IMG/VR virus record: IMGVR_UViG_3300048121_001678
Span: 186,001-250,000 of that record
DNA: 64,000 nt
Direction: 5' to 3' (one strand)
Part shown: in pieces, positions 1 through 64,000 of the stretch
How the letters are laid out: every line of letters starts with the position of its first letter
Position numbering within the stretch: position 1 is the first letter of the stretch
Notes under the pieces: generated by a model
What the model saw: the letters and a program-made list of their open reading frames with translations, nothing else
Told to the model about the DNA's origin: nothing
The model's database searches: none
Made by a program: the position numbers and the translations under genes

Positions 1-2
1 TT

Positions 3-215
3 TTTCCACGTAATGACTATTCACCTGTTTCAGACAAGTATTCAGCAGAGCACCCTGACGCACTTGCGGATGGTGATGATGAAGGTAGAGGTACCGGAGT
101 ATTCTTAGACATCCATAACTTAGGTGGTGGAACAAGTACTGATATCAACGAAAGAAACGATGATATAAAAATTAATAAGTATAACTACAAAAACGGTTAT
201 AAAGTAGAAGAATAA
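3..215 (+). CDS. partial hypothetical protein (3' end; runs off window start)
   Basis: Open frame FPRNDYSPVSDKYSAEHPDALADG...YKVEE* ending in a TAATG overlap with the next gene. Confidence 0.7.
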   Translation, partial: FPRNDYSPVSDKYSAEHPDALADGDDEGRGTGVFLDIHNLGGGTSTDINERNDDIKINKYNYKNGYKVEE

Positions 216-610
216 TGAATTTACAAGATACTCTAAGGTCAGTTCTTTTAGAAGTTGCATCAATGGACGATGTTCAAAATGCAATTAGAAAAAAACAGGT
301 TGTCACTATTTTTTACGATGGTGATGAACCAGGTGGTCGTGGTTTAAGAACCATAGAACCCGTTTGTTTAGGGACCTCAAAATCGGGAAATAGAGTATTA
401 AGAGCGTGGGACATGGAAGGTGCTTCCCACACTGCCAAAATAGGTGAACAACCCTTACCAGGATGGAGACTTTTTAGACTAGATAAGGTTATGACAATTA
501 AACCTACAAATGATTACTTTACATCTCCTAGACCTGGCTATAACTTTAATGGTGATAAGAGTATGACTAACGTCATCATTAACGCACAATTTAATAATAA
601 CGATGAATAA
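215..610 (+). CDS. stand-alone WYL domain protein
   Basis: RTIEPVCLG...LRAWD...WRLFRLDKV matches the WYL fold; no HTH domain. Confidence 0.8.
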   Translation: MNLQDTLRSVLLEVASMDDVQNAIRKKQVVTIFYDGDEPGGRGLRTIEPVCLGTSKSGNRVLRAWDMEGASHTAKIGEQPLPGWRLFRLDKVMTIKPTNDYFTSPRPGYNFNGDKSMTNVIINAQFNNNDE

Positions 611-1181
611 CGACTTAATGCAAAAATTGGCAATGTCTAAAAAAATTATGGACGCCTCTGACAATATTAAACCAGGACAATCAGGTGCCGGATTACCTAT
701 GACTGAAAATGTAAATGCGACATATAACATACCGCCAAATATGATTCAACAATCATCACCACAACAAATGTCTCAACCACAACCAGTGACTGAAGATAGA
801 ATTCAAAACTCTAAATTACCTGATGAAATCAAACAATTAATGATGGAACACCCAATCCAACAACCAGGTTTTGGTGCAGGTGGACCAGTACTTTCTAATG
901 ATATTATTGAAGGTGCTCAGAGATTAATGGGTAATAACCAAAAAAGTTCAGTTAACGAAACAAAAACAACAAATAGTGTTGCTACACCAAACTACGATTC
1001 GGACCTCAAACAAATGATTAGGGATGTTGTACGTGACACAGTAAGAGATGTTGTTAGAGAAGAACTACAAAACTCAGGAATGTTAACTGAGAGTGGTGTG
1101 AAAACAAATGAATCATTACAACTTAAAGTGGGTAAACACGTTTTTGAGGGAAAAGTTACTAAAATTAAAAAAGTAAAATAG
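603..1181 (+). CDS. hypothetical protein (Q/P-rich)
   Basis: Intact 192-aa ORF overlapping the upstream gene; no family recognised. Confidence 0.75.
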   Translation: MNNDLMQKLAMSKKIMDASDNIKPGQSGAGLPMTENVNATYNIPPNMIQQSSPQQMSQPQPVTEDRIQNSKLPDEIKQLMMEHPIQQPGFGAGGPVLSNDIIEGAQRLMGNNQKSSVNETKTTNSVATPNYDSDLKQMIRDVVRDTVRDVVREELQNSGMLTESGVKTNESLQLKVGKHVFEGKVTKIKKVK

Positions 1182-1236
1182 TCACCCCCTTTTCTTATTA
1201 CTATTTTTATCTTATACTTTTTAATAAATTAAAAGT

Positions 1237-2454
1237 ATGTCAAAGATAAAAGTATTAGTTTTACCATCTGACCGTACAGGTGTTGGTAAATTCCGTTCAG
1301 TAGAACCCCATATATTCCTACAACAATCATATCCTGAAGATTTTCATGTCGATATTGACTATGAACCAAAACTCAACGATTTAGAGTATTGGAAGAACTA
1401 TGATATGGTGGTTTATCATCGCTCTATTGGTCGTAATCCGAGCCAATCGATAGAGATTATTAAGATGTTAAATAGTATGGGTATTGTTACCGTAATGGAT
1501 TTAGATGATTATTGGTTACCAACAAAAGACCACCCCGCACATAATATTGTAAAGCAAAATAAGATACATCTTTCGATTATTGAGAATTTAAAAGTTGCAC
1601 AACACGTCACAACAACAACTACAATTTTTGCAAATGAAATTAAAAAATACAATAAAAGTGTTTTTGTACTACCAAATGCAATTAACCCTAAAGAACCTCA
1701 ATTCATGGAGGAAACAAAACCATCAGACAAATTAAGATTTGGATGGTTAGGTGGGTCATCTCACTTGGAGGACCTAAAACTACTTAAAGGCTCATTCAAT
1801 AGATTAAAATCGGACAAAGATAAATTTAGGTTATTTTTATGTGGGTTTGACATTCGTGGAACTGTAACTGAAATTAACCAACAAACGGGAGAACAAAAAC
1901 AAAGACCTATCAAACCACATGAAACTGTGTGGTCTGAGTACGAAAATATATTCACAGAAAGAGGTTCATTAATCACACCTGAACATAAGGAGTTCTTATC
2001 TAAGTATATCCCTAACGAAATATATACAGGAGAGGAAGAGCCGTTTTATACTCGTATATGGACTGAACCTGTTACTTCATACGCAAAAAACTACTCAAAT
2101 TTTGATGTGTCATTGGCACCACTAAAAAATCATATTTTCAACAGAGTTAAATCACAATTAAAAGTAATTGAGGCAGGTTTTTATAAGAAAGCATTAATTG
2201 CGTCTGATTTAGGCCCATACACAATAGATTTGACACATTCACTTAAAAATGGTAACTTTGTTGATGGTAACGCACTTTTGGTAAAAGAAAGTCGTAACCA
2301 CTCAGACTGGTCAAAATGGATGAAAAAATTAATCAATAACCCATCGTGGGCAGAAGATTTAGGTGAAAGACTATATGAGACAGTATCTAAAAGATATGAC
2401 TTAAATATTGTAACAGAAACAAGAGCACAAATTTACAAAGAATTAGCAAAATGA
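1237..2454 (+). CDS. GT-B (GT4-like) glycosyltransferase
   Basis: DLDDYW, FGWLGGSSH, APL...FNRVKSQLKVIEAG...ALIASD...PY motifs. Confidence 0.8.
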   Translation: MSKIKVLVLPSDRTGVGKFRSVEPHIFLQQSYPEDFHVDIDYEPKLNDLEYWKNYDMVVYHRSIGRNPSQSIEIIKMLNSMGIVTVMDLDDYWLPTKDHPAHNIVKQNKIHLSIIENLKVAQHVTTTTTIFANEIKKYNKSVFVLPNAINPKEPQFMEETKPSDKLRFGWLGGSSHLEDLKLLKGSFNRLKSDKDKFRLFLCGFDIRGTVTEINQQTGEQKQRPIKPHETVWSEYENIFTERGSLITPEHKEFLSKYIPNEIYTGEEEPFYTRIWTEPVTSYAKNYSNFDVSLAPLKNHIFNRVKSQLKVIEAGFYKKALIASDLGPYTIDLTHSLKNGNFVDGNALLVKESRNHSDWSKWMKKLINNPSWAEDLGERLYETVSKRYDLNIVTETRAQIYKELAK

Positions 2455-3152
2455 TAAACGTACCAAAAACAAAACTACTATTTTTTGATATTGAAACAGT
2501 AGGTATTGAAGAAGATTTTAAAACACTAAAAAAGAACCGACCAGAACTGGCAAAACTTTTTGAGACCTATAAAGGGTGGATTGTTAAACGTTTTCCCGAA
2601 GAGGAGAATAGTACAATTGACGAGATGTTTTATAATAAATCCGCATTAATACCTGAGTTTGCGAAGATAATCGTAGCATCTTTTTCTTTTTATACACCTA
2701 AAGGTGAAATACACACACAAACATTCTCATCAGATGAGGAGGTTGACGTATTAACAGAAATAAAGGGACTACTAAACAAAGTAAGTAAATTAGACTTTTA
2801 CCTATGTGGTCACAATATTAAAAATTTTGACATCCCAATGATTGGGAAGAGAATGTTAATCAATGGAATTAAACCACCATCATTATTACCTCAGTATGAC
2901 ACAAAACCATGGGATATTAAGGCAGTTGATACTATGGAGTTATGGAAATTTGGTAATAACTACTCTATGGCATCCTTAGAACTTATGTGTGTATCTATGG
3001 GTGTTTCATCACCAAAAGAAGGTGAGGTAACAGGAAACATCGTACATCAAACATATTGGGAAACAGGTGGTTTAGACCCGATTGCAAAATATTGTGATGA
3101 AGATGTAGATGTTCTTGCAAAATTAATAGACAAAATATATAACTTAGTATAA
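2451..3152 (+). CDS. DEDD 3'-5' exonuclease (PolB-exo-like)
   Basis: FFDIET (ExoI), GHNIKNFDIP (ExoII), YCDEDV (ExoIII). Confidence 0.85.
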   Translation: MINVPKTKLLFFDIETVGIEEDFKTLKKNRPELAKLFETYKGWIVKRFPEEENSTIDEMFYNKSALIPEFAKIIVASFSFYTPKGEIHTQTFSSDEEVDVLTEIKGLLNKVSKLDFYLCGHNIKNFDIPMIGKRMLINGIKPPSLLPQYDTKPWDIKAVDTMELWKFGNNYSMASLELMCVSMGVSSPKEGEVTGNIVHQTYWETGGLDPIAKYCDEDVDVLAKLIDKIYNLV

Positions 3153-3748
3153 TGGGAAAAATTAAAGATATGACAGAAGGTCTTAGAATGTTAAAAGACC
3201 TAAAAAAAGGATTAGGGGACATTGATATGAATGACCCTCAAAAAATGTTAGATTCAATGGGATTAAACATGGATGAACTTAATAAATCATTTATTGATGC
3301 GTCGTCACCAAAAACAAAATTAAGATACTCATATAAATCAATTAACAAAGAGCCTGAATATGCTTATGATACCGATTCGGGGTTTGATTTAAGGTCAAAC
3401 ATTAAAGTGACTTTAGGTCCATTAGAGAGAACTATGATACCCACAGGTCTTTATTTTGACATACCTGAAGGATATGAAATACAAGTCAGACCTAAGAGTG
3501 GATTAGCAATTAAAAAAGGACTCTCAATGGTTAATACTCCAGGTACTATCGACCAAGGTTACACTGGTGAGGTTAATGTTATCTTAGTAAATTTAAGTAA
3601 TGAAACACACACTATTGAAGTTGGTGATAAAGTAGGTCAGGCGGTTCTTTGTCCTGTGATGGCCGGTAAGTTTGTTGACTTACAAAGGGTTTTAAATGTG
3701 GAAGAAAAAGATAGAGGTAATAACGGATTCGGTTCAACAGGTAATTAA
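3152..3748 (+). CDS. dut: dUTPase with ~50-aa N-terminal extension
   Basis: SGFDL, QVRPKSGLA, PGTIDQGYTGE, VGQAV, RGNNGFGSTG motifs. Confidence 0.95.
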   Translation: MGKIKDMTEGLRMLKDLKKGLGDIDMNDPQKMLDSMGLNMDELNKSFIDASSPKTKLRYSYKSINKEPEYAYDTDSGFDLRSNIKVTLGPLERTMIPTGLYFDIPEGYEIQVRPKSGLAIKKGLSMVNTPGTIDQGYTGEVNVILVNLSNETHTIEVGDKVGQAVLCPVMAGKFVDLQRVLNVEEKDRGNNGFGSTGN

Positions 3749-3749
3749 T

Positions 3750-4136
3750 ATGAATACAGTAAGCCCAACATTACCTGAAGGAATCAAAAATTATCTAATT
3801 GATATCGATGGAACTATAACCGATGATGTACCCAATGAGGAACCTGAAAGAATGATTACTTGTTTACCCTACGAAGGTTCAATAGAAATGATTAATGAGT
3901 GGTATAAAGATGGTCATATAATTACTTTCTTTACTTCTCGTTCTGAAGAACACAGAAAAGTAACTGAAAAGTGGTTTGAAGAACATGGTTATAACTATCA
4001 TAATTTATTGATGAATAAACCACGTGGAGGAAACTATCACTGGATAGATAACCATATCGTTAGAGCGACTCGTTATAATGGTAAATGGACACAATTAAAA
4101 GATAAAGAAACAACAATACAAGTATTTGACGACTAA
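3750..4136 (+). CDS. HAD-superfamily phosphatase
   Basis: IDIDGTI motif I, FFTSR, KP..G; ATG at 3750 follows the dut stop. Confidence 0.75.
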   Translation: MNTVSPTLPEGIKNYLIDIDGTITDDVPNEEPERMITCLPYEGSIEMINEWYKDGHIITFFTSRSEEHRKVTEKWFEEHGYNYHNLLMNKPRGGNYHWIDNHIVRATRYNGKWTQLKDKETTIQVFDD

Positions 4137-6610
4137 TGATAACAATTGGATATAGTACAAAAAAAATAAACCCTGAGTTTAGAGATTACATCGAAAAATC
4201 ATGTGGTGTAAGAGGTGTTGAAGTAATACCTTTTGAAAATCCAGGCTCCCATTCACTTACCGAAGCATATAATATCATTCTTGAGAAATCAAGTAATGAT
4301 ATTGTTGTTTTATGTCATGATGACATCTACTTCGAGAAAAAGAACTGGGGTAACAAAGTGTTGAAACATTTCAAAAGAAATCCTGATTACGGGATTTTAG
4401 GTGTTGCTGGCTCAACTAAATTACCCACATCCGCCAAATGGTGGGAAGAACCTCGAAGAATGAGAGGTATTGTAAATCATGAGCATGAGGGTAAAAAATG
4501 GACATCTAAATATTCAACAAATTTAGGGAATAGAATTGAAGATGTGGTTTTAGTTGATGGGTTGTTTATGGTTCTTAATAAAAATAACATTAAAAAACCA
4601 TTCAACGAAGAGGTTAAGGGGTTCCATATGTATGACGTGGATTTTTGTTTTAGAAACTATATTGAAGAAGTTAAAATTGGTGTCGTTTACGACATTCGAA
4701 TCACTCATCTATCTATTGGTCAAACTAACGAACAATGGGAAAAAAATAGAGAAGAGTTTGCTGAGAGAAATATTAGGTTATTGCCGGTAAGAATAAAAAA
4801 ACATATGGATATTAATTCACCGATAAAAGTTTTAATATCGTCATTATTTTTTAAAACATTTACAGGTTCTGAAATGTATGTCTATGAATTGGCGAAGGAA
4901 CTTATCAAGTTAAATTGTGACGTAACAGTACTTTCAGATATTGATGGTCCACTATCAAAAATTGCGAATAAATATAAAATTAAAACTTTACCACACCACC
5001 AACCACCTGGTTATATTATGGGGGATGGTGTTATTGGTTTTAACACACCACAAGGATTTCATAAAACAGAAAAGGGAAAATTATATCGAAATGGTAATTA
5101 TGATTTTGATATAATTCATGCACAACACAAACCAATAACTGAAAGATTATTACAACTTTACCCTGACCGCCCTAAAGTATCTACGATACATTCTGAGGTT
5201 ATCTCATTAGAAGACCCGGTGATAGATAACACTATAGTTAAGTATATCACAATTAGACCTGAAATAAGTGATAAAATTATAAACCAAAATGGGGTTGAAC
5301 CTAATAAAGTTGAATTAATCTATAACCCATTAGATAATAATAGATTTAACACAAAAAACACTATAGATAAAAATTATATACTTTTTGTCGGTACAATTGA
5401 TTATTTACGAGAAAATACTATCAAAGATATTTCAGAATACGCAAAATCTCAAAGTAAAGAATTGTGGATTGTAGGTGAAAATAAATCTAATTACCTTTCA
5501 GAGTTAACAAAAGAAAACCACGTTAAACATTTTCCCCCGACACACAAAATAGAAAATTTTGTAAAGGAATGTTCTGAAACTGCGGGTATTTTATTAGGAA
5601 GAACTACAATTGAAAGTTGGATGTGTGGTAAACCTTCTTGGATTTATCAAGTGGACGATAAAGGTAGTATACTATCTAAGGAAAGAACTTTACCCCCATC
5701 AGACATCAATAAGTTTTATTCCTCTGAAGTGGCAAAAAAAATTAAGTCTATATATATCGATTCGTTAAATGAATGGGAAAACCTCTTAGACGAAAAAGAT
5801 AAGTTAAATAATGAAAAAATGATTTTTAATGGTAGAAAAATTAAATCTAACAATGTGACTAATTGGGGAGATTTGGTACCATATAAGATTATTAATTCTT
5901 TGTTTGACCACGACATATCAGAAGAAGATGTATTCAATGTCAGACAACCAAATAAAAACTATTCAGTGTACTCAACTGGTAGTGTGATGCATTTCACAAA
6001 AAAAGACAGCGTAGTATGGGGTACCGGATGTATTAAAGAAAATGCAGTTGGAGAAAAACCAAAAAAAGTTTATGCAGTAAGAGGTCCTTTAACCAGACAG
6101 GAACTCCTTAAAAAAGGAATAGAATGTCCTGAAATATACGGTGACCCAGCACTATTGTACCCAATGATTTATAACCCAACTATCGAAAAGAAATATAAAT
6201 GGGGTATCATACCTCATTACATTGAATTTGAATCAGACGAAGACTTAAAGGTCCTAAAAAACTTGGAAAAACAAGGTTTTAAAATTATTGATATCTGCTC
6301 GGGAGAGAAAGAGTTTATCGACCAATTATTAGAAGTTGAAAATGTAATATCTTCAAGTTTACACGGACTAATAGTTGCGGATACATACGGCATACCGAAT
6401 GCGAGAGTCAATATTTCAAATAAATTAATCGGTGGTAATTTTAAGTTTAAGGACTATTGTTTATCTGTTAGTAGAAAAATTGATTTAGGTTATCAATTAA
6501 ATTGTGAAACCACATTAGACGAAATATCGCAGATACATTTTAACACTTCAATAGTATTTGATAAAGATAAATTAATAAAATCAAATCCTTGGAATGTTAG
6601 AAATATCTAA
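4136..6610 (+). CDS. fusion of GT2-like, GT4-like and polysaccharide pyruvyltransferase domains
   Basis: N-term LCHDD/GFHMYDVDF; middle FTGSEMYVYELAKEL...GRTTIE; C-term NWGD, AVRGPLTR, GDPALL, SSSLHGLIVAD. Confidence 0.8.
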   Translation: MITIGYSTKKINPEFRDYIEKSCGVRGVEVIPFENPGSHSLTEAYNIILEKSSNDIVVLCHDDIYFEKKNWGNKVLKHFKRNPDYGILGVAGSTKLPTSAKWWEEPRRMRGIVNHEHEGKKWTSKYSTNLGNRIEDVVLVDGLFMVLNKNNIKKPFNEEVKGFHMYDVDFCFRNYIEEVKIGVVYDIRITHLSIGQTNEQWEKNREEFAERNIRLLPVRIKKHMDINSPIKVLISSLFFKTFTGSEMYVYELAKELIKLNCDVTVLSDIDGPLSKIANKYKIKTLPHHQPPGYIMGDGVIGFNTPQGFHKTEKGKLYRNGNYDFDIIHAQHKPITERLLQLYPDRPKVSTIHSEVISLEDPVIDNTIVKYITIRPEISDKIINQNGVEPNKVELIYNPLDNNRFNTKNTIDKNYILFVGTIDYLRENTIKDISEYAKSQSKELWIVGENKSNYLSELTKENHVKHFPPTHKIENFVKECSETAGILLGRTTIESWMCGKPSWIYQVDDKGSILSKERTLPPSDINKFYSSEVAKKIKSIYIDSLNEWENLLDEKDKLNNEKMIFNGRKIKSNNVTNWGDLVPYKIINSLFDHDISEEDVFNVRQPNKNYSVYSTGSVMHFTKKDSVVWGTGCIKENAVGEKPKKVYAVRGPLTRQELLKKGIECPEIYGDPALLYPMIYNPTIEKKYKWGIIPHYIEFESDEDLKVLKNLEKQGFKIIDICSGEKEFIDQLLEVENVISSSLHGLIVADTYGIPNARVNISNKLIGGNFKFKDYCLSVSRKIDLGYQLNCETTLDEISQIHFNTSIVFDKDKLIKSNPWNVRNI

Positions 6611-7235
6611 AGTACCCATAGTTTTACATAGTATGGATTCTTATAGCAAGTTTTGGAATAATTGGTTTTTACTATTTAAAAAATTTTGTATTAACCACGG
6701 TCCGATATTTTTCTTATCTGAAGAAAAAGAACCTGACTTTGTTAGTGATGTGACACATATAAAAACAGGTAAAGGTGAATGGGGAGAGAGACTCATATAT
6801 GGGTTATCTAAAATAGATAGCGATTTAGTTATATATATGCAAGAGGACTTTTGGTGTGTCAATGAATTGATTTTAAATGATACTTACATAAAATTATTTA
6901 AAGATTTAAATATGTCTCAGTTACACATAAAGGGTCTACCAGTCGAAGTTAAACGCCACTTATCCCTTACAAATATTGAGGGTAACTTATATAAATTTAA
7001 CCAAGATTCGAATTACACACAAAACCACCAATTTGGTTTATGGAAAAAAAATAAGTTACTTGATAATATTTTACCATACGAGAATCCTTGGGATAATGAA
7101 ATAAATGGCACAAAAAGACTTAACAAAAACCCTCACAATATCTATATTATTAACCATGAGTGGTACACAACAGTATCAAGGAAAGGTCAATTAATGAAGA
7201 GAGGAAAAGAAATAATAAAAAAATATAATTTATGA
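6594..7235 (+). CDS. putative glycosyltransferase-like protein
   Basis: W..RL...L, YMQEDFW and PWDNE motifs; located in the sugar cluster. Confidence 0.5.
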   Translation: MLEISKVPIVLHSMDSYSKFWNNWFLLFKKFCINHGPIFFLSEEKEPDFVSDVTHIKTGKGEWGERLIYGLSKIDSDLVIYMQEDFWCVNELILNDTYIKLFKDLNMSQLHIKGLPVEVKRHLSLTNIEGNLYKFNQDSNYTQNHQFGLWKKNKLLDNILPYENPWDNEINGTKRLNKNPHNIYIINHEWYTTVSRKGQLMKRGKEIIKKYNL

Positions 7236-7798
7236 AACATTTTTATGAGAATTTACATGGCTGGTTTAATAATGGTTATCCAGGTGCGTATGAAAAAATA
7301 TTTACACATTTTAAAACTGAACCAACACATATAGTTGAGTTAGGTGTATGGCAAGGTAAGAGTTCAGCATATTTAGGCGTTGAGTTATTTAATCACGGGT
7401 GGGTTAATGTTAAAGTTGACTTAATAGACCATTTTAATGGTTCTGAAGAACATCAAAACAGTTCGATATGGGATAACTCAAATATATATGATAAAACAGT
7501 TAATAACCTACAACCACTAAAAGGTAAAATTAATTATGAGATAATTAATTTAGATTCTAAAAACGCATCATTAAAATATGAAGATGAAAGCTTAGACTTT
7601 ATTTTTATTGATGCTTCTCATGATTATAAATCTGTTAAAGAGGATATTGAACTATGGTACCCTAAAATTAAAAAAGGTGGTATTATTAGTGGTGACGACT
7701 ACTGCTCCGATTGGAAATCTGTAATACAAGCAGTTGACGAGGCTTTCGGAAAAAGAGTAGTTTTTTTAGAGAATAAACACTGGTGGGTTGAAAAATAA
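7232..7798 (+). CDS. class I SAM methyltransferase (Methyltransf_24-like)
   Basis: VELGVWQGKS, FIFIDASHDY, GGIISGDDY. Confidence 0.85.
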   Translation: MKHFYENLHGWFNNGYPGAYEKIFTHFKTEPTHIVELGVWQGKSSAYLGVELFNHGWVNVKVDLIDHFNGSEEHQNSSIWDNSNIYDKTVNNLQPLKGKINYEIINLDSKNASLKYEDESLDFIFIDASHDYKSVKEDIELWYPKIKKGGIISGDDYCSDWKSVIQAVDEAFGKRVVFLENKHWWVEK

Positions 7799-7806
7799 AA
7801 ACACTT

Positions 7807-8451
7807 ATGTCTAAAGGAGTTTATAGAAATACCGAAGAGTTTGAGGAAAGATTGTCTCACTATACCGGTGCAAAATATGTTGTAACCGTGGATAATATGA
7901 GTAACGGTTTATTTCTATCACTATATTATGAACATTATGTTAATAAGACGATAAAAACCGATACAATAATAATACCCAATAGAACTTATCCATCAGTCCC
8001 ATGCGAAATAATTCATGCAGGTTTAAAGGTTGGTTGGGACATAGTTGATGGTGAAACGATAACGGGGTCATACCAACTAAAAGGTTCGAATATATGGGAC
8101 TCTGCGTTATCTTTCACGTCTGATATGTATAAACCTAACACACATATGTGTATTTCTTTTACAGGTCCATATAAACACTTTAAATTATCGAAAGGTGGTG
8201 CAATATTAACCGACGATTTAAAGGCATATCATTGGTTTAAAAGGGCCAGATATTCTGGTAGACGAGAATGTTCCTATCATGATGATAATTTAGATATGTT
8301 AGGATGGAACTTTTATATGATGCCTGAGTTATCGGCTAGAGGATTATTACTAATGAATCAATTTTATAATATGGACGGGACTAAAAAACAACAAAAAGAT
8401 TTGACGTTACCTTACCCTGATTTATCAAAATTTAAAATATACCAACAATGA
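7807..8451 (+). CDS. short DegT/DnrJ/EryC1/StrS-type sugar aminotransferase
   Basis: FEERL..YTGAKY, TYPSVP, SFTGPYK (PLP Lys), GGAILTDD, GWNFYM. Confidence 0.75.
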   Translation: MSKGVYRNTEEFEERLSHYTGAKYVVTVDNMSNGLFLSLYYEHYVNKTIKTDTIIIPNRTYPSVPCEIIHAGLKVGWDIVDGETITGSYQLKGSNIWDSALSFTSDMYKPNTHMCISFTGPYKHFKLSKGGAILTDDLKAYHWFKRARYSGRRECSYHDDNLDMLGWNFYMMPELSARGLLLMNQFYNMDGTKKQQKDLTLPYPDLSKFKIYQQ

Positions 8452-9035
8452 AAAAGGCATTAATTGGATATGGTGGTCACGCACGTGAGGTTATGGCTCA
8501 AATGGGTACTAAACTAACGTGTTTTGTGGATGATGAATATGTGACAGAATATACTAAACCTATCTCCGAATTTAATCCTTTAGAATATACCCTAATGGTT
8601 GCAATTGCAGATTCTACCGATAGATTTAATATGATACAAAGACTACCTAAAGAAACTAAATTTTTTACATTTATTCATAAAACTTCACAAATTATAGGTG
8701 ATGATGTAATAATTGGTGAAGGTAGTTTTATTGGTGCTAATTCAATACTAACAACTAATATTAAACTAGGGAAACATACGATACTAAATAGAGGTAATCA
8801 CGTAGGTCACGATACTATTATTGGTGATTATTTTAGTGCGATGCCAGGGGCAATAATATCAGGAAATGTAAACATAGGTAATTGTGTTTATATAGGTACA
8901 AACTCATCTGTTAGGGAAAAAATAAATATAACAAGTAATACTATATTAGGTCTTAATTCTGGTGTAGTAAAAGATATAAGTATTGAAGGAACTTATGGGG
9001 GGTGTCCAGTTAAATTATTAAATTATGGAGAGTAA
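8448..9035 (+). CDS. PglD/NeuD-type sugar acetyltransferase
   Basis: GYGGHAREV, hexapeptide repeats, VGHD. Confidence 0.85.
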   Translation: MKKALIGYGGHAREVMAQMGTKLTCFVDDEYVTEYTKPISEFNPLEYTLMVAIADSTDRFNMIQRLPKETKFFTFIHKTSQIIGDDVIIGEGSFIGANSILTTNIKLGKHTILNRGNHVGHDTIIGDYFSAMPGAIISGNVNIGNCVYIGTNSSVREKINITSNTILGLNSGVVKDISIEGTYGGCPVKLLNYGE

Positions 9036-9804
9036 CTACCTTAATCCGTCTTTGACTGATTTAGAAACCGTTAAATTAATTAAAGAAAAAATCGAAAGTA
9101 ATACCCCGTTCGCACTAACAAGATTTGGTGATGGTGAAATATATATATTAAATAGAAATGCTAGTGAACATTTTTTGAAAAAAAACCTAAATGAATGGGG
9201 GTATAATTATCCATCTCAGATTAATGAATTTTATGATGATGCTAATACCATATTAAAAAGGTCAATAGTACTATCGGATGTTATTGGGTTAATGAACCCT
9301 AATTGTGTAATTGCAAAACATATTAATTACAAGAGTAGTGTGTGGTCTTTGAAAAAGGAGGATATTGTATCTTTCGGGGCCGATATATCAAAATTGAAGA
9401 TATGTAATCACATGATTAGTAGAAGTGAAATTATGGGTTCCCTACAAGGATTTAAAAACATAATACAAGGTAAAAGTTTTCATATTATTTCTCGTAATAC
9501 TAATGAAATGAAAAATAGAAAATTAGAAGACCTATTTAATGTGAAAATTACTTATACTCATCACCCTAACAATATTAATTTTAACAATAGAGAGGACTTC
9601 ATTAGTGGATTTAAAGACATAAAAGAGGATATCGTAATTATGGGTGTGGGACTACAAAAAGATTATGGTATAATTTTAAGAGATAATTATGGTAAGATTG
9701 CTTTAGATATGGGAGCCACTATGGATGCGTGGTCAGGTATAATTAGTCGACCGTGGTTTAATAATGGAAACTTACAAGATTACTTAATTCTAAAAAATAA
9801 TTAA
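9025..9804 (+). CDS. GT-D fold (DUF1792-like) glycosyltransferase
   Basis: LTRFGDGE and ALDMGATMDAW motifs. Confidence 0.65.
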   Translation: MESNYLNPSLTDLETVKLIKEKIESNTPFALTRFGDGEIYILNRNASEHFLKKNLNEWGYNYPSQINEFYDDANTILKRSIVLSDVIGLMNPNCVIAKHINYKSSVWSLKKEDIVSFGADISKLKICNHMISRSEIMGSLQGFKNIIQGKSFHIISRNTNEMKNRKLEDLFNVKITYTHHPNNINFNNREDFISGFKDIKEDIVIMGVGLQKDYGIILRDNYGKIALDMGATMDAWSGIISRPWFNNGNLQDYLILKNN

Positions 9805-9807
9805 ATA

Positions 9808-10626
9808 ATGAAAAATGTAGTAGGAATTATTGGAAATGGTTTTGTAGGGGAATCACAGGCGTTTGCCTTTTCACCAACAAACGAGATAAGAATATATGAT
9901 ATTGACTCATTGAGGTCTACACATACGTTAGAGGAGACTCACGAGTCAGACTTTGTATTTGTTTGTGTACCAACACCAATGACTATTGAGGGTAAACAAG
10001 ATTTGACGTTTATAGAAAATGTATTTAAGGATTCTAAGAAAGGTCCAATCTATATTATTAAATCAACTGTTTTGCCTGGTACCACAGAAAAACTGCAAAA
10101 AAAATACCCAAATTTAAACATAATTTTCTCACCTGAGTTCCTAACAGAAAGAACCGCAAAATTGGATATGTTAACTCAGTCGAGAGTAATTTTTGGTGGT
10201 GAAAAACACTTAACTGATAAGGTTGAAGAACTTTTTAGTGGTAGATTCATGAATAGACATTTTATACATACAGACTCTAAAACCGCAGAATTTATAAAGT
10301 ATATGAATAATACATATTTTGCAACTAAGGTATCAATTATGAATGAATACTACAGGTTGGCCGAATTAGTGGGGGTTAATTGGGAAGATGCACTATATGG
10401 TTTTGCATCGGACGGTAGAGTTGGTGATTCACACTTACACGTGCCGGGTCCTGATGGTAAAGTTGGATTTGGCGGTACTTGTTTTCCAAAAGACATCAAT
10501 GCACTTATGAATATGGCAAAAGACGTAGGAGTTAACATGAATGTTTTAGAAGCGGCATGGAAAACAAATTTAGAAGTTAGACCTGAGCAAGACTGGACTA
10601 AGTTAAAAGGTCGTGCGATTTCATAA
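9808..10626 (+). CDS. UDP-glucose/GDP-mannose dehydrogenase family protein (lacks C-terminal domain)
   Basis: GNGFVG, VCVPTP, IKSTVLPG, SPEFL, GFGGTCFPKD. Confidence 0.85.
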   Translation: MKNVVGIIGNGFVGESQAFAFSPTNEIRIYDIDSLRSTHTLEETHESDFVFVCVPTPMTIEGKQDLTFIENVFKDSKKGPIYIIKSTVLPGTTEKLQKKYPNLNIIFSPEFLTERTAKLDMLTQSRVIFGGEKHLTDKVEELFSGRFMNRHFIHTDSKTAEFIKYMNNTYFATKVSIMNEYYRLAELVGVNWEDALYGFASDGRVGDSHLHVPGPDGKVGFGGTCFPKDINALMNMAKDVGVNMNVLEAAWKTNLEVRPEQDWTKLKGRAIS

Positions 10627-10717
10627 TAGTATAAGGGGTTACTTTCATTAGTTTATTACTAATTTAGGTATTAGTTTAGTGTATTAAACACGACCTAAAA
10701 TTATTTTAAATAAGTTA

Positions 10718-11428
10718 ATGGCAACAAAAGGAAAAAAAGTAGATATCACTACTAAAAAATCACGTAAAGAGATAATTCGTGAAATTATTGGAAGAACACC
10801 AAGAAAAAAATTCTTATCTGAAAATCAAAAAGTTTACTACAATCATCTAACAGACAACGAAATAACGATATGTACAGGACCTGCGGGTGTTGGTAAATCA
10901 TATGTTGCTATGAGTGCTGCAGTACAATTACTTCTTGATGAAAACAATTCTTATGAAAAAATAATTATCGTAAGACCAGCTGTCGAAGCAGAAGAAAAAT
11001 TAGGTGCACTGCCTGGTAACTTAGAAGAAAAGTTAGACCCATATATATTTCCATCATATTATTTACTAAATAAAATAGTTGGTAAGAGTGTTAGGGAAAA
11101 ATTAAAAGAATACGATATAATTGAGGTGTTTGCCTTGGCATACATGAGAGGTATGAATATTGATAACTCAATATTAATTTTTGAGGAGGCACAAAATTCA
11201 ACACCATCACAGATGAAGTTATTATTGACAAGAATAGGATTTAATAGTAAATTCTTTATATCGGGTGATATTGAACAAACTGACCGTTATAAAGATAAAA
11301 CACAATCAGGTCTTTATGACGCAATGAATAAGTTTTCAGATTTACCTGAAGTGGGTACTTTTAATTTTGAAAATGAAGATATAATTAGAAACCCAATAAT
11401 TGGTAAAATATTAAAAAAATACGAATGA
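10718..11428 (+). CDS. phoH: PhoH family ATPase
   Basis: GPAGVGKS, RPAVEAEEKLGALPG, AYMRG, EEAQN, LLTRIG, GDIEQTD. Confidence 0.95.
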   Translation: MATKGKKVDITTKKSRKEIIREIIGRTPRKKFLSENQKVYYNHLTDNEITICTGPAGVGKSYVAMSAAVQLLLDENNSYEKIIIVRPAVEAEEKLGALPGNLEEKLDPYIFPSYYLLNKIVGKSVREKLKEYDIIEVFALAYMRGMNIDNSILIFEEAQNSTPSQMKLLLTRIGFNSKFFISGDIEQTDRYKDKTQSGLYDAMNKFSDLPEVGTFNFENEDIIRNPIIGKILKKYE

Positions 11429-12024
11429 AAATTGCATTTGAAATAAATGGTGTTTTAAGGAATACTTTTGGTAAGGCTGAGGAAGTTTATCAAAAATTCT
11501 TTATTGATGATTACATAAAAGGTGAGGATGAAGAAGAGTTTGAATTTAGATTAAATCTCCCAATAACCTCAACGACTCTAAGTCAACATTTTGTTTTCCC
11601 CGATGAGGAGAGACTTATGGAGTTTTTCTATGTGGATTTCCCTATGAATATTTTTGGTCATTCACAGTCAACTGAAACTTCAACATTTCATGACTTAAAT
11701 GACATATACAAAGATTTAAGGGAAAATCATGAGTTAGTAATTATTTCTAATGAAATTGAGAAATCAAAACCAGCAACATTATTTTTTCTATCTAAGTTTG
11801 GATGTATGTTTGAAAAAATATTATTTTATAATCAATATACTGAGAAAGATATATTATCAGATGTTGATATTATAGTATCCACTCAACCACAAATTTTAGA
11901 TTCCGAATACGGTTTTAAAACCATAAAATATAAAACTACATATAATGAAAATACGTCCTCTGATTTTGAGATTGAAACCTTAAAAGGATTTAAAGACTTA
12001 TATGAAAAACTAAATTTAAAATGA
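11425..12024 (+). CDS. hypothetical protein, degenerate HAD/5'(3')-nucleotidase-like
   Basis: KIAFEINGVLR resembles the IGIDIDGVL motif with the Asp residues replaced. Confidence 0.45.
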   Translation: MKIAFEINGVLRNTFGKAEEVYQKFFIDDYIKGEDEEEFEFRLNLPITSTTLSQHFVFPDEERLMEFFYVDFPMNIFGHSQSTETSTFHDLNDIYKDLRENHELVIISNEIEKSKPATLFFLSKFGCMFEKILFYNQYTEKDILSDVDIIVSTQPQILDSEYGFKTIKYKTTYNENTSSDFEIETLKGFKDLYEKLNLK

Positions 12025-12320
12025 TTGAAATTTTAGGACACCTTTATTACATTGATTTATCAGAATTAGAGAATTTTGTAGAATTAGACACACCAAAATC
12101 AGTAGGAAAAGAAGAGGGAAGTAGTGATGAATTAAAGGACTACCAACACTTCTCTATTATTAAGTATGAGGTTATCAAAACAATGATTGAAGTAATACTA
12201 ACAGAAAGAGAAGAACTTGATGATAATTTAGGTATTCACACATCAAGAAATACAAGTATTCCCTTTCGTGTAGCTTTTAATACATTATTAAGACATAATA
12301 TAATTAAATTTATCGACTAA
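12021..12320 (+). CDS. hypothetical protein
   Basis: Translationally coupled (ATGA and TAATG overlaps). Confidence 0.7.
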   Translation: MIEILGHLYYIDLSELENFVELDTPKSVGKEEGSSDELKDYQHFSIIKYEVIKTMIEVILTEREELDDNLGIHTSRNTSIPFRVAFNTLLRHNIIKFID

Positions 12321-13384
12321 TGGACCAAGAAACAATTAAAAAAGTTGAAGTCTCTATAGAAAAATTAAGAGACAAAACATCGAGAATTTACCTTATGGTA
12401 CAAGATACTAAGGGTAACGCAAAAGCCAGTATCAGATACACGTATCAAATGGCTTTAACACTAAAAAATAATGGATTTAACCCCATTATATTACATGAAT
12501 CTAACGACTATACGGGCGTTGGGGCGTGGATGGGAGATGAGTATATGGAAATCACTCATCAATCAATTGAAGGTCAAAACCTTCAAATAACACCTGAAGA
12601 CTTTGTAATTATCCCTGAACTATATGGTCACGTTATGGACCAAATCAAAGATTTACCATGTGGTAAAATTGTTTTGTGTCAAGCGTATGATTACATGTTG
12701 GAAACAGTTCAACCAGGTATGAATTGGTCAAATTATGGTTTTTTAAAGTGTATTACCACTAATGAGACACAAAAAGAATTTATCAGTGGAATTATGAAGA
12801 ATACATCCCTTGATGTCGTTACACCTTTAATACCTGAAATTTTCACTAAGAAGTCAATTCCGGCAAAACCGATTATCTCAATTCACACACGTGACCAAAG
12901 AGACACAATGAAAATCATAAAGTCATTCTACTTAAAATACCCTCAATTTAGATGGATTACTTTCCGTGATATGAGAGGTTTGAATCAGGAAGAATTTGTT
13001 ACTAACCTACAAGAATCATTCGTATCTGTATGGGTGGATGATATTAGTGGTTTAGGGACTTATCCACTTGAAAGTATGGCTTGTGGTACACCAGTAATTG
13101 GTAAAGTACCTAATATGAAACCTGAGTGGATGTTAGACACAAATGGAGTATGGACTTATGAGGTAAATAATATGGTGGATATCATCGCAGAATATACACA
13201 GAATTGGTTAGAAGATAACATATCTGAGAGTCTTTACGAGTCTGGATATGAGACTTCATCAAAATACCAACAAACAGAAGAGTTTGAAACTAACATAGTA
13301 TCTCTGTTTACATCATACTTGAAATCGAGAATGGAGTCATTTCAATCTCAAATTGATAAATTAACAGTAAAAGAAGAAGAATAA
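12320..13384 (+). CDS. GT-B (GT4-like) glycosyltransferase
   Basis: GLGTYPLESMACGTPVIG. Confidence 0.8.
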   Translation: MDQETIKKVEVSIEKLRDKTSRIYLMVQDTKGNAKASIRYTYQMALTLKNNGFNPIILHESNDYTGVGAWMGDEYMEITHQSIEGQNLQITPEDFVIIPELYGHVMDQIKDLPCGKIVLCQAYDYMLETVQPGMNWSNYGFLKCITTNETQKEFISGIMKNTSLDVVTPLIPEIFTKKSIPAKPIISIHTRDQRDTMKIIKSFYLKYPQFRWITFRDMRGLNQEEFVTNLQESFVSVWVDDISGLGTYPLESMACGTPVIGKVPNMKPEWMLDTNGVWTYEVNNMVDIIAEYTQNWLEDNISESLYESGYETSSKYQQTEEFETNIVSLFTSYLKSRMESFQSQIDKLTVKEEE

Positions 13385-13386
13385 TT

Positions 13387-14184
13387 ATGAAAGATATATC
13401 AGTAGTTCTCCCTATTGAGAGCTCAAAACACAAAAATTTTGTAGAGTTGTTTACAAACGCAATTAAATCAATTCAAAATCAATCAGTACCACCAAAAGAG
13501 CTAGTGTTAGTTCATTCTAATGAAGAGTCTTTAGTCGAGTTTTTAACTAACTTCGAATTTAGTGGTTTAACTGTTAATATGGTTGAAAATAAAGGTAACA
13601 CTGATTTTGCATCGCAAATGAATTTAGGTGTAGAAAAATCAGAGTCTGAATGGGTTTCATTTTTAGAATTTGACGATGAGTATGCAACTATATGGTTTAA
13701 AAATGTTCAAACATTTATAGAAGCACATCCAAATGTCGGAGGATTCTTATCGTTAGTTGTTGATGTTGACCACAAAGGTCAATTTGCTGGTTTCACAAAT
13801 GAGGCTACTTTCGCAGCGTCAATGAACACAGAAATTGGTTATTTAACCAATGAAGTCTTACTCGATTATCAAAACTTCCAATCTGCAGGTATGGTAATTA
13901 ATAAAAAAACATATCAGGATATGGGTGGTTTTAAACCGTCTTTTAAACTCACATTCGTATATGAATTCTTATTAAGATTAACATATAACTCGGTTAAAAT
14001 TATGACAATACCTAAAATTGGGTATAAGCACCTTAACATGAGAGAAGGTTCTATATTTTGGAACTATAAAAATGGAGATAATAAAGTTACTGAAGACGAG
14101 ATTAGATTTTGGTTAGACTCGGCAAAAAAAGAGCATTTCTTTACTGAAGATAGAAACATAAAATATGAATCTGAAACTGTTTAA
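13387..14184 (+). CDS. GT2 glycosyltransferase
   Basis: ISVVLP, SIQNQ, NLGV...EWVSFLEFDD, MGGF. Confidence 0.8.
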   Translation: MKDISVVLPIESSKHKNFVELFTNAIKSIQNQSVPPKELVLVHSNEESLVEFLTNFEFSGLTVNMVENKGNTDFASQMNLGVEKSESEWVSFLEFDDEYATIWFKNVQTFIEAHPNVGGFLSLVVDVDHKGQFAGFTNEATFAASMNTEIGYLTNEVLLDYQNFQSAGMVINKKTYQDMGGFKPSFKLTFVYEFLLRLTYNSVKIMTIPKIGYKHLNMREGSIFWNYKNGDNKVTEDEIRFWLDSAKKEHFFTEDRNIKYESETV

Positions 14185-14939
14185 TGTTTTTATCAGGAGA
14201 CACAAACGGTCCGTTACCTACACCAACTAAAAAAAGAGGTAGGAAACCAAAACCGGGTAGTAATTATTTTGATGTGAGAGAAGAGAATGCCGTTAGGATG
14301 TTTCTCACCGCCTCCACAACAACAGAAAAGAATGAGATTTATAATGAATTTTTAAAAGCACCATTAGATAAAATGATTGAGTCTATTATCAGAAGATATA
14401 AACTTTATCGTAAAGGAATGGATTTTAGAGATATACATGTAGATACACATTCTTTTCTAATTACTAAAGTAGATAAATTTAAACCAGCAAAAGGTAAGAA
14501 AGCATATTCTTATTTTGGTACTATTTGTAAAAACTATTTGATGGGTCAAATCATCAAAGACCAAAAAGACCAAAATAGAAAGATATCTTACGAAGACATA
14601 TCATCATCATTAGAAAGTAGACCTGACTTAATATATCATTTAGAACATGATGTTGTTGAACCAAGTCAGGTTATTAAACATTTTTTAAAGGAAATGGAAG
14701 AGTTTATGGATAAAACTAATTTAAATAAAAATGAAGTTAAATTGGGTTATGCGTTAATGGAGTTGTTTGAAAATTATGAAACTATTTTTATTGGTACTGA
14801 TAATAATAAATTTAATAAAAATATCATATTACTCTCATTAAGAGAAATGACGAATTTATCCACTAAAGAAATCAGAACCTCAATGAAGAAATATAAAACA
14901 CTGTATTATAATTTGGTTAAAAAAATCAATAATATATAA
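14184..14939 (+). CDS. phage sigma factor, T4 gp55-like (late transcription)
   Basis: NYF...KM...II..Y...KFKPAKGKKAYSYFGTICKN resembles sigma region 2 of gp55 (F.P.K..NPFAYFT.I). Confidence 0.6.
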   Translation: MFLSGDTNGPLPTPTKKRGRKPKPGSNYFDVREENAVRMFLTASTTTEKNEIYNEFLKAPLDKMIESIIRRYKLYRKGMDFRDIHVDTHSFLITKVDKFKPAKGKKAYSYFGTICKNYLMGQIIKDQKDQNRKISYEDISSSLESRPDLIYHLEHDVVEPSQVIKHFLKEMEEFMDKTNLNKNEVKLGYALMELFENYETIFIGTDNNKFNKNIILLSLREMTNLSTKEIRTSMKKYKTLYYNLVKKINNI

Positions 14940-14954
14940 AATTTAGACCAAAGA

Positions 14955-14961
14955 TATTTAT
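14955..14961 (+). promoter_or_regulatory. late-promoter-like motif TATTTAT
   Basis: Recurrent motif 5-50 nt upstream of structural genes; here inside the palindrome TATTTATAAATA. Confidence 0.55.
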
Positions 14962-14966
14962 AAATA

Positions 14967-15344
14967 ATGGGAAGACCAAAGAAAAAAGAGATTGTACTAA
15001 ATAAAGACTCGGTTTTAAGTCTTATGCAAGAAATCTACAATGAACTTGTGGAACAAAGAAGTACTGCGGTTAGAATACAAAACAAAATGCTTGGAATGTT
15101 AAAAGAACCAAAAGACATGACAGTAATTGGTCCCGTTATAAAAGAACAACAAAAGATTATTAATGACACCATAGAGAAAAAACTATCGTTGTCAAAATTA
15201 CAGTCATCTATTTGGGAAAAATCTCAAAACACATCAGAGGAGTCATTTAATATATCCGATATGGATGACGATGTTCTCTCAGCACTTATTGAAAAGGATT
15301 CTGACACCAGTAAGGGTAATACTGAAGGGTATAAACTAGATTAA
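14967..15344 (+). CDS. hypothetical coiled-coil protein
   Basis: Intact ORF behind a TATTTAT motif. Confidence 0.75.
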   Translation: MGRPKKKEIVLNKDSVLSLMQEIYNELVEQRSTAVRIQNKMLGMLKEPKDMTVIGPVIKEQQKIINDTIEKKLSLSKLQSSIWEKSQNTSEESFNISDMDDDVLSALIEKDSDTSKGNTEGYKLD

Positions 15345-15354
15345 ATTATTCATT

Positions 15355-17298
15355 ATGGGTTTAGATACAGAAAATGATTATAAAAATGCAAAGTCTAAAA
15401 TTAAGTCGTTTCAGACAACTGTTGAAACCAGAAAAAATGAGGCAGAATCTAAAAAAAGTACCAGTTTAGATAATTTTGAAAAATCTAAAGATAAGATGTT
15501 TAGTAACCTCAACGAATGGGGTGACACCGTAGATGGTATAACTGCCGAGAAAAAAAAACAACTACAGTCAAAAGTTAAAACACAATTAGACCAATTAACT
15601 GAGGTTTTTATGATTGCATCATCTAAAGGTGGTGACAGTAAAAGTGTAAATCAACTTTTTGATATATACAGTCAAACAATACTGAATACCAAACTAAGGA
15701 TTCAAGAATTATTCATAAAAGAAACAATAAAGGCTGCCGGTTGTTCCGAAGAACAACAATTTACAGAGGACCCATTATATATTAGAGTACAATCAATTGA
15801 CCTTTATAAAAAGTTATTTGAAGACCCTAATAGTGATGATGGTTCGATACTTTATGAAAAATTCATAACACCCAACGGAACATCACCATACTCGATGAAT
15901 CGCGAGTTATATAATAGATTACAACAAGTAGGTGTGTCATTCTCCAATCAAAATAGTGGTTCGAGTTATATTGGAGCATCAAACAATCAGATTTTTGACA
16001 TTGTATATGTTAATACGGATAATAATGGTAATAATGGTGATTTTTATAAAGTTACCCTTAAAGGTGACACTAGTGGGGTTGGTAGCATTACTCGATTTTT
16101 ACAAGATTACTACAATTCCATCAATATTTTAGATATTGATGAATTAATAACTATATTAATAAATAGGTTAACAAACGCAGTGTCAGTAAATTTAAATGTG
16201 GATTTAGACACAGATAGAGAACAATTAAAAATTGAGAAATTATTACAACGTATATTAGGTCTTTGTTTTGATAACACAAAAGAGATTGACGTATCAGGTA
16301 TCGCCAAATTATCGGTTTCCGATAATATTGATGAAAGTTTTTTTGAGTTAAACAGTACTGATTTACGTAATATTGAAAATCAGTTAGATAATATACAAAA
16401 AGGTGTTACTGAATTTACAGATTGTGACGATGTAAAATTACCAATAAACACCGAAGCAATTATTAACGGTATTAAGAACGTTAGAAATGAAACTACTGAA
16501 ACTAAAAAATTAGAGGCGTTTAAAAGTTTAATAGATGACTTATCAAATGACGAAGAATGGAAGTTATTGGTACCTAATATAAATATAAATGCGTCTGTTA
16601 AGTTTGATTTATTAGGTATAATACCAAAAGGAATACTGGAGTTAATTTTATCACCTAAGAGTTTGTTAGGTGTAATGATAGTATTTAAATCAGTACAAAA
16701 TCAAATTGCCGATAAAATAGACACTTTAGAAGATTTCTTTATTTATTTTAAAAACTTTGTAGTTGAGTTGATGAGTAAAATCGGGGCGATTTTTGTTGAA
16801 GAACTTTTCAATGAAATTAAAAAGAATTTATCTGAATTAGTACAAACTATTCTTATGGAGATTGCAACCGAATCTAAAAATGCACAAGCAAGAATGATAT
16901 TCTCAATAATAAATGCAGTTTTAATAATTCGTGATTTAGTTACAGATTGGAGACAATGTAAAAGTGTTGTTGACGAATTATTACAATTACTAAGTTTGGC
17001 CGGTAGCCAACTTAACTTAGGTTTACCAGCATTTACATTATCTTTATCTAAGTTTTTACCTGGTATGTCGGAGACTAGGTCGTTAGCTAACATAATTGAG
17101 GAGTTACAAAAATCAGGTATACCTACAGGTGATTTACCTGGTGGTGTACCTAATGTAATGAATCAATTTATGAGTTCACAAATTAATGGTCAACATAAAG
17201 AAATGCAAGAAAATGGTAAAACAGAAATCACAATACCCCCATTAGCGGTGGTCGGTGGGACTACATTACCTGTTAAAGCTAGTGGTAAATCTTATTAA
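15355..17298 (+). CDS. hypothetical protein, probable virion/baseplate component
   Basis: 647-aa ORF in the late operon upstream of the spike-like gene. Confidence 0.6.
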   Translation: MGLDTENDYKNAKSKIKSFQTTVETRKNEAESKKSTSLDNFEKSKDKMFSNLNEWGDTVDGITAEKKKQLQSKVKTQLDQLTEVFMIASSKGGDSKSVNQLFDIYSQTILNTKLRIQELFIKETIKAAGCSEEQQFTEDPLYIRVQSIDLYKKLFEDPNSDDGSILYEKFITPNGTSPYSMNRELYNRLQQVGVSFSNQNSGSSYIGASNNQIFDIVYVNTDNNGNNGDFYKVTLKGDTSGVGSITRFLQDYYNSINILDIDELITILINRLTNAVSVNLNVDLDTDREQLKIEKLLQRILGLCFDNTKEIDVSGIAKLSVSDNIDESFFELNSTDLRNIENQLDNIQKGVTEFTDCDDVKLPINTEAIINGIKNVRNETTETKKLEAFKSLIDDLSNDEEWKLLVPNININASVKFDLLGIIPKGILELILSPKSLLGVMIVFKSVQNQIADKIDTLEDFFIYFKNFVVELMSKIGAIFVEELFNEIKKNLSELVQTILMEIATESKNAQARMIFSIINAVLIIRDLVTDWRQCKSVVDELLQLLSLAGSQLNLGLPAFTLSLSKFLPGMSETRSLANIIEELQKSGIPTGDLPGGVPNVMNQFMSSQINGQHKEMQENGKTEITIPPLAVVGGTTLPVKASGKSY

Positions 17299-17299
17299 G

Positions 17300-17497
17300 A
17301 TGGAAGAGGAAAGAATAAAAAATATAATATCTAATTTTAAGAGTAAGAGTAATAACGAGTTAAAAGAAGTTTTAACCGAGTTATCAAAAGATTTTGAAGA
17401 GACTAAAGGTTTGTTGATTAAGTTATCCCACCATTTAGATTCTACAGAAAATTTATATAATAGTATTTTAAAAGAGTATAAAAAAAGAGGTAATTAA
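17300..17497 (+). CDS. small coiled-coil hypothetical protein
   Basis: ATG at 17300 directly after the upstream stop. Confidence 0.65.
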   Translation: MEEERIKNIISNFKSKSNNELKEVLTELSKDFEETKGLLIKLSHHLDSTENLYNSILKEYKKRGN

Positions 17498-17500
17498 GAG

Positions 17501-19060
17501 ATGGCAATACCAGGTAACATAAGTAATGGTTCAAATAACTATTCACCAAAGAATTTTAGACAAATAGTCTATCATGGTACAGTACAAGATACTGACGACC
17601 CCTTTATGTTGGGTAGAATAAGGGTTTATCCTGAAGACCAAAACATTACCGATAAGTTAAATTCTGTTCCTGGTTTTGATGAATCAAAAGATAAATGGAA
17701 AAGAAATGACCCCTTTGTTTTCTTACCTTTAATACCATACTTTATTTATCAAGTACCAAAAAAAGACGAGTATGTTCATGTCATTTACACAAACCCAAAT
17801 GATAAAGATTTAAAAGGACAATTTTACATTCAAGGACCATTTTCATCACCAACAACGATTGAATTTGAAGACTCCAATTCTTCAGAAACTTTTTTAAGTT
17901 CAGGTACAAGAAATAAGAATCTTCCACCAATTAACGATACTAATAATAGTGGTAATACTATTAGTTCTTCAGGTATATATCCAAGACCTATTGATATTGC
18001 AATTTTAAGTAGAAGTAATTCTGACATCATATTAAAAGGCTCTGATGATATCCAAGGGGTGGATGGTGAAATTTTAATAAGAGCGGGTAAACATAATACC
18101 TTTAATAGTAAACAAAAACCCACACCTAAATCTGACAGAGCATTTTTACAGTTAAGTAATTACAAGACATTAGAACGATTTGCAGGAGTAGATACTCGAT
18201 ATTCTATAGTTAATGAAAATACTCAAACTAAAAAGTTAATCGAATACGAGGTATTTAATCCTGAAAATTTATTCAATGCGTTTACAGGTCAAATCATACT
18301 TTATAATCTATTACCAGATGAAATATCGGGTACAACAAGTGCGGATTCTATAAGAAACAACACTGATTTAGATTCTTTTAAACAAATCCAACATATTGAA
18401 CAATTTACAAAGTTAACAAAAAAAGAAGTAGCCGAAAAAGTTAATAAATTCATTAAAAACGTAATGAACGGTAGAATGGAAAATGGACTTTTGATTAATA
18501 ATCAATTTCCATTGTACTATCGTGCCAACATAGAAAATCGAAACGAATCTAGTGTTATATCTCTTAGTCGCTTGAAAAGTATATATATGTTAGTAAAACC
18601 AACAGAGTTTACAGTAAACACTAATGGCTTCGGCTTAGTTTATGATAAAACAGGTAAAACTAATGTTCCCGTTAAAATAAAAAAGAATGATTTTAGACCC
18701 AAAGATATTATAAATCAGGATAATACTGTTAGTGTTATGGGTGCAAACCAACTATATTTCTTATCTCACAATACTACTAACCCATCCAAAAGTAAAATTA
18801 ATTTAAATAATACATTATATGGTATAGACCAAACAAAGTTAGTTGAAGAGATACAGCCTAAGACGTCTTCAGTGGTTAGAGGTGAGGAACTTATGGTACT
18901 TATTGAATTAATTGTTAGATATCTCGCGACTCATGTTCATCCATTCCCTGGTTTACCACCGGTACCTGTTAGTTCTGACGGTACCAATGTTAGTGACTTA
19001 CTAAAAGAACTGTTAGATGCCAGTACAAAAATATTAAATAAGAATATTCGTATAAACTAA
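17501..19060 (+). CDS. baseplate hub/spike protein (gp5/gpV-like OB fold)
   Basis: GTVQDTDDPFMLGRIRV...VPKKDEYV OB-fold signature; C-terminal THVHP HxH motif. Confidence 0.65.
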   Translation: MAIPGNISNGSNNYSPKNFRQIVYHGTVQDTDDPFMLGRIRVYPEDQNITDKLNSVPGFDESKDKWKRNDPFVFLPLIPYFIYQVPKKDEYVHVIYTNPNDKDLKGQFYIQGPFSSPTTIEFEDSNSSETFLSSGTRNKNLPPINDTNNSGNTISSSGIYPRPIDIAILSRSNSDIILKGSDDIQGVDGEILIRAGKHNTFNSKQKPTPKSDRAFLQLSNYKTLERFAGVDTRYSIVNENTQTKKLIEYEVFNPENLFNAFTGQIILYNLLPDEISGTTSADSIRNNTDLDSFKQIQHIEQFTKLTKKEVAEKVNKFIKNVMNGRMENGLLINNQFPLYYRANIENRNESSVISLSRLKSIYMLVKPTEFTVNTNGFGLVYDKTGKTNVPVKIKKNDFRPKDIINQDNTVSVMGANQLYFLSHNTTNPSKSKINLNNTLYGIDQTKLVEEIQPKTSSVVRGEELMVLIELIVRYLATHVHPFPGLPPVPVSSDGTNVSDLLKELLDASTKILNKNIRIN

Positions 19061-19082
19061 GTATTTATAGTAAAAACGAATA

Positions 19083-20552
19083 ATGTCAATTTACAAGTCA
19101 TATTTTAAACGTAACGATACGTTAATTTTTAACTCATATACAAACACAGGTCAAAATCCTGTTGTTGAATTATTTTTTGGTCGAGTAGATAATTTAAATA
19201 CACCAAAAGGTTACTCACGTTTTATATTTGATATAGACTTAGAAGAATTACAAACTAAACTTTCTAACGGTACAATTTCTACAGGATGTACTCCGTCCAT
19301 GACACATACCTTAAGAATGACTAACACGTCTTCTTTTGATAAAGAATTATTAAATTCAACTTGGTCTAATGGTCGAAGAAGAGCAACATCATTCGACTTA
19401 ATATTATTTAGAATACCTAAAGTTTCAGGTTCCACTGGTGATTCCCAAACATGGGATGAGGGTGTAGGTCAAGATTATTACAACACAAAAGACGCACTTG
19501 AAGGCAATAAATCGTTTTCAGATAGACCAGTAAATTGGTACCAAAGAAATACTGTTAAAAATTGGTCAGTAAATGGATTATATGATAATTCAAATACACA
19601 AACAGGTTCAACTATTGGTTTAAATTATTCTGCACTAACTATTGTTGATAGACAACACTTTGAATTTGGTGATGAGGATATTGAGTTTGATATGACTAAT
19701 GAGATTAATGACGTTTTATCCGGTGCAACTACAGGAGTTACAGGGTGGGGAGTTGCATTTGTTCCTGAAGTAGAAAACATAACAGGTATGACTGAGAATT
19801 ATTCTGTTGGGTTTTTCTCTCGTCACACTCAGACCTTTTATGACCCATTCTTAGAGACAAACTATGATGACTTAATACAGGATGATAGATATACATTTTA
19901 TGAAGGTAAAAGTAATAAACTTTATCTTTACGCCTATGCAAATGGTAACCCAATTATTTTAGACAATAATCCTGAAGTGGATATTCTTGATGAAAGTGAT
20001 AATATAATTCAAACATTGACCGCTTGTAGTAGGTCTAATGGTGTTTATGAGGTAACAGTATCTGCAATAACGTCCTCAAATACCCCATGTATGTATTATG
20101 ATAATTGGAGAGAATTGGCATATAATGGTGATACTATTACACCGATAGAGAATGAATTCGTGTTACTTAAAAATGTGGATTATTTTACAATAGGTACTAG
20201 AACTGAAGAACCATCAATTTATGGTTTTGATTTTAATGGTATTCTACAAAATGAAAAAATTCTTAATACAGATATTAGAAAAGTTAATGTGACACTTAAA
20301 AAGGCGTACACCTCTAAGGAAGTTCTAAAACATGTTGACTGTTACTATAGAATATATGTCAAAGAAGGTAACACCGAAGTTCAGGTTCAAGATTGGACAC
20401 AAATTAATAGGACGGCTGACGGGTTTTACTTCGTATTCGACACAACTGATAAGATACCAAATGAATATTTTATAGATATCAAAGTGAACACTGACAGAGA
20501 AGTTAATACTTATAAAAGAGAACTACAATTCCAAATCGTAAACAAAAAATGA
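19083..20552 (+). CDS. probable virion structural protein
   Basis: TATTTAT at 19062-19068; beta-rich, T/N/S-rich composition. Confidence 0.55.
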   Translation: MSIYKSYFKRNDTLIFNSYTNTGQNPVVELFFGRVDNLNTPKGYSRFIFDIDLEELQTKLSNGTISTGCTPSMTHTLRMTNTSSFDKELLNSTWSNGRRRATSFDLILFRIPKVSGSTGDSQTWDEGVGQDYYNTKDALEGNKSFSDRPVNWYQRNTVKNWSVNGLYDNSNTQTGSTIGLNYSALTIVDRQHFEFGDEDIEFDMTNEINDVLSGATTGVTGWGVAFVPEVENITGMTENYSVGFFSRHTQTFYDPFLETNYDDLIQDDRYTFYEGKSNKLYLYAYANGNPIILDNNPEVDILDESDNIIQTLTACSRSNGVYEVTVSAITSSNTPCMYYDNWRELAYNGDTITPIENEFVLLKNVDYFTIGTRTEEPSIYGFDFNGILQNEKILNTDIRKVNVTLKKAYTSKEVLKHVDCYYRIYVKEGNTEVQVQDWTQINRTADGFYFVFDTTDKIPNEYFIDIKVNTDREVNTYKRELQFQIVNKK

Positions 20553-20800
20553 GAAAGATAAGGATAACTGAGGAACAACTTGAACAAATTGTTAAACGAG
20601 TAATAGACGAAAAGAAGAAGTCTAAAAAGAAAAAGAAAAAGAAGAAAGACACTACCCTATGTTCACGTGGTAAAAACGCGGCAAAGGCGAAATATGATGT
20701 TTATCCTTCAGCATATGCTAATGGATATGCCGTTCAAGTATGTAAAGGTAAGATGCCAGGATTGGACGGTAAAAAAAGATGTTCAGGAAAGTATTGTTAA
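20549..20800 (+). CDS. small basic protein (PSAYANG motif, DUF5872-like) with ITEEQL leader
   Basis: AKAKYDVYPSAYANGYAVQVCKG; poly-Lys tract. Confidence 0.65.
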   Translation: MRKIRITEEQLEQIVKRVIDEKKKSKKKKKKKKDTTLCSRGKNAAKAKYDVYPSAYANGYAVQVCKGKMPGLDGKKRCSGKYC

Positions 20801-20816
20801 CTTAAAAAATAAATAC

Positions 20817-20824
20817 TATATTTG
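20817..20824 (+). promoter_or_regulatory. Bacteroidota -7 promoter element TATATTTG
   Basis: TAnnTTTG consensus upstream of a small ORF. Confidence 0.6.
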
Positions 20825-20844
20825 TACTATAAAATTTTAAAATA

Positions 20845-21021
20845 GTGTCATACTCAACAACAACATATCAATTAAAGAAAGGTGATGAAGTCTTAATGGA
20901 GGTAAATGCCAGCTCAGTAGAACGAGCTATGGATTACATTTATTACGAAATGCCTGAGACATATAGTAAAGAATATGTTGTAACACCAAAACCATTAAGT
21001 GTTACCCCATCCTTAAAGTAG
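20845..21021 (+). CDS. small hypothetical protein (58 aa, not in ORF track)
   Basis: GTG-SYSTTTYQLKKGDEVLMEVNASSVERAMDYIYYEMPE...SLK* fills the intergenic gap behind a promoter motif. Confidence 0.55.
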   Translation: MSYSTTTYQLKKGDEVLMEVNASSVERAMDYIYYEMPETYSKEYVVTPKPLSVTPSLK

Positions 21022-21543
21022 AGAATGGATTACCCATTCGTAACCCTTTATACCCCCATAAGATAGATAAGTCATATTTTCTTTTTCATCTTTAGGGTTC
21101 CGACTCTCTGTAATATAAGACTTATCACAAAAAGATTTAATTTTTTCTAATATTTCTCTTGACACATACTGATTCTCCAAAAGTGTCGTGGCGATTCTCA
21201 TATCCACACCTGACTTTTTAATTCTATATAAGTTCTTCTTAACTGATTCTCTGACCACTTTTGGTACCCTAAATTTATTAAAACCCTCATCAACAGTAAT
21301 TTTAAGGTCACCAGTACCTTTAATTACTCTGTGATATACCATCTTAGGGATAATGTATGTTTGTCCCTCTTGCAAGACCTGAGGTAACTCCTCGTCCATC
21401 TGCAACATCCAACCGTCAGATGATTCCACAAATACCTTACGGTCACTTGTGTCTCTATGCCATATTAATTCTTCAGAATCCACATTTTCTGTAAATACTC
21501 TTCTAAATTTATGATTACTAATATTTTTCTGTTTGTATATCAT
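21013..21543 (-). CDS. hypothetical protein with cupin-like N-terminal domain
   Basis: ELIWHRD...YIIPKMVYHRVIKG; TAATG-coupled start. Confidence 0.6.
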   Translation of the reverse strand: MIYKQKNISNHKFRRVFTENVDSEELIWHRDTSDRKVFVESSDGWMLQMDEELPQVLQEGQTYIIPKMVYHRVIKGTGDLKITVDEGFNKFRVPKVVRESVKKNLYRIKKSGVDMRIATTLLENQYVSREILEKIKSFCDKSYITESRNPKDEKENMTYLSYGGIKGYEWVIHSLL

Positions 21544-23183
21544 TACCAAAATCTTCCAGGTACATTTTTACCAAAATCTTTATGTGCTCTACACGCCCAA
21601 TAACCAGCTTTAGTTTTGTCTTTTTTCTTTGCACATTGGTGTCTGGCGGCAAATGACTTACGAGCACCTGGGTCATTCCATTTAGCGGTCATAACAGGAG
21701 AACCATAACTAACCTTTTTAACTTTACCCGTCTTAGGGTTTTTAACGTATACATACCACTTCTTAGAACCACCACTCTTAGGTTTACCTAATTCTACTTT
21801 CTTACCCTTATATTCTGCCTCATTAATCATTGGGAAATCCAAAGGTAGTCTCTCACCTTCGTATATAAAGAACTTACCCAAATCGCTATCCAACAACTCG
21901 TTATCTAATTCATTCTTATAAAGTCCTTTTTCTCTCAACTTTCTTGCTTCATTAATAACATCAAAGTATTTTGGTGAACCGGTCCTGAAAATATTATCAC
22001 TCAAAGGTATGTTATTATCAATATGGTATTTAACATCTTCAGACATTGTTTCAACAGCATTAGTATATGAACGTAATAAAGTCTCAATTAACTTTACCTC
22101 ATCATCTGTCTTTTCAGATGGAATAACAACATCATCAAAATTTTGAAGTTCTTTTGGTGCCAATGGTGGGTCTAATAAGAACCTTTTATTCACCCAATCC
22201 CTTAACTCATTTTCAACAAAAAATTCAGGTACTGGTTCATCATCAGGTCTATCAGATGCTATGTCAGAAATATGGTAAGCAAATTTTAACTTGTTACTCT
22301 CATCCATTAACTTCATTAACCCATCACTAATAAAGAAAATTTTACTAAGTGGGTCAACACCTCCCAAATCACCTTCAGCGATATTAAAAATACTCATTAT
22401 GGTCTTTGACCACCATGATTTATATGTTGGAGTTTCTTTTAATGTTGGTTTTAAAATTTTATTAAATGCTCTCATTCCCGAACCAACCATACCTGCAATT
22501 ACTATTTGAGGTATAAACCACGGTAATAAACGTATAAACGCTTTAAACCCACCTTCACCAATATGTTTGGCTAATCTTTTATTTCTGGCGGCAGACACAA
22601 TACTCTTTAATTGTCCAAAAGTAATTGGACCTTGAGCACTACAGAATTTTTTGGAATCACAAATACTTTTAATTACTTTACTAGAAGGGTTAACCTCTTT
22701 AGTGTCATCTTCAGTGATTTTAGGTGTATTATCATTACCACACTTGTGACACATATATAAATCATCACCACCATCTTCTATCTTCCAATTCCAACCACAA
22801 TTATCACATAAAACACTATCATTCACTATCGATTCTAATATCATATATGTTAATTTATCAATAGATTCTTTTTTATAGTTTTTAACTTTGATTCTAGTTG
22901 GTTTTTGTCCTTTACCCGATTGAGTATCTTTTTTTTCTTTTTCTCTTTTTCTACGACATGCAGAATCTTTTTCTTTTTGTGACATCTTTCCTGCCACACC
23001 GGCACCTCTACATACTGGGTATCCACCCTTATCCGAGTCTTTTCTTCCACAAGGAGGGTGACCTCCACCTTTCTTTTTCTTACAAATATTAACCCACGGA
23101 CCTTTAGGTTGTGATGAACCTTTCTTTTTCTTTTTCTTTCCGAACCAAACCGCTAAATCTTCACTTAGAATATATTTACTCAT
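21543..23183 (-). CDS. modular basic/Cys-rich late protein (Zn ribbon, DUF6321-like C-terminus)
   Basis: CDNC...CHKC; YVYVKNPKTGKVKKVSYG...ARKSFAARHQC...AGYWACR. Confidence 0.7.
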   Translation of the reverse strand: MSKYILSEDLAVWFGKKKKKKGSSQPKGPWVNICKKKKGGGHPPCGRKDSDKGGYPVCRGAGVAGKMSQKEKDSACRRKREKEKKDTQSGKGQKPTRIKVKNYKKESIDKLTYMILESIVNDSVLCDNCGWNWKIEDGGDDLYMCHKCGNDNTPKITEDDTKEVNPSSKVIKSICDSKKFCSAQGPITFGQLKSIVSAARNKRLAKHIGEGGFKAFIRLLPWFIPQIVIAGMVGSGMRAFNKILKPTLKETPTYKSWWSKTIMSIFNIAEGDLGGVDPLSKIFFISDGLMKLMDESNKLKFAYHISDIASDRPDDEPVPEFFVENELRDWVNKRFLLDPPLAPKELQNFDDVVIPSEKTDDEVKLIETLLRSYTNAVETMSEDVKYHIDNNIPLSDNIFRTGSPKYFDVINEARKLREKGLYKNELDNELLDSDLGKFFIYEGERLPLDFPMINEAEYKGKKVELGKPKSGGSKKWYVYVKNPKTGKVKKVSYGSPVMTAKWNDPGARKSFAARHQCAKKKDKTKAGYWACRAHKDFGKNVPGRFW

Positions 23184-23260
23184 AACTTGACTATTGTATA
23201 TTTTCTATTATACATTATATAAATATTACGAAATAGATAAACAAAACAATATTTCTCAAA

Positions 23261-23617
23261 ATGGCAAAAAGTAAAAAAACAACATCACCTACTAATACTG
23301 TAGTAGAAAAACAAACAACAAGTGAACAATTAACTCAAGACACCGACGAAAACGTACAAGAGGGACCTAAACCAATTGGTCAATTGTTTAACACAATTAA
23401 CTACAACAATATGGACGACCTTAACTCGTTTATTGAAAATCTAACACCTGACCAAGGTTTATACATCTTAGTTCAGGCAGCAAGAGCATCACACACTCGA
23501 GGAGCGTTTAATATTGAAGAATCTGAAACGGTCTCTAAGGCTATCAGAACACTGACTTCACCAGCCAGTGAACATCAGGAACCAACAGGTGAACCTGAAG
23601 TCAAAACTGAAGGATGA
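23261..23617 (+). CDS. hypothetical protein
   Basis: Intact ORF followed by a terminator. Confidence 0.7.
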   Translation: MAKSKKTTSPTNTVVEKQTTSEQLTQDTDENVQEGPKPIGQLFNTINYNNMDDLNSFIENLTPDQGLYILVQAARASHTRGAFNIEESETVSKAIRTLTSPASEHQEPTGEPEVKTEG

Positions 23618-23632
23618 TATTAGTTTAGTTGG

Positions 23633-23660
23633 AAAAAAGGGGGTTTAACTCCCTTTTTTT
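23633..23660. terminator. intrinsic terminator (bidirectional type)
   Basis: AAAAAAGGGGGTT-TAACTCCCTTTTTTT hairpin. Confidence 0.75.
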
Positions 23661-23697
23661 ATGCAATAAATTTAAAAATATAGTAATTAATTTATTA

Positions 23698-23883
23698 ATG
23701 GATAGAAATCATATGATTAGTAAAGTTGTCAGTAACGAAATGCTAATTAGAAAGGCAATAACTAAAGGTCATAGACCAAGTGATGGGGATGAGTTTCAAC
23801 CACTTAGAGTTGAAAATGAGATTTTAAGGTGTATGTACTACGGAGAAGACTCTCCACACTGTAGAAGAAAGTATACTAAATAA
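23698..23883 (+). CDS. small hypothetical protein
   Basis: MDRNHMISK...; ATG chosen downstream of the terminator. Confidence 0.55.
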   Translation: MDRNHMISKVVSNEMLIRKAITKGHRPSDGDEFQPLRVENEILRCMYYGEDSPHCRRKYTK

Positions 23884-23910
23884 AAAAAGGGGACCTTTTG
23901 GGTCCCCTTT
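23882..23910. terminator. bidirectional terminator ending the capsid operon
   Basis: AAAAAAAGGGGACC-TTTTG-GGTCCCCTTT. Confidence 0.85.
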
Positions 23911-23930
23911 ATTATTGGTATTAAGATATA

Positions 23931-25661
23931 TTATCTTAAAGAGTTCATATCGAACGTTCTAACACCATCAACTGTAATAACACCATAGAAACGGTTATTA
24001 ACCATTTTCTTAGCGTATCTAGTCATGATACCCTTGATTGGTGTAAAGTTGAATGGGTTATACATAGTTGGTGTCAACTGTAATGGTACATATGGTGCGT
24101 AAACGTACCCTGTATCCAATAAAGAAGAACCTTTATGTCCCATCAATACAGTGTTAGGTGGGAAGTAAGGGTCACGGTAAACTTGATATCTACCTGATAA
24201 CGTACCTACTCTCTCAATACCCATGTTGTATTGGTCTTGGTCTGGTGCCGCATTTGATACGTGGAAGTATTCCAAGTCATCAAAGATTGCTGAAATTTCA
24301 GAAGAAACTACAATCCAGTTAGCACCACCTCTAAGAGTTGATTTGTGAATTTGAGCCGAGATTTGGTTAATTGCAGTAATCAACGTTTGGTTCCAGTCTT
24401 TTTGGTTATAGTTAACTGAACCATTAGATACTCTCTTCCATCCGTTGTAATCCCAACGTAATGACCAAGCTGCACCTTTTCTCAAGTCTCTTAAGATTTC
24501 ACGGTCAATCTCCGCTGCCACTTGCTCAGATAATAAAGCTGTTAATTCAGCTTCAGCATCGATGTTGTGGAACGCAGAAACGTCTTGTGCTAGTTCTGGA
24601 GACCATTGTGCTCTTAATTTTCTTTCTGTTACAGAAACAGTAACTGCTTCAAGGTCGAAAGAAACTTCACCAATTGCATCTTCAAATTCTAACGTTTTGT
24701 AGATTCTGTATGATGCGTCGAATTCAGGTGACGCTGCGTAAGTTGTACCTGAATAACCATCTAAAGAAGATGTACCAATACCAGCTACTACTGATGTATC
24801 TACAGATAAGTAGATAATACCTTCAGCATCACAGATATTGTCATATTTTCCACCAGGGAAGTTAGTTGATGCTTCAGCACCGTACTGAACAATACCTTTA
24901 CCATACTTCTGTGTTACCACATTGAAGTTGAAGTAATTAGCACCTGAATAAACTTCTAATGAAGCCAAGAATTCTTCAGTGTCCATTGCATTACCATCAG
25001 GACCGATTAGTTTACCTGCTCCGTCTCCTGAGAAACCTGACAACGCAACAATTACTGCTCTTGTTTCACCTGTGTAATCAGTTGATGTAGCCTCTACTAA
25101 AGTACTACCATCCCACTTATAGTTTACTAATGCTTTAGTAATTCCACTATACTGTCCTTTTGAATAATCAAATAGTCCAGCTGGGTCAGAATTTGGTGTT
25201 TCTCCTTCATAGAATTGGTCGTACAAGTTCTTTTGACCTGCAGTGTAACCTGTGTCTGTTGAAGAAGGACCTCCTGGTGCTCCGTAAGGTTTATAGTGTT
25301 CGCCATTGATTTGGTTAGCGTTCGCTTCTTGAATTTTAGGTACGAAGTAGAACAATTTACCGATTGGTAAGTTCATTGCTTGTACTGATACAATATCGTT
25401 AGCTAGTAATTTCGAGAATACTCTTCTAACGATAGGAAAGACTACAGTTTCAAATGAACCTGAGTCAGAAGCGTTTGCTGCTTCGTTAATTAAGTGAGAC
25501 GCTTGGTTTTCGTATAATTGTGCTACGTTTTCTCTCAAGTGACCTTTCAAGCCATCTAAGAAACCTAACTTGTCCCATTTGTTGATTGTGTCTTCTTTGA
25601 TAACTTTTAGGTGTTTTAACCCAATGTTACCTACAAGACCTGATTCTAATAATGCTCCCAT
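23931..25661 (-). CDS. major capsid protein (T4 gp23-like)
   Basis: VRRVF..L.ANDIVSVQAM, RKLRAQWSPELAQD, AEIDREI, YAPYVPL, GIMTRYA. Confidence 0.95.
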   Translation of the reverse strand: MGALLESGLVGNIGLKHLKVIKEDTINKWDKLGFLDGLKGHLRENVAQLYENQASHLINEAANASDSGSFETVVFPIVRRVFSKLLANDIVSVQAMNLPIGKLFYFVPKIQEANANQINGEHYKPYGAPGGPSSTDTGYTAGQKNLYDQFYEGETPNSDPAGLFDYSKGQYSGITKALVNYKWDGSTLVEATSTDYTGETRAVIVALSGFSGDGAGKLIGPDGNAMDTEEFLASLEVYSGANYFNFNVVTQKYGKGIVQYGAEASTNFPGGKYDNICDAEGIIYLSVDTSVVAGIGTSSLDGYSGTTYAASPEFDASYRIYKTLEFEDAIGEVSFDLEAVTVSVTERKLRAQWSPELAQDVSAFHNIDAEAELTALLSEQVAAEIDREILRDLRKGAAWSLRWDYNGWKRVSNGSVNYNQKDWNQTLITAINQISAQIHKSTLRGGANWIVVSSEISAIFDDLEYFHVSNAAPDQDQYNMGIERVGTLSGRYQVYRDPYFPPNTVLMGHKGSSLLDTGYVYAPYVPLQLTPTMYNPFNFTPIKGIMTRYAKKMVNNRFYGVITVDGVRTFDMNSLR

Positions 25662-25690
25662 TTTAGTAATTTTTAATTTTAAGTTTTATT

Positions 25691-27067
25691 TTATTTAATT
25701 ATTTTTGACATCAAATCCTTCATTCTCATGAACTGTGGATTCTCATATGTCTTAGACTCTATAAGATTTGAAGATGAACCTTTAACAGGTGTCTTAGATA
25801 CTTTTTCAGACATAGATTCTGAAATTGTATTTGCTGACTTGCCATCGAATTCTTCTTTCAAAGTTTTATATAGTCCTTTTGATTCTTTCAATGTTTCTAC
25901 CGAATCGAATCTTCTGAGGATATTGATTTTTTCTTGCTTAGTGGTAGTGTTTTCTGTAAACAAACGTGTAGCGTAAGCCAAGTTAGAATTGAATACTGCA
26001 ACCTCATTCAACTTCTCTTTAAAGATGTTAAGTGCCTTACGGTACTCTTCATTCTTTTCTCTAAGTTGTTGAATCTCTTTCTTTGTAGACTCGTTATAAC
26101 GAGCTCTATTAGGGATTGAGTGTGGTTTTGGTAAACCTTTAGATTTGTCAGAAGATGCTTTCTGTCCAGCAGCGTGACTTCTCACCATACCTTCAGTAGC
26201 TTCACCTTCTTCCATGTCATCTTCTTCTCTAACTTCAAAATCAGCATCGTCTCTTCTTGCTTTCATAGAATCTAAATCCTTGTCAGCCATTTTACCATGC
26301 TTCATTGCCAATCTTTCGTCTTCACGGTCATCATAACCCTGACCTTCAGCCATTTCCTCTTCTTTATACCCTTCTTCCATATCGTCTTCTTCAGATACTT
26401 CGAGTTCGTAAACAACTTCGTCCATTTCTTCTTCCATGTCACTTTCGTACATTTCTTCTTCCATATCACCTTCAGTCATTTCTTCCTCTTTCTCTTCTGA
26501 TTCCATTTGGATTTTATATTCAACGTCAGCCTCATCATCTTTAAGTGTAACTTCATCACCATCCTGAGAAACGATAATTCCATCTTCTTCACCCATAGCT
26601 TTGAAAACCCTTAAGATTTCGTCGTCTGATGCTCCTGTTAAATCAAGAGGTAAAAGAATTTCCTCTTCACCATCCACTTCCATTTCATCACCAGGTAAGT
26701 CCATATCTAACATATCTTCTACGTCATCCATGTCCATCTCCTCGTCATCCATTTCCATGTCTAATTCAGAATCTTCATCAGAATCCATGTCCATTTCTAT
26801 GTCCATTTCATCTTCTACTTCGTCTTCAATGTCGAGTTCCATTTCTTGTTCAGCCATTTCTGACTCTTTTTCCATTTCTGAACCTTCTTCCATTTCGACT
26901 GCTTCAACCTTCTCTTCCTCAGAGAGTGATTCTTTTACTAATTCACTGATTTCTTCCTTCATAGTAGAAGCAAGTATTCCTTTTGCGTTTTCTGTTACGG
27001 CTTCCTCCAAATTTTTCATTTGTAGTAGTGCCTCTTCAACTAATGATTTTTTAGTTTCGTTTGCCAT
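25691..27067 (-). CDS. prohead scaffold/core protein (highly acidic)
   Basis: Lies between protease and capsid; D/E/M-rich with C-terminal coiled coil; ATG at 27067. Confidence 0.7.
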   Translation of the reverse strand: MANETKKSLVEEALLQMKNLEEAVTENAKGILASTMKEEISELVKESLSEEEKVEAVEMEEGSEMEKESEMAEQEMELDIEDEVEDEMDIEMDMDSDEDSELDMEMDDEEMDMDDVEDMLDMDLPGDEMEVDGEEEILLPLDLTGASDDEILRVFKAMGEEDGIIVSQDGDEVTLKDDEADVEYKIQMESEEKEEEMTEGDMEEEMYESDMEEEMDEVVYELEVSEEDDMEEGYKEEEMAEGQGYDDREDERLAMKHGKMADKDLDSMKARRDDADFEVREEDDMEEGEATEGMVRSHAAGQKASSDKSKGLPKPHSIPNRARYNESTKKEIQQLREKNEEYRKALNIFKEKLNEVAVFNSNLAYATRLFTENTTTKQEKINILRRFDSVETLKESKGLYKTLKEEFDGKSANTISESMSEKVSKTPVKGSSSNLIESKTYENPQFMRMKDLMSKIIK

Positions 27068-27208
27068 TTTTTGTTTTTTGCGCAATTGTTTATTGATTAT
27101 TATCATATAAATATTACCAAAACACAAAAAATATCATTTTTGGAATATATAAGCATAAAAAAATCGGAAGTCACCCTCCGATTCTTTAGTTTTTTGGTTT
27201 GATTTTTG

Positions 27209-27418
27209 TTATTCGTAAACCTCGTCGATTTTACTTTCAGAACATGCAGTGATTCTCCAATCATGTGGAAAACCCTCAAACTTTTTAGTTACTTTAGATT
27301 CCACTTCGGTTACGTTATAACCTTTTACTAGTTTCTCTTCTCTAATTTTTTTAATCTTCCCAGTGTTGTCATCAGGTAGGTCATACTGAATTTTTGCTAC
27401 GAAATATTTTTCATCCAT
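27209..27418 (-). CDS. DUF4494-like protein
   Basis: YFVAKIQY...GKIKKIREEKLV...TEVESKV resembles Bacteroidota DUF4494. Confidence 0.55.
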   Translation of the reverse strand: MDEKYFVAKIQYDLPDDNTGKIKKIREEKLVKGYNVTEVESKVTKKFEGFPHDWRITACSESKIDEVYE

Positions 27419-27432
27419 GTTTTTATATTTTT

Positions 27433-28152
27433 TTAATTATCTAAATAATGAGATAATCTTTTCATTAAGTCAATAGATGCACCCATTCCCCCGTCTAATC
27501 TCGCTTCAGGTTCAGGTCTTTTTTCTTCTTCTAAGTTTTCTTCGTACTTACCTTTATCGTCTTTATTAAGGAATAAGTAAGCACCAGGTGTAGATGGTGA
27601 CGACACCAAATCAAAACATATAAGTTCAAAGTCCTCTTGAACTTCATTTCTTTCACCTTTCTTAGCTAATGAACCGACACCACGTGAAGATACCCCCATA
27701 GTGACACCCTGTCTCATTAAGTTAGCTGCTTGGTCACCAGGACACGACACAACACCTGTTTGATGAAACCCTGGGGATGTGAGTAATTTAATCTTACCCA
27801 TTAATGTATTACCTTCCCACCACATTTCTGTAATTAGGTGTGATACACGGTCCAAATCTATTAATGAAGACTCGGGGTGATTAAGTTCAGATATTGATAA
27901 CCCTTTTTTAATTGCTTCATTATATCTTTCAGCTTCTCTACGTAAAATCTTTTCTGGATAAACACGACCGTTTCTATTTGGTGTGTCGAATTTTTGTAAT
28001 ACCGCATAAAACTCAAATGGTTTAGAGTGGTCTAACTGACCATACGATTCTTTGATTACATCGGCATTACGACTATCATTGGGATTCACATACCCTGCGT
28101 CCCATTCAATCAATATTCCTTTACCTATATCTTGTGGTCCTAAAACTCTCAT
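27433..28152 (-). CDS. prohead maturation protease (T4 gp21-like)
   Basis: NRNGRVYP, ELNHP, VSHLI, GVSSRGVGS, DLVSSPSTPGAY. Confidence 0.92.
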   Translation of the reverse strand: MRVLGPQDIGKGILIEWDAGYVNPNDSRNADVIKESYGQLDHSKPFEFYAVLQKFDTPNRNGRVYPEKILRREAERYNEAIKKGLSISELNHPESSLIDLDRVSHLITEMWWEGNTLMGKIKLLTSPGFHQTGVVSCPGDQAANLMRQGVTMGVSSRGVGSLAKKGERNEVQEDFELICFDLVSSPSTPGAYLFLNKDDKGKYEENLEEEKRPEPEARLDGGMGASIDLMKRLSHYLDN

Positions 28153-28190
28153 ATCATTTAATCTTTATTATAAATACTTAAAAATGGGGA

Positions 28191-28589
28191 TTATTCTATA
28201 ATGACATCATATTCACTTATCACTACTCCAATATATTTGGAATATTTGGTATTCATTACTTCAGCAACTCTGTTATTAATAACAAGTCCTAATGATAAAT
28301 CATCCCCCGAATAAACGTCTTTGATTGCCCAAGTCGATGCGAAACCAGTCACGTCTTGTTCACCATCGTAAGTATATAAAATCTTATCAATCATCACTCT
28401 GGCAGATATATCATTATCCTCCATATCACCTTCTAACATTACATGACTAAAAGTCACTACAGTAAAATCCTCGTTTACCGTGAAATCAGACGGGTCAATA
28501 ATATTGTTAAGGTCATCAATGGCGGTATTACCCTCACTGATGACCTTTCTTAATTTTTGTAGTTGTGATTCTGTAATTTTAATTTTCAC
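28191..28589 (-). CDS. hypothetical late protein with KIKITESQL leader
   Basis: GTG start; TATTTAT on the coding strand at 28607-28613. Confidence 0.65.
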   Translation of the reverse strand: MKIKITESQLQKLRKVISEGNTAIDDLNNIIDPSDFTVNEDFTVVTFSHVMLEGDMEDNDISARVMIDKILYTYDGEQDVTGFASTWAIKDVYSGDDLSLGLVINNRVAEVMNTKYSKYIGVVISEYDVIIE

Positions 28590-28601
28590 GAAAAAAGGTC
28601 T

Positions 28602-29051
28602 TTATGATAAATATTCCTTATTTTTCGTTTTGGTCTTAGATAGTGTAAAATAGTTTGAATTATGTAACTCATCTTTATATATTGACGTAGTTATTTTTTT
28701 AACTCTATCTCGTAAAATAGGTGATTTAAAATCAACATGCTCCTTTAAAAATAAAGTAATTTCTAAGTTCATAAAAGATTTTTTACCAATCTGAATCCCA
28801 CTACTTCGTAAATCTAAATCAACAATGTTGTGTGATTCAAATATTAATGGGTCGACGGTCTCTAATAAGTTATGTTTAATATTTCTATTTAAGTTACCAT
28901 TTATCCTATTCCAATTATCTGATTCTATTTTTGGTTGAATCCACGACTGTATAGTTATGTAGATTGATTTAAGATTATGTGCATCTACAGTACCATAATT
29001 ACATTTAGCATTTTCAAAGATATCTAACTTTGAACTTTTTCCTTTTTTCAT
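28602..29051 (-). CDS. hypothetical protein
   Basis: Intact ORF divergent from rpsU. Confidence 0.75.
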   Translation of the reverse strand: MKKGKSSKLDIFENAKCNYGTVDAHNLKSIYITIQSWIQPKIESDNWNRINGNLNRNIKHNLLETVDPLIFESHNIVDLDLRSSGIQIGKKSFMNLEITLFLKEHVDFKSPILRDRVKKITTSIYKDELHNSNYFTLSKTKTKNKEYLS

Positions 29052-29088
29052 ATATTTCCATATGTCTTATTTGTTTATTGTTAGTAAA

Positions 29089-29148
29089 ATAATAATAAAG
29101 TTTACTCCATTAGTCAAAATTGACATTAAAAAACTATTTATCTATAAT
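29089..29148. promoter_or_regulatory. back-to-back TTGAC-N17-TAxxAT promoters overlapping a TATTTAT motif
   Basis: + strand TTGACA(29120)-N17-TATAAT(29143); - strand TTGACT(29117)-N17-TATTAT; TATTTAT at 29135. Confidence 0.5.
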
Positions 29149-29156
29149 AGGAACAT

Positions 29157-29348
29157 ATGTTAGTAGTAAAAGTAAATAAAAAAGGTGGTATAGAACGTGC
29201 ACTTAAAGAGTACAAAAGAAAGTTCATTAAGACTAAACAACTTAATAAACTTAGAGATGATAGGTATTATGAAAAACCAAGCTCTAAAAAAAGAAAGAAA
29301 TTTCAAAAGGCCAAGTATGTACAAAAAATAAAGGATTCAGAAATCTGA
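29157..29348 (+). CDS. rpsU: ribosomal protein bS21
   Basis: IERALKEYKRK...LR..RYYEKPS..KR; Bacteroidota-type C-terminal KAxY(54). Confidence 0.92.
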   Translation: MLVVKVNKKGGIERALKEYKRKFIKTKQLNKLRDDRYYEKPSSKKRKKFQKAKYVQKIKDSEI

Positions 29349-29361
29349 ACCCTTTATTAAT

Positions 29362-30102
29362 CTATAACCCTTCGTGTAATTGTTTGAGTTTGTATAGTGA
29401 AACTAAATCGTTTTCACTTTCATTAATCTTAGAAATAGTATTATTAACTTTTTCACTTAATTCGTTATCACTATTTTCGTTTAATGTTGATTGAAGCTTA
29501 CCGATAACCGATTCTTTTAATTCAGTCATTTCTTTAGTAATTTCTTCTTTAGTCATTGAAAGTAATCCTTTTAATTCTTCCTTTTCAGTTTCATTAATAT
29601 TATCGTATTCTTTATTGAAGGTATTCGACGCAATTTTCAACATTGTGGATAATGGTAAGTTTACCGATTCTTTGATTACATCTTCAATCTTTGTTTCTGT
29701 AAGTGTGGTTTGAATCTTTAATTTTGATTCGACAACCTGCTCTAACTTAGTTAAAGATTTTTCGTATATAATATTATCGATATCTTTATAACTGTTTTCA
29801 ACAGACTCATCTAATATAGAATTAACCCATTTAGATAACTCTTCGATTTTTTCTTTATTATTTGTAATAATGTCATTTAATTTTTCAAAAGACTCATTTA
29901 AGTATATTATTGCAACTTCTTTAGATAACCCCTTTTGTGTGTTTAATTCATCATAAAGGTAATACGCTTCTGCTAAGTTTTTATCCCCTAATATTTTAGA
30001 TTTAAACCCTGACATATTAGTTTTAAAAGATGACTTTCCGTATGTTGAAATTAATACTCTTTCAATCTTAGATTTTATTTGACCAAATTTATTCATAATC
30101 AT
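29362..30102 (-). CDS. hypothetical head-module protein
   Basis: Between portal and protease; TATTTAT motif at 30111-30117. Confidence 0.7.
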   Translation of the reverse strand: MIMNKFGQIKSKIERVLISTYGKSSFKTNMSGFKSKILGDKNLAEAYYLYDELNTQKGLSKEVAIIYLNESFEKLNDIITNNKEKIEELSKWVNSILDESVENSYKDIDNIIYEKSLTKLEQVVESKLKIQTTLTETKIEDVIKESVNLPLSTMLKIASNTFNKEYDNINETEKEELKGLLSMTKEEITKEMTELKESVIGKLQSTLNENSDNELSEKVNNTISKINESENDLVSLYKLKQLHEGL

Positions 30103-30121
30103 TTTTATTTATAAATATACT

Positions 30122-31996
30122 TTATTTAAGTAAGTTGTTTAATTTTTCTTCCATCTCACCTAATGAATCTCTACCTTTTGATAGGTCAATAGTCTCATCT
30201 TGACCGAACAATGTCGAATCTTCTAAGATTAAATCTAAGTCTTTATTTTTAACAAATGTCTCAGGTGCTAATTCGGGTTCACTACCAGTACCTACTTCAC
30301 CAGCGGGTTCACCACCTAAATCGCCACCTAAATCGCCACCTAAATCGCCACCGAAGTCACTACCCCCACCGAAGTCACCTCCACCACCAAAGTCGTCTCC
30401 TCCTTCAGTATCAGATTCACCTTCAGGTTTAGCATCTTTCTGTCCATATAGTTTGTCAAGGTTATCAAAGATACCTGTATTGACAATAACTTCTTGAGTT
30501 TTTTCTAACTCACCTGCGACCGCCCTTTCGATACGTTGTTGTTGTAGGTCAAGTTTGATTTCCTCATCAGAGAACCCAAGAATATGTTTCTTAGCCCATG
30601 ATGATGAAACAGGAAGGATACCATTACCTGGGTCAGTAGTTGCATCTCTATATAACTGAATCTTCTGTTGCCATTGTTCCACCTTCAACAAGTCCGCTTG
30701 TGACGATGGATTAGTTAAACCTAATGTGAAGTTTTGTAATTCATCTTCAAATCCTAAAATATATAAATGAATTATTGCTATCTTATTTAACTCTTGTACC
30801 ATAGACCTTTGTACTCTATTAATAGTTCGAGCGAAACGAATATCTTGTAGAGCCAAGTTCTTACCTTCACCTGTGACCTCCTCAAAACCTAAGAATGCCT
30901 TTGGTACTCTTAATGCTGTGAGTAATTTCTTTTGAATATACTCTATATCCGCAATTTCTGATAGGTTTGTAGCACCTGGTAAGGTATCTATCGGATTTGG
31001 AGAGTTAGGGTCTCTAACAGGTATAAAATAGTCTTGGTCTACGGCCATTTGGTTCATACGTAGGTCGACATTACCTGTTTGAGGGTCAGCAACTTGGTCA
31101 CGTTTGAACTTATTGGCAACTCTTTGTACATACGGTTCGACATCTTTGTCATCCATATTACCAACAAATACTTTAAACACCCTTCTTTCAGGTGCCCTAG
31201 ATGTTCTATATATTAACATAGCATCTTCAGAGAGAATAAGTTGTTTCCATATTCTTCTGGCTTTTTCCAACATAGAAGTCCCATAAGGAAGTTTACGGTC
31301 ATCACCCAATAATCTAAAGTGGGCAATTTCCCACGTATTGAATTCCATATCCTTAGCCTTCCATTTGAATTTTAACGCATCTTCGTCAGCATCTCCTGTT
31401 GGTTGTTGAATACCATATTGACCAGGTGAGGATTTCATTCCTCTTTCCAATCTTTCGATTTCAATGTTAGGTAATTGTTGTCCACCCACAATACCTTTTT
31501 CAGGGTCCAATTTCAAGTATACAAAGTTATCACCGTACTTAGCGGTGTTTCTTGTCCACATCGGTAAGTTAGTGTCTATATCTAATCTATTATTAAATAA
31601 ATCTGTTAGTACCGATTTAATTCTTTTACTCTCGGAAAAAACTTGTAATATGTAACCGTCTTCGTTAGCTGTTGTTGATTCCTCAGCGTATATATCAAGA
31701 GCCGCAGAAATTTCAGGTGTGAACTCCATACTCTCATAATCGTAAAACGCTGCCAGTCTTGTTGGTTCATAATATACCGCCTGAGTATATAAGTTATTTT
31801 CAACTTTTTGCCATTGTTGACCTAAGTATAGTGTTTGTTGTGCTTCAAGTTTTTCTCTATCATACTCCTCCTTATCACGTGTTTTTAATAATTCTTTCTT
31901 ATCAAAATTGTAAACAGGTGGCTGTTGGTCCAATGTTGAATCGGGACCAAATACTTTGGTTAATCTCTGCCAAACAGTAAAGTTATTTTCTGCCAT
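30122..31996 (-). CDS. portal protein (T4 gp20-like)
   Basis: EDAMLIYRTSRAPERRVF, DYFIP, IDTLPG, DIEYIQKKL..ALRVP. Confidence 0.93.
   Translation of the reverse strand: MAENNFTVWQRLTKVFGPDSTLDQQPPVYNFDKKELLKTRDKEEYDREKLEAQQTLYLGQQWQKVENNLYTQAVYYEPTRLAAFYDYESMEFTPEISAALDIYAEESTTANEDGYILQVFSESKRIKSVLTDLFNNRLDIDTNLPMWTRNTAKYGDNFVYLKLDPEKGIVGGQQLPNIEIERLERGMKSSPGQYGIQQPTGDADEDALKFKWKAKDMEFNTWEIAHFRLLGDDRKLPYGTSMLEKARRIWKQLILSEDAMLIYRTSRAPERRVFKVFVGNMDDKDVEPYVQRVANKFKRDQVADPQTGNVDLRMNQMAVDQDYFIPVRDPNSPNPIDTLPGATNLSEIADIEYIQKKLLTALRVPKAFLGFEEVTGEGKNLALQDIRFARTINRVQRSMVQELNKIAIIHLYILGFEDELQNFTLGLTNPSSQADLLKVEQWQQKIQLYRDATTDPGNGILPVSSSWAKKHILGFSDEEIKLDLQQQRIERAVAGELEKTQEVIVNTGIFDNLDKLYGQKDAKPEGESDTEGGDDFGGGGDFGGGSDFGGDLGGDLGGDLGGEPAGEVGTGSEPELAPETFVKNKDLDLILEDSTLFGQDETIDLSKGRDSLGEMEEKLNNLLK
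30312..30347. repeat. 12-bp tandem repeat x3 (GGDL) in the portal C-terminus
   Basis: CCACCTAAATCG x3 followed by degenerate GGDF copies. Confidence 0.85.
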
Positions 31997-32045
31997 TTTG
32001 TTTTTTTATATAAATAGTAGTAATATTCTACAATAATTCAATCTT

Positions 32046-33821
32046 TTATCTTCTACTTCCGAATAACCATAAATAGTTTTCATAATCACTTTTCGTTGCG
32101 TTACCTGTACGACCATTTCTATAGGGGTCATTTGGTAATGCCGACAGAGAAGGATTATAATTATCTACAGGGTTAGTTACCGGTGTTTCTTGCACATACC
32201 AACTATCAACCATTGCTTTAGTTTGTTCAGTCACTTTCTCTAAAGAAGTAAATGAATTTTCACCTACATATATCGCCATGGCCATTGCCATAATCAAATC
32301 ATCATGTTGTCCTTTTATGTGGTCAGGTCTACCGTTAACATAAACAAACGTATTTAATTCATTTAAAAGTCTTGTTGAACGAACCTTATAATCATGTCTT
32401 AAAGATTCCTCAAAGGAGGCAACAATTTGTACACGTTTACTATTGAAATTTAAACCAGGTATCTTTTCCATAGCCTTAGGGTTGTATTTCCATTTGTCCG
32501 CAGCATTCACACCTTCTACATATAAGTTTTGATACCCCATCTCTTGGAGTTTTCGGGACGTTGATACTCCCATACCTCCCGTAATATCAATAACCACAAA
32601 CGCATTATACATAGTTGCCCATTTAAATGCGATTTCAGCTGCAACATCAGGTGGTATTTTCCCTAAATACTCTAAAACTTGCTCCCTTTCATCAAAATCA
32701 ATAATACAAAACGTTGTGAAATCCTCACTGTCACCACGAGAAACGTCTATACCCATTATGTACTTATGATTAGCAATAGGTTCTTTCCATTGCCATAGTG
32801 AACCACCCATAAACTTATTCTCTGGCGGCATAATATGGTTTTCTTTTAACTTTTCAATAGTTTCATTAGGAATTACATTGTCACCTGAACCTAAAAAGTT
32901 ACACTCAAGCTCCTGAGAAATTTTTCTACGGTCAAACTTAAGTTTTTTAGCCATAGACTCAAACCAGCTGGAGTATGGTTTATATCCCTTATCAAAATGA
33001 TTTTTAATTTCTTCAAAATCTCTTTGTCTAGGGTCTATATGTGTATAATCAATAATAATTTCACTATCGTTATAGTCATCACGATTTAACATATAGTGTA
33101 TAATGTCCTTACACTTTATTAATTGTAAGTTTTTGGCGTATCTAGGGTCTTTATACCAATACATGTCGGTAATCTTAAAGTCATTCATCCCCCTTAATGC
33201 TTGGTCATAAATCGCATAATATATACGGTCAAAACCGTTAGGTGTTGATATTACGATTACTTTACCACCAGTAGATAGTGAAGCCATACATGCAGACCAA
33301 AAGTCATCATCGGCCTCAATAAACGCAGCTTCATCAAAAATAAGAATAGTAGGGGTATACCCACGCAGAGCATCTTTAGAAGTTGCAACCGCTTTAACCT
33401 CACATCCATTATTTAACTTAAAGTGTCTTTGTGAATTTTTTTCATTTGAAAATTTAACCCCTAACCAATCAGGCCATTGGTCAACAAAAGAACGTATCTT
33501 ATTTGCAAATTCCATAGACGTATCTAATTTATTTGCAATGATTAGTATCTTTTCTGGTTTACTCTTTTTAGCAGTAACTAATTTTTTAGACGACCAAGCT
33601 GCGGTAACTGTTGATACACCTGCTTGACGATATTTGATTGCGATATTTTCTTCAAAATTATCATAATCAAAAATTAACTTGTCTTGGTCAGGAAAAAGTT
33701 CGAGTGGTACGTAACGAGATTGTGTGTTGTCGTATGTTTGTAAGTATGTCTTTAATGCATATGACGTATCCTTAACTATTTTCGCGTATTCTACTAATGC
33801 TTTTTCTCTCGTTAAACCCAT
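32046..33821 (-). CDS. terminase large subunit (T4 gp17-like)
   Basis: KYRQAGVST, ILIFDEAAF, ISTPNG, QELEC.F.GS, GIDVSRG, HDDLIMA. Confidence 0.93.
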   Translation of the reverse strand: MGLTREKALVEYAKIVKDTSYALKTYLQTYDNTQSRYVPLELFPDQDKLIFDYDNFEENIAIKYRQAGVSTVTAAWSSKKLVTAKKSKPEKILIIANKLDTSMEFANKIRSFVDQWPDWLGVKFSNEKNSQRHFKLNNGCEVKAVATSKDALRGYTPTILIFDEAAFIEADDDFWSACMASLSTGGKVIVISTPNGFDRIYYAIYDQALRGMNDFKITDMYWYKDPRYAKNLQLIKCKDIIHYMLNRDDYNDSEIIIDYTHIDPRQRDFEEIKNHFDKGYKPYSSWFESMAKKLKFDRRKISQELECNFLGSGDNVIPNETIEKLKENHIMPPENKFMGGSLWQWKEPIANHKYIMGIDVSRGDSEDFTTFCIIDFDEREQVLEYLGKIPPDVAAEIAFKWATMYNAFVVIDITGGMGVSTSRKLQEMGYQNLYVEGVNAADKWKYNPKAMEKIPGLNFNSKRVQIVASFEESLRHDYKVRSTRLLNELNTFVYVNGRPDHIKGQHDDLIMAMAMAIYVGENSFTSLEKVTEQTKAMVDSWYVQETPVTNPVDNYNPSLSALPNDPYRNGRTGNATKSDYENYLWLFGSRR

Positions 33822-33840
33822 AATACATGATTTAGATTTT

Positions 33841-35124
33841 TTATGTTAAATCGATTCCAAGACCACCTAAAAAATCTCTAAACTCATCATCGTCTTCCTC
33901 ATCGTTTTCAATATCACCTAATGCATCTTCTAAATCATATTGACGTAATTCTTCAGTGATTTCATCAACCATTCTCTTAACTATCTTTTCACCTTTTTCT
34001 GAATTTGTCAAAATTTCTCTTGCAACTTCAAAGAACTCTTCAGTCGATAGTGCAGAAAAACGAGAAAATAAGTAATTCTGTATTTCTCTCATATCATCAG
34101 CAAATAAGTCTTCAGGGTAAGATTCGACAAATCTTTCCCAAATAACTGGACCTAACCTTAAATCCCAAATTTCGTATGGTAATGTGTCTTGAGAACCCAT
34201 AACCATTTCAGCAGCTTTAGGGTCATCAGGTAATCCCTGAGTACCTAATACTTCATAAACCCCTTTAATTAACTCATGTATTAATACAGGAAAGAAAAGT
34301 CCCTTGGCTTTGATTGTTGGTGGGTCAGTAGTTTCATCAACTTCTTCAGAACCTTGAACACCCTCACCTGAACCAGCCATCATTTGTGCCATTTGGTCAG
34401 GTACTATCCAATACATTAAATCAGCAATAGACATTAGTACACCATAAAGATTCAAAAGTTGTGGGTCTAAACGGTCCAATTCTTCACGAACTAAACTAAA
34501 CATATAATGACCCTTCTTTGATGCCCCCTGAATAAGAGAATTAATAAAACGTCTTTTTGCCTTTTCCATGTCAAACTTATCCATAGCATCCATGAATGCT
34601 TCAATATCGTCTTCCATGTCGTCAGAGTTTTCATCACCGAACATCTTCATAATATCTTCCTCATCAGGTTCTTCTGATGAAGGTCTCATCTTAGAAGTAT
34701 CAATCTGACCCATACCTGATAATAGCTCTACGTCGAATTGGAATGCATCGTCAGGAAGTGCCATTTCTTTCTTGACTAAGTCAATCGCTAAGTTTTCAAG
34801 ATACTCCTCGTTATCATTCTCAATAGATTTTACTTGTTGTACTGCTCGTTGCAACATCATTTGTAATTCCATAAGGGAGTTTTGATTAGAGATGTCAGTA
34901 ATACCAGTATAACGTTTAACTTTATCAACGACATCTTTAAACCTTTTTGATGCTAATAATTCTTCAAATGTAGAAACAACACCATCACCATCAATATCAA
35001 TATCTAAAGCAGGATTATCTGAAAGAGGTGTTTCACGACCCTGTATCTTCGCTTCAATATCTTGAGCCATTCTTTCTGGCCTGTTACCATAATCAATCGG
35101 TGCCTCTTTAATCTTCTTTTTCAT
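33841..35124 (-). CDS. hypothetical head-module protein
   Basis: 427-aa ORF; contains LIHELIKG. Confidence 0.7.
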   Translation of the reverse strand: MKKKIKEAPIDYGNRPERMAQDIEAKIQGRETPLSDNPALDIDIDGDGVVSTFEELLASKRFKDVVDKVKRYTGITDISNQNSLMELQMMLQRAVQQVKSIENDNEEYLENLAIDLVKKEMALPDDAFQFDVELLSGMGQIDTSKMRPSSEEPDEEDIMKMFGDENSDDMEDDIEAFMDAMDKFDMEKAKRRFINSLIQGASKKGHYMFSLVREELDRLDPQLLNLYGVLMSIADLMYWIVPDQMAQMMAGSGEGVQGSEEVDETTDPPTIKAKGLFFPVLIHELIKGVYEVLGTQGLPDDPKAAEMVMGSQDTLPYEIWDLRLGPVIWERFVESYPEDLFADDMREIQNYLFSRFSALSTEEFFEVAREILTNSEKGEKIVKRMVDEITEELRQYDLEDALGDIENDEEDDDEFRDFLGGLGIDLT

Positions 35125-36385
35125 CTCTAAATTTTATATTTAATGTGTTAAACTTTAAAAAGCTAGGTAATTCTTTTTTTCCTGCTTTAGGTGCTGGTTT
35201 GTGTTTTGGTTTGTAAGGTGTTTTTCTGTCTGGTTTTTCTTTAGTACCAGGTTTAACCCTTGTAGGTGCAGTCTTTGTGTCACCTGCTTTAGGGGCTGGT
35301 TTGTGTTTTGGTTTGTAAGGTGTCTTTCTTTCAGGTTTAGTTCTTGTAGGTGTCTTCACAGGAGCCTCCTTAGTACCAGGTGACTGTTCAGTTAAATTTA
35401 ATAAATCTTTTTTACTCATTCTCTTTGGTACGTATTTCTTAACCAAAGATACAATAGATTCTTCAATTTGTCTAATCTGTTCTTCCTTACTTTCTTTTTT
35501 AACACAATTAGGTACTTTCTTACCGAACATTGTTTTCATACCTTTCTTTTCGTAACCTTTCCAACACTTAGTCCCTTCATTGGTTTCTACTTTTTCAGGT
35601 AGCTTACTGAAATCTTTAGTGTCATCGGCAAACTCATCGGCCCTCTTACACCATTCAGATTTAGGACCCTCTTCCTCACACTTCACAAAGAAGTATTTTT
35701 GTTGTGATTTTGATTTAAATTCTTCATCAACTTCCTCACCCATCTCTGAACGATTATTATCGGAGTCATCATCCATACCATCAGGAGCCATATCATCTTC
35801 ATCATGTGGAGTTTCTTGACCTGTTAATTTTTTCATTGCTAAATCACCTAAAGCATTAGACGATGTTATGTTTTCATCTATTTCCCCATCATCAGATGCG
35901 GGTTCAAACATTTTCACTAACATGTTAAAATCATCTCTAAAGTAACTTCTTAAATAAGCTCTTTTACCATGTACTAATAGACTATCTCTATCTGTTTGGT
36001 ACTCTTCCCAATCATCCCAATAAAAATCAACCGCATCTTCAACGGCACTTTCAAGTTCAGGACTAAAAGGGCTTGGCATTTTTTCAGGCTCACCTAATTG
36101 TTTGTGAATTGATTGATTAAAAAAATGTTGGTCAGAACTACCCCACTCATTTAATTCCTCTTCAGAATCTTCTTCACCTACTAAGTCTATAGTCTTTTTA
36201 ATATCCTTCTGTAATTCGGCATTAACTTGTCTTAATTTTTGTACGCCAGCGACTTTATCAGTTAAACTTTCTTGTTCCCCAATTACTGCGTTATATAATG
36301 TATTGATTTGAGTTTCATTTAACATTTTTAATGACTCAAACTTAATACCTTTATTTAATAAACTTGAAATTTTTTTATTGTTCAT
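35108..36385 (-). CDS. modular late protein with CWKGY module and basic Pro/Lys repeats
   Basis: CWKGYEKKGMKTMFGKKVPNCVK; TPYKPKHKPAPKAG x2. Confidence 0.7.
   Translation of the reverse strand: MNNKKISSLLNKGIKFESLKMLNETQINTLYNAVIGEQESLTDKVAGVQKLRQVNAELQKDIKKTIDLVGEEDSEEELNEWGSSDQHFFNQSIHKQLGEPEKMPSPFSPELESAVEDAVDFYWDDWEEYQTDRDSLLVHGKRAYLRSYFRDDFNMLVKMFEPASDDGEIDENITSSNALGDLAMKKLTGQETPHDEDDMAPDGMDDDSDNNRSEMGEEVDEEFKSKSQQKYFFVKCEEEGPKSEWCKRADEFADDTKDFSKLPEKVETNEGTKCWKGYEKKGMKTMFGKKVPNCVKKESKEEQIRQIEESIVSLVKKYVPKRMSKKDLLNLTEQSPGTKEAPVKTPTRTKPERKTPYKPKHKPAPKAGDTKTAPTRVKPGTKEKPDRKTPYKPKHKPAPKAGKKELPSFLKFNTLNIKFRDEKED
35181..35323. repeat. 41-bp direct repeat (35181-35221, 35283-35323)
   Basis: CCTGCTTTAGG(T/G)GCTGGTTTGTGTTTTGGTTTGTAAGGTGT occurs twice. 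Confidence 0.85.
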
Positions 36386-36785
36386 GATTTATAATATTTT
36401 TTTCATATGTTAATATGATATCTCTTTCATATATCTTATCTTCCACTTCTTTAACAGTATCACCATATCTAAATACTAAACGAGTGAATTTATCTTCTGT
36501 TATGGCTGTAGTTTCACTATCTTCCCACGCTAAGGATATTACACCTTCCACCGCATCATAAACAGAGAAAAAATCTGAATTTTGGATTAAGTTTAACTCA
36601 ATACCTGAATTTCTTAATACTCCAACCTTCTTTATAAAATGAATAAGGGGTGGAGTTGGGTCACCACTAGCAGGTTCTTTATCCCAATCTTCACCCCATA
36701 CATCGTCAACGTCACTAAAAATAAACTCGTAAATATTATCCCCTTTAAAGTTGGGACCAAGTTCGTTAACGTATACTAAATTCAT
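36375..36785 (-). CDS. hypothetical protein
   Basis: Coupled ORF in the late operon. Confidence 0.75.
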   Translation of the reverse strand: MNLVYVNELGPNFKGDNIYEFIFSDVDDVWGEDWDKEPASGDPTPPLIHFIKKVGVLRNSGIELNLIQNSDFFSVYDAVEGVISLAWEDSETTAITEDKFTRLVFRYGDTVKEVEDKIYERDIILTYEKNIINHEQ

Positions 36786-37984
36786 AATAACTCACCCTTT
36801 TGAGAGACTTTAATCTGTTGACCGTCGTTCTCAAATACTAAGTTACCTTTGTTTGTCTTTCCTAAAAACTTAATTGTTTTGTTTTCTTTTAACAAAAAGT
36901 TTGCCGTCAATTCTTGCTCTACTGTTTCACACATTGACTTCATTTCTTTTCTTACCGTTACTTTTTGAATTTTTTCAGTAATAAAATTTTTGATATTTTT
37001 TGATTCAGTCAATGTTTTCTCTTCGTCACTAATTACGAAGTACTTTGATAATACTTTGTCGATTTTAGATTCTGCAAAGATTTCATCCATTACTTTCTCA
37101 CCTACTTCAGCCGATTCTTCCATTGGTTCTTCCATGTCCATATCTAAGTCCATGTCTAAGTCTAGTTCGTCACCCGCATCCACATCTAAGTCAGCCTCAT
37201 CGTCTACACCGTAGTCAATTTCGTCATCCTCAAAATTTTCTAAAATATCTTCTTTATCTTCTTCAGTTAACTTTTCTAAATCAACCGCTGAGATAATTGA
37301 GTTCAACACATATTTAATATCTTCAGAACTTAAACCATCTTGTTGGTCTATAGTTCTTAATTTTTGACCTAACTTACCTGTTAGTTTTTGAATTTCTTTG
37401 ATTGAGATTTCCTCTTCATCTGCAGGTGATTCAGCGTCTAAGTCTAAATCCATATCTAACTCTTCTTCACCACCTTCATCGTCCGTACCTAAGTCCATGT
37501 CTAAATCCATGTCTAAATCCATTTCTTCTTCACCACCTTCAGAACCCATGTCTAAATCTAAATCCATTTCTGGTTCCATTACAGGTTCTTCAACTTCAGG
37601 TTTAGGTGTTTTTAGTACAAACTTTTTTTCTTGTTCACCAAATAAATTTAAACCTTCATCATTTTCATGAAGTATATTCATTTCCTTAATAATCAAATTT
37701 AGTTTCTTCAGTGCCTTAGAATATGAAGAATGGTATCTTCTATTTTCTGCCGGCTCGTCATAAGTCATTTCAGATTCATTTAAACCTGATTTAATAATAT
37801 ACCCATTTTTTTCATGAATAATACTATAATATTTACCATCTGCTAATTGTCTAGTATAATCAACAGTTTCATTAACATTCATATCAGAACGCTCAGTATC
37901 GTTATAACGTGCAATTTCCATGATGCGTCTTAACTTTTCATCACCTTGTAATTTTTCACTTCCGATAGGTTTTAAATCTCCCAT
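36782..37984 (-). CDS. acidic hypothetical head-associated protein
   Basis: DLDMDLD low-complexity tracts similar to those of the scaffold. Confidence 0.7.
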   Translation of the reverse strand: MGDLKPIGSEKLQGDEKLRRIMEIARYNDTERSDMNVNETVDYTRQLADGKYYSIIHEKNGYIIKSGLNESEMTYDEPAENRRYHSSYSKALKKLNLIIKEMNILHENDEGLNLFGEQEKKFVLKTPKPEVEEPVMEPEMDLDLDMGSEGGEEEMDLDMDLDMDLGTDDEGGEEELDMDLDLDAESPADEEEISIKEIQKLTGKLGQKLRTIDQQDGLSSEDIKYVLNSIISAVDLEKLTEEDKEDILENFEDDEIDYGVDDEADLDVDAGDELDLDMDLDMDMEEPMEESAEVGEKVMDEIFAESKIDKVLSKYFVISDEEKTLTESKNIKNFITEKIQKVTVRKEMKSMCETVEQELTANFLLKENKTIKFLGKTNKGNLVFENDGQQIKVSQKGELL

Positions 37985-38009
37985 TTTATATTATTTTTCT
38001 TTTTTTAGT

Positions 38010-38156
38010 TTAATTATTAACTCCGTTTCCACCAAGTTTAACGGTACTACATTGTACTACCTCTGTTCCATCGGCTTTACTATAAACCGCATGAACGGTT
38101 TCAGTCGAACCTGAGAAAGCTTTATATTCCGTTGCCGGGTTACATCCTTGTCCCAT
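38010..38156 (-). CDS. small hypothetical protein (48 aa, not in ORF track)
   Basis: MGQGCNPATEYKAFSGSTETVHAVYSKADGTEVVQCSTVKLGGNGVNN*; TATTTAT at 38171-38177. Confidence 0.65.
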   Translation of the reverse strand: MGQGCNPATEYKAFSGSTETVHAVYSKADGTEVVQCSTVKLGGNGVNN

Positions 38157-38222
38157 AATAGTTTTTATATATAAATATACCGTAATAAAGGATTTGACAT
38201 TATTTCCTATATTTAGGTAGTT

Positions 38223-38972
38223 TTATAACTCGTTTTCTTGTTCCAACGATAGATTTTTGTCTACTAATTCATTGGTGAAGTCGAATAATTTTTGAATATA
38301 ACCATTACGTCTTAAAAATTTAAATACTAAGTTTTCGTAAGAGTATTCACCTTCTTTTTCCAAACCACAACTTCTATATTTTTTTAACCTTTCTTTTACT
38401 TTATCTATTATTTCTAACGCAGTATTTAAATCCTCATCTTTGGCATTACTAATAACTGTATCAATAATTTCCATCCATTGATTTGCCTTTTCAGTTAATT
38501 TTTTCTCATCGATAGACACACTTTCCTTAGTTGGTTCATTAATCCACTCATCATATAATACGGAGTATACTCCTGTTGAGAAATGTGGTTCTGATGAGTC
38601 CTGAACGTATAATTCCGCTTCATAACCTTTGACGAGAATATCGTGGGTGGAGTTAAATAACGTCTTTTTTAATTTAAATAATTCTTTATATAAATTTTTT
38701 TGTTCACCAGACTCGGTAAAGTCATATAGTATGTGTAAATCAATATCTGAGAATTCAGACCAATTATAATTGGACAGTGAACCTGTCATTGTAATATCAG
38801 AGACAAATATATCCAAACCTAAAAATTCTATGAATTCATTTGATATTTTTAGTAAGGTATCTCTAATTTCAGGTTTCATGGCGTATGAACCGCTACCGTC
38901 ATCATCCCATATTTTAGGATTTAATTCGTCCTGTATATAAAAACTTGAAATTATTTTATCTACCATCTCCAT
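38223..38972 (-). CDS. Pol-beta superfamily nucleotidyltransferase
   Basis: TGSLSNYNWSEFSDIDLH (GS...DxD) with a third acidic residue in ELYVQD. Confidence 0.75.
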   Translation of the reverse strand: MEMVDKIISSFYIQDELNPKIWDDDGSGSYAMKPEIRDTLLKISNEFIEFLGLDIFVSDITMTGSLSNYNWSEFSDIDLHILYDFTESGEQKNLYKELFKLKKTLFNSTHDILVKGYEAELYVQDSSEPHFSTGVYSVLYDEWINEPTKESVSIDEKKLTEKANQWMEIIDTVISNAKDEDLNTALEIIDKVKERLKKYRSCGLEKEGEYSYENLVFKFLRRNGYIQKLFDFTNELVDKNLSLEQENEL

Positions 38973-38994
38973 AAGTTATAAATAGAGTGAAGTT

Positions 38995-39243
38995 TTACTT
39001 TGTAAGTTTTTCGTATTTAAACTTCTTAGATATCTCAGTATTAAAATATCTACCCTGTGATTCTGATAGTCTAAATTTAGTGTAAACTTTGTGTGGTACG
39101 TCTTCGTACTTATACTCTGTACCGTTTTTAAAGGTAACGGTTAAGGTCTTTTCTTCTAAATGATAAACGGTTTTACTAAGATTGGAAGAATTAATCTCAT
39201 TGATGATTTGTTTACCTACGATTTTTTCACTTTTGATTGCCAT
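38995..39243 (-). CDS. KTSC domain protein
   Basis: SSNL..VY...LTVTFKNG..Y.YEDVP......SESQGRYFN. Confidence 0.85.
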   Translation of the reverse strand: MAIKSEKIVGKQIINEINSSNLSKTVYHLEEKTLTVTFKNGTEYKYEDVPHKVYTKFRLSESQGRYFNTEISKKFKYEKLTK

Positions 39244-39244
39244 A

Positions 39245-39541
39245 TTATAAAGGATATTTTTCTTCTAATTTAGACAATTTTCTTGAAATGTAACTATCGA
39301 AGTTATCTTCCATTTCATCACTCCACATTCCGTATTTCTTTAGTTCGTTCCTTGAGTTTTGTATTTTATTGATAAGTTTGTCTCTTAACATAAAAACCTC
39401 AACGGGTGCTTTTGAAATACTGGTTAAATCCTCCTCTTTAAATCCTGCGTCACTAAGAGAACATCTCAACTGAGCAAATGTGGATTCTATAGATTCCATA
39501 TCACCAAACTTTGTTATATATTCTAACCACGGTTCTCTCAT
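39245..39541 (-). CDS. hypothetical protein
   Basis: ATG at 39541 just behind TATTTAT (39546-39552). Confidence 0.65.
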   Translation of the reverse strand: MREPWLEYITKFGDMESIESTFAQLRCSLSDAGFKEEDLTSISKAPVEVFMLRDKLINKIQNSRNELKKYGMWSDEMEDNFDSYISRKLSKLEEKYPL

Positions 39542-39586
39542 ACCAATAAATATAAAAAAACCCCGATTTCTCAGGGTTTTTAACAT

Positions 39587-39940
39587 TTACGACTCTAATT
39601 TTTTAATTTCGTCTCTTATTTTAATTGAACTTTCAAAGTCTTCCTTATCAATTGACTCTTGAAGTTTTAATTTCAACTCCCTGATTTTTTCTCCGTTCTT
39701 CTCGATAGATTTAATTTTATCTCGAAACTCAACAGCCGATTCAAAATCTTGTTTTTCAACCGCATCCTGAAGTTTATTGTTAAGAATTGTTAGTTCATCA
39801 TTTGTTTGATTATCACCATTAAGGGAATATGTGAAATAAACCTGATTAGGACCTACTTTATAATAAGTTGGTTTTTGATTGTCAAATAAAGATTCGAACT
39901 CTCTTAAAAATTGGTCAAACATACTTTTTTTGTTAAACAT
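39587..39940 (-). CDS. tandem UvrB/UvrC (UVR) motif protein
   Basis: LQDAVEKQDFESAVEFRDKIK and LQESIDKEDFESSIKIRDEIK. Confidence 0.85.
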   Translation of the reverse strand: MFNKKSMFDQFLREFESLFDNQKPTYYKVGPNQVYFTYSLNGDNQTNDELTILNNKLQDAVEKQDFESAVEFRDKIKSIEKNGEKIRELKLKLQESIDKEDFESSIKIRDEIKKLES

Positions 39941-40020
39941 AGTGTTAAATTTAAAAATTTTATTATCTTTGTGTTTAAATAAGTAAAAAACGTACCATTT
40001 CAAAAAAACTGATTATACAA

Positions 40021-40033
40021 TGACATAATGTCA
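40021..40033. promoter_or_regulatory. palindromic operator/enhancer-like site TGACA-N3-TGTCA
   Basis: Perfect inverted repeat between the divergent UVR and clpC genes; extra TGACA at 40052. Confidence 0.5.
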
Positions 40034-40130
40034 GTTAAATTAAATAAAACCTGACAATTTTAGTATTCATGTTTTTTGTAAGGTAAAATGTCTTATATTT
40101 GTAGTAACATAAAAAAACAAAAAATAGATT

Positions 40131-42146
40131 ATGATAGAATCAGTTGACCCGAACGATAGTTCAAAAGGAAAGAAAGATAGATTACCTAAGTCTGGTACAC
40201 CAGTATTAGACAACTTTTCACGTGATTTAATTAAACATGCAGAACAAGGTAAGTTAGACCCTGTTGTTGGTCGTGACCGTGAAATTGAGCGTATTGCACA
40301 AATCCTCTCTCGTAGAAAGAAAAATAACCCTATTATCATTGGTGAACCAGGTTGTGGTAAGACAGCAATCATTGAGGGATTGGCCATGAAAATATATGAA
40401 GGTGATTGTCCTCGTAATTTATCAGATAAACGTATCGTGTCCTTAGATATGACATCAATCGTTGCAGGTACAAAGTATCGTGGACAATTTGAGGAACGTC
40501 TAAAGGTAATCTTAGATGAGTTATACGATAATCCAGATATCATTGTATTCATTGATGAAATACATACTATCATCGGAGCCGGTAACTCATCAGGTTCCTT
40601 AGATGCCTCAAATATCTTTAAACCGGCACTTGCACGTGGTGAACTACAATGTGTTGGTGCAACTACACTCGATGAGTATCGTGAAAATATTGAAAAAGAT
40701 GGAGCGTTAGAACGTCGTTTTCAGAAGGTTATGGTTGATGGGGCATCACCTGAAGAAACAATGATTATCTTACAGAATCTTAAATCACGTTACGAATCAC
40801 ATCATAAGGTATCTTACTCAGATGACTCTTTAGAAGCGTGTGTGTACTTAGCTGACCGTTACATTACTGACAGAGCATTTCCAGATAAAGCAATCGATAT
40901 TTTAGATGAGGTTGGTGCTCGTAGTCAAATCTCCGTGAAATTACCTGAAGAAATTGAAAAACTTAAAGACGAGGCAAATGTCATTAAATTGGAGAAAATC
41001 GATGTAGTTAAAGCACAGGACTATGAGAAAGCAGCACACCTTAGAGATAAGGAAAAGAAAATCCTTAAAGAATTGGATAAAGTTAAAATTGAGTTTGAAA
41101 ATAAGCAAGATGAGGAACGTAAACCAATTACTGAAGATATGGTATATGAAGTTGTCGCAAATATGACTAAAATACCTGTATCTAAACTTAATCAAAACGA
41201 AATGGAAGGATTGTTAGATTTAGAAAACAACCTTAATCAAACGGTAATTGGTCAAGAACCTGCAGTTAAGAAGATTTCTAAAGCAATACGTAGAAACCGT
41301 GTCGGTATTAAAGACCCAAGTCGCCCAATCGGTTCATTCATCTTCTTAGGTTCCACAGGTGTAGGTAAAACACACTTAGCTAAAAAATTGGCAAAAGAAA
41401 TTTTTGGAGATGAAGAGGCACTGATTAGAGTAGATATGTCTGAATACCAAGAAAAGTATACGATGTCACGTCTTATTGGTTCCCCTCCAGGTTATGTAGG
41501 TCATCAAGAAGGTGGACAACTAACTGAGAAAGTTAAAAATAAACCATATTCAGTAGTACTGTTTGATGAGATTGAAAAGGCAAATAAAGACATCTTCTCA
41601 CTTCTATTACAAGTTTTAGATGACGGTCACCTAACCGATAGTTTCGGTCGTAAAATCAACTTCAAAAACTGTTTAATTATTATGACATCAAACTTAGGTG
41701 TTAAGAAACTACAGGATTTCGGTGCAGGTGTTGGGTTTGACACAACTGCAAGAATTAGTGGTGACGAGGACCTTAAAAAGGCTCTTTTACAAAAAGAACT
41801 TAAGAATCACTTCACACCTGAATTCTTAAATCGATTAGATGAAGTAATTGTGTTCAACCCACTAAAAGAAAACGAAGTACGTCAGATTGTAGATATTGAG
41901 TTATCAAAACTAAATCAACGTTTAGAGAGGCTTGGGTATCACATTAACTTTACTGATGAAATTAAAACCATGTTAGGTGAAGTAGGTTATGATGAGAAAT
42001 ATGGGGCAAGACCAATCAAAAGAGCTATCCAAGAAAAGATTGAGGATTACATCTCTGAGGAAGTACTACGTCAAAATATCAAAATCGGACGTAACTACGA
42101 ACTTAAGTTTGTAGATGAAGAAGTGAAAATTGAGGAGGGGGGTTAA
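40131..42146 (+). CDS. clpC: ClpC-type AAA+ unfoldase lacking the N-domain
   Basis: GEPGCGKT/FIDEIH, UVR-like M-domain, GSTGVGKT/LFDEIEKA, GVGF ClpP-docking loop; TATATTTG at 40094. Confidence 0.9.
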   Translation: MIESVDPNDSSKGKKDRLPKSGTPVLDNFSRDLIKHAEQGKLDPVVGRDREIERIAQILSRRKKNNPIIIGEPGCGKTAIIEGLAMKIYEGDCPRNLSDKRIVSLDMTSIVAGTKYRGQFEERLKVILDELYDNPDIIVFIDEIHTIIGAGNSSGSLDASNIFKPALARGELQCVGATTLDEYRENIEKDGALERRFQKVMVDGASPEETMIILQNLKSRYESHHKVSYSDDSLEACVYLADRYITDRAFPDKAIDILDEVGARSQISVKLPEEIEKLKDEANVIKLEKIDVVKAQDYEKAAHLRDKEKKILKELDKVKIEFENKQDEERKPITEDMVYEVVANMTKIPVSKLNQNEMEGLLDLENNLNQTVIGQEPAVKKISKAIRRNRVGIKDPSRPIGSFIFLGSTGVGKTHLAKKLAKEIFGDEEALIRVDMSEYQEKYTMSRLIGSPPGYVGHQEGGQLTEKVKNKPYSVVLFDEIEKANKDIFSLLLQVLDDGHLTDSFGRKINFKNCLIIMTSNLGVKKLQDFGAGVGFDTTARISGDEDLKKALLQKELKNHFTPEFLNRLDEVIVFNPLKENEVRQIVDIELSKLNQRLERLGYHINFTDEIKTMLGEVGYDEKYGARPIKRAIQEKIEDYISEEVLRQNIKIGRNYELKFVDEEVKIEEGG

Positions 42147-42162
42147 ATAAAACCCCTTCCTA

Positions 42163-42194
42163 TTTGGAAAAACAAAATATAGTTATTATATTTG
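42163..42194 (+). promoter_or_regulatory. Bacteroidota-type promoter
   Basis: TTTG-N20-TATATTTG. Confidence 0.75.
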
Positions 42195-42211
42195 TATCAA
42201 ATAATTAAGAA

Positions 42212-43291
42212 ATGGAAAATAAAACAGTAGAAAGATTTAAAGAACTCTTATCCGTACCTTCAAAAACATACGAAGAGGACCAAATGGTAGAATACATATC
42301 ATCGGTACTAGATAGTATTGAGGGAGTCGAGTACTACACTGATGAGATGAATAACATCTACGCAACAAAACGACAAAGTGGATTTCGTGGTAAATTTCCA
42401 ATGTTTGTTGCTCATACTGACACTGTCCATAACTTAGTACCCGAAATCATTGTTGAGGAAAAAACACTTCCCAAACCACCAACATTTGGACGAACTTTTG
42501 ATGAAACTCAATACGACGTTCTAAAGGCCTATACCCCTGATGGTAACCCAACAGGTATTGGCGGTGACGATAAGTGTGGTATCTTCATTTGTTTGGAACT
42601 ACTACGAACACTATCAAATGTAAAAGTAGGACTATTCGTTTCTGAAGAAACGGGGTGTCACGGTTCAAGTAAATGTGATGTAAAATTCCTCAACGATGTA
42701 GGGTATATTGTACAATACGACGCACCCGGTAACCATCTTATTACTGAGTTATGTTCGGGTATCCGCCTATTTGAGGAAAAAGGGGATTTTATTAACCGAG
42801 CACTACCTGTAATTGAGAGAACCATGGAAACAAATATGGAATTACAATCTCACCCATACACTGACGTTTCACAACTGAAGAAAAAGAGTGATGTATCCTG
42901 TATTAATATTTCTTGTGGGTATTACGAGATGCACAGCTCAAATGAGTTTATCGTATTGGATGATGTAGATAAATCCATCAGAACAGGGATTAACTTAGTC
43001 AACGAGTTCGGATACGAAAAGCAAGAATACGCCTACGAACCACCAGTATACTCTTATGGGGGTTTGTTTAATCTTGATGATGTAGAAAATGACTTAGATG
43101 ATTGGGACGAATCCCTGTTAGATGGATTAAGTGACACTTTCGATTTAGAAGATAATGTGGTTGAGTTCGAATTTGGTGGAATAACTATTCAGAGCAAACA
43201 TACAGATGACACCATTTATATGGATGAATCTGACTCGGTAAAACTCTATGAACTTATCAGAGAAAATCTACTACTCAAAGGGGTCGAATAA
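42212..43291 (+). CDS. M20/M28 family Zn metallopeptidase
   Basis: AHTDTVH, GGDDKCG, EETGCHGS, QYD, YYEMH. Confidence 0.8.
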   Translation: MENKTVERFKELLSVPSKTYEEDQMVEYISSVLDSIEGVEYYTDEMNNIYATKRQSGFRGKFPMFVAHTDTVHNLVPEIIVEEKTLPKPPTFGRTFDETQYDVLKAYTPDGNPTGIGGDDKCGIFICLELLRTLSNVKVGLFVSEETGCHGSSKCDVKFLNDVGYIVQYDAPGNHLITELCSGIRLFEEKGDFINRALPVIERTMETNMELQSHPYTDVSQLKKKSDVSCINISCGYYEMHSSNEFIVLDDVDKSIRTGINLVNEFGYEKQEYAYEPPVYSYGGLFNLDDVENDLDDWDESLLDGLSDTFDLEDNVVEFEFGGITIQSKHTDDTIYMDESDSVKLYELIRENLLLKGVE

Positions 43292-45127
43292 CTGGTAGTT
43301 ACTCATCATTGACAAAAGAGAGGAAAGTTTCGACTTTCCTTTTTTTGTTTCAAAAGAATCTGTTTCAGGGTTATACCTATTAAGTGTGAACATAACCTTA
43401 TTAGTTTCAGGGTCTACACGGTCAACCTTAACATTTATATTATCCGTAGTTGGTATCTTTCTATATTTTCCGAAGTCACCGAATTTTTCTTTGACTTGTC
43501 CAATTATTTCTAAGTTTTTGTCAAAATCTAAAAAGAACTCGGCGTCATTTAATTTTTCCCACTCCTTTTCAAGTATAAAATCCAAATCACTATCAAACAT
43601 AGTCCTAAATGATTTATCATCAAAATGACCGTACACTAAATCAGTTGGGTAGTCAATAGGGAACGATACATTATTTGAAACGACTTCTTTTAACATATCA
43701 GATAAGTTTAAATCAGTAAGGTATTCACTGGATTCATATAATTTTATTAAATCAGATAAGTCGATATTGTACTCATAAAAACAATTTGAGCTGTCTTTAC
43801 TTTCAAAGCCAATGTCAGAAAGTAAGTCACATAAAAGACTACTAAACTCCTCCTGTGCGGCAATTATCATACCTTCGTTCATTGCCATAGAATAGGTTTC
43901 CCCTAGTGAATCCATAAATGAATCATCTAAATTATCAGACATAAATTTTGATATTTTCTTATCATCACCATCTTCTATGATATATTTTCCATTTTCATCC
44001 TTTATTAATTTGGAAATTTCAGGATTATAAACCTCAATGATTTCTTTTAAGATTGATAACTGTTCGTTGTTAAAGTAATTTAATACGTATCCATCACTGA
44101 AGTCTTCATCAAAATTATATGAATCATAAAGGTCTAATTCAGAACCATAAGGTGGGTCAATAACTGTACCAATGAAACTTAAATCATTTTCATCAACATC
44201 CTCTTCAAATAAATTTAAAAAGTCATAAATACCATCAAATTTAATATTAACATCATAATTATCATCACCTGATTTTTTTATTCCACCTAAATGGGGACTT
44301 TGTATTCTTCCTCTCACGTGGTCAATTTTACCTTCTAATATACCTTTTAGTGTTTCGTAATGTTTGTTTCCCTTAACCAATTTTCTAATTTCTTCTTGAA
44401 TCGGTGAAAACCTATCTAATAATACATCAACACTTCTAATACCGTCTCTTTGGTCATATACTTCCGTTTTACCGTCGTTTCTAACTAATAATGCCATCTT
44501 ACCCCATGTTGAGTCATTCGATTTCTTATCGATTATGTAATATAGGTTTCCTTCATCGGAGTATTTGTCAAAATATCTAGTGTCTCCTTTACTGGTGGTA
44601 CACCATTTTGTGTTTCGACCATAATAACATGATGCCCCGTGAGTGTATGGTTGAACAATTAAAAATCTATTGTCTTCATATATCCTATCAGACTCGTTTT
44701 TGGCTCCCCTTTCTTTTTCTTTTTGAACATTTCTTAAATATACTGCGTTTAAAACCGCTTGAAGTCCCCAAATAGAATCGTATTTATTAATATCTTTAGG
44801 ACCATTCAGAATCTTATTACCGTTTACCAATGATGAAGTAGTTTCGGCATATGTGATATCTTCAGGTGTGATGGATGATGACAACTTATGGAACTTTTCA
44901 ATAAGTTCAATGAAAAGATTTACATTGTCGGCAATTGAATATGTTAGTGGGTTTCCCAAACCAATCATTTGTTTAATCATCCACTCAGAGTATTTTTTTG
45001 TTGGTGATGGGTCACCATCAATAAGTTTTTCTAGTAACTCAACCGCATCGACAAATGTTTCAGTATCTTTGTACTTATCAATTAAGGTTTCTTTCTTACC
45101 CTCAAGTAAAATGTTGATGAATTTCAT
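43271..45127 (-). CDS. large hypothetical late protein (ASCYYG..TKWCT domain)
   Basis: 618-aa ORF with INILLE leader and TATTTAT at 45141-45147. Confidence 0.7.
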   Translation of the reverse strand: MKFINILLEGKKETLIDKYKDTETFVDAVELLEKLIDGDPSPTKKYSEWMIKQMIGLGNPLTYSIADNVNLFIELIEKFHKLSSSITPEDITYAETTSSLVNGNKILNGPKDINKYDSIWGLQAVLNAVYLRNVQKEKERGAKNESDRIYEDNRFLIVQPYTHGASCYYGRNTKWCTTSKGDTRYFDKYSDEGNLYYIIDKKSNDSTWGKMALLVRNDGKTEVYDQRDGIRSVDVLLDRFSPIQEEIRKLVKGNKHYETLKGILEGKIDHVRGRIQSPHLGGIKKSGDDNYDVNIKFDGIYDFLNLFEEDVDENDLSFIGTVIDPPYGSELDLYDSYNFDEDFSDGYVLNYFNNEQLSILKEIIEVYNPEISKLIKDENGKYIIEDGDDKKISKFMSDNLDDSFMDSLGETYSMAMNEGMIIAAQEEFSSLLCDLLSDIGFESKDSSNCFYEYNIDLSDLIKLYESSEYLTDLNLSDMLKEVVSNNVSFPIDYPTDLVYGHFDDKSFRTMFDSDLDFILEKEWEKLNDAEFFLDFDKNLEIIGQVKEKFGDFGKYRKIPTTDNINVKVDRVDPETNKVMFTLNRYNPETDSFETKKGKSKLSSLLSMMSNYQLFDPFE

Positions 45128-45132
45128 AAAAA

Positions 45133-45189
45133 CTTTTACTATAAATACTTGATAGTTTGGATAATTAACAAATAAGCCTTATATTTGAA
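45133..45189. promoter_or_regulatory. bidirectional late/early promoter cassette, copy 1
   Basis: Minus-strand TATTTAT plus plus-strand TTTG-N20-TATATTTG; closely similar to 46608-46664. Confidence 0.75.
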
Positions 45190-45191
45190 CT

Positions 45192-45428
45192 ATGAAAGAA
45201 ATTAAATTTATAAAAGACATAATGAAGAATCTATTTTTACCTCTGTTAGTATTGTTACTAATTGTTTCTTGTAGTACTAAAAATAACTCGACTATTAATG
45301 AATCAAACATTAACGATACTACTAACCAAACCATCATTTTAGTTAATGATACTCCAAGAGTAGTAATTGATACCGTGGCGGTACTTAATGATGACGGGAC
45401 CGTTGAATATTTTTACACTTACAAATAG
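45192..45428 (+). CDS. small lipoprotein
   Basis: MKNLFLPLLVLLLIVS-C lipobox. Confidence 0.7.
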   Translation: MKEIKFIKDIMKNLFLPLLVLLLIVSCSTKNNSTINESNINDTTNQTIILVNDTPRVVIDTVAVLNDDGTVEYFYTYK

Positions 45429-45437
45429 AAATACAAT

Positions 45438-46598
45438 CTATTTCCCTAATTTGTAATTACCCTGATTAGTTTTTTTGGTTGCTCTTCCACCTCCACTTGC
45501 CTTTCCGTAATTAACACCATTTATGTGACCATCCAAACCTCTACCTATTGGTAAATAAGTTTTTGGTTTAACTTGACTTATAAATGATTCAGACTTTTCA
45601 GGGTAATTCTCATCCAAATATATTTTAATACGTTTTTTATATTCATCTACAAGATAGTTAACAATATCATTATTAAATTTTTTATATATATCTTGATAAT
45701 AGTTTTCATTATGTCTTTTTGATTGTAAATCTGTATTTTTTAGTTTTGGTAATTTAGACAAATATGATTGAATAGGTTGAGTATCAATATTACCTAATTT
45801 ATTTGTATCATAATCTTTGTCTGCAAAATTTTTGTCTAAAGATTTAATCAAATTAACAATAATATCTGATATTTGTTTACTATTTTTACCTATGTATTTT
45901 TTGTGCAAATCATCCTTACTCTTAAAACTAGGGTAGTTAGATTTAGAATTAGTAATTATAAAAGAAGCGATATATCTGGCAATGCCGTTAAATGTTATTT
46001 GAGTATTGTTAATTTTAGACGGGTTCCAACTAACCATTCTACTTTCTCTTTTTTCACTAGACATACTAATAACCACCCTGTTTGGCATTTTTACTGTCGT
46101 ATCTGTTTTCATTGCTCTTGCCAGTGCTAGCAATCCATTTTGACAACCAATTATTCTTGTGACTCTATAGAAGATTTTATCACCGTCTTTAATATTATCA
46201 TCTTTATAAAATATGTCAGCATTAATACTTCCAGATTTATTTAGTTTGTAAATTTTACTATCACCCACACGTTTACCTTTTGAGTTTACTGGTGTAACAT
46301 AAAATTGAATAAAATCACCTAATTTAGCATCAGAAGGAGTTGATAATTCAGTAAATAAAGATAAATCTTTTGTTCCCACAAATGTTTTTCTTGCATTTGC
46401 CCATCCTCTCAATTCCCAAAAATTTTTGTAATTACTTTCATTGGCTTTTAATCCGTATTGTGTTAGTACCTTTGGATTAACTATTCTTTCAGGACTAGTA
46501 CTACCTTTAATAGTTTCAAACCCACTTTGTTCATTTAAAATATTTCTCACAATTTTCTGAATATCAGATTCAGTTAAACGTATAATTTTCTTTGCCAT
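45438..46598 (-). CDS. hypothetical basic late protein with IIRLTESDI leader
   Basis: 386-aa ORF; TATTTAT at 46616-46622. Confidence 0.7.
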   Translation of the reverse strand: MAKKIIRLTESDIQKIVRNILNEQSGFETIKGSTSPERIVNPKVLTQYGLKANESNYKNFWELRGWANARKTFVGTKDLSLFTELSTPSDAKLGDFIQFYVTPVNSKGKRVGDSKIYKLNKSGSINADIFYKDDNIKDGDKIFYRVTRIIGCQNGLLALARAMKTDTTVKMPNRVVISMSSEKRESRMVSWNPSKINNTQITFNGIARYIASFIITNSKSNYPSFKSKDDLHKKYIGKNSKQISDIIVNLIKSLDKNFADKDYDTNKLGNIDTQPIQSYLSKLPKLKNTDLQSKRHNENYYQDIYKKFNNDIVNYLVDEYKKRIKIYLDENYPEKSESFISQVKPKTYLPIGRGLDGHINGVNYGKASGGGRATKKTNQGNYKLGK

Positions 46599-46607
46599 GT
46601 TTAAAAT

Positions 46608-46664
46608 CTTTTACTATAAATACTTGACACTTTGGATTATTGATAAATTATACGTATATTTGAA
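46608..46664. promoter_or_regulatory. bidirectional late/early promoter cassette, copy 2
   Basis: CTTTTACTATAAATACTTGA-nnn-TTTGGAT-N17-TATATTTGAA shared with 45133-45189. Confidence 0.75.
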
Positions 46665-46683
46665 TTATAAGCAAATAAACAAT

Positions 46684-47271
46684 ATGAAAAAATTAATCAC
46701 CTCACTTCTGATTTTACTGACATTATCTGTAAACGCCCAATATGATTTAAATTCACACCCACTATTCTCTGATGTATGGAGAATGGAGCAAATTGAATAT
46801 TTTGGTCAACTTACTAATTATTTACTTCCTAAGGACACCACAAAGTCATTTGGTTTTAAAACAAAACATATAGGACCCGCAATTGACCTTGTAAAGGTAA
46901 AGTCGTACCTCGCACAATCATATAAAGAATTTAGAAGTGATTACGGATTATATACACCTGTAGAAGATAAAAAGATGTCTAAACAATGTGAGGTATATTC
47001 AAAGACATTAATTAATAAGGAGGTGTTAAAACATAGTAACTATAAGAATAAGTATTCAGAATGTTTAGGTAATATAAGTTATATGACATTATCACATTTA
47101 GACACTAATAATATAGATATTAACAAAGTTATTGCCGACTGTTTTTTCGATTTGTTTGTTGGTTGTCCCGCACATATGTCAATACTACTAAATGAAAATA
47201 TTTCATCAGTAGGTTTTGGTTTTTCCGAAGAGGCAGGTGGTTTAGTTGTTTGTTTTAGAAGTAAGAAATAA
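46684..47271 (+). CDS. secreted protein with CAP/SCP-like domain
   Basis: Signal peptide MKKLITSLLILLTLSVNA-Q; LKHS...SEC...CPAHMSILLN...VGFG. Confidence 0.6.
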   Translation: MKKLITSLLILLTLSVNAQYDLNSHPLFSDVWRMEQIEYFGQLTNYLLPKDTTKSFGFKTKHIGPAIDLVKVKSYLAQSYKEFRSDYGLYTPVEDKKMSKQCEVYSKTLINKEVLKHSNYKNKYSECLGNISYMTLSHLDTNNIDINKVIADCFFDLFVGCPAHMSILLNENISSVGFGFSEEAGGLVVCFRSKK

Positions 47272-47299
47272 AAAAAGGAGGGAAAACCCTCCTTTTTTT
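47271..47299. terminator. bidirectional terminator
   Basis: AAAAAAGGAGGG-AAAA-CCCTCCTTTTTTT. Confidence 0.85.
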
Positions 47300-47305
47300 A
47301 TTAGT

Positions 47306-48373
47306 TTAATCAAATGCTGGACAAAGTGTTTGACTTGGTCTACGTCGTTTAGATTTGTTTTTGGATTTTTTAATCCATGTATATAATGGTATTTTAATAG
47401 ATATACCTTTAGTTCTTCTCTGGAATGTAACTTTATATAGTTTGGTTGTCAGTGTTTCTTCACCCCCGTCTTTCCCTGGTGATGGAGGTTTATTTAGAAC
47501 AACCTGAATATCAACATTTAAATATTTATAAGGTTCATATTTAGACTTATCAGAGCCTTTTTTCCATTCAGGTCCTGATGTTCCATCACCATTTTGACCT
47601 TTATAGTTTTGAGTGATTACCGTATTTGAATCAGTTATAACACCTAAGGAGTTTAATTGAGATTCTATATATTTTAATGCACTATCATTCCTTAATTTAG
47701 ATAACTCCTTAAACGTATATGTTTTACCGTCAGGAGATTGAGTATTAGGTATTCTCGATGCCGAAGTATCAACATTTAAATTTTTTAAGTACATTTTAGG
47801 TTTACCCTCTAAGCTCTTCATTGATTCTAATTGAGTTTTAATTGGGTCAATAACATCTTTTTTAAATTGCTCTTTAAAATATGGTGTAGTTTCATAGTAA
47901 TTATCGACAAAGAAATCTGAAGAAGGTGAATTATTCGCTGGAAAAACTACTGGTAACGAAGGATACACTTTAGGTTCTCCAGGTACTTTTTCAGTTCTTT
48001 CACCCGCATTACTACAGTACACTCTATTCCATTTATTTTCCGGATAAGTTTCGTTGAATGACTCAACCGTTGCCACCGCTAAATCTATTTGATTTTTCTT
48101 AATTTCTTCCCACTTAGTTCGACTTGTTTTTGTCATCAGAGAAACCATTACATTCGCCTCAGGTCCGTTAACAAACTCTTCCCATTGTTCTTCTGAAAGT
48201 TCTGGTTGTACATTACCTTGTTTTAATGTTTTTTTATCTTTAGTTTTGGATTTAATAATTTGAACACGCTTAGTTCCCACACGTCTCAATTGTTCATTAT
48301 ACTCTTGTTCTTCAAGTACCTTTCTAACCATATTCTCCAAATCAGATTCAGATATTTTTACTACTTTCCTCAT
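47306..48373 (-). CDS. hypothetical late protein with VKISESDL leader, possibly OmpA-C-like domain
   Basis: ATG at 48373; VDTSASRIPN...LSKLRNDSALKYI. Confidence 0.6.
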   Translation of the reverse strand: MRKVVKISESDLENMVRKVLEEQEYNEQLRRVGTKRVQIIKSKTKDKKTLKQGNVQPELSEEQWEEFVNGPEANVMVSLMTKTSRTKWEEIKKNQIDLAVATVESFNETYPENKWNRVYCSNAGERTEKVPGEPKVYPSLPVVFPANNSPSSDFFVDNYYETTPYFKEQFKKDVIDPIKTQLESMKSLEGKPKMYLKNLNVDTSASRIPNTQSPDGKTYTFKELSKLRNDSALKYIESQLNSLGVITDSNTVITQNYKGQNGDGTSGPEWKKGSDKSKYEPYKYLNVDIQVVLNKPPSPGKDGGEETLTTKLYKVTFQRRTKGISIKIPLYTWIKKSKNKSKRRRPSQTLCPAFD

Positions 48374-48401
48374 AATGCTACGTTTTATTAATGATAAATA
48401 G

Positions 48402-48458
48402 TTTGTTATTAGAAAAAAAGTATTTATATTTGTACTCAGAAACAAAAGTTCTTTGAAA
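48402..48458 (+). promoter_or_regulatory. tmRNA promoter plus boxA-like element
   Basis: TTTG-N19-TATATTTG followed by GTTCTTTGAAA. Confidence 0.7.
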
Positions 48459-48462
48459 TTAT

Positions 48463-48852
48463 GGGGGTGAATGGAATTGATTGGCAGGGTCAGTTGCACG
48501 GGGCACGTAGTGAGATGTTATCTATCACTTTAATCTATGATGGCAATTTTGTAATCGGCGAAACTTTCGCAAAACTTCAGGCAGTAGGTCTCCTACGTAC
48601 TGAAGAAGTAGCTGTAGCGTAAGACGTTAACAGTGAATCGGGTCGGTCAGGACATGTACCTATGAACAGAAGTCCGTTGTTGTGGTGGAAAAACGATTAA
48701 ACCCTAAATTGAGTCGTACATCTATTGGTGATAGAGGATGTAAAAATTCAATCACATATTTCGGAACATTGTGAACTAATGTTGACCTAAACGTGTAGTC
48801 CTTTGTAGGTGGACTGAACAAGACGCGGGTTCGAATCCCGCCACCTCCACCA
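48463..48852 (+). ncRNA. ssrA: tmRNA
   Basis: 5' GGGGGTG pairs with CACCTCC-ACCA 3' (G3.U wobble); T-arm GCGGGTTCGAATCCCGC; internal tag ORF 48557-48622. Confidence 0.93.
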
Positions 48853-48859
48853 AAGCTAA

Positions 48860-48894
48860 GGTCCAATAGAGTTTATCTATTGGACTTTTTTTTT
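48860..48894 (+). terminator. terminator after tmRNA
   Basis: GTCCAATAGA-GTTTA-TCTATTGGAC followed by a T run. Confidence 0.8.
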
Positions 48895-48925
48895 ATAAAC
48901 TATATGTTATTACAAAACAAAACTT

Positions 48926-49183
48926 ATGAAATTACCTATAATTAAAAAGATTGTAGAATCAGGTGAATTTGATGAGGATTACTTAGATGAGACAATTGAA
49001 GTTCTTCTTTGTATTTCAGAATCAAGAGGACTTAAAGATGAGGAAATGGATGTCATCGGTGAACTTATCTCAAATATCTCAGGAGCCCAAGAGGTGATGA
49101 AAGATATAAAAGACGGTACATCACAACGTGATGCACTGAACGGTTTCATGAAACGAGTTACTAATAGTGTAACGTTTAATTAA
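48926..49183 (+). CDS. Bacteroidota conserved protein (DUF6952-like)
   Basis: MKLPIIK...DED..ETIE.L...LKDEEMDVIGELISN..GA.EV...ALNGFMKRV. Confidence 0.6.
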   Translation: MKLPIIKKIVESGEFDEDYLDETIEVLLCISESRGLKDEEMDVIGELISNISGAQEVMKDIKDGTSQRDALNGFMKRVTNSVTFN

Positions 49184-49440
49184 ATCTTTAACCATGTGTA
49201 TCCACCAATACCATCGTCAAGTAATTTATAGGCGTCACCAGTATAGTCATCAGGTATCACCGCCGATTCTAAACCGGTAAGATTTACTAATTCAAAACCA
49301 TCGGAGGTTCCCCATCCTTCTTGTGAACCTGAGAATTCATTTGCGGACACTGATATTAATTCTGTTTCGGTGATACTAATAACACCTGTAGTGGTCACAA
49401 ATCTCACAACTTTTGATGTTGAATTTCTACAAACGTACAT
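49180..49440 (-). CDS. hypothetical late protein
   Basis: TATTTAT at 49470-49476; IPDDYTGDAYK.L.DG..W resembles small tail-accessory proteins. Confidence 0.55.
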   Translation of the reverse strand: MYVCRNSTSKVVRFVTTTGVISITETELISVSANEFSGSQEGWGTSDGFELVNLTGLESAVIPDDYTGDAYKLLDDGIGGYTWLKI

Positions 49441-49580
49441 AATTTATATTTTTTTGTTTTTATTTAACAATAAATAGATATTACTCTTGATTATTCCAAT
49501 AATAATGTTGTGGGTTTATAAAATTTGCAGTATATTTGTATTGTTAATAAGGACATAAACCACGAAAAAAAAGAAAAAAC

Positions 49581-50330
49581 ATGACAGTAACAGGAATCAA
49601 CATCACAGAAAAAGTAAGAGACTACAAAGGAAACAATTCATTCATCAAGAACCTGAAGCCAGGTCTTTCAAAGTACGGGAGACTAACTCCTAAGCAATTC
49701 GCAGCTGCTGAGAAAATCATCTTAAACGAAGTACGTAGTTCTGAAGTGAAGGTTGAGGACCTACCACAATCTATTCAAGATATCGTAAACTACGGTGGTG
49801 AGTTGAAGTTCGTAAAAGACATTCAGTCTAAATATAACAAATATCGTCGTCTTACTGAGAAGCAAGTATCTGCAGCGACTAAAGCAATCAGCCGTGAAAA
49901 AGCTAAAAAGTCACAGAAAGAAATCAATGTTGACATCGTTGGTAACACTATCAAACTTGGACGTAACATCGCTTTGGATATCAAAGACACATACAACTTA
50001 GAGTTCCAACCAATCTTAGTTGACGTTACTAAAGTCATGACAGTATCTGAAAAGGCAGTGAAGATAGAGGCTAAACTAACAAAAGAAAACGGTGGTATCT
50101 GTCGTTGTTGTGGTAGAACACTTACTGATGATATGTCTAAAATGACAGGTATCGGTCCTGTATGTTCACGTAACGTGGGGGTTAAACACCCGACATCTCG
50201 AGAAGACCTACCTAAGTACCAACAGATGATTTCTGACAAAATCGACGAAATAGGAACATTTGAGTTCTGGATTCCAAAAAGAGGAATCGTCGAGTGGAAC
50301 GGTCACGGAGCAGTATTATTAAAGCTCTAA
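49581..50330 (+). CDS. DUF6011-like Zn-finger protein
   Basis: CRCCGRTLTD..S...GIGPVC; duplicated F...I...Y..LT.KQ motif; TATATTTG at 49531. Confidence 0.7.
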   Translation: MTVTGINITEKVRDYKGNNSFIKNLKPGLSKYGRLTPKQFAAAEKIILNEVRSSEVKVEDLPQSIQDIVNYGGELKFVKDIQSKYNKYRRLTEKQVSAATKAISREKAKKSQKEINVDIVGNTIKLGRNIALDIKDTYNLEFQPILVDVTKVMTVSEKAVKIEAKLTKENGGICRCCGRTLTDDMSKMTGIGPVCSRNVGVKHPTSREDLPKYQQMISDKIDEIGTFEFWIPKRGIVEWNGHGAVLLKL

Positions 50331-50337
50331 TATTAAC

Positions 50338-50365
50338 GGAGGGGGAAACCCCTCCTTTTTTTTTT
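50338..50365 (+). terminator. intrinsic terminator
   Basis: GGAGGGG-GAAA-CCCCTCC followed by a T run. Confidence 0.85.
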
Positions 50366-50444
50366 ATTGTTTTTTTAATAGATGGGCCGAGTTAACCTAC
50401 TAAGGTACTATTAAAAATTTTAAATTCCTAATAAAATTTTACTT

Positions 50445-51209
50445 TTATAACCCCTTATCTCTTTTAATGTCATCATCGGTTGGTTCGGTTAATGAGTTAC
50501 CCAAATCCTGAAATCTAGACTGACCTGTATAATCAATTTTAGTTGCAATTGCAGAAATATTAGAAATAAACATCTCTCTTATATCTGAACGGGGGTGAGA
50601 GGAAATTACTGATGATAAAAATTCATCACTAACAATTACATTCTTTTTAAGTTTTGGTAAGTGCTGTTCAACTAATTTTTCAATACCGGCTCTTTTAATA
50701 ATGTAAGTATGTGTGTTATAAAATGCAGATGGTCTAATAAAGTGTTTCTTACCAATCCTTTTACTATCAATTAGTTTTTTAAAAATTCTGTGTAATGAAT
50801 TGTGTGACATTAAGCAAAGGTCCCATTCGTAGTCATCCATTTCGTCGAATATTGACCAATCTATTGGTATACGAGGGATAAAATCATCTTCTAAAATCAT
50901 AATAGTATTGTAACCATTCTTATGAGCGTCCTCCCAACACCGAGTATGTGAAATCATTCCACCCGCTTCACCATATGTTGTCGGTCTATTCCAAAAATCA
51001 TACTTAATTTTACTCTCAGGTAGTTCCCATCCTTTATACAGGGTATATTCATCACCTTCCTCTTTAATTAACCTTTTTCCCACATAACCCTCAAACACTT
51101 CAACATCACAACCAAATGGTAATGGTAACATCTCAGCTCTCTGAAGTAACTCCTCAATATATTCTTTTCTGTGGTCAATAGAAATAATGTAGACTTTATC
51201 GATATACAT
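50445..51209 (-). CDS. GT25-family glycosyltransferase
   Basis: VYIISI..R, GEAGGMISH..W, MILEDDF, THTYII. Confidence 0.8.
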   Translation of the reverse strand: MYIDKVYIISIDHRKEYIEELLQRAEMLPLPFGCDVEVFEGYVGKRLIKEEGDEYTLYKGWELPESKIKYDFWNRPTTYGEAGGMISHTRCWEDAHKNGYNTIMILEDDFIPRIPIDWSIFDEMDDYEWDLCLMSHNSLHRIFKKLIDSKRIGKKHFIRPSAFYNTHTYIIKRAGIEKLVEQHLPKLKKNVIVSDEFLSSVISSHPRSDIREMFISNISAIATKIDYTGQSRFQDLGNSLTEPTDDDIKRDKGL

Positions 51210-51297
51210 AAATTACTTTTTTAATTAAAAATAGTATTTGTTATAAAATAATAAACCCACCTAAGAGGTGGGTTCACTATGTGTCGTATTTAGTGTC

Positions 51298-52179
51298 TTA
51301 TAAGGACATTAACATGTCCAATAACTCTTGTTGTGGGAACATATCCACTTTATCTTTACGGGTGTTTGTGTGTGTCCACAAACCTTTAACCTTACCGTAG
51401 TATGCGTCCTCATTCCATTCGAATGCATCTGCACCTTTATCTTTAATCAATGATGGTAATCCTGCTCTAATATCAATACCGTCTCTATCACCAATCCATA
51501 ATATCCACTTTCTTAACGCTTCAATTTGTTCGTCAGAATAACGATGCCACGTTTTGTGACCTCTAAATTCTTTATCAAGTGTAACTATTTGTGACTCAGC
51601 AACAGATGTTCCAGCATATGTTTTACCATTCTTAATCCATCCAAAGTTACAAACCTCAATGGCAACTGAGTTAACGTGCATCTTTTGTGAACCATTTTTA
51701 CCTAAGTGCCAACCGTAATTACCTTCAGGGAAAGCTTGTACCATTACACCGTCATATGTGTCATCATTACCCTTTACTGATTGACCACCCAGTACAAATT
51801 CCGTGGCAACTGCACCTCTACTGTCTCTACCCCACGAATCAATACATTTATAAGGATTATTCCAACCTGCAGTGTGGTGTAAAAATAACCATTCAGGTTT
51901 AATTGGACCTTCTTTATATTCACCCTTAGGTAAAAAATGTTGGTTTATCATCAAACCATTATCAGTGGTATAAGACTGTTCAGAATTATCTGTAGTTGCT
52001 AGACCCATTGCGTCCCAAGTTTTTGGACCTACTATCCCGTCAGAAACCAAACCATTATCCATTTGCCATTTTTTAACAGTTAACTCTGTACCTTTACCAA
52101 AAATACCATCGGTAGTTATATTGAAGAATTCTTGTAGAGTTTTCACTTCTTTACCTCTTGAACCTATTTTTAAAATCAT
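51298..52179 (-). CDS. endolysin: PG-binding domain plus amidase_2
   Basis: GSRGKEVK.LQ...DGIFGKGT...DGIVGPKTW; LHHTAG, IEVCN, WTH...DK.D. Confidence 0.85.
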   Translation of the reverse strand: MILKIGSRGKEVKTLQEFFNITTDGIFGKGTELTVKKWQMDNGLVSDGIVGPKTWDAMGLATTDNSEQSYTTDNGLMINQHFLPKGEYKEGPIKPEWLFLHHTAGWNNPYKCIDSWGRDSRGAVATEFVLGGQSVKGNDDTYDGVMVQAFPEGNYGWHLGKNGSQKMHVNSVAIEVCNFGWIKNGKTYAGTSVAESQIVTLDKEFRGHKTWHRYSDEQIEALRKWILWIGDRDGIDIRAGLPSLIKDKGADAFEWNEDAYYGKVKGLWTHTNTRKDKVDMFPQQELLDMLMSL

Positions 52180-52271
52180 ATTATATTATTTAAAAGTTTA
52201 TTTACCATAAATATATCTTTGATTATGAAATTTATTATCTTTACCGTTATATGGTTATCAAATTAAATTAA

Positions 52272-52763
52272 ATGAATGTAGTATTAGTCCTAAACTCAGA
52301 CTTTACACCACACAACGTAACAACATTACGAAGAGGTTTTGTATTAGTGGAAAAAGGTAAAGCTGAGATATTGAAAAAAGGTGATGATATAATAACAACA
52401 TCAGGTAACTTTGTTAGACCCTTAGTTATTCGATTAGTTAATTATGTTAGATATCGAGCAAGGAACTTAGGTGTGAACCGTAAACGACTATTTAAAAGAG
52501 ATAGATACCAATGTGGTTATTGTGGTTCTAAAAATAATTTAACAATCGACCATATAATTCCTAAATCCAGAGGGGGGTTAAATACTTGGGATAATTTGGT
52601 GACATCATGTTTTAGATGTAATAGTATTAAGGATAATAAAACACCTTCAGAAGCGGGAATGAGATTAAGGATTAAACCTTATACACCCACATTATTCTCA
52701 CGTGTTATCGACGATACTGTTGAGTCAATATGGGAATCATTTAAAAAAGAAGTGTTTAAATAA
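52272..52763 (+). CDS. HNH endonuclease (McrA-like)
   Basis: RD.YQCGYCG..LTIDHIIPKSRGG...W.NLVTSC..CN..K. Confidence 0.9.
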   Translation: MNVVLVLNSDFTPHNVTTLRRGFVLVEKGKAEILKKGDDIITTSGNFVRPLVIRLVNYVRYRARNLGVNRKRLFKRDRYQCGYCGSKNNLTIDHIIPKSRGGLNTWDNLVTSCFRCNSIKDNKTPSEAGMRLRIKPYTPTLFSRVIDDTVESIWESFKKEVFK

Positions 52764-52788
52764 AAAAAGGTGTTCTCACGAACACCTT
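52762..52788. terminator. terminator of the minus-strand late operon
   Basis: A7-GGTGTTC-TCAC-GAACACC. Confidence 0.75.
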
Positions 52789-52823
52789 CCTTAGATAAAC
52801 TCACCTCCTTTCCTTTGGTTTGT

Positions 52824-53411
52824 TTATGATACGATATTATCTCTAATATCCATCATCTTTCGTTCCATGTTTGAGTTTATATCTCCCATTAAAGGACTCA
52901 ACATGTCTACAAACATATCTTCTAATTCTTTTTCATTATTTGGGTCTTGAGCCAACTTAGCAACTTTACTTTTCATAAATTCAGGTAATGTTTCTAAATA
53001 ACCAAGTGAGAAATCTTCACTATAAACTTTAGCTAGTTTCGATGCTAAAAATCTTGGTTCAGTAAACAACTTAGTTACATCGTCAACATCAGTTTCACCA
53101 ATCGCCTTCTCAATTACCTTTTGTTCAAAATCACCAATATTTAATTTACTCATTAAAAACTCACTCAACTTACTCTTCACTGTTTCCATAAATTGTGGTC
53201 CGTCATCTTGAAACATTTGATTCAAAACTGAAATAAGATTTTCATTAATAAGTTTAGTGTCGAACTTCTGAGTTCTCATATATTTTATTTCAGACACCAA
53301 TTTAGGGAATGTCTTAGTATTACTTAATCTTCTATTAATAATTGAAGACTCGGTAATTCTCTTTTCTCTTTTTTCTTCTATTTCTAAAAGATGTTTTTTA
53401 AGGTTTTTCAT
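52824..53411 (-). CDS. hypothetical late protein
   Basis: Helical; contains HLLE/RITE/LINE motifs. Confidence 0.7.
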   Translation of the reverse strand: MKNLKKHLLEIEEKREKRITESSIINRRLSNTKTFPKLVSEIKYMRTQKFDTKLINENLISVLNQMFQDDGPQFMETVKSKLSEFLMSKLNIGDFEQKVIEKAIGETDVDDVTKLFTEPRFLASKLAKVYSEDFSLGYLETLPEFMKSKVAKLAQDPNNEKELEDMFVDMLSPLMGDINSNMERKMMDIRDNIVS

Positions 53412-53412
53412 A

Positions 53413-54804
53413 TTATTTTTTTAACGATATTACGTCATTATCAGTACCAACGGTTTGATTATTATAGTTAATCATAAATAGTCCTGAATTAGGGTCTTGT
53501 GCCCATTTATTACTACCTATCTCATTTAACTTATCACCTATCTTTGAGAAATCTAATCTTCCTCCGAAATCGTGTTGTCTTCTACATCTATATACTTGTT
53601 TAGCAGCACTTCTTCTTTCTTCGTCAGACATATCGAAATCACCTATTTTACCGATTTCATAATATTGCTCAATCATTTCTTTACATTGTTTTTTAGTAAT
53701 TGATTGTAACTCAGATAGTTCTTTAATTGATTTAGTTCTATTACCAACACTAATACCGTCTCTCTTTAGTTTATACATTTTAAACTCTTTAAATGGTTCA
53801 AAATCTTCTGAATATTTTGACTTAACATCCATCTCCTGATACATATCAGGGTTAATAGGTCTTAATACCGCATAACCCTCATTGTTCAAACTTTTAATTA
53901 TTCTTTTTTGACGGGCAGTAAAATGCTTACTAACTAAATCAGTTACTGAGTCGATACCCTCGGATGATGCCTTTTTATAGATGTCATTTAATAATTTATT
54001 ATTTTCCACACCTAACTCTTCCTCAGGTCTCTTTTCATCTGTCTTAACAGCCGGTTTATCATCTGTCTTAATAGATGTCTTAATAGAGTCTTTATCAGGA
54101 CCACTTACGGGTTCACTGACATTTGGTAATCTATTATAACTAACTACCGCGTTATTCTTACCACCTGGACCACCAACTAGTTTAAAGCCCCCACTATTAT
54201 CATATTGTATATATACTTGTTCAGGTTTTGTTGAGTAACCCTGTTCTAATAGTACTTTTTCCAAACCTTTAGCCTCAACAATATCGTATGATAACTTATA
54301 AACGTTATCAGGGGTATATTCCACATAAAACGGATATATTCCCCTATCCCTAACCATATAATCAATTAAATAATTAATAAATGTATCATCTACCTTTGAC
54401 ATATCAAGGTCCTTTAATTCATCACCTAATTCTCTTTTTAAACGACCTAATGTTCTTGATTTTACAATTTCACGGTCAGTATCTTTAAGTTTATTTAAAA
54501 GATTATTTTTTTCCCTATCAAAAACACCAAAAATATCAAACATCTCAGACATTCTCTGTGAAAGCTTAACCTCTTTTGAGTCGTCAGGTGTAGGTGTTGG
54601 AGTTCTTGTTGGTGTAGGTGTTGATGGGTCAGGTGTTTGCTGAGGGTCAACTTCTTTTGCTTTATACATTTGGAATCCATTGACAGTGATAATATCGTGA
54701 GTGGTTGATGAATAATTATTAGGCCTCTCTAAAGACCATCCATCAGACTCTGCAGACGTAACGCTATTATACTGTTGTTCTAAAATTATACTTAATCCTT
54801 TCAT
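53413..54804 (-). CDS. hypothetical late protein with Pro/Thr linker
   Basis: IILEQ leader, TPTPTRTPTPTP, internal VLLEQ. Confidence 0.7.
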   Translation of the reverse strand: MKGLSIILEQQYNSVTSAESDGWSLERPNNYSSTTHDIITVNGFQMYKAKEVDPQQTPDPSTPTPTRTPTPTPDDSKEVKLSQRMSEMFDIFGVFDREKNNLLNKLKDTDREIVKSRTLGRLKRELGDELKDLDMSKVDDTFINYLIDYMVRDRGIYPFYVEYTPDNVYKLSYDIVEAKGLEKVLLEQGYSTKPEQVYIQYDNSGGFKLVGGPGGKNNAVVSYNRLPNVSEPVSGPDKDSIKTSIKTDDKPAVKTDEKRPEEELGVENNKLLNDIYKKASSEGIDSVTDLVSKHFTARQKRIIKSLNNEGYAVLRPINPDMYQEMDVKSKYSEDFEPFKEFKMYKLKRDGISVGNRTKSIKELSELQSITKKQCKEMIEQYYEIGKIGDFDMSDEERRSAAKQVYRCRRQHDFGGRLDFSKIGDKLNEIGSNKWAQDPNSGLFMINYNNQTVGTDNDVISLKK

Positions 54805-54811
54805 ATTATAC

Positions 54812-55981
54812 CTATTGTTCTTTTGATGTTATTTTTCCTTTTTCCAAAGTTACACTATAATCCTGTGGTCCTCTAACTTGGGCATTTTTACCATCCTGAC
54901 TTATGTAAATTTTAAACTCATTATTAAATGTAGGTTCATCAATAGGATACATATTTATCAGATGTTCTCTCACATTTGATTGTGTCAATTCACCAATTTC
55001 TCCTGTTGCGTTTGAAAACATATCTTTAATCCATGCAATATCACCCCAATTATTGAACCTTGCCAATGTTGAATACCATAATAACGCACCCAGAGAAGGT
55101 CCAAGACTAAATCCACTAATAACGGTGAGTAGTTTTTTCCACATGGGTAGTTTTGACCACCATGATGGATTGATTTCATTAACTCTTTTAAGTTCGGTCA
55201 ATATATCTGGGTCAATTCTTCTAGAAGAAGAAATTGCGTCTGACATTAATTTATTATATTCAGTATCTGAAATATCTTTTAGGAATGAACCTTTTTTTCT
55301 CGCATTTTTGATGAATTCTTTGAACGCTTTTTCATTTCTTGCAACCATTTCTTTTGTTGTTTTAGAAACAGCATCAGTAGGTATATTATCAACAACACTT
55401 GCACTCTTCAATAGGTCATCGACCGCATTATCTAAATTAGAAATAACGTTTTTATTTATAAAGTCACTATATTTTGAATCAAATTCAGACTTGAAGTCCC
55501 TAACTAATTTTGACTTAATTTCATCAGCACCTTCTAAGTATGGTAATTCATCTAATTTATCTGAATAATATTTTATAATCTTATTACGTTGGTCCATAGT
55601 GATTTGACCCATGCTATCAACTTTTGCAAATATTTTTGAACCAATCTCATCGAAATTAGAACCAAAAAACTTACCTGATTTCATAAACTTAACTAAGTCA
55701 TCCACATTATCAATTGTTGATTTTGATAATATTTCTAATACATCGTCAGAAAGGTTATCAATTCCATCTGTATCAATTCTTCTGATGACATCATCTATTT
55801 GATTATCTGTTAAGTTGAATAACTTAGTTAATGGGTCCAACAAATCATCTGATGTTTTTAGTACTTTCTTTACTAAAGGTTTTGGTAACGGTATTGGTTG
55901 TTCAACTAATAATTTACTCGATAAACCCATAATTTCATGGATTCGATTAATATCTTCATTAATTATTTTTTTATTTTTCAT
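54812..55981 (-). CDS. hypothetical late protein with C-terminal hydrophobic segment
   Basis: IINEDINRIHEIMG leader; LLTVISGFSLGPSLGALLW. Confidence 0.7.
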   Translation of the reverse strand: MKNKKIINEDINRIHEIMGLSSKLLVEQPIPLPKPLVKKVLKTSDDLLDPLTKLFNLTDNQIDDVIRRIDTDGIDNLSDDVLEILSKSTIDNVDDLVKFMKSGKFFGSNFDEIGSKIFAKVDSMGQITMDQRNKIIKYYSDKLDELPYLEGADEIKSKLVRDFKSEFDSKYSDFINKNVISNLDNAVDDLLKSASVVDNIPTDAVSKTTKEMVARNEKAFKEFIKNARKKGSFLKDISDTEYNKLMSDAISSSRRIDPDILTELKRVNEINPSWWSKLPMWKKLLTVISGFSLGPSLGALLWYSTLARFNNWGDIAWIKDMFSNATGEIGELTQSNVREHLINMYPIDEPTFNNEFKIYISQDGKNAQVRGPQDYSVTLEKGKITSKEQ

Positions 55982-56028
55982 ATAATTTCTTTAATTACTA
56001 ATAATAAATAGTTTTATTTATTATAAAT

Positions 56029-57270
56029 TTATAAGTTTGCTAGTTCACTATCCATATTACTTAATACTTTATTAATATATTCAACTTTTTCTTCGTCCGT
56101 GGTTTCAATCACCTTTCCAATCGAAATTTGTACACTTTCCTTAATTTCTGTTGATTCATTAACCATTTGAGATAATAAATCTTTTTGAAACTTTTCTTTT
56201 TCTTTTTCAGATAGTTTAACGTATTCTTCAGGTAACTCAACTCTTCTGTAATCCAATCCTTTAATTTCGACACCTAAAATTTTACCAATTTGCATAAAAG
56301 TGAGGAGTCCACCTCCTAACGCAGCTACTCTCCAAGTTGCTCTCCATGGGAGTAGACCAACTTTAGTAAAATATAATAACGCACCTATTAATTTCTTACC
56401 CGTATATTTTGACAAAGATTTTGAAATTAAACTACTTAGTTTCGAATATGCTTGGACATTTTTACCTATCCAATCAGCATTCTTTTCAAGTTCCATACTA
56501 AGCTTTCTTTCCATTGGTGATAAATCTAAACCCTTTGATACTTTATTTAAAAAGGTTTTAAGTGCACCAGATGTGAACTTTTTTACAAAAGGAATTTTAT
56601 TCAATAACATACCACCAGGTATAACTGCAAACGCAGCACCAATACCTGCCGATTCATAATCCTTCTCTTTAACATATAATGCGATATCCGCAGCTTCTAA
56701 AACACCGGCAATAGCAAGACCACCGATTCCACCTGTTGCCACAGTAACGATAAGTGCACCTATAGGTAATACCCAATGCCAAAAATCTTCAGGTAATGGA
56801 GGTGATGTTTGACGCTCTTCCCAATCTTCTAAATCTGATTTATAAACCTTCATTAATAGACCCTTACCTTTAATACCTTTACAAGATGTCCTATATTGGG
56901 AACAACTACATATTTTATTATCCTTACAAAGTCTTTTTAATCGTGGAGATGTGTACGTTACAAAGTAATCTAATTTATTCATCATCACCTTCTTGTCATA
57001 TGATGACATATTTGATGAGTATACAATGTCTTGGTGAGATGGAGGACTAGGTTTATTTTTACCTGTGTAGTTTAACATTAATCCAGGTGGTATTGACTTT
57101 CCATCAGGCATCAAACCTAAATACTGAGGGTCAACTCTAGTGTTATCTGACTGCATAGTCCTATCAGGAATATTAAACTGCTGTTCCTGAATATTCTCAT
57201 TAAGGGTTTTAGACGAATCGTAATTCATCTTTAATAATATATCTTTTAATATTTGTTCATTATCTACCAT
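56029..57270 (-). CDS. hypothetical late membrane-inserting protein
   Basis: G/A-rich hydrophobic hairpin WVLPIGALIVTVATGGIGGLAIAG...AGIGAAFAVIPGG. Confidence 0.65.
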   Translation of the reverse strand: MVDNEQILKDILLKMNYDSSKTLNENIQEQQFNIPDRTMQSDNTRVDPQYLGLMPDGKSIPPGLMLNYTGKNKPSPPSHQDIVYSSNMSSYDKKVMMNKLDYFVTYTSPRLKRLCKDNKICSCSQYRTSCKGIKGKGLLMKVYKSDLEDWEERQTSPPLPEDFWHWVLPIGALIVTVATGGIGGLAIAGVLEAADIALYVKEKDYESAGIGAAFAVIPGGMLLNKIPFVKKFTSGALKTFLNKVSKGLDLSPMERKLSMELEKNADWIGKNVQAYSKLSSLISKSLSKYTGKKLIGALLYFTKVGLLPWRATWRVAALGGGLLTFMQIGKILGVEIKGLDYRRVELPEEYVKLSEKEKEKFQKDLLSQMVNESTEIKESVQISIGKVIETTDEEKVEYINKVLSNMDSELANL

Positions 57271-57557
57271 AATGGGTTTCCTTTGCCTCTATTTATTCCT
57301 GAGTCCCATTTAGACGTACCGTCAATTGGATTGGCTTTACCTCTTGTTAATCCTGTTTCCCATGTTGTCATTGATGGTCCTGATGGTGCTGGTTCTCCAT
57401 CATCTTGCTCATCAATTTCACCTTCAGTTTCATCATCAGGATAACAATCACATCCATCGTCATAACCTTCAGGACCTTTATACATTGGACTATTAGGTTC
57501 TTCATCGATACCCATGACTTCCTTAATACGTGAAATATCTTCTTTTAATAACCCCAT
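57264..57557 (-). CDS. small late protein with W..G..RGK.NP repeat
   Basis: WETGLTRGKANPI and WDSGINRGKGNPL; LLKEDISRIKEVMG leader. Confidence 0.7.
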   Translation of the reverse strand: MGLLKEDISRIKEVMGIDEEPNSPMYKGPEGYDDGCDCYPDDETEGEIDEQDDGEPAPSGPSMTTWETGLTRGKANPIDGTSKWDSGINRGKGNPLW

Positions 57558-57617
57558 TAGGAAACATTTCTATATAAATAGTTAGTTTTATTAAAAAATA
57601 GTTTGTATATTCGTTTT

Positions 57618-57875
57618 ATGAAGAACAAATATAACATTAATGAATCGGTTTATGATTGCAAAACTAAAGAAGTGAAAACCATTAAGGATTTTGAATTTTT
57701 TGAATCTATGGTTTTATATTACTTTGATGGAGGTGGGGCATCTCCAGAGTCAAAATTATTATCACCAATTTTCATGGAGTTTATGAATGTCGTAAACACG
57801 TCAATGGAAGAAAAAGAAAAAGAAATTGATAACGTATTAAAAAATATAACTAACGAACTAAACGAATTAGTCTAA
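57618..57875 (+). CDS. hypothetical protein
   Basis: ATG at 57618; TAATG-coupled to the lipoprotein gene. Confidence 0.6.
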   Translation: MKNKYNINESVYDCKTKEVKTIKDFEFFESMVLYYFDGGGASPESKLLSPIFMEFMNVVNTSMEEKEKEIDNVLKNITNELNELV

Positions 57876-58381
57876 TGAAGAAATTACTATATCTATTACC
57901 CTTATTATTATTTGGTTGCGAAAAGTCGTACCCTACTTATCCAAACTTAGATGGGGAGTACGTAATTGACCACGTAATTGTATTAACTGAAGACCAAGTA
58001 TACGGATGGAGAGAGGACACTGTGTACCATTATGGTAGTTTTAATCTATTTGAACCTCAAACACCGTTGGATACATTCTTAGTAGGTGTAACACGTTTTA
58101 AGGTAACCGACAATAATAGAACGTTCTATTGGAATAAAGACACCACAGTATTTGGTAATCCGTGGTCGTCAAGGGCGGAATGTACGGTACGTCAAGATAT
58201 TTTATCAGGTCAATGGGATGTAATGTCAGTTCATTTCTTTAACACTAACACGGTAAGTAGGGTATATGAAATATCATATGTGGGCATTGATGAGTTTTCT
58301 GTGTGGCAAACACAATACCCCTACAAGGCGGAAGGACCACAACATAAAATAAGGTACCACTTCAAAGAAGTAGGACCATAA
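57875..58381 (+). CDS. lipoprotein
   Basis: MKKLLYLLPLLLFG-C lipobox; LDGEY beta-barrel-like start. Confidence 0.75.
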   Translation: MKKLLYLLPLLLFGCEKSYPTYPNLDGEYVIDHVIVLTEDQVYGWREDTVYHYGSFNLFEPQTPLDTFLVGVTRFKVTDNNRTFYWNKDTTVFGNPWSSRAECTVRQDILSGQWDVMSVHFFNTNTVSRVYEISYVGIDEFSVWQTQYPYKAEGPQHKIRYHFKEVGP

Positions 58382-58382
58382 T

Positions 58383-58406
58383 AAAAGGAGGTGAAAACCT
58401 CCTTTT
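58383..58406. terminator. bidirectional terminator
   Basis: AAAAGGAGGT-GAAA-ACCTCCTTTT. Confidence 0.85.
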
Positions 58407-58857
58407 ATTTTTTTAACATTTGTTGTATTGTTTCGATATTTTGAATGAACTTCTCAGGATTATCTTTAACCCATTGTTTTACACTTTCAGGTAGGTGAGA
58501 TTTCTCCACTTCCTCCATCATCACTATTTTCATCGTTTTTCCCTGACTCTCCGACTCCACCATAACGTCACCAAAAGCACCGTATAACTTTCTTCTTAAT
58601 GTTGGTACTCCACTTTCAAAGGTTATATTGTAACCATTTTTTTTAGCCCATTGGCTTAATTGTTTCGTATCAAGAATATTATTTTTTTTAAAGGGGAAGT
58701 TTTTAATTAACCTTTCAGGGTCACCTTTAACACCAAATATCTTTAAAGATGGACTAACAACTACGGTAATACTATTCTCATCAAAACCAAAAAATGTTGG
58801 TTTCGACAATTTAATTCTACCAAGTAGTTTAACCAATAAATCATTTATATTGTCCAT
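58405..58857 (-). CDS. hypothetical protein
   Basis: ATG at 58857 behind TATTTAT (58862-58868). Confidence 0.65.
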   Translation of the reverse strand: MDNINDLLVKLLGRIKLSKPTFFGFDENSITVVVSPSLKIFGVKGDPERLIKNFPFKKNNILDTKQLSQWAKKNGYNITFESGVPTLRRKLYGAFGDVMVESESQGKTMKIVMMEEVEKSHLPESVKQWVKDNPEKFIQNIETIQQMLKK

Positions 58858-58871
58858 ACTAATAAATATCA

Positions 58872-59177
58872 TTAAAGATATTCTTCACCAGGTAAATTTC
58901 CTTCAACTAAATAATATTCGTTAATAAAAGACAATAATTCATCCTCATCTATATAAAACTCATCCTCATCGTAATCTACTCCCCATTCATCATCTTCAAA
59001 ATCATCTGAAAACTCACCAAAGTCTATAGAGTCATCATAACCATACTCTTTAAGTTTTTCATATTCTATTGTATCTGTTCTCATTTTATCATAATCATCT
59101 CCAAGACATTTGAACTCAACTCTAATGACGTTAGACTCTTTACTTATAAAATGTGATATTATTTCAACTATTTCCAT
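58872..59177 (-). CDS. acidic hypothetical protein
   Basis: Intact 101-aa ORF. Confidence 0.7.
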   Translation of the reverse strand: MEIVEIISHFISKESNVIRVEFKCLGDDYDKMRTDTIEYEKLKEYGYDDSIDFGEFSDDFEDDEWGVDYDEDEFYIDEDELLSFINEYYLVEGNLPGEEYL

Positions 59178-59225
59178 TTCTATTTTCTAAAATTTGTTTT
59201 ATCCTTTATATAAAATATATCAAAA

Positions 59226-59543
59226 ATGAATAAAAACCAATTAATTATTGAAGACTATGATATTTTCGATACTGAATTATCTGTATATTTCTCAGTTAAT
59301 CAAGAGTTAGACGTTAGAGAAGGTATAATAGATATCGATGAATTAGATACATGGCTTGAAAGTATGGGACATTATGAGATGTCTGAAGATTGTTGGGATT
59401 ATGCTACTGAATCACATTACACCAAAGATTGGACTATAGATTTTTATGAATATAAATCAGAGTTTTTAAGTGTCGACGACATAGTTGAGTTTACACATGA
59501 TTATTATAAAGATAAAGCATTACCAAATTTTGTGGAAGAATGA
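59226..59543 (+). CDS. acidic hypothetical protein
   Basis: Intact ORF, ATGA-coupled to rmlC. Confidence 0.7.
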   Translation: MNKNQLIIEDYDIFDTELSVYFSVNQELDVREGIIDIDELDTWLESMGHYEMSEDCWDYATESHYTKDWTIDFYEYKSEFLSVDDIVEFTHDYYKDKALPNFVEE

Positions 59544-60178
59544 AAATACTATCAACGTCATTAGATAACGTATATTTAATTGAAGAATCCGTACATAAAG
59601 ATAATCGAGGATATTTTATGGAGACTTGGAATGAAATGGGATACTCATCAAAGAATCTTATTAATGATTTATCCGTCGAATGGGCAGTAAAAGATGATGG
59701 GACAATGAATTCAACCTATTTTGTACAGGACAACCTATCCGTATCACATAAGGGTGTTTTTAGAGGACTTCATTACCAAACTGACATAAACGGACAAGCA
59801 AAACTAGTGAGGGTCCTGAAGGGGTCTGTAGTGGACTTTGTGGTGGATTTACGTGAGATGTCAGACACCTATGGTAAGTTCGAGTATTTCGAATTAAATG
59901 ATACGAATAATCTATCATTATTTGTACCACCGTACTATGCACATGGTTTCTTATCACTGAAAGACGATACTATATTCACATATAAATGTGGTAATTACTA
60001 TAATAAAAATTCAGAAGGTAGTATTGTTTATTCTGACCCAATCATTAGACACGTAAATGACTATAGTCAAACAATAAAAGACGTAATTGATTTCTATCAC
60101 CCTTGTGAAAGTGAAGATGATTTATTACTTTCGTATAAAGATAAACACGCACCTAAATTCTTAAAACGTAAATATTAA
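59540..60178 (+). CDS. rmlC: dTDP-4-dehydrorhamnose 3,5-epimerase
   Basis: DNRGYFME, FVQDNLS.S.KGVFRGLHYQ, QAKLVRV, VDLR, AHGF. Confidence 0.92.
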   Translation: MKILSTSLDNVYLIEESVHKDNRGYFMETWNEMGYSSKNLINDLSVEWAVKDDGTMNSTYFVQDNLSVSHKGVFRGLHYQTDINGQAKLVRVLKGSVVDFVVDLREMSDTYGKFEYFELNDTNNLSLFVPPYYAHGFLSLKDDTIFTYKCGNYYNKNSEGSIVYSDPIIRHVNDYSQTIKDVIDFYHPCESEDDLLLSYKDKHAPKFLKRKY

Positions 60179-60179
60179 T

Positions 60180-60371
60180 ATGGAAATTATTAAAAACATG
60201 GAAGCCCTGAATAAGGCAAGGAACATTGTACATTCTTGTGACACGTACAAACAACTAGATGTTGCTCAAAGATTCTGTGAGTTATATTATGAAGTCTTTA
60301 ATGACCGAGTAAATTACGAACGACTACTTCGCGACATTACAATTCGTAGAACTGAATTGACTATGGAATAA
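60180..60371 (+). CDS. small hypothetical protein
   Basis: Intact ORF ending before a terminator. Confidence 0.65.
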   Translation: MEIIKNMEALNKARNIVHSCDTYKQLDVAQRFCELYYEVFNDRVNYERLLRDITIRRTELTME

Positions 60372-60372
60372 T

Positions 60373-60406
60373 AAAAAACCCCTCGATTGAGGGGTTTTCT
60401 TTTTTT
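60373..60406. terminator. bidirectional terminator
   Basis: AAAAAACCCCTC-GATT-GAGGGGTTTT. Confidence 0.85.
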
Positions 60407-60942
60407 TAGTTAAATTTATTAAACCGATTAAAGTTCTCTAAGATTGTATCTCTTTCGGTTTTGAATGCTTCGTGGAGGTCCTCATCGATTTCCTCATACA
60501 TTCCACATTGTTCTGAACATTCACCTTCTCTCATTTCTGAACCACATTGTTCACACATTTCTTTTTCGTCTAACTTGTGGTCGTGACCTTCACACTCACA
60601 ATCTTCAACAGGACTATCACATGAAGGACAAGTTTCACCTTCACCCATAACCATCTCACCATCCTCAGGACCGTCAGATACAAAGTCATAAGCCGGTTCA
60701 ACATTAGAAACGTCCATATCAGGAGCATCAATAACTGCTTGTTCCTGTAGGTTGTTATCGTACACCTTAACTTCACCAGTATTAGTAATCTGAAGACCGT
60801 TTTTATCCTGTGCCAAATCCTCAACCGTCAACGGTGTTTGATTTGATGGAACATTCCCAGTGGCGTAACCATCATAGAAACTTCTATGTGTATTGAGGAT
60901 AGATGCTCTTTCCTCGTCTGATATCATTGAATAACCTCTCAT
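60406..60942 (-). CDS. acidic late protein with CxxC modules
   Basis: ISDEERASIL leader; CPSC...CEC and CEQCG...EGECSEQCG. Confidence 0.7.
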   Translation of the reverse strand: MRGYSMISDEERASILNTHRSFYDGYATGNVPSNQTPLTVEDLAQDKNGLQITNTGEVKVYDNNLQEQAVIDAPDMDVSNVEPAYDFVSDGPEDGEMVMGEGETCPSCDSPVEDCECEGHDHKLDEKEMCEQCGSEMREGECSEQCGMYEEIDEDLHEAFKTERDTILENFNRFNKFN

Positions 60943-61013
60943 AATTGTATTTTTATTATAAATAGTATTTGAAAGTGAAATATCTTTTTATTATCTTTAC
61001 AAAAAAGATTTAT

Positions 61014-61286
61014 ATGGAAATAGTAGATATTGATTTGGATAACATACATGAAATGGCTGAAGGGGCGATAATCTTAGATGGTTTAGATAATGCGATAATA
61101 GGGATAACTGAAGAGTTCGGTATGGAACCCAGAATCCTTTACTCGGTTAATAAGATTTTAGATATATTATCTAACGATGGTATGACTAATCGTGAAGAAG
61201 CGTTAGAGTATTATTATTACAATATAGTTGGGGGTTATTTTGGGGAGAGAAACCCAATCTTTTTGTCTGACCATTTGGTATATTAA
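61014..61286 (+). CDS. conserved phage hypothetical protein
   Basis: DGLDNAIIG...YS..KI...L...EEALEY..YNI.G.Y.GE.NPIF. Confidence 0.7.
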   Translation: MEIVDIDLDNIHEMAEGAIILDGLDNAIIGITEEFGMEPRILYSVNKILDILSNDGMTNREEALEYYYYNIVGGYFGERNPIFLSDHLVY

Positions 61287-61328
61287 AACATAACCGTTAT
61301 ATTTGTTTAACATTAAAAAATAAAATAT

Positions 61329-61715
61329 ATGCCATACATAAATCCATATGAGTTACCAACACAATACAAAGAACACAAAGAACTCGGACGATTGATTCGT
61401 AAACAAAGATTCAATGTGACTGAGTATGATAATGCTACTAATTTGGATTTTCGTATAACATATATCAAAATGTCTGATTACTACAGAGACATAGAAGTGA
61501 ATGTAAAGGTTTCAGGAACTCTATATCAATGGGGATACTGGGGACGACAGACAAATTCAGGAGGTAGACGCATTACTGGAATGGTAAATCCACGTAGTCG
61601 TAATAGCGACATCCGTTCTGCAATCCAAAAAGAAATTCGTGACTTTTTTAAGTTATTTGGGGTTGAGAAATATCGTGTTAATATAAAGAAAGTTACAGTA
61701 GCAGAGTCTATTTAA
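61329..61715 (+). CDS. hypothetical protein
   Basis: TTTG(61274)-N20-TATATTTG(61298) upstream. Confidence 0.7.
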   Translation: MPYINPYELPTQYKEHKELGRLIRKQRFNVTEYDNATNLDFRITYIKMSDYYRDIEVNVKVSGTLYQWGYWGRQTNSGGRRITGMVNPRSRNSDIRSAIQKEIRDFFKLFGVEKYRVNIKKVTVAESI

Positions 61716-61716
61716 T

Positions 61717-62307
61717 CTACTTCATCATAATGAAGGCTCGAAGAGCTTGTTTGGCTAATAACTTAACCTCACGGTTCATGTTTTCCAAACTTGGCTCTTT
61801 ACCCTTTCGTTCTAAGGATTCGATAGATAGACGAATCATTGCATGTTTGGCGTCATCCGCAGCATCATATAACTCCACATACTTATCCTCATCATAATTT
61901 TCATATTGATTAAACTGAATATAACGTCTAAGATAATCTGAACCTGAATAAATAAAGTGGGTAGATTCCAACATATTCATTACACCTGACATTCTTAATT
62001 TCTCGAAGAAGTCATACAAGATTTTGTTCTCACGACCCAATACATCTGAAACCGCTTGCCATTCAGTCCAATGGTGATTACCACCTTCATTTAGTCTTTC
62101 ACCCTCATCTAACAACCATAAATCCTCAGCAGATACAATTGAAAGGTTGCGACCATTTTCCCAATCAACAGATATTAATAGGTCATCTTTTTCAAATGGG
62201 TCTTCCTGAACTCTGGTGACAACACCTTTAGTACCTGGTGTCATACCTTGTTCGTCTTTCATATAGACCAACACTATTTTATCACCTTCTTTAACTTTAG
62301 GATTCAT
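61717..62307 (-). CDS. DUF4314-like plus DUF5049-like fusion
   Basis: GDKIVLVYM.D...PGTKGVV...V.WENG..L; LRMSGVMNM. Confidence 0.55.
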   Translation of the reverse strand: MNPKVKEGDKIVLVYMKDEQGMTPGTKGVVTRVQEDPFEKDDLLISVDWENGRNLSIVSAEDLWLLDEGERLNEGGNHHWTEWQAVSDVLGRENKILYDFFEKLRMSGVMNMLESTHFIYSGSDYLRRYIQFNQYENYDEDKYVELYDAADDAKHAMIRLSIESLERKGKEPSLENMNREVKLLAKQALRAFIMMK

Positions 62308-62367
62308 AATAATTTATTGTTTTAGTATAAATACTATTAATTATATATTTATTCTAAAAGAGTTTAC

Positions 62368-63042
62368 ATGCAATACATAATAACAGAAGAACAACATCAA
62401 TTAATCCTTACAGAAGGTTTTAAAGATGCTGTAGAAAATCGTTTAAAAAATGCGTACAACTTTACTAAAGATATCATAGCTAAAACTAAAGAACAATTTG
62501 GTAATAGTTTTAGATTTGCACTTACATATGGTGCCGGTATCGGAGCATTGGCACCCGCAATTGATGAATACTTAAGAGGTTCATTTAGTGGATTAGACGA
62601 CTCCCAAATTGCAAGTCTTATAATGTCAGCAATCTCTATAGTGTTTTTCAATACTAAGGATTATTTGGACATATATAAAAAAATGAAAAAAGATGGTCTT
62701 ATAGATGAATTAGGGTCAGCAGTATCATTCACTGAAAAATTAAAGTCTCGCGTATCAAAAATTTTAGACGTTTTAGGTATCGCCACTTATCAAGCATTGG
62801 ATGTCGTTTCATTTTCGTTCTTATTACCTATTTTACCAGCAATTATTAAAATGTTAAGTGACACAGATTTAGATATGGTGGCACTTAAAGGTTTACTTAA
62901 TTCTTCGTTTATTACTGTAAGTGCAATAACCCTTCAAAAGATTATCGGGAAATTAAGCGAAAAAATTTCACCCAAAAACTCTTCTGATGATGTAAGTGAA
63001 CCTGAGGGTGAATTCCAATCTCCTGAGTCAGATATTGTTTAA
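62368..63042 (+). CDS. late membrane protein with IITEEQ leader
   Basis: TATTTAT at 62346-62352; several hydrophobic helices. Confidence 0.65.
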   Translation: MQYIITEEQHQLILTEGFKDAVENRLKNAYNFTKDIIAKTKEQFGNSFRFALTYGAGIGALAPAIDEYLRGSFSGLDDSQIASLIMSAISIVFFNTKDYLDIYKKMKKDGLIDELGSAVSFTEKLKSRVSKILDVLGIATYQALDVVSFSFLLPILPAIIKMLSDTDLDMVALKGLLNSSFITVSAITLQKIIGKLSEKISPKNSSDDVSEPEGEFQSPESDIV

Positions 63043-63238
63043 GAGATTCTTGAGCTTCCTCTAAAGTGTTGTTTTGTTGGTATTTATGTGGGATTTTACC
63101 TGTCTTATATTTCTTTCTTAAAACGTAAGATATATCCCTTTTCTTAATTAGGAAAAGTCTATTACCTTTACTATCCGATGATTCTTCAATTCTAAATTGT
63201 TTAAGGATAAATTCTGGAAATTCATTAAATGATACCAT
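62942..63238 (-). CDS. hypothetical protein
   Basis: Follows the SAP-like gene; 3' end overlaps a convergent gene. Confidence 0.5.
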   Translation of the reverse strand: MVSFNEFPEFILKQFRIEESSDSKGNRLFLIKKRDISYVLRKKYKTGKIPHKYQQNNTLEEAQESLKQYLTQEIGIHPQVHLHHQKSFWVKFFRLISR

Positions 63239-63239
63239 A

Positions 63240-63563
63240 TTAAATAAATTCGAAATCTTTTCTTACTTCATAGTAATGTACACCCATTGAGTAATAAAGT
63301 AGTTTTACCTTACCTTTGTCTCTCTCCTTACCAACTTGTACCCTTTTATCGTGTTCATCTAACTTGAGTCCAATAATTTTATACCCATGACTAGCCAAAC
63401 TTGATGGGTGTGAGTGTACAACTATCACATCAGGTTTTGTATGGTCAACTATACTTTTAATAATTTGAGTTTTCGTACCACCATATTTTAACCCATATGA
63501 TTTTGCCAGTATTTTTAACTCCTGTAGTGACTTACCCTTTAAATCTTCCTTATTTACTTCCAT
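63240..63563 (-). CDS. SAP/HeH-motif protein
   Basis: LKGKSLQELKILAKSYGLKYGGTKTQIIKSI. Confidence 0.6.
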   Translation of the reverse strand: MEVNKEDLKGKSLQELKILAKSYGLKYGGTKTQIIKSIVDHTKPDVIVVHSHPSSLASHGYKIIGLKLDEHDKRVQVGKERDKGKVKLLYYSMGVHYYEVRKDFEFI

Positions 63564-63895
63564 AATAACTGAATTAATACGACACAAAGACATAATGATA
63601 GTGAAACAGCATTCTTCATAGTTAACGTCTCACCTAAAATAACATAACTTAAAAATAACATCACTAATATCCCTAAACTAAATTGTAGTAGTCTCGCACT
63701 CCAAGCAGTTCCCATTGATGAATATGCAAATCGTGCCCCATAAATAAATAAGTAAGATAAGGGTACACCTAAAAATACCGCATTAAACCAAACATTCTCT
63801 TTAAACCATGGATATTTAACCTGAGCAAATTGCTGAAACCACGCACCGACCTGTGCGATTAAAAGTAATGATATTGCAAGTAATGTCTCTTTCAT
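63554..63895 (-). CDS. 4-TM small membrane protein (DMT/SMR-like)
   Basis: Four hydrophobic helices and LGETLT motif; minus-strand TATATTTG at 63901-63908. Confidence 0.6.
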   Translation of the reverse strand: MKETLLAISLLLIAQVGAWFQQFAQVKYPWFKENVWFNAVFLGVPLSYLFIYGARFAYSSMGTAWSARLLQFSLGILVMLFLSYVILGETLTMKNAVSLSLCLCVVLIQLLWK

Positions 63896-63934
63896 TACTA
63901 CAAATATATAAAAATAAAAAGAAACATCAAAACT

Positions 63935-64000
63935 TTAGTCTGATGTTTCCCCATACATTAACTCTTGTAAGTCTTCTAAATACTCATTATCGTAGTCCCA
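63935..64000 (-). CDS. partial hypothetical protein (3' end)
   Basis: WDYDNEYLEDLQELMYGETSD* running in from the window end. Confidence 0.5.
   Translation of the reverse strand, partial: WDYDNEYLEDLQELMYGETSD

What the first reader, a model, noticed from the sequence alone, without database searches (positions are those of the whole stretch)
1237..14184. 13-kb phage glycosylation cluster directly upstream of the late sigma factor and structural genes
Seen: about seven glycosyltransferase domains (GT4-like x3, GT2 x2, GT-D, one GT-like). Also present are a pyruvyltransferase domain, methyltransferase, sugar aminotransferase, N-acetyltransferase, UDP-sugar dehydrogenase and HAD phosphatase, mostly translationally coupled. 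GT25 and RmlC lie elsewhere in the window. No flippase, polymerase or membrane priming transferase is present, so the acceptor looks cytoplasmic. Inference: the cluster builds a complex pyruvylated, methylated, N-acetyl-amino-sugar glycan on virion proteins (as in giant viruses) or on DNA. It does not look like host serotype conversion.
Basis: partly seen in the sequence, partly recalled or inferred. Interest (0 to 1): 0.6.

Follow-up and report, generated by a model that had tools for sequence, protein, structure and literature searches.

The report
Swappable sugar-gene island in marine jumbo phage
A 297-kb marine T4-like phage carries a block of soluble sugar-adding enzymes with an exchangeable 5-kb middle part, next to giant mucin-like late proteins, so the phage probably coats its own particle proteins with a variable glycan, though no experiment shows this yet.

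Summary
Window 1237-14184 holds six firm glycosyltransferase domains, a pyruvyltransferase-like domain, an O-methyltransferase and a NeuD/PglD-type acetyltransferase. The "aminotransferase" is a virus-specific half-size DegT. The "dehydrogenase" lacks the C-terminal domain but is under strong purifying selection. The block is not purely glyco: an exonuclease, dUTPase, HAD phosphatase, PhoH and two unknown genes are interleaved.

New findings:
- 55 related viral contigs share the same frame. Conserved GTs flank a hypervariable cassette (121 protein clusters).
- A relative 96-98% identical in the flanks carries an unrelated fucose-type cassette. The breakpoints are at 4776 and 9811, and metagenome contigs break at the same places.
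- No multi-pass membrane protein exists in the cassettes, or any Wzx/Wzy/WecA-like one in the genome.
- ThyA is canonical and no C5-methyltransferase was found.
- The genome encodes six late proteins with about 4,950 residues of Pro/Thr/Ser mucin-like repeats. Two lie directly upstream, and this arrangement is conserved in 39 of 55 loci.
- The nearest characterised relatives of two GTs elongate glycans on proteins in the cytoplasm.

Best reading (about 0.5): cytoplasmic O-glycosylation of virion fibre proteins. This resembles giant-virus fibril glycosylation, with cassette exchange diversifying the glycan. It is unproven.

The parts
1237..2454 (+). Core glycosyltransferase, GT-B/GT4-like, 405 aa. 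Conserved in 49 of 55 related loci.
   Evidence: PHROG 7162 at E 4e-47. The AF2 model (pLDDT 86) matches GlgM, BshA, MshA and PglA in Foldseek at E about 1e-12. Synteny.
2451..3152 (+). 3'-5' exonuclease (PolB-exo/RNase H-like). Not a sugar gene.
   Evidence: Pfam DNA_pol_B_exo2 at E 6e-10.
3152..3748 (+). dUTPase with a 65-aa N-terminal extension.
   Evidence: Pfam dUTPase at E 4e-23. NCBIfam NF001862 scores 148 bits against a cut-off of 103.
3696..4136 (+). Small HAD-superfamily phosphatase-like protein. Present in only 14 of 55 loci.
   Evidence: Pfam Acid_phosphat_B and HAD_PNKP at E about 1e-6. Distribution.
4136..6610 (+). Three-domain enzyme: GT-A (Glyco_tranf_2_5, residues 28-209), GT-B (GT4, 244-402 and beyond) and a pyruvyltransferase-like domain (about 567-824). 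The first 540 aa are conserved across the lineage. The C-terminal domain is fused only in close relatives.
   Evidence: Domains. Lineage conservation. The pyruvyltransferase-like domain is about 40% identical to ORFs in Lak phages and Cobetia phage Carin-5.
4776..9811 (+). Exchangeable cassette. It holds the GT4 and pyruvyltransferase parts of g4136, g6594, the methyltransferase, the half-size DegT, the acetyltransferase and GT-D.
   Evidence: L004 is 97.8% and 95.6% nt identical on the two sides, with no similarity between them. Its 7.3-kb replacement carries GT2, GT11, GT10, FkbM, hexapeptide and Gmd genes. Metagenome contigs end at 4750 and at 9807-9816.
6594..7235 (+). Unknown 213-aa protein of a virus-only family. 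Possibly GT-A-like.
   Evidence: No Pfam, PHROG or NCBIfam hit. The Atlas finds viral hypothetical clusters. The nearest named cluster is 25% GT2 at score 0.94.
7232..7798 (+). SAM-dependent O-methyltransferase (Methyltransf_24/TylF-like). Deleted in one natural variant.
   Evidence: Pfam hits at E 5e-18 and 1.5e-6. A contig in run X5 skips 7246-7769.
7807..8451 (+). Half-size DegT-like protein of 214 aa.
   Evidence: Pfam DegT matches only residues 6-75. The Atlas finds three virus-only clusters of 207-215 aa.
8448..9035 (+). NeuD/PglB/VioB-family amino-sugar N-acetyltransferase.
   Evidence: TIGR03570 at E 2e-42 over the full length, scoring 144.9 bits against a cut-off of 160.8. Hexapep and PglD_N hits.
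9025..9804 (+). GT-D fold glycosyltransferase.
   Evidence: Pfam GT-D-like at E 4e-9, above the cut-off. NCBIfam GT-D_rel at E 4e-8.
9808..10626 (+). Short nucleotide-sugar dehydrogenase-like protein without the C-terminal UDP-binding domain. It forms the right anchor of the cassette.
   Evidence: TIGR03026 at E 1e-51, covering profile positions 63-295 of 413. GNGFVG and GGTCFPKD motifs are present and dN/dS is 0.03-0.04.
10718..11428 (+). PhoH-like ATPase. Not a sugar gene.
   Evidence: Pfam PhoH at E 3e-63.
11425..12320 (+). Two conserved proteins of unknown function (199 and 99 aa).
   Evidence: No family hits. Conserved in 17 loci.
12320..13384 (+). Core GT-B glycosyltransferase related to Actinobacillus Agt/AmGGT. 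Those enzymes elongate glucose chains, and Agt does so on glycopeptides in the cytoplasm.
   Evidence: The family profile hits PDB 8XSG at E 7e-13. Enzymology from PMC12159676.
13387..14184 (+). Core GT2 (GT-A) glycosyltransferase.
   Evidence: Pfam Glycos_transf_2 at E 1.5e-9.
14184..14939 (+). Sigma-factor-like protein of 251 aa.
   Evidence: Nearly all of the top 50 Foldseek hits of its model are sigma factors, but all at E of 0.03 or worse, and the model pLDDT is 65. No profile hit.
14954..14962 (+). First late-type promoter motif (ATATTTATA) after the block. The next one is at 19061.
   Evidence: NTATTTATA occurs 91 times in the genome, 53 of them within 100 nt upstream of a same-strand start. 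It precedes the portal, prohead protease and MCP-operon genes.
50445..51209 (-). GT25 glycosyltransferase outside the block.
   Evidence: PF01755 at E 1e-12.
59540..60178 (+). RmlC-like dTDP-sugar 3,5-epimerase outside the block.
   Evidence: PF00908 at E 2e-50.

Best explanation
The block is a phage-encoded, fully cytoplasmic glycosylation system.

**Enzymes**
- A conserved set of soluble glycosyltransferases is present across the lineage. It comprises g1237 (GT4-like), the GT2_5 and GT4 domains of g4136, the Agt-like g12320 and the GT2 g13387.
- These would build a core glycan from host nucleotide sugars.
- An exchangeable cassette would add and tailor the outer sugars. In this phage it holds a GT4 variant, a pyruvyltransferase-like domain, an O-methyltransferase, a half-size DegT, a NeuD-type acetyltransferase and GT-D.

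**Acceptor**
- The most likely acceptors are the phage's own late proteins. The best candidates are six giant proteins with hundreds to about 2,000 residues of Pro/Thr/Ser mucin-like repeats.
- Two of these are encoded directly upstream on the opposite strand.
- They would be O-glycosylated before or during virion assembly and would form glycosylated fibres or decorations.

**Diversification**
- Recombination at two fixed anchors swaps cassettes. The anchors are the end of the GT2_5 domain and the start of the short dehydrogenase gene.
- Near-identical phages would therefore display different glycans.

**Shown versus inferred**
- Shown: gene content, absence of membrane machinery, cassette exchange, the mucin-like proteins and their synteny.
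- Inferred: the acceptor, the glycan and the timing.
For: - **Soluble enzymes only.** No cluster protein and 0 of 538 cassette proteins have two or more TM-like segments. No Wzx/Wzy/WecA-like protein exists in the 297-kb genome.
- **Lineage-wide frame.** 55 IMG/VR loci share the frame of conserved GTs around a variable region of 0.9 to more than 10 kb. The variable regions hold 121 protein clusters rich in GT11, GT2, FkbM methyltransferase, epimerase/dehydratase, DegT, sulfotransferase, GT25 and NodZ families.
- **Cassette swap.** L004 is 97.8% and 95.6% identical in the flanks, and 98.3% identical upstream including the start of the mucin-like gene. Its cassette is unrelated and fucose-type.
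- **Population evidence.** Contigs from independent seawater metagenomes break at 4750 and 9807-9816. In one run the flank contigs have about 5 times the depth of this cassette's contig.
- **Mucin-like proteins.** Six proteins carry about 4,950 residues of such repeats (Thr 21-33%, Pro 10-15%, Ser 11-14% in the four whose composition was tabulated). Four of the six have the late promoter motif.
- **Conserved neighbourhood.** A Pro/Thr/Ser-rich large ORF sits at the same upstream position in 39 of 55 loci.
- **Structural context.** The lectin-like C-terminus of one mucin-like protein matches PHROG 'virion structural protein' (E 1e-14). Another weakly matches Hoc-like head decoration. Their neighbours are tail and virion proteins.
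- **Characterised relatives act on protein-linked glycans in the cytoplasm.**
  - The g12320 family matches Agt/AmGGT.
  - GT-D was first described for dGT1, an enzyme that glycosylates serine-rich-repeat adhesins (my own knowledge). A GT-D-like protein also sits in the Megavirus fibril cluster.
- **Promoters.** The only recognisable promoter at the head of the + strand block (window about -1250) is of the late type.
- **Concentration of GTs.** Genome-wide searches with the GT2, GT1, GT25 and GT41 Pfam models hit only this block plus the one GT25 gene.
Against: - There are no proteomic, glycan or expression data. No RNA runs hold the sequence.
- Transcription timing is not established. The 16-kb block has no internal late motif and may have unrecognised early or middle promoters.
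- No initiating protein O- or N-glycosyltransferase could be identified by homology. No GT41/NGT was found.
- The GT-B fold of g1237 is generic and says nothing about the acceptor.
- Nucleotide-metabolism genes are interleaved. Homologues of g1237 and of the pyruvyltransferase-like domain sit in replication or nucleotide-metabolism neighbourhoods in Justusliebigvirus and Cobetia phage Carin-5. That pattern is also compatible with a nucleic-acid target.
- Peripheral GTs that act on host lipid-linked intermediates also lack TM segments.
- Adjacency of mucin-like genes is association, not proof. Two loci with full upstream flanks (L009, L052) showed no such ORF at my threshold.
Confidence: 0.5

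Rival explanations
1. Host envelope remodelling. The soluble phage GTs act at the inner face of the membrane on host undecaprenyl-linked O-antigen, capsule or LPS intermediates. They rely on host priming, flipping and ligation. The aim would be to change the infected cell's surface, for example to exclude superinfection or stop progeny binding to debris.
For: The enzyme families are those of O-antigen and capsule loci: GT2, GT4, GT11, GT25, FkbM, pyruvyltransferase, NeuD-type acetyltransferase and Gmd. Hypervariability between near-identical genomes mimics O-antigen loci. Peripheral GTs of such pathways need no TM segment (my own knowledge).
Against: No priming transferase, flippase, polymerase, ligase or ABC transporter occurs in the genome or in 538 cassette proteins. 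The core GTs are conserved across a large lytic T4-like lineage and embedded between structural modules. The only promoter recognised at the head of the block is late-type. A host Wzx or Wzy would have to accept many unrelated glycans.
Confidence: 0.2
2. DNA hypermodification. The GTs attach mono- to oligosaccharides to a modified base in phage DNA to evade restriction. This would resemble T-even glucosylation or the MT/5mYOX/GT clusters.
For: An exonuclease, dUTPase, HAD phosphatase and PhoH are interleaved with the GTs. g1237 homologues lie beside primase/helicase and DNA polymerase in Justusliebigvirus. The pyruvyltransferase-like domain's homologue in Cobetia phage Carin-5 lies among exonuclease, dNMP kinase and nucleotide nucleosidase genes. 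Phage GTs repurposed from LPS or teichoic-acid enzymes do glycosylate 5hmC. T4 alpha-glucosyltransferase appears among the fold matches of g1237 (rank 32).
Against: The single thymidylate-synthase homologue is a canonical ThyA. It scores 345 bits and passes three equivalog cut-offs. No C5 DNA methyltransferase was found. No TET/JBP hit was found, though the control did not ring. The dUTPase is canonical. Cassettes with five to ten sugar-tailoring genes (fucosyltransferases, sulfotransferases, methyltransferases) exceed any known DNA glycan.
Confidence: 0.12
3. The enzymes make a free or lipid- or small-molecule-linked oligosaccharide. Possible roles include a decoy, an osmolyte, a storage glycan or a signalling glycan. 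Alternatively they act on host cytoplasmic proteins rather than on virion components.
For: The best fold matches of g1237 (GlgM, BshA, MshA) use small soluble acceptors. AmGGT itself elongates free oligosaccharides, not glycopeptides.
Against: This does not explain conserved synteny with mucin-like late proteins. It also does not explain strain-level cassette diversification, which is typical of exposed surfaces.
Confidence: 0.1

Closest known systems
Megavirinae (Mimivirus, Megavirus, Moumouvirus) fibril glycosylation gene clusters
   Same: Both are virus-encoded clusters of soluble enzymes. Both combine a pyruvyltransferase, a SAM methyltransferase, an amino-sugar N-acetyltransferase, multi-domain GTs and a GT-D-like protein. 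In both, gene content differs between related viruses. In Megavirinae the target is a fibril layer on the capsid (PMC10117803).
   Different: Here the host is a bacterium and the virus a T4-like tailed phage. The phage lacks complete nucleotide-sugar pathways, with no SDR dehydratase and only a half-size DegT. Variation here occurs by sharp cassette replacement between genomes 96-98% identical in the flanks, not only between clades. The candidate acceptors are mucin-like Pro/Thr/Ser proteins. No glycan has been shown here.
Mycobacteriophage virion glycosylation (Che8, Corndog, Myrna type)
   Same: Phage-encoded GTs modify the phage's own structural proteins in the bacterial cytoplasm. This is as summarised in PMC12619734; the primary paper was not held.
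   Different: In those phages the glycans sit at the C-termini of capsid and tail-tube subunits and only a few GT genes are involved. Here there are at least six GT domains plus tailoring enzymes, a hypervariable cassette, and giant repeat proteins as likely acceptors. No sequence relationship was tested.
Bacterial cytoplasmic protein glycosylation: serine-rich-repeat adhesin pathway (GtfA/B, GT-D dGT1) and the NGT/Agt system of Actinobacillus
   Same: Both use soluble GT-B, GT-A and GT-D enzymes that elongate glycans on Ser/Thr-rich or Asn sites of large surface proteins before export. The g12320 family is homologous to Agt/AmGGT at E 7e-13. A GT-D is present.
   Different: No GT41/NGT was found. 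No GtfA/B orthologue was identified. AmGGT itself prefers free oligosaccharides. The acceptors here are viral.
O-antigen/capsule loci and phage serotype-conversion modules
   Same: The enzyme families are the same. Both show strain-level replacement of a central variable region between conserved flanks.
   Different: No priming transferase, Wzx, Wzy, ABC transporter or Gtr-type membrane protein is present. The carrier is a lytic-type T4-like jumbo phage, not a temperate converter.
'Moraphages' (large aquatic phages with predicted Bacteroidota hosts; PMC12619734)
   Same: Genomes are 200-307 kb and the MCP is related to Rhodothermus phage RM378 and ERM phages. PhoH is common to both. Four core orthologous groups are annotated as glycosyltransferases of unknown role.
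   Different: Membership is not established. The class II lysyl-tRNA ligase found in most moraphages is absent here. This phage is from seawater. That paper describes neither the cassette nor the mucin-like proteins.

Membership tests
Virus-encoded autonomous virion glycosylation (giant-virus or mycobacteriophage type) | Virus encodes soluble GTs and needs no lipid-carrier or export machinery. | tested here: met
   At least six GT domains. No multi-TM proteins in the block or the 55 relatives' cassettes, and no Wzx/Wzy/WecA-like protein in the genome.
Virus-encoded autonomous virion glycosylation (giant-virus or mycobacteriophage type) | Glycan is covalently attached to virion structural proteins. 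| not testable with these tools
   This needs glycoproteomics. Only candidate acceptors were found: mucin-like late proteins.
Virus-encoded autonomous virion glycosylation (giant-virus or mycobacteriophage type) | Virus encodes sugar-nucleotide tailoring enzymes that match the glycan. | tested here: inconclusive
   An acetyltransferase, a methyltransferase, a pyruvyltransferase-like domain and RmlC are present. No SDR dehydratase or epimerase was found. The DegT is half-size and the dehydrogenase lacks its C-terminal domain.
O-antigen/capsule pathway or phage serotype conversion | Initiating phosphoglycosyl transferase, flippase or ABC transporter, polymerase, or GtrA/GtrB/Gtr(type). | tested here: not met
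   Hydropathy scan: the whole genome has no protein with six or more TM-like segments. The only protein with more than three is a 1,736-aa protein with five clustered hydrophobic stretches, which I take to be tape-measure-like (inference, not tested). 0 of 538 cassette proteins have two or more.
Phage DNA sugar hypermodification | An enzyme that makes a hydroxymethyl-pyrimidine: dCMP or dUMP hydroxymethylase, or C5-methyltransferase plus TET/5mYOX. | tested here: not met
   The single PF00303 homologue is a ThyA equivalog at 345 bits. No PF00145 hit. No PF12851 hit, but the control genomes did not ring, so the TET part is inconclusive.
Phage DNA sugar hypermodification | A GT that flips and glycosylates a DNA base. 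| not testable with these tools
   The g1237 fold is generic GT-B. T4 AGT appears only at rank 32 with TM 0.56.
NGT/Agt cytoplasmic N-glycosylation | An HMW1C/NGT (GT41) initiating enzyme together with an Agt elongating enzyme. | tested here: not met
   An Agt-like GT is present at E 7e-13. No GT41 was found in six frames.
Serine-rich-repeat-type O-glycosylation | A Ser/Thr-rich repeat acceptor plus soluble GTs that include GT-D. | tested here: inconclusive
   Acceptor-like proteins and a GT-D are present. No GtfA/GtfB orthologue was identified, and g1237 is only generically GT4-like.
T4 gp55-type late sigma factor (g14184) | Recognisable sigma region 2 fold or sequence. | tested here: inconclusive
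   No Pfam, PHROG, NCBIfam or PDB sequence hit. The model has pLDDT 65. Its top hits are nearly all sigma factors, at E 0.03-0.7.

The most novel reading that the evidence does not exclude
Widespread marine jumbo phages, probably infecting Flavobacteriia, carry mucin-like virion fibres that are heavily O-glycosylated. The glycan is built entirely by phage enzymes in the host cytoplasm. It is diversified among co-occurring strains by exchange of a sugar-gene cassette between two fixed recombination anchors. This would be a viral equivalent of bacterial O-antigen serotypes.
Probability: 0.35. Interest if true: 0.85.

Novelty: new variant of a known kind. Interest (0 to 1): 0.66.

Why it matters
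Autonomous glycosylation of virions is established for giant eukaryotic viruses and for a few mycobacteriophages. It is not known as a general, diversifying trait of abundant marine phages.

If the reading is right:
- Tailed phages can carry mucin-like glycoprotein coats.
- Glycan "serotypes" exist in phage populations, maintained by cassette recombination.
- The many "LPS or glycosyltransferase auxiliary genes" in marine phage genomes may need re-interpretation as virion-modifying genes rather than host-modifying genes.
- Virion stickiness, stability, grazing, decay and adsorption in the sea could all be affected.
- The system would supply a large set of soluble, modular GTs and tailoring enzymes for glyco-engineering.

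The hypothesis is directly testable by co-expressing a repeat fragment with the core GTs.

Tried and rejected
**Searches that found nothing useful**
- Megablast of the block against 50,697 phage records gave no match.
- PDB sequence searches gave nothing significant for g1237, g4136, g14184, g9025 and the pyruvyltransferase-like domain.
- hhalign of the g12320 and g1237 families showed no detectable relationship.
- A GTDB-representative scan for cellular homologues of the GT2_5-GT4 fusion found one weak hit, in Draconibacterium. That method finds only close relatives, so I do not claim the fusion is phage-specific.
- Literature searches for phage mucin-like or Thr-rich virion proteins with GTs, and for Stephanstirmvirinae GT function, returned nothing relevant. 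The primary mycobacteriophage glycosylation paper is not held.

**Promoter and terminator scans**
- The T4 late motif TATAAATA precedes only 19 of 327 genes. I replaced it with the motif actually enriched here, TATTTATA.
- The sigma-70 promoter scan gave 109 hits against 108 expected and is uninformative. No + strand terminators lie in the block.
- A two-box Bacteroidetes promoter scan (TTTG-N17-21-TAnnTTTG) gave 37 hits against 12 expected. None lies in front of a block gene.

**Family checks**
- GT41/NGT was not found. SDR epimerase or dehydratase was not found.
- Class II LysRS, used as a moraphage marker, was not found.
- I initially read g9808 as a decaying gene remnant. I rejected this after finding its motifs and a dN/dS of 0.03-0.04.

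**Other**
- Searches were coordinate, term or frame slips and were corrected where needed.
- No alternative genetic code was used.

Full report
**Context.** The window is bases 186001-250000 of a 297,164-bp IMG/VR virus record rated 99% complete, with a roughly 206-bp end overlap. GC is about 32%.
- It is a T4-like phage. Gp23-type MCP lies at 23931-25661(-) and prohead protease at 27433-28152(-). Portal lies at 30122-31996(-) and TerL at 32046-33821(-).
- The nearest isolates by MCP are Flavobacterium phages (41%), Microcystis phage Mel-JY01 (43%) and Rhodothermus phage RM378.
- A Bacteroidota host is likely. The two-box motif TTTG-N17-21-TAnnTTTG occurs 37 times against 12 expected, 11 of them just upstream of genes. 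SprB repeats occur in two phage proteins.
- The exact cassette sequence occurs in at least 18 independent seawater or marine metagenome studies. All are DNA runs.

**What is in 1237-14184.** Eighteen co-directional, mostly overlapping ORFs.

Firm glycosyltransferase domains:
- g1237 is a GT-B/GT4-like fold. The model has pLDDT 86 and matches GlgM, BshA, MshA and PglA.
- g4136 has a GT-A domain (PF13712, E 2e-29) and a GT4 domain (E 1e-9).
- g9025 is GT-D.
- The g12320 family profile hits PDB 8XSG at E 7e-13.
- g13387 is GT2.

Tailoring enzymes:
- A pyruvyltransferase-like C-terminal domain of g4136 (E 4e-9).
- A TylF/Methyltransf_24 methyltransferase.
- A NeuD/PglB/VioB-type acetyltransferase (E 2e-42).

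- g7807 is a 214-aa member of a virus-only half-size DegT family.
- g9808 is a 272-aa nucleotide-sugar-dehydrogenase-like protein. It keeps GxGxxG and GGTCFPKD but lacks the C-terminal UDP-binding domain. It evolves at dN/dS 0.03-0.04, so it is maintained.

Interleaved non-sugar genes are a PolB-exo-like exonuclease, a bona fide dUTPase, a small HAD protein, PhoH and two unknowns.

g14184 is sigma-like only by a low-confidence fold. GT25 and RmlC elsewhere in the window are confirmed. The genome has no SDR dehydratase or epimerase.

**The block is a lineage-wide frame around an exchangeable cassette.** A search with g4136 found 55 related viral loci.
- The shared order is g3, a WYL-like gene, g603, g1237, exonuclease, dUTPase, sometimes HAD, then GT2_5-GT4. 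A variable region of 0.9 to more than 10 kb follows. After it come PhoH, two unknowns, the Agt-like GT, GT2, the sigma-like gene, g14967 and g15355.
- The variable regions hold 538 ORFs in 121 clusters, half of them singletons.
- A Pfam census of 112 representatives is dominated by these families:
  - glycosyltransferases: GT2, GT25, NodZ and GT7, with GT11 as the family of the largest cluster (38 loci);
  - tailoring enzymes: FkbM and other methyltransferases, hexapeptide acetyltransferases and sulfotransferases;
  - sugar-nucleotide enzymes: epimerase/dehydratases and DegT.
- Locus L004 is 97.8% nt identical over window 1-4776, 95.6% over 9811-13539 and 98.3% upstream. It has no similarity in between.
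- L004's 7.3-kb replacement encodes GT2, GT11, a hexapeptide transferase, FkbM, GT10, a half-size DegT and GDP-mannose 4,6-dehydratase.
- The breakpoints lie at the end of the GT2_5 domain inside g4136 and at the start of g9808. L052 shows the same breakpoints.
- Contigs of four unrelated seawater runs laid on 4300-10200 end at 4750 and 9807-9816.
  - In run X5 the flank contigs have depth 56-59, this cassette's contig 11, and flank-to-unlike joints 44. This fits coexisting cassettes.
  - The tool warns that contig depth is coarse, so I rest mainly on where the contigs break.
  - The same run's cassette lacks 7246-7769, which is the methyltransferase gene.

**Where does the glycan go?**
- *Not through a classical envelope pathway encoded by the phage.* No cluster protein and none of the 538 cassette proteins has two or more TM-like segments. 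The genome has no Wzx/Wzy/WecA-like protein.
- *DNA is unlikely.* The only thymidylate-synthase homologue is a canonical ThyA, passing three equivalog cut-offs. No C5-methyltransferase was found. TET/JBP was not found, although that control was silent.
- *Context still keeps the DNA rival alive.* g1237 homologues sit by primase and polymerase in Justusliebigvirus. The pyruvyltransferase-like domain's homologue in Cobetia phage Carin-5 sits among nucleotide-metabolism genes. Phage GTs can put up to trisaccharides on 5hmC.
- *A candidate protein acceptor exists.* Six proteins carry about 4,950 residues of Pro/Thr/Ser repeats.
  - They are at genome 174232-177585, 177640-182541, 89222-96721, 111822-115148, 115276-120930 and 87662-89140, all on the - strand.
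  - Composition, tabulated for four of them, is Thr 21-33%, Pro 10-15% and Ser 11-14%. That is mucin-like.
  - Four of the six have the late motif upstream.
  - NTATTTATA occurs 91 times, 53 of them within 100 nt of a same-strand start. It precedes the portal, prohead protease and MCP-operon genes.
  - The first two genes lie immediately upstream of, and divergent from, the GT block. A Pro/Thr/Ser-rich large ORF is at that position in 39 of 55 loci. Most of the others are truncated there.
  - One has a C-terminal ConA-like lectin domain matching PHROG 'virion structural protein'. Another weakly matches Hoc-like decoration. Their neighbours are tail and virion proteins.
- *The nearest characterised relatives of two GTs act on protein-bound glycans in the cytoplasm.*
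  - Agt/AmGGT is the relative of the g12320 family.
  - GT-D was first described for dGT1, an enzyme acting on serine-rich-repeat adhesins (my own knowledge). A GT-D-like protein also sits in the Megavirus fibril cluster.
- *Promoters.* The only promoter recognised at the head of the + strand block, at about window -1250, is late-type. The next ones are at 14954 and 19061.

**Comparison with known systems.**
- The gene content parallels Megavirinae fibril glycosylation clusters. Those combine a pyruvyltransferase, a methyltransferase, an acetyltransferase, multi-domain GTs and a GT-D-like protein, with clade-specific content.
- Phage virion glycosylation is known in mycobacteriophages, as summarised.
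- 'Moraphages' were reported with four core GT groups of unknown role. Membership of this phage is not established. Neither the cassette nor the mucin-like proteins are described there.
- I found no paper on mucin-like phage proteins paired with GT islands. This is limited to the held library.

**Verdict.**
- The best-supported mechanism, at about 0.5, is cytoplasmic glycosylation of the phage's own late, mucin-like structural proteins. A conserved GT core would act together with an exchangeable tailoring cassette.
- Rivals are host-envelope remodelling (0.2), DNA hypermodification (0.12) and a free or other acceptor (0.1).
- All functional statements are inference from sequence, synteny and population data. 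None has been tested experimentally.

Noticed in passing
window 48463-48852 (+): The phage encodes a full-length tmRNA (Rfam RF00023, 82.5 bits). ARAGORN reads an unusual tag ending in VAVA. A two-box Bacteroidetes-type promoter (TTTG...TAnnTTTG) lies at 48402-48432, just upstream.
   Followed up: partly
genome 174232-182541(-), which is window -11768..-3459. Also genome 87662-96721(-) and 111822-120930(-).: Six giant proteins carry about 4,950 residues of Pro/Thr/Ser mucin-like repeats, up to 2,047 in one 2,499-aa protein. The first two lie outside the finding's coordinates but are central to its interpretation.
   Followed up: yes
window 7807-8451 (+): This half-size (about 210 aa) DegT-like protein belongs to virus-only clusters of 50-100 members. 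It retains an SF...K...GG-like stretch that could hold the PLP lysine. Its function is unknown.
   Followed up: partly
window 9808-10626 (+): This nucleotide-sugar dehydrogenase-like protein lacks the whole C-terminal UDP-binding domain yet evolves at dN/dS 0.03-0.04. Distant versions of about 260 aa occur in most related loci.
   Followed up: partly
whole genome. In the window, for example at 14954 and 19061, and upstream of 27433-28152(-) and 30122-31996(-).: The late-promoter-like motif is NTATTTATA, not the T4 TATAAATA. 53 of 91 copies lie within 100 nt upstream of a same-strand start.
   Followed up: yes
window 10608-10698 (+): A long imperfect hairpin (GGTCGTG...CACGACC, -22 kcal/mol, z -2.1) followed by a U-rich stretch sits in the only sizeable intergenic gap of the block, before PhoH. 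It may be a terminator or a regulatory element.
   Followed up: partly
window 7246-7769: A natural variant in a 2017 marine metagenome (run X5) lacks 522 nt, nearly the whole methyltransferase gene. The cassette is otherwise near-identical.
   Followed up: no
L060:2884-4269(-) and L061:12276-17930(-), which are genome 84884-86269 and 115276-120930.: SprB repeats, a gliding-adhesin repeat of Flavobacteria, occur in two phage proteins. This hints at the host or at surface mimicry.
   Followed up: no
window 11425-12024 (+): This conserved 199-aa protein starts like a HAD or 5'-nucleotidase (MKIAFEINGVL), but the two catalytic Asp positions read E and N. It may be an inactive HAD-like protein. This comes from reading the sequence only.
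   Followed up: no
window 15355-20552 (+): The three large late genes after the block (647, 519 and 489 aa) have no family hits. They diverge much faster than their neighbours, at 34-71% identity where the flanks are 70-90%. The 519- and 489-aa proteins were each found in only one relative. They may be receptor-binding or decoration proteins.
   Followed up: no
genome 267776-268453 (outside the window): A cluster of five tRNA genes: Arg-TCT, Met-CAT, Thr-TGT, Ser-TGA and Tyr-GTA.
   Followed up: no

What the first reader, a model, noticed from the sequence alone, without database searches (positions are those of the whole stretch)
14184..62352. Late-promoter motif is TATTTAT, the reverse complement of the T4 late promoter
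Seen: TATTTAT(A) lies on the coding strand a few to ~45 nt upstream of more than 20 genes. Plus-strand sites: 14955, 19062, 29135, 62346. Minus-strand sites (read as ATAAATA on +): 23219, 27107, 28170, 28607, 30111, 32010, 38171, 38978, 39546, 45141, 46616, 48394, 49470, 52207, 56004, 57574, 58862, 60958, 62327. These include the portal, protease, scaffold/capsid and endolysin genes. Known: T4 gp55 reads TATAAATA on the non-template strand. Inference: the gp55-like sigma at 14184-14939 has a different specificity, resembling the host TAnnTTTG -7 box, and the motif defines the late regulon.
Basis: partly seen in the sequence, partly recalled or inferred. Interest (0 to 1): 0.6.

Follow-up and report, generated by a model that had tools for sequence, protein, structure and literature searches.

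The report
Conserved TATTTAT late-gene promoter motif
A sharply defined 7-base signal, TATTTAT, sits just upstream of virion and lysis genes in this 297-kb T4-related ("Far-T4") phage and its many environmental relatives. It is most likely the late promoter read by a phage sigma factor related to T4 gp55, which would give this widespread phage group a predicted transcription programme.

Summary
All 23 listed sites exist, each 0-35 nt upstream of a same-strand ORF.

**Enrichment.** TATTTAT is not enriched in the window overall (46 sites against 47 expected). It is the most enriched 7-mer in sense-strand upstream regions genome-wide (80 against 7.3).

**Orientation.** Co-directional intergenic DNA holds 53 sense and 13 antisense sites.

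**Conservation.**
- The motif is invariant upstream of the protease gene in 54 of 55 diverged relatives.
- It is the top upstream 7-mer in Microcystis phage Mel-JY01.
- It precedes late-module genes in Flavobacterium phage immuto.

**Sharpness.** Every single-base variant sits at background, and there is no -35 element.

**The sigma gene (14184-14939).**
- Its family matches Sigma70_r2.
- Its model's best PDB match is T4 gp55 (Z 11.0).
- It carries an extra C-terminal domain.
- It has no conserved clamp-binding tail.

**Interpretation: partly supported.** "Reverse complement of T4" is formally true. However, TATTTATA differs from TATAAATA only at the two central bases in the same orientation. 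The motif also occurs in a phage recorded on a cyanobacterium, so likeness to the Bacteroidota -7 box does not explain it.

**Still inferred:** promoter function, late timing and the sigma-motif pairing. No transcript 5' ends could be mapped.

**Caveat:** a second, RpoD-like sigma lies outside the window.

The parts
14184..14939 (+). Phage sigma factor, 251 aa. N-terminal sigma-region-2 domain closest to T4 gp55; additional C-terminal helical domain; KRGRKPK basic motif at the N-terminus.
   Evidence: phrog_234 'late sigma' E=0.008. 19/84 family members hit phrog_234 and 58/84 hit Pfam Sigma70_r2, best 5e-7. AF2 model pLDDT 91. Top of 48,161 PDB chains is 7d7d_F, T4 gp55: Z 11.0, 118 aa aligned, rmsd 5.3. 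No TATTTAT upstream of the gene itself.
14955..14961 (+). TATTTAT site, 5 nt before ORF 14967-15344 (125 aa), directly after the sigma gene's stop.
   Evidence: The same arrangement (sigma gene, then TATTTAT, then a small gene) is seen in phage immuto and in 7 of 8 distant sigma-homologue loci.
19062..19068 (+). TATTTAT site, 14 nt before ORF 19083-20552 (489 aa, unknown).
29135..29141 (+). TATTTAT site, 15 nt before ORF 29157-29348 (63 aa).
62346..62352 (+). TATTTAT site, 15 nt before ORF 62368-63042 (224 aa). Divergent partner of the site at 62327.
23219..23225 (-). TATTTAT site, 35 nt before ORF 21543-23183 (546 aa, phrog_7595, unknown).
27107..27113 (-). TATTTAT site before the ORF ending at 25691 (in-frame ATG at 0 and at 39 nt). 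Putative scaffold gene, followed by the gp23-like major capsid gene 23931-25661.
   Evidence: Metatranscriptome contigs cover this gene at the highest depth of the stretch.
28170..28176 (-). TATTTAT site, 17 nt before the prohead protease gene 27433-28152.
   Evidence: phrog_207 E=9e-44. The motif is invariant in 54/55 distinct relatives although the flanks differ.
28607..28613 (-). TATTTAT site, 17 nt before ORF 28191-28589 (132 aa, GTG start).
30111..30117 (-). TATTTAT site, 8 nt before ORF 29362-30102 (246 aa). Part of a palindromic TATTTATAAATA.
32010..32016 (-). TATTTAT site, 13 nt before the portal gene 30122-31996.
   Evidence: phrog_213 E=4e-67
38171..38177 (-). TATTTAT site, 14 nt before a 48-aa ORF (38010-38156) heading a minus-strand gene run.
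38978..38984 (-). TATTTAT site, 5 nt before ORF 38223-38972 (249 aa, phrog_36119).
39546..39552 (-). TATTTAT site, 4 nt before ATG of ORF 39245-39541. Preceded by a hairpin plus T-run.
45141..45147 (-). TATTTAT site, 13 nt before ORF 43271-45127 (618 aa).
   Evidence: About 40 nt of upstream context resembles that of the site at 46616.
46616..46622 (-). TATTTAT site, 17 nt before ORF 45438-46598 (386 aa).
48394..48400 (-). TATTTAT site, 20 nt before ORF 47306-48373 (355 aa).
49470..49476 (-). TATTTAT site, 29 nt before ORF 49180-49440 (86 aa).
52207..52213 (-). TATTTAT site, 27 nt before the endolysin/amidase gene 51298-52179.
   Evidence: phrog_2649, phrog_1794
56004..56010 (-). TATTTAT site, 22 nt before ORF 54812-55981 (389 aa).
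57574..57580 (-). TATTTAT site, 16 nt before ORF 57264-57557 (97 aa), which heads 56029-57270.
58862..58868 (-). TATTTAT site, 4 nt before ATG of ORF 58405-58857 (150 aa).
60958..60964 (-). TATTTAT site, 15 nt before ORF 60406-60942 (178 aa).
62327..62333 (-). TATTTAT site, 19 nt before ORF 61717-62307 (196 aa).

Best explanation
(A)TATTTAT(A) is the -10-type core of a phage-specific promoter class. The phage has no detectable RNA polymerase of its own. Host RNA polymerase is therefore thought to be redirected by the phage sigma encoded at 14184-14939. That sigma's region-2 domain (gp55-like) would recognise the 7-mer on the non-template (coding) strand, with no -35 element needed.

Transcription is predicted to start at the conserved A-run 4-7 nt downstream of the motif. 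This would give very short leaders of roughly 6-13 nt, and leaderless mRNAs for the sub-class with ATG 4-5 nt after the motif.

The regulon covers head, packaging-associated and lysis genes here, and baseplate/tail genes in relatives. It is therefore most likely the late class.

The sigma gene closes a motif-free block of nucleotide-metabolism and glycosyltransferase genes. The first TATTTAT follows 16 nt after its stop codon.

Shown: enrichment, orientation, sharpness and conservation of the motif, and the sigma-2 / gp55-like fold. Inferred: promoter function, the start site, late timing and which sigma reads the motif.
For: **Motif statistics**
- Top upstream 7-mer, 80 against 7.3 expected.
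- 53 sense against 13 antisense sites in co-directional intergenic DNA, with an AT-matched null of 7.4.
- Distance to ATG peaks at 12-17 nt but ranges from 0 to 60.
- No -35-like conservation, and an A-run at +11 to +14.
- All 21 single-base variants are at background, at most 57 against 340 for the exact 7-mer.
- The same pipeline recovers TATAAATA in T4, 12 against 0.6.

**Conservation**
- 54/55 relatives keep the motif upstream of the protease gene in otherwise diverged DNA.
- 402/1026 genes in 79 related loci carry it.
- It precedes late-module genes in Flavobacterium phage immuto.
- In Microcystis phage Mel-JY01 it lies 25-45 nt upstream of ATGs that have their own GGAG sites.

**Transcription-unit layout**
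- 7 of 44 terminator hairpins are followed within 40 nt by a same-strand motif. The expectation is 0.65 and the reverse-orientation control gives 1.
- 25 of 77 strand-run head genes carry the motif.

**Sigma**
- Sigma70_r2 is matched by 58/84 family members.
- The best PDB match is gp55, Z 11.0.
- It is the only match in the genome to phrog_234 and to its own family profile.

**Pairing of sigma and motif**
- immuto and Mel-JY01 keep this sigma and the motif, but have no Sigma70_r2-type RpoD-like sigma.
- TATTTAT directly follows the sigma gene in 7 of 8 distant homologue loci.

**No phage polymerase:** no RNA polymerase Pfam domains were found.
Against: - No transcript 5' end was mapped. The only RNA data available were assembled metatranscriptome contigs. 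These show the region in RNA libraries but cannot show starts, and some contigs cross motif sites.
- Timing is inferred from gene content. Many motif-bearing genes have unknown function, and the terminase and capsid genes lack a motif of their own.
- In the 484-kb phage LR756508, which has a 22%-identical sigma homologue, TATTTAT is not enriched around the capsid gene.
- The tight 12-17 nt spacing to ATG in the close relatives would also fit an RNA-level signal.
- Highly diverged split RNA polymerases of the phiKZ type could escape the Pfam models used.
Confidence: 0.68

Rival explanations
1. TATTTAT is a promoter, but it is read by a different factor: the phage's RpoD-like sigma (about genome position 68 kb) or the host's primary sigma. 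The gp55-like protein would have another target or role.
For: A canonical sigma with regions 1.2, 2 and 4 is encoded in the same genome. The motif shares T1, A2, T5 and T7 with the Bacteroidota -7 box TAnnTTTG. The gp55-like protein has only weak sequence matches to known sigmas.
Against: immuto and Mel-JY01 use the motif but have no Sigma70_r2-type gene at E<=10, and both have the gp55-like homologue. Host-type TTTG-N17-21-TAnnTTTG promoters form a separate set in front of other genes. Variants nearer to TAnnTTTG are not enriched. The motif is shared by phages recorded on different host phyla.
Confidence: 0.15
2. The motif acts in RNA, not DNA. It would be a processing site or a translation-initiation/leader element of Shine-Dalgarno-less mRNAs, placed at a fixed distance from the start codon.
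For: The spacing is narrow, 12-17 nt before ATG, in this phage and its close relatives. These genes lack Shine-Dalgarno sequences and have A-rich leaders.
Against: Distances range from 0 to 60 nt. In Mel-JY01 the motif lies 25-45 nt upstream of genes with separate GGAG sites. The motif heads strand-switch units and follows terminator hairpins. T4 late promoters show a similar 14-28 nt distance to ATG. The phage encodes a matching candidate sigma.
Confidence: 0.08
3. The functional element is the T4-type TATAAATA on the opposite strand, driving antisense transcripts. Alternatively, the pattern is a by-product of AT-rich intergenic DNA.
For: TATTTATA is the exact reverse complement of TATAAATA. 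The whole-window count equals the shuffle expectation.
Against: Strand bias is 53:13 in co-directional spacers, and the antisense count is at background. Density in convergent spacers is at background. Flanks are asymmetric: A at -1 and an A-run downstream. Conservation is at a fixed place upstream of orthologous genes. The AT-matched null gives 3.8 against 18 observed in the window.
Confidence: 0.02

Closest known systems
T4 late promoters (TATAAATA at -13 to -6) read by gp55 with gp33 and the gp45 sliding clamp (PMC2988020, PMC7892883)
   Same: A single short A/T element is tightly adhered to. There is no -35 element. An A/T-rich segment lies downstream. Sites occur on both strands in front of virion and lysis genes, a short distance from ATG. 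The phage sigma has a region-2 domain whose closest solved structure is gp55. Six of eight motif positions are identical in the same orientation.
   Different: The central two bases are TT, not AA. The conserved core is 7 nt and the eighth base is only 58% A. The sigma has 251 aa rather than 185, with an extra C-terminal domain. No conserved hydrophobic clamp-binding tail was seen. No gp45-type clamp was detected by Pfam, and no gp33 search was possible. Dependence on replication is unknown.
In-silico late-promoter consensuses of other T4-family phages (KVP40, 44RR, S-PM2, Aeh1) as reviewed in PMC2988020
   Same: The consensus is derived by comparing upstream regions of late genes in T4-related genomes.
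   Different: According to that review the consensuses are highly similar to T4's, and Aeh1 varies only at -13/-12. None has the central TT described here.
Bacteroidota primary-sigma promoters (-33 TTTG, -7 TAnnTTTG)
   Same: An AT-rich element starting with TA lies close to the start site. Such promoters are present in this genome in front of other genes, for example 42212, 49581 and 61329.
   Different: TATTTAT lacks the TTTG end and has no -33 partner. It is also used by a phage recorded on a cyanobacterial host.
Rhodothermus phage RM378 (the cultured 'Far-T4' reference)
   Same: It has a gp23-like capsid protein (30% identical) and an annotated sigma near the head genes. Its top upstream motif shares the TATTTA core.
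   Different: The RM378 motif is TTATTTAA. Its sigma, Rm378p144, is barely alignable to this one (E 1.5).

Membership tests
T4-type late promoter | One short, tightly conserved A/T element on the coding strand upstream of late genes, without a -35 element | tested here: met
   There is only a weak G/C-depleted patch 14-16 nt upstream of the motif.
T4-type late promoter | Consensus TATAAATA | tested here: not met
   The consensus here is (A)TATTTAT(A). In upstream regions TATAAAT occurs 48 times in sense and 216 in antisense, so it is only the mirror of the real motif.
T4-type late promoter | Transcripts start about 6 nt downstream of the element, late in infection | not testable with these tools
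   Only assembled metatranscriptome contigs were available. They cannot show starts or timing.
T4-type late promoter | Activation through gp33 and the gp45 sliding clamp | tested here: inconclusive
   No match to PF09116 or PF02916 in the genome. No conserved C-terminal tail on the sigma. Diverged clamps may escape these models, and gp33 was not searched.
gp55 family (T4 late sigma, phrog_234) | Sigma region-2 homology domain that docks on the polymerase clamp helices | tested here: met
   The fold was tested; docking was not. Sigma70_r2 in 58/84 family members. The profile hits SigA region 2 at E 0.003 and gp55 at 0.098. The model's best PDB match is 7d7d_F, gp55: Z 11.0, 118 aa, rmsd 5.3.
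gp55 family (T4 late sigma, phrog_234) | Significant sequence match to the family profile | tested here: inconclusive
   This protein scores E 0.008, 17 bits. 19/84 homologues match, best 7.5e-6.
gp55 family (T4 late sigma, phrog_234) | About 185 aa, no region 4, hydrophobic C-terminal clamp-binding motif | tested here: not met
   The protein has 251 aa with a well-folded extra domain at residues 152-251 (pLDDT 92). C-termini are not conserved across the family.
Two-domain sigma-70 family factor (sigma-2 plus sigma-4) | C-terminal region-4 helix-turn-helix | tested here: inconclusive
   Several sigma region-4 chains are among the top hits of the isolated domain (3mzy Z 5.9, 2h27 Z 5.2, 6ono Z 4.9), but all lie in the range the tool calls common for helical domains. 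No Pfam region-4 match.
Bacteroidota sigma-A promoter | -7 TAnnTTTG with -33 TTTG | tested here: not met
   Genuine examples occur elsewhere in the genome.

The most novel reading that the evidence does not exclude
Far-T4-type phages run late transcription with a self-sufficient, fused factor. A gp55-like region-2 domain would read TATTTAT. A C-terminal sigma-4-like domain, together with an N-terminal AT-hook-like motif, would take over the flap-binding and DNA-tethering roles that T4 splits between gp33 and the sliding clamp. Late transcription would then not be coupled to the replisome clamp. A subset of late mRNAs (ATG 4-5 nt after the motif) would be leaderless.
Probability: 0.25. Interest if true: 0.7.

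Novelty: new variant of a known kind. Interest (0 to 1): 0.55.

Why it matters
**A gap in the Far-T4 literature.** The Far-T4 phages are abundant in aquatic metagenomes. The study that defined them reported that the T4 core genes for transcription regulation could not be detected, so their transcription programme was unknown (PMC4360716).

**What this adds.** The work here provides a candidate late sigma and a 7-base promoter.
- The sigma family has more than 1,200 clusters at 50% identity and at least 8,000 close homologues.
- The promoter is conserved from a 297-kb uncultured phage to two cultured phages.

**Practical uses.**
- A simple rule for predicting late regulons and correcting start codons in these genomes.
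- A natural experiment on how a gp55-type region-2 domain changes specificity (central AA to TT).
- A directly testable system, because Flavobacterium phage immuto is in culture.

No paper in the searchable library links TATTTATA to a phage promoter.

Tried and rejected
**RNA evidence**
- Metatranscriptome evidence for start sites. Only Logan contigs were available and none of the runs had raw reads. The contigs show the region in RNA libraries, deepest over the putative scaffold gene, but give no 5' ends. Some contigs cross motif sites.

**Sigma identification**
- Foldseek against the PDB. All top hits were sigma factors, but at E 0.02-0.3. The Foldseek-independent search was needed to rank gp55 first.
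- The single-sequence PDB search gave nothing useful.
- Sequence search of the C-terminal domain against the PDB gave no meaningful hit.

**Other T4 late-transcription components**
- Pfam gp45 models and RNA polymerase models found nothing in the genome. This is weak negative evidence. The T7-type polymerase model also rang in none of the control genomes, so that result says nothing.

**Related loci and genomes**
- The search for related loci with the whole sigma alignment failed because no stretch was conserved enough.
- One distant homologue, P0247, returned no loci.
- LR756508: the motif is not enriched there. The motif is therefore not universal among holders of distant sigma homologues.
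- A megablast of 20 kb of the window against cultured phages found nothing.

**Tests that proved uninformative**
- Whole-genome counts of TATTTATA in immuto and Mel-JY01 are no higher than a backwards-read control. As in the window, only position-aware tests show the signal.
- Mutual exclusivity of the two promoter types was not significant: 6 genes carry both, against about 8 expected.


Full report
**Context.** The window is bases 186,001-250,000 of a 297,164-bp IMG/VR virus record, 99% complete and 34% G+C. Its major capsid protein (23931-25661, minus strand) belongs to the T4 gp23 family. The nearest cultured relatives are Rhodothermus phage RM378, Flavobacterium phage immuto and Microcystis phage Mel-JY01. 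It is therefore a jumbo member of the 'Far-T4' branch of the T4 superfamily. Window genes identified:
- portal, prohead protease, large terminase, capsid and endolysin on the minus strand;
- on the plus strand (215-14939), a block with glycosyltransferases, an exonuclease, a dUTPase, a methyltransferase, PhoH and the candidate sigma.

**The observation.** Each has a same-strand ORF starting 0-35 nt downstream.

The raw count is not unusual: 46 in the window against 47.2 +/- 6.6 in shuffles. A naive enrichment test would therefore 'refute' the finding. The signal is positional:
- Across the whole genome TATTTAT is the most over-represented 7-mer in the 60 nt upstream of genes on the coding strand, 80 against 7.3. 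TATTTATA is the top 8-mer, 47 against 3.0.
- In spacers between co-directional genes there are 53 sense and 13 antisense copies. Markov models trained on those same 27%-G+C spacers predict 7-14 for either strand. The binomial p is 7e-7.
- Convergent spacers are at background.
- Within the window, 18 sense copies lie in upstream regions against an AT-matched null of 3.8 +/- 2.0.
- The same script run on T4's late region returns TATAAATA as the top 8-mer, which validates the method.

**Anatomy of the motif.** I pooled 374 distinct sites from this genome and 79 related loci.
- The flanks show A at -1 (70%) and A at the eighth position (58%).
- An A-run lies 4-7 nt after the 7-mer (72-79% A).
- There is no -35-like element, only a G/C-depleted patch 14-16 nt upstream.
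- All 21 single-base variants of the 7-mer occur at background, at most 57 against 340, and without clear sense bias. TATTTAG (42 sense, 17 antisense) is the only partial exception. All seven positions therefore matter.
- The distance from motif to ATG is bimodal, with a main peak at 12-17 nt and a minor one at 4-5 nt.

**Conservation.**
- Upstream of the protease gene the 7-mer is identical in 54 of 55 non-redundant relatives (73-97% protein identity). The surrounding DNA, and even the upstream gene, differ.
- In those loci 402 of 1026 genes carry the motif, and it is again the top 7-mer.
- In Flavobacterium phage immuto it follows the sigma homologue directly. It also precedes gp114 (next to the baseplate genes), gp107 and a tail-spike gene. 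The many small early genes there use a different, long host-like promoter.
- In Microcystis phage Mel-JY01 it is the top 7-mer in the structural region, 12 against 1.5. It lies in front of the terminase gene, the gene in the portal position, the tail tube and other genes, 25-45 nt from ATGs that have their own GGAG sites.
- This last point argues against a ribosome-binding role. It also argues against the idea that the motif mimics the Bacteroidota -7 box.
- RM378 shows a related motif, TTATTTAA.
- The huge phage LR756508 shows no enrichment.

**Transcription-unit layout.**
- Seven of 44 strict terminator-like hairpins are followed within 40 nt by a same-strand motif. The expectation is 0.65 and the reverse-orientation control gives 1.
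- 25 of 77 genes that head a strand run carry the motif. Another 12 carry only a TAnnTTTG box.
- Composite TTTG-N17-21-TAnnTTTG promoters, mostly TATATTTG, sit in front of a separate set of genes such as a peptidase (42212) and 49581 and 61329. A TATATTTG box alone precedes the Lon-like protease gene at 40131. This points to a Bacteroidota host.
- The 19-gene plus-strand block has no motif, against 18 of the other 62 window genes (p = 0.005).
- The genome's small-ORF region at 250-270 kb has 1 motif in 38 genes.

**The sigma.**
- The 251-aa product of 14184-14939 has no Pfam hit above threshold and only E = 0.008 to phrog_234, 'late sigma'.
- It has a very large family: at least 8,000 close homologues, and 1,204 clusters at 50% identity.
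- Of 84 diverse members, 58 match Sigma70_r2 and 19 match phrog_234.
- The family profile hits region 2 of SigA (E 0.003) and T4 gp55 (E 0.098) in the PDB.
- The AlphaFold model has pLDDT 91. In a search of 48,161 PDB representatives its best match is gp55 from the T4 late transcription complex, with Z 11.0 over residues 27-151. Region 2 of many other sigmas follows.
- Residues 152-251 form a separate four-helix domain. Its best matches include several sigma region-4 structures, but only at Z 4.3-5.9, which is inconclusive.
- The family has a conserved N-terminal KRGRKPK motif and no conserved C-terminal tail of the kind gp55 uses to bind the clamp (PMC7892883).
- No gp45-type clamp and no phage RNA polymerase were detected, with the usual caveats for diverged proteins.

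**Pairing sigma and motif.** The link is by co-occurrence.
- This phage, immuto and Mel-JY01 share the sigma family and the motif.
- The latter two have no canonical Sigma70_r2 gene.
- In 7 of 8 loci fetched with distant homologues (31-51% identical to the queries P0133 and P0185; contigs of 24-36% G+C), TATTTAT lies just after the sigma gene's stop, as it does here and in immuto.
- Against a simple picture, this genome also encodes an RpoD-like sigma with regions 1.2, 2 and 4, outside the window. LR756508 also lacks the motif.

**Relation to T4.**
- T4 late promoters are a tightly conserved TATA box at about -13 to -6. They have no -35 element and an A/T-rich segment downstream (PMC2988020).
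- The present motif has the same architecture.
- In the same orientation TATTTATA and TATAAATA are identical at six of eight positions. They differ only in the central pair, which is also why they are each other's reverse complement.
- I therefore read this as a specificity variant of the gp55-type late promoter, not an inverted one.
- It fails the membership test for the T4 consensus. The sigma fails the test for a plain gp55 (length, extra domain, no clamp tail). The claim is 'works like', not 'is'.

**What remains open.**
- Start sites, timing and the reading factor are all inferred.
- The metatranscriptome data reachable here were assembled contigs. They show the region in RNA libraries from marine, estuarine and marsh samples but cannot resolve 5' ends.
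- No paper in the searchable library describes this motif as a phage promoter.
- The Far-T4 study states that T4-type transcription-regulation genes were not detected in that clade.

Noticed in passing
Outside the window: G000:C1 about 67714-68538, minus strand (L087:1081-1905): A second phage sigma factor, 274 aa, with canonical regions 1.2, 2 and 4 (Pfam 60, 58 and 25 bits). It resembles the RpoD-like sigmas of cyanophages, Lak phages and Bacillus phages. Its promoter class is unknown; it could drive a middle class.
   Followed up: partly
window 42160-42211, 49500-49580, 61270-61328, 63896-63930 and others: Host-type Bacteroidota promoters (TTTG, 17-21 nt, TAnnTTTG, mostly TATATTTG) lie in front of a separate set of genes: a peptidase and several unknowns. 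A TATATTTG box alone precedes the Lon-like ATP-dependent protease at 40131-42146. This points to a Bacteroidota host and to a second promoter class.
   Followed up: partly
window 14184-14260 (sigma residues 15-25): A conserved basic motif, KRGRKPK, followed by YFG..EE.AV at the N-terminus of the sigma family. It looks like an AT-hook and might contact the G/C-depleted patch 14-16 nt upstream of the motif.
   Followed up: no
window 45128-45190 and 46599-46665: The upstream regions of the neighbouring genes 43271-45127 and 45438-46598 are similar over about 40 nt around the motif. This suggests a duplicated promoter-plus-gene unit.
   Followed up: no
window 14955-14966, 30106-30117, 56004-56021: Palindromic or paired sites (TATTTATAAATA, or two motifs back to back) contain the motif on both strands. 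Some may be bidirectional.
   Followed up: no
L083 (Flavobacterium phage immuto, record 67.6-76.3 kb): About twenty small early genes each carry a nearly identical ~45-nt promoter-leader cassette: GTTGC, about 19 nt, TATATTTAGGTATCAATAATTAAAAC.
   Followed up: no
L089 (Rhodothermus phage RM378, record 80-130 kb): The top upstream motif is TTATTTAA (15 against 1.1 expected), sharing the TATTTA core. An annotated sigma, Rm378p144, lies next to the head genes. This may be a sister specificity.
   Followed up: partly
window 26500-26975: In four metatranscriptome runs the putative scaffold gene has by far the highest contig depth of the 5.9-kb stretch laid (48-285 against 2-15). Depth from contigs is a poor measure of expression.
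   Followed up: no
window 39553-39590: A hairpin plus T-run lies inside the long ORF call 39245-39586. It is followed at once by TATTTAT and an ATG 4 nt later. The true gene probably starts at 39541, and the mRNA may be leaderless.
   Followed up: partly

Follow-up and report, generated by a model that had tools for sequence, protein, structure and literature searches.

The 64,000-nucleotide stretch analysed here (the window; positions 186,001 to 250,000 of IMG/VR virus record IMGVR_UViG_3300048121_001678) comes from the genome of an uncultured T4-like jumbo phage of 297 kb. This phage encodes a T4-type head module, formed by a gp23-like capsid protein, an acidic scaffold, a Peptidase_S77 protease, a portal and a large terminase, and several of its other genes carry one of two leader peptides, referred to below as class 1 and class 2 (Table 1).

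Table 1. Features of the window, numbered from its first nucleotide.
Feature	Position	Strand	Remarks
TATTTAT promoter-like element of the 19083-20800 operon	19062..19068	+	
Class-1 leader protein, 83 aa	20549..20800	+	Found with the profile; co-transcribed behind 19083-20552
Major capsid protein (gp23-like), 576 aa	23931..25661	-	phrog_138 at 2e-65; gp23 at 1.5e-26
Acidic scaffold-like protein, 458 aa from MANETKK	25691..27067	-	
T4-type prohead protease (Peptidase_S77), 239 aa	27433..28152	-	PF03420; TATTTAT at 28170-28176
Class-1 leader protein, 132 aa, GTG start	28191..28589	-	Found with the profile; TATTTAT at 28607-28613
Portal protein (gp20-like)	30122..31996	-	Behind TATTTAT
Class-1 leader protein, 386 aa, fold of cargo unassigned	45438..46598	-	Found with the profile; TATTTAT at 46616-46622
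Class-1 leader protein, 355 aa	47306..48373	-	Found with the profile; TATTTAT at 48394-48400
Class-2 leader protein, 389 aa	54812..55981	-	TATTTAT at 56004-56010
Class-2 leader protein, 97 aa	57264..57557	-	TATTTAT at 57574-57580
Claimed class-1 gene, not significant with the profile	62368..63042	+	Hydrophobic segments; late promoter TATTTAT at 62346-62352

The prohead protease matches PF03420 with 86.5 bits (cut-off 27) and is 32% identical to T4 gp21. Its catalytic residues H92 and S155/S156 are invariant; GILIE, close to the N-terminus, and the C-terminal tail, which follows a variable linker, are conserved as well. The capsid protein begins with a nearly invariant propeptide of 60 aa that ends in LINE-A, a motif that is invariant in the relatives compared and is followed by a variable stretch. 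A preliminary description of this DNA had placed LINE-A at the expected maturation site, and the alignment agrees, since the motif (L57-E60, followed by A61) coincides with LTE-A of T4 gp23; the capsid protein thus has a T4-like predicted site of propeptide maturation. The scaffold ends in an invariant C-terminal tail, preceded by LIE-S (E437, S438) 21 residues before the tail.

The same description held that otherwise dissimilar proteins share N-terminal leaders with an (I/L)xE motif, and every leader peptide quoted in it is encoded where it was placed. When the N-terminal 28 residues of every protein with 70 aa or more were compared all against all, 13 pairs scored at least 45, against 3 pairs for residues 41-68 as a control, and class 1 accounted for 10 of the 13 top pairs. 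A profile of this class (consensus MKK-I-I-R-LTESDL-x-R-IVKRVI-x-EQ) was run against all 297,164 bp of the genome, translated in six frames, and recovered 10 sharply separated copies, with E-values from 1.8e-13 to 3.5e-6 and the best non-member at E = 1. The class-1 motif family is real and lies far beyond chance. The genes that start at 20549, 28589, 46598 and 48373 are members of it, as had been claimed, whereas the one that starts at 62368 is not significant with the profile, its beginning (MQYIITEEQ...) being only weakly leader-like.

The class-1 module comprises approximately 20-22 residues, which form a short strand and then an amphipathic helix, and a Φ-x-E motif is found at both ends of the helix: LTE-S before it and [ILV]xE-Q after it. 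The Glu of LTE is the sole invariant column in an alignment of 33 leader sequences, and the terminal Glu is near-invariant. The DNA that encodes the leader varies at synonymous sites among the class-1 copies, which indicates that it is the peptide that is conserved; recent duplication of 5' gene ends was rejected as the cause, given that the codons of the copies differ. Two class-1 copies in the genome lie away from the N-terminus, one of them internal (aa 119 of 339) and the other C-terminal, in a 47-aa protein. The ESM Atlas was uninformative for leader residues 1-30, the query being a single helix, and a full-text literature search with the motif strings retrieved unrelated papers only.

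The 20549..20800 protein consists of the leader (aa 1-21), a lysine run and a Cys-rich basic domain, and its orthologues in relatives retain the leader. Pfam and PHROGs searches with the leader proteins found nothing except phrog_27331 on that domain. The gene at 28191..28589 is immediately upstream of the protease gene and its product is accessory, being present only in the closest relatives; the idea that it is an analogue of gp67/gp68 was weakened by its absence from most relatives.

The second class of leader that had been proposed, INEDINRIKEIMG, was borne out as well, with three strong copies in the genome: those at 55981 and 57557, which had been claimed, and one at the C-terminus of G000 62021-63040. 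Weaker copies lie at G000 283114, 289620 and 1043. A search for related loci with the 389-aa class-2 protein found none; a hydrophobic stretch near the C-terminus of this protein may span a membrane. Like class 1, class 2 is probably a portable module of about 20 residues. Residues 169-268 of the 47306..48373 protein, which has a class-1 leader, show homology (39% identity, E 8e-12) to a protein with a class-2 leader in a relative, and since homologous cargo can carry either class, the two appear to be interchangeable tags. By eye, this homologous region contains an OmpA-like motif. Class 2 also resembles the C-terminal tail of the scaffold: a tail pattern, made post hoc, matches only the scaffold and three class-2 proteins in the genome (0.015 matches expected) and, in relatives, 60 scaffold tails and one other protein. 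A profile built from scaffold tails alone did not retrieve the class-2 proteins, so that the resemblance is regarded as no more than suggestive.

The expression of these genes can be considered through the heptamer TATTTAT, which precedes 41 of 350 starts at a distance of 19-28 nt, in sense orientation, while control heptamers of comparable AT-richness occupy that spacing at 1-7 starts. It also heads the genes for the portal, protease, scaffold and endolysin, together with large genes that look structural by size; it lies 19-29 nt upstream of the leader, portal and protease genes and farther upstream of the scaffold and endolysin starts. The position of the portal gene behind TATTTAT is the reason for reading the element as a late promoter. 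Of the 10 genes with a strong N-terminal leader of either class, nine are preceded by it at a distance of 23-29 nt, and 20549, the only exception, is inside the operon of the TATTTAT-headed gene 19083. The association with TATTTAT that had been reported therefore covers all 10, and the leader is confined, as had been supposed, to units of the kind that also contain the head genes. Judging by this promoter motif, the leader genes would be expressed late, together with the head genes. The promoter link was not replicated in relatives, in which the leader genes near the capsid gene are mostly within operons.

The short forms that had been added to the family (45127, 54804, 23183 and 215) did not survive the analysis. 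[IL]xE within the first 10 residues occurs in 29% of TATTTAT-headed proteins and 11% of the others, with approximately 8% expected, and it is common within the first 10-25 residues; by these frequencies the short forms are indistinguishable from chance.

Beyond this genome, the module was found (E <= 1e-3) in 6,777 protein clusters among 1.84e9 representatives. The 150 best matches contain 200 copies, of which 144 are N-terminal, 43 internal and 13 C-terminal; the copies end in [ILV]xE, with Q next in 106 of the 200, and 47 of these proteins carry 2-3 copies. The notion of an N-terminal leader is thus mostly right, but it leaves out the internal and C-terminal copies of this genome and the many internal, C-terminal and tandem ones in relatives and among the database matches. 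MKK-like residues often stand before the internal copies, which look as if they had arisen by fusion of leader-bearing genes, and there are mini-proteins that consist of little beyond two leader copies. Other searches were less productive: a word-index search with the leader region alone returned only 3 near-identical orthologues, and tblastn of a 26-aa leader against 50,697 phage records gave no match. The module is absent from four T4-like phages (Flavobacterium phage immuto, RM378, Mel-JY01 and LR756508), in a search by a method that finds all 10 copies when applied to this genome. These four are T4-like by their capsid protein, and a prohead protease appears only in the annotation of immuto.

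As for the cargo, some domains bind or seem to bind peptidoglycan (PG_binding_1 by Pfam, the OmpA-like motif by eye) and have no evident signal peptide, while other cargo proteins are very basic, Cys-rich and adjoin the capsid gene. The proposal that the leader-bearing proteins are injected effectors is speculation, Pfam having given only four weak matches for 96 such proteins from the database.

The relation between leader and protease was modelled as a complex of residues 1-32 of the 45438..46598 protein with the prohead protease, along with three controls. The complex scored 0.61, a mark that 58 of 80 solved complexes and 2 of 110 mismatched pairs attain, and the best of the three controls scored 0.04. 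In the model, the N-terminal region of the leader protein lies in the catalytic cleft of the protease, with an interface that includes H92 and S155-162. The leader contacts are residues 26-32, which follow the helix, and not the Φ-x-E sites LTE or LNE; one of these residues, E28, differs in an orthologue.

The motif family, its modularity, its linkage to the late promoter, the presence of the protease and the T4-like maturation site are established. The best explanation for them is that the leader loads proteins into the capsid and is then cleaved, to which we give a probability of about 0.45; docking, packaging and cleavage are what we infer. The helix would dock accessory late proteins onto the assembling prohead core or the inner shell, and the T4-type S77 protease, active only inside proheads, would trim off the module at one of its flanking sites or at both. 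With a site on either side, the helix could be removed from an N-terminal, internal or C-terminal position. Several observations count against capsid loading: the pattern Φ-x-E carries little information and amphipathic helices are a common feature, the contacts in the model miss the Φ-x-E sites, the module is missing from the four phages named above, the leader protein encoded beside the protease is kept only in the closest relatives, and cargo with hydrophobic segments or peptidoglycan-binding domains would also suit roles in lysis or at the envelope. The two-copy mini-proteins, in turn, fit poorly with a tag that is purely cleaved. A broader form of the proposal, which we consider doubtful, is that the module is a docking helix which works in any position, can be excised at a protease site on each side and marks a "packaged proteome", readable from sequence and made up of thousands of ORFan families, in an uncultured T4-like jumbo clade, with interchangeable classes, fused genes processed like polyproteins and two-helix mini-proteins acting as auxiliary core linkers.

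It has to be considered that the helix is never cleaved and docks or oligomerises elsewhere, either at another site of the virion (neck, baseplate, tail or outer face of the capsid) or in complexes that the accessory proteins form with one another, in the manner of the N-terminal anchors shared by unrelated tail fibres and spikes. A generic binding helix would accord with the late expression, the modular reuse and the independence of position, the two-copy mini-proteins resemble bivalent linkers, and one copy belongs to the operon of a 1,060-aa gene whose product has an N-terminus that is sheath-like by eye. We nevertheless find this rather unlikely, given that both the Glu of LTE, which never varies, and the terminal Glu, which hardly does, correspond to the P1 residue of T4-type sites, that the model seats the leader region in the protease cleft, and that the cargo is small, often very basic or ORFan, and not fibre-like. 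It is also unlikely that the leaders work in the infected cell and have no relation to virions, whether by associating lysis or exclusion proteins with the membrane or envelope or by being recognised by a phage hub such as the ATP-dependent AAA+ protease encoded at 40131-42146. The existence of that protease and the hydrophobic segments or peptidoglycan-binding domains of several bearers would agree with such a role, but the leaders have no hydrophobic signal-like core, their link to the TATTTAT late units common to the head genes is exclusive, a conserved small basic leader protein is encoded close to the capsid gene in those relatives that proved to have it, and the controls of the complex model scored 0.00-0.04. 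Finally, chance, composition (an AT-rich genome, MKK starts) or recent 5' duplication does describe the short forms and 62368, [IL]xE being common near starts, but for classes 1 and 2 it is highly improbable and already refuted by E-values that reach 1e-13 and are well separated from the next, E = 1, the 6,777 database clusters, the synonymous divergence and the comparison of N-termini with the internal control.

If the module is a capsid-loading tag, sequence by itself could reveal which proteins of uncultured jumbo phages are delivered by the virion, and thousands of ORFan families (none of the 6,777 clusters has a Pfam or PHROG annotation for the motif) would receive a first function. The capsid-targeting principle of T4 would be extended to a longer, portable and position-independent tag, and there would be a new handle for putting cargo into phage capsids. 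Should it prove instead to be a docking helix of another sort, it remains a protein module that is widespread in phage late genes and has so far gone undescribed. What is new here is that the module is widespread, is not strictly N-terminal and ends in Φ-x-E, usually with Q next, that classes 1 and 2 are swapped on homologous cargo, and that the leader region is modelled as docking in the protease cleft.

Short terminal peptides are known to load proteins into HK97-fold shells, as in HK97 gp4, herpesvirus UL26/UL26.5 and the scaffold tails of P22, and encapsulins have cargo-loading peptides. As with the C-terminal targeting tails of such capsid proteases and scaffolds, both the scaffold and the protease of this phage have conserved C-terminal tails, the former after the LIE-S site and the latter after the variable linker, although the resemblance between class 2 and the scaffold tail is no more than suggestive. 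In the giant phages phiKZ, 201phi2-1 and SPN3US, propeptides of head and ejection proteins are cut by T4-like proteases at (S/A/G)xE, and gp53 and gp54 of SPN3US are paralogues with common N-termini (PMC5694885). This phage is likewise a jumbo phage with many putative accessory head proteins and multiple predicted sites per propeptide, but the giant-phage propeptides are mostly longer than 100 residues and have no clade-wide consensus helix, and the putative sites here are [ILV]xE. The capsid-targeting sequences (CTS) of T4 IPI-III, Alt and gp24 are removed by the gp21 protease at (L/I)xE (PMC3012670, PMC5694885). The leader profiles found nothing significant in 120 kb of T4, the leader having no sequence likeness to the CTS; it differs from the CTS in its approximately 22 residues with a strong consensus and in its internal, C-terminal and tandem copies. 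The two are alike as short N-terminal amphipathic tags with hydrophobic-x-Glu sites on unrelated late proteins, which belong to the head in T4 and would do so here, and both phages possess an S77 protease and a gp23-type capsid protein, the predicted propeptide cleavage site of this phage aligning with that of T4.

The class-1 and class-2 leaders are real, widespread and undescribed modules of late genes in an uncultured clade of T4-like jumbo phages. Each peptide quoted in the preliminary description is present at its assigned position. A profile of the class-1 leader (a helix of about 20 residues), run on the six-frame translation of the genome, retrieved exactly ten copies (E 1.8e-13 to 3.5e-6; the following match has E = 1), and the same ten were recovered by an independent tool. 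Eight are N-terminal, one is internal, at residue 119 of an acidic protein of 339 residues, and one is C-terminal, on a protein of 47 residues. The members inside the window are the proteins starting at 20549, 28589 (a GTG start), 46598 and 48373, four of the five examples originally proposed; the fifth, 62368, gave no significant profile match. When N-terminal 28-mers were compared all against all, 13 pairs scored at least 45, against three for an internal-segment control, and class 1 supplied 10 of the 13. Codon usage is unlike between the copies, and therefore the peptide is the conserved entity; in orthologues, leader conservation is barely above that of the protein body (96% vs 80-86%).

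When 33 copies from the phage and its relatives are aligned, the consensus reads MKK-Φ-Φ-(R/K)-LTE-S-(D/E)-L-x-x-Φ-Φ-(K/R)-(K/R)-Φ-Φ-x-E-(Q), where Φ is hydrophobic and the Glu of LTE is the sole invariant column. The module thus has two hydrophobic-x-Glu sites, which flank the amphipathic helix before and after, and the density of [ILV]xEQ is three times higher in the first 40 residues than elsewhere. The second leader class that had been claimed also exists: three strong copies are found, at both quoted sites (55981 and 57557) and at the C-terminus of the acidic 339-residue protein, with weaker copies at other sites in the genome and also in a relative. Its layout parallels that of class 1, with (I/L)(N/K)E ahead of the helix and LxEQ some residues beyond it. 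The acidic protein also begins with one half of the class-1 motif and could serve as an auxiliary scaffold or adaptor. A pattern common to class 2 and the scaffold tail, composed after both sequences had been viewed, matched four proteins vs 0.015 expected and, in relatives, 60 scaffold tails and one other protein; a profile built from scaffold tails alone did not retrieve the class-2 proteins. The short forms INILLE (45127), SIILEQ (54804), YILSE (23183) and SVLLE (215) cannot be kept as members, since 11% of ordinary proteins have [IL]xE among their first 10 residues; the share is 29% (p = 0.0013) in genes headed by the heptamer TATTTAT, a figure that counts true leader genes too.

TATTTAT lies on the sense strand 19-28 nt upstream of 41 of the 350 predicted starts, and control heptamers of comparable AT-richness occur at the same spacing at 1-7 starts. 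Because it precedes the portal, protease, scaffold and endolysin genes and many very large genes, structural-looking by size, it may reasonably be called the late promoter, and the position of the endolysin-like gene fits this reading. The reported association of the leaders with the heptamer is borne out: among the ten strong class-1 or class-2 genes with an N-terminal leader, nine are preceded by TATTTAT at 23-29 nt, and the tenth, 20549, lies inside the operon of 19083. As had also been claimed, no window gene behind the other, host-type promoter (a TAnnTTTG-like element) bears a leader. It is these TAnnTTTG-like promoters that raise the suspicion of a Bacteroidota host. The motif [ILV]xEQ is commoner in TATTTAT-headed genes (7/63 vs 10/287, p = 0.019). 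A third N-terminal motif, I-(S/T)-(E/D)-(E/S)-E-(K/R)-x-x-I-...-(H/Y), recurs on genes headed by the heptamer, and two near-identical cassettes of promoter plus 5' leader (~40 nt; ...CAAGTATTTATAGTAAAAG...) precede two genes that adjoin each other and are unrelated.

A search of 1.84 billion representative proteins with the 33-copy profile returned 6,777 proteins at E <= 0.001, 30 of them at E <= 1e-10. Among the best 150 of these 6,777 matches, 144 of 200 motif copies are N-terminal, 43 internal and 13 C-terminal, so that the proposed N-terminal position holds for most copies only. Within the same 150, 47 bearers have two or three copies, and Q comes directly after the terminal [ILV]xE in 106 of the 200 copies. 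There are also mini-proteins of 55-77 residues that are hardly more than two copies of the module. MKK-like residues often stand ahead of internal copies, as though adjoining genes with leaders had become joined. The ten matches whose clusters were looked up come from environmental assemblies only, and the few with a name are labelled hypothetical. Among 96 bearers with a length of 100 residues or more, just four had a Pfam match, all weak. Wherever the genomic neighbourhood is visible, the context is that of a phage: one bearer contig has a PF07068 Gp23 capsid gene, and another has three leader genes within ~14 kb, with a fourth on a related contig and a PG_binding_1 domain on one of the four. 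A method that recovers 10/10 copies in the genome of the present phage detected no module in Flavobacterium phage immuto, RM378, Mel-JY01 or LR756508 (484 kb).

The cargo is modular as well. In relatives, the class-1 module is N-terminal to a basic Cys-rich domain (YPSAYANG..VQVCKG, phrog_27331) and C-terminal or internal on a second (GPWVNIC...), a leaderless form of which is the start of window protein 21543-23183; both domains are very basic, and their order with the module is shuffled among relatives. Residues 169-268 of the class-1-led protein 47306-48373 are homologous to a segment of a class-2-led protein of a relative (39% identity, E 8e-12). Related cargo thus stands behind either leader class, and the two classes can replace each other on it. 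On visual inspection, the common domain has an OmpA-like peptidoglycan-binding motif, which Pfam did not confirm.

The IMG/VR virus record holding the window (297,164 bp, 34% G+C, completeness estimated at 99%; the window spans its positions 186,001-250,000) encodes a T4-like head module on the minus strand of the window. The phage is a distant relative of T4, given that only 11 of its proteins match T4 directly. Relatives of its capsid protein occur on >599 IMG/VR contigs, 80 of which were retained (identity 72-84%); the closest records in the phage collection reach ~41-45% identity across the aligned parts, and two isolates, Flavobacterium phage immuto and Microcystis phage Mel-JY01, are among them.

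Features of the window and of related loci (plain coordinates, window; G000, whole genome of the same phage; L054, L058 and L020, loci from relatives)
Feature	Coordinates	Strand	Remarks
Large terminase	32046-33821	-	Head module
Portal	30122-31996	-	Head module
Two small conserved genes		-	Head module; listed between portal and protease
Prohead protease, Peptidase_S77	27433-28152	-	Head module; 86.5 bits vs cut-off 27
Scaffold-like protein	25691-27067	-	Head module; very acidic
Major capsid protein, gp23-like	23931-25661	-	Head module
AAA+ (ATP-dependent) protease, 671 aa	40131-42146	+	phrog_4871, E 4e-244; preceded by TAnnTTTG-like element, not TATTTAT
tmRNA gene, phage-encoded	48463-48852	+	Rfam RF00023, 82.5 bits vs gathering score 47; tag peptide (ARAGORN) ends ...EEVAVA
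Small ORFs	48461-48622; 48660-48866		Overlap tmRNA gene; probably spurious
Endolysin-like gene	51298-52179	-	Behind TATTTAT; PHROG matches: PG-binding, amidase
Acidic 339-aa protein	G000 62021-63040	-
Cys-rich domain locus	21543-23183	-
Cys-rich domain locus	20549-20800	+
Cys-rich domain loci, relatives	L054 5737-6159; L058 4838-5614; L020 7136-7465
Third N-terminal motif	60406-60942	-
Third N-terminal motif	G000 288781-289251; G000 18455-19258
Cassette	~45128-45170		Upstream of 43271-45127
Cassette	~46599-46640		Upstream of 45438-46598

The protease is 32% identical to T4 gp21, with His92 and Ser155/156 invariant; also conserved are GILIE at its N-terminus and a tail that follows a variable linker at its C-terminus. 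Its last 15 residues (...DLMKKL...) align with the C-terminus of gp21 (...EAMKKAL), the Met of the tail is invariant in 23/23 sequences, and a role of this conserved element in targeting or autoprocessing is possible. The capsid protein does have LINE-A at the expected maturation site, the predicted cut between E60 and A61 aligning exactly with LTE-A of T4 gp23; residues 1-60 hardly vary across the relatives shown, less than the rest of the protein does, and a variable stretch follows the site. In the scaffold, a predicted cut within LIE-S lies 21 residues ahead of an invariant C-terminal tail. The long, repetitive middle of this protein is hyper-acidic, rich in Met, Glu and Asp and highly variable in length among relatives, and hardly any change is seen at either end.

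When the catalytic domain of the protease was modelled in complex with residues 1-32 of a 386-aa leader protein, the score was 0.61, and the best of three controls gave 0.04; a score of 0.61 was reached by 58/80 solved complexes and 2/110 mismatched pairs, counts that are only rough because an author-made alignment was used. The modelled interface involves H92 and S155-162 of the protease and, on the leader side, residues 26-32, just past the helix, and neither LTE nor LNE takes part in it; an orthologue does not conserve the Glu of residues 26-32. The leader protein adjoining the protease gene is found in the closest relatives only, which weakens the idea that it is a core gp67/gp68 analogue.

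The best-supported mechanism, with a probability of about 0.45, would be an excisable docking helix between protease sites: accessory proteins would be drawn into the prohead by the helix, which the S77 protease would then trim off at the flanking sites. Counting for it are the conserved protease features, the capsid protein site that aligns with that of gp23, LIE-S in the scaffold, the complex model and the T4 precedent; limiting it are the modelled contacts past the helix, the scaffold-tail profile that misses class 2, the narrow distribution of the leader protein beside the protease gene and the small conservation advantage of the leader. The main rivals rank lower: it seems rather unlikely that the helix stays uncleaved and serves docking or oligomerisation at another virion site, and unlikely that the leaders have an intracellular role; chance accounts only for the short forms and 62368. 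That the cargo would consist of injected effectors, as the preliminary description proposed, is an argument by analogy only. In T4, the capsid targeting sequence (CTS) routes its proteins into the scaffolding core and is then removed by gp21 (PMC3012670; PMC5694885). An excisable docking helix would follow the same principle, but the module is longer than the CTS and position-independent.
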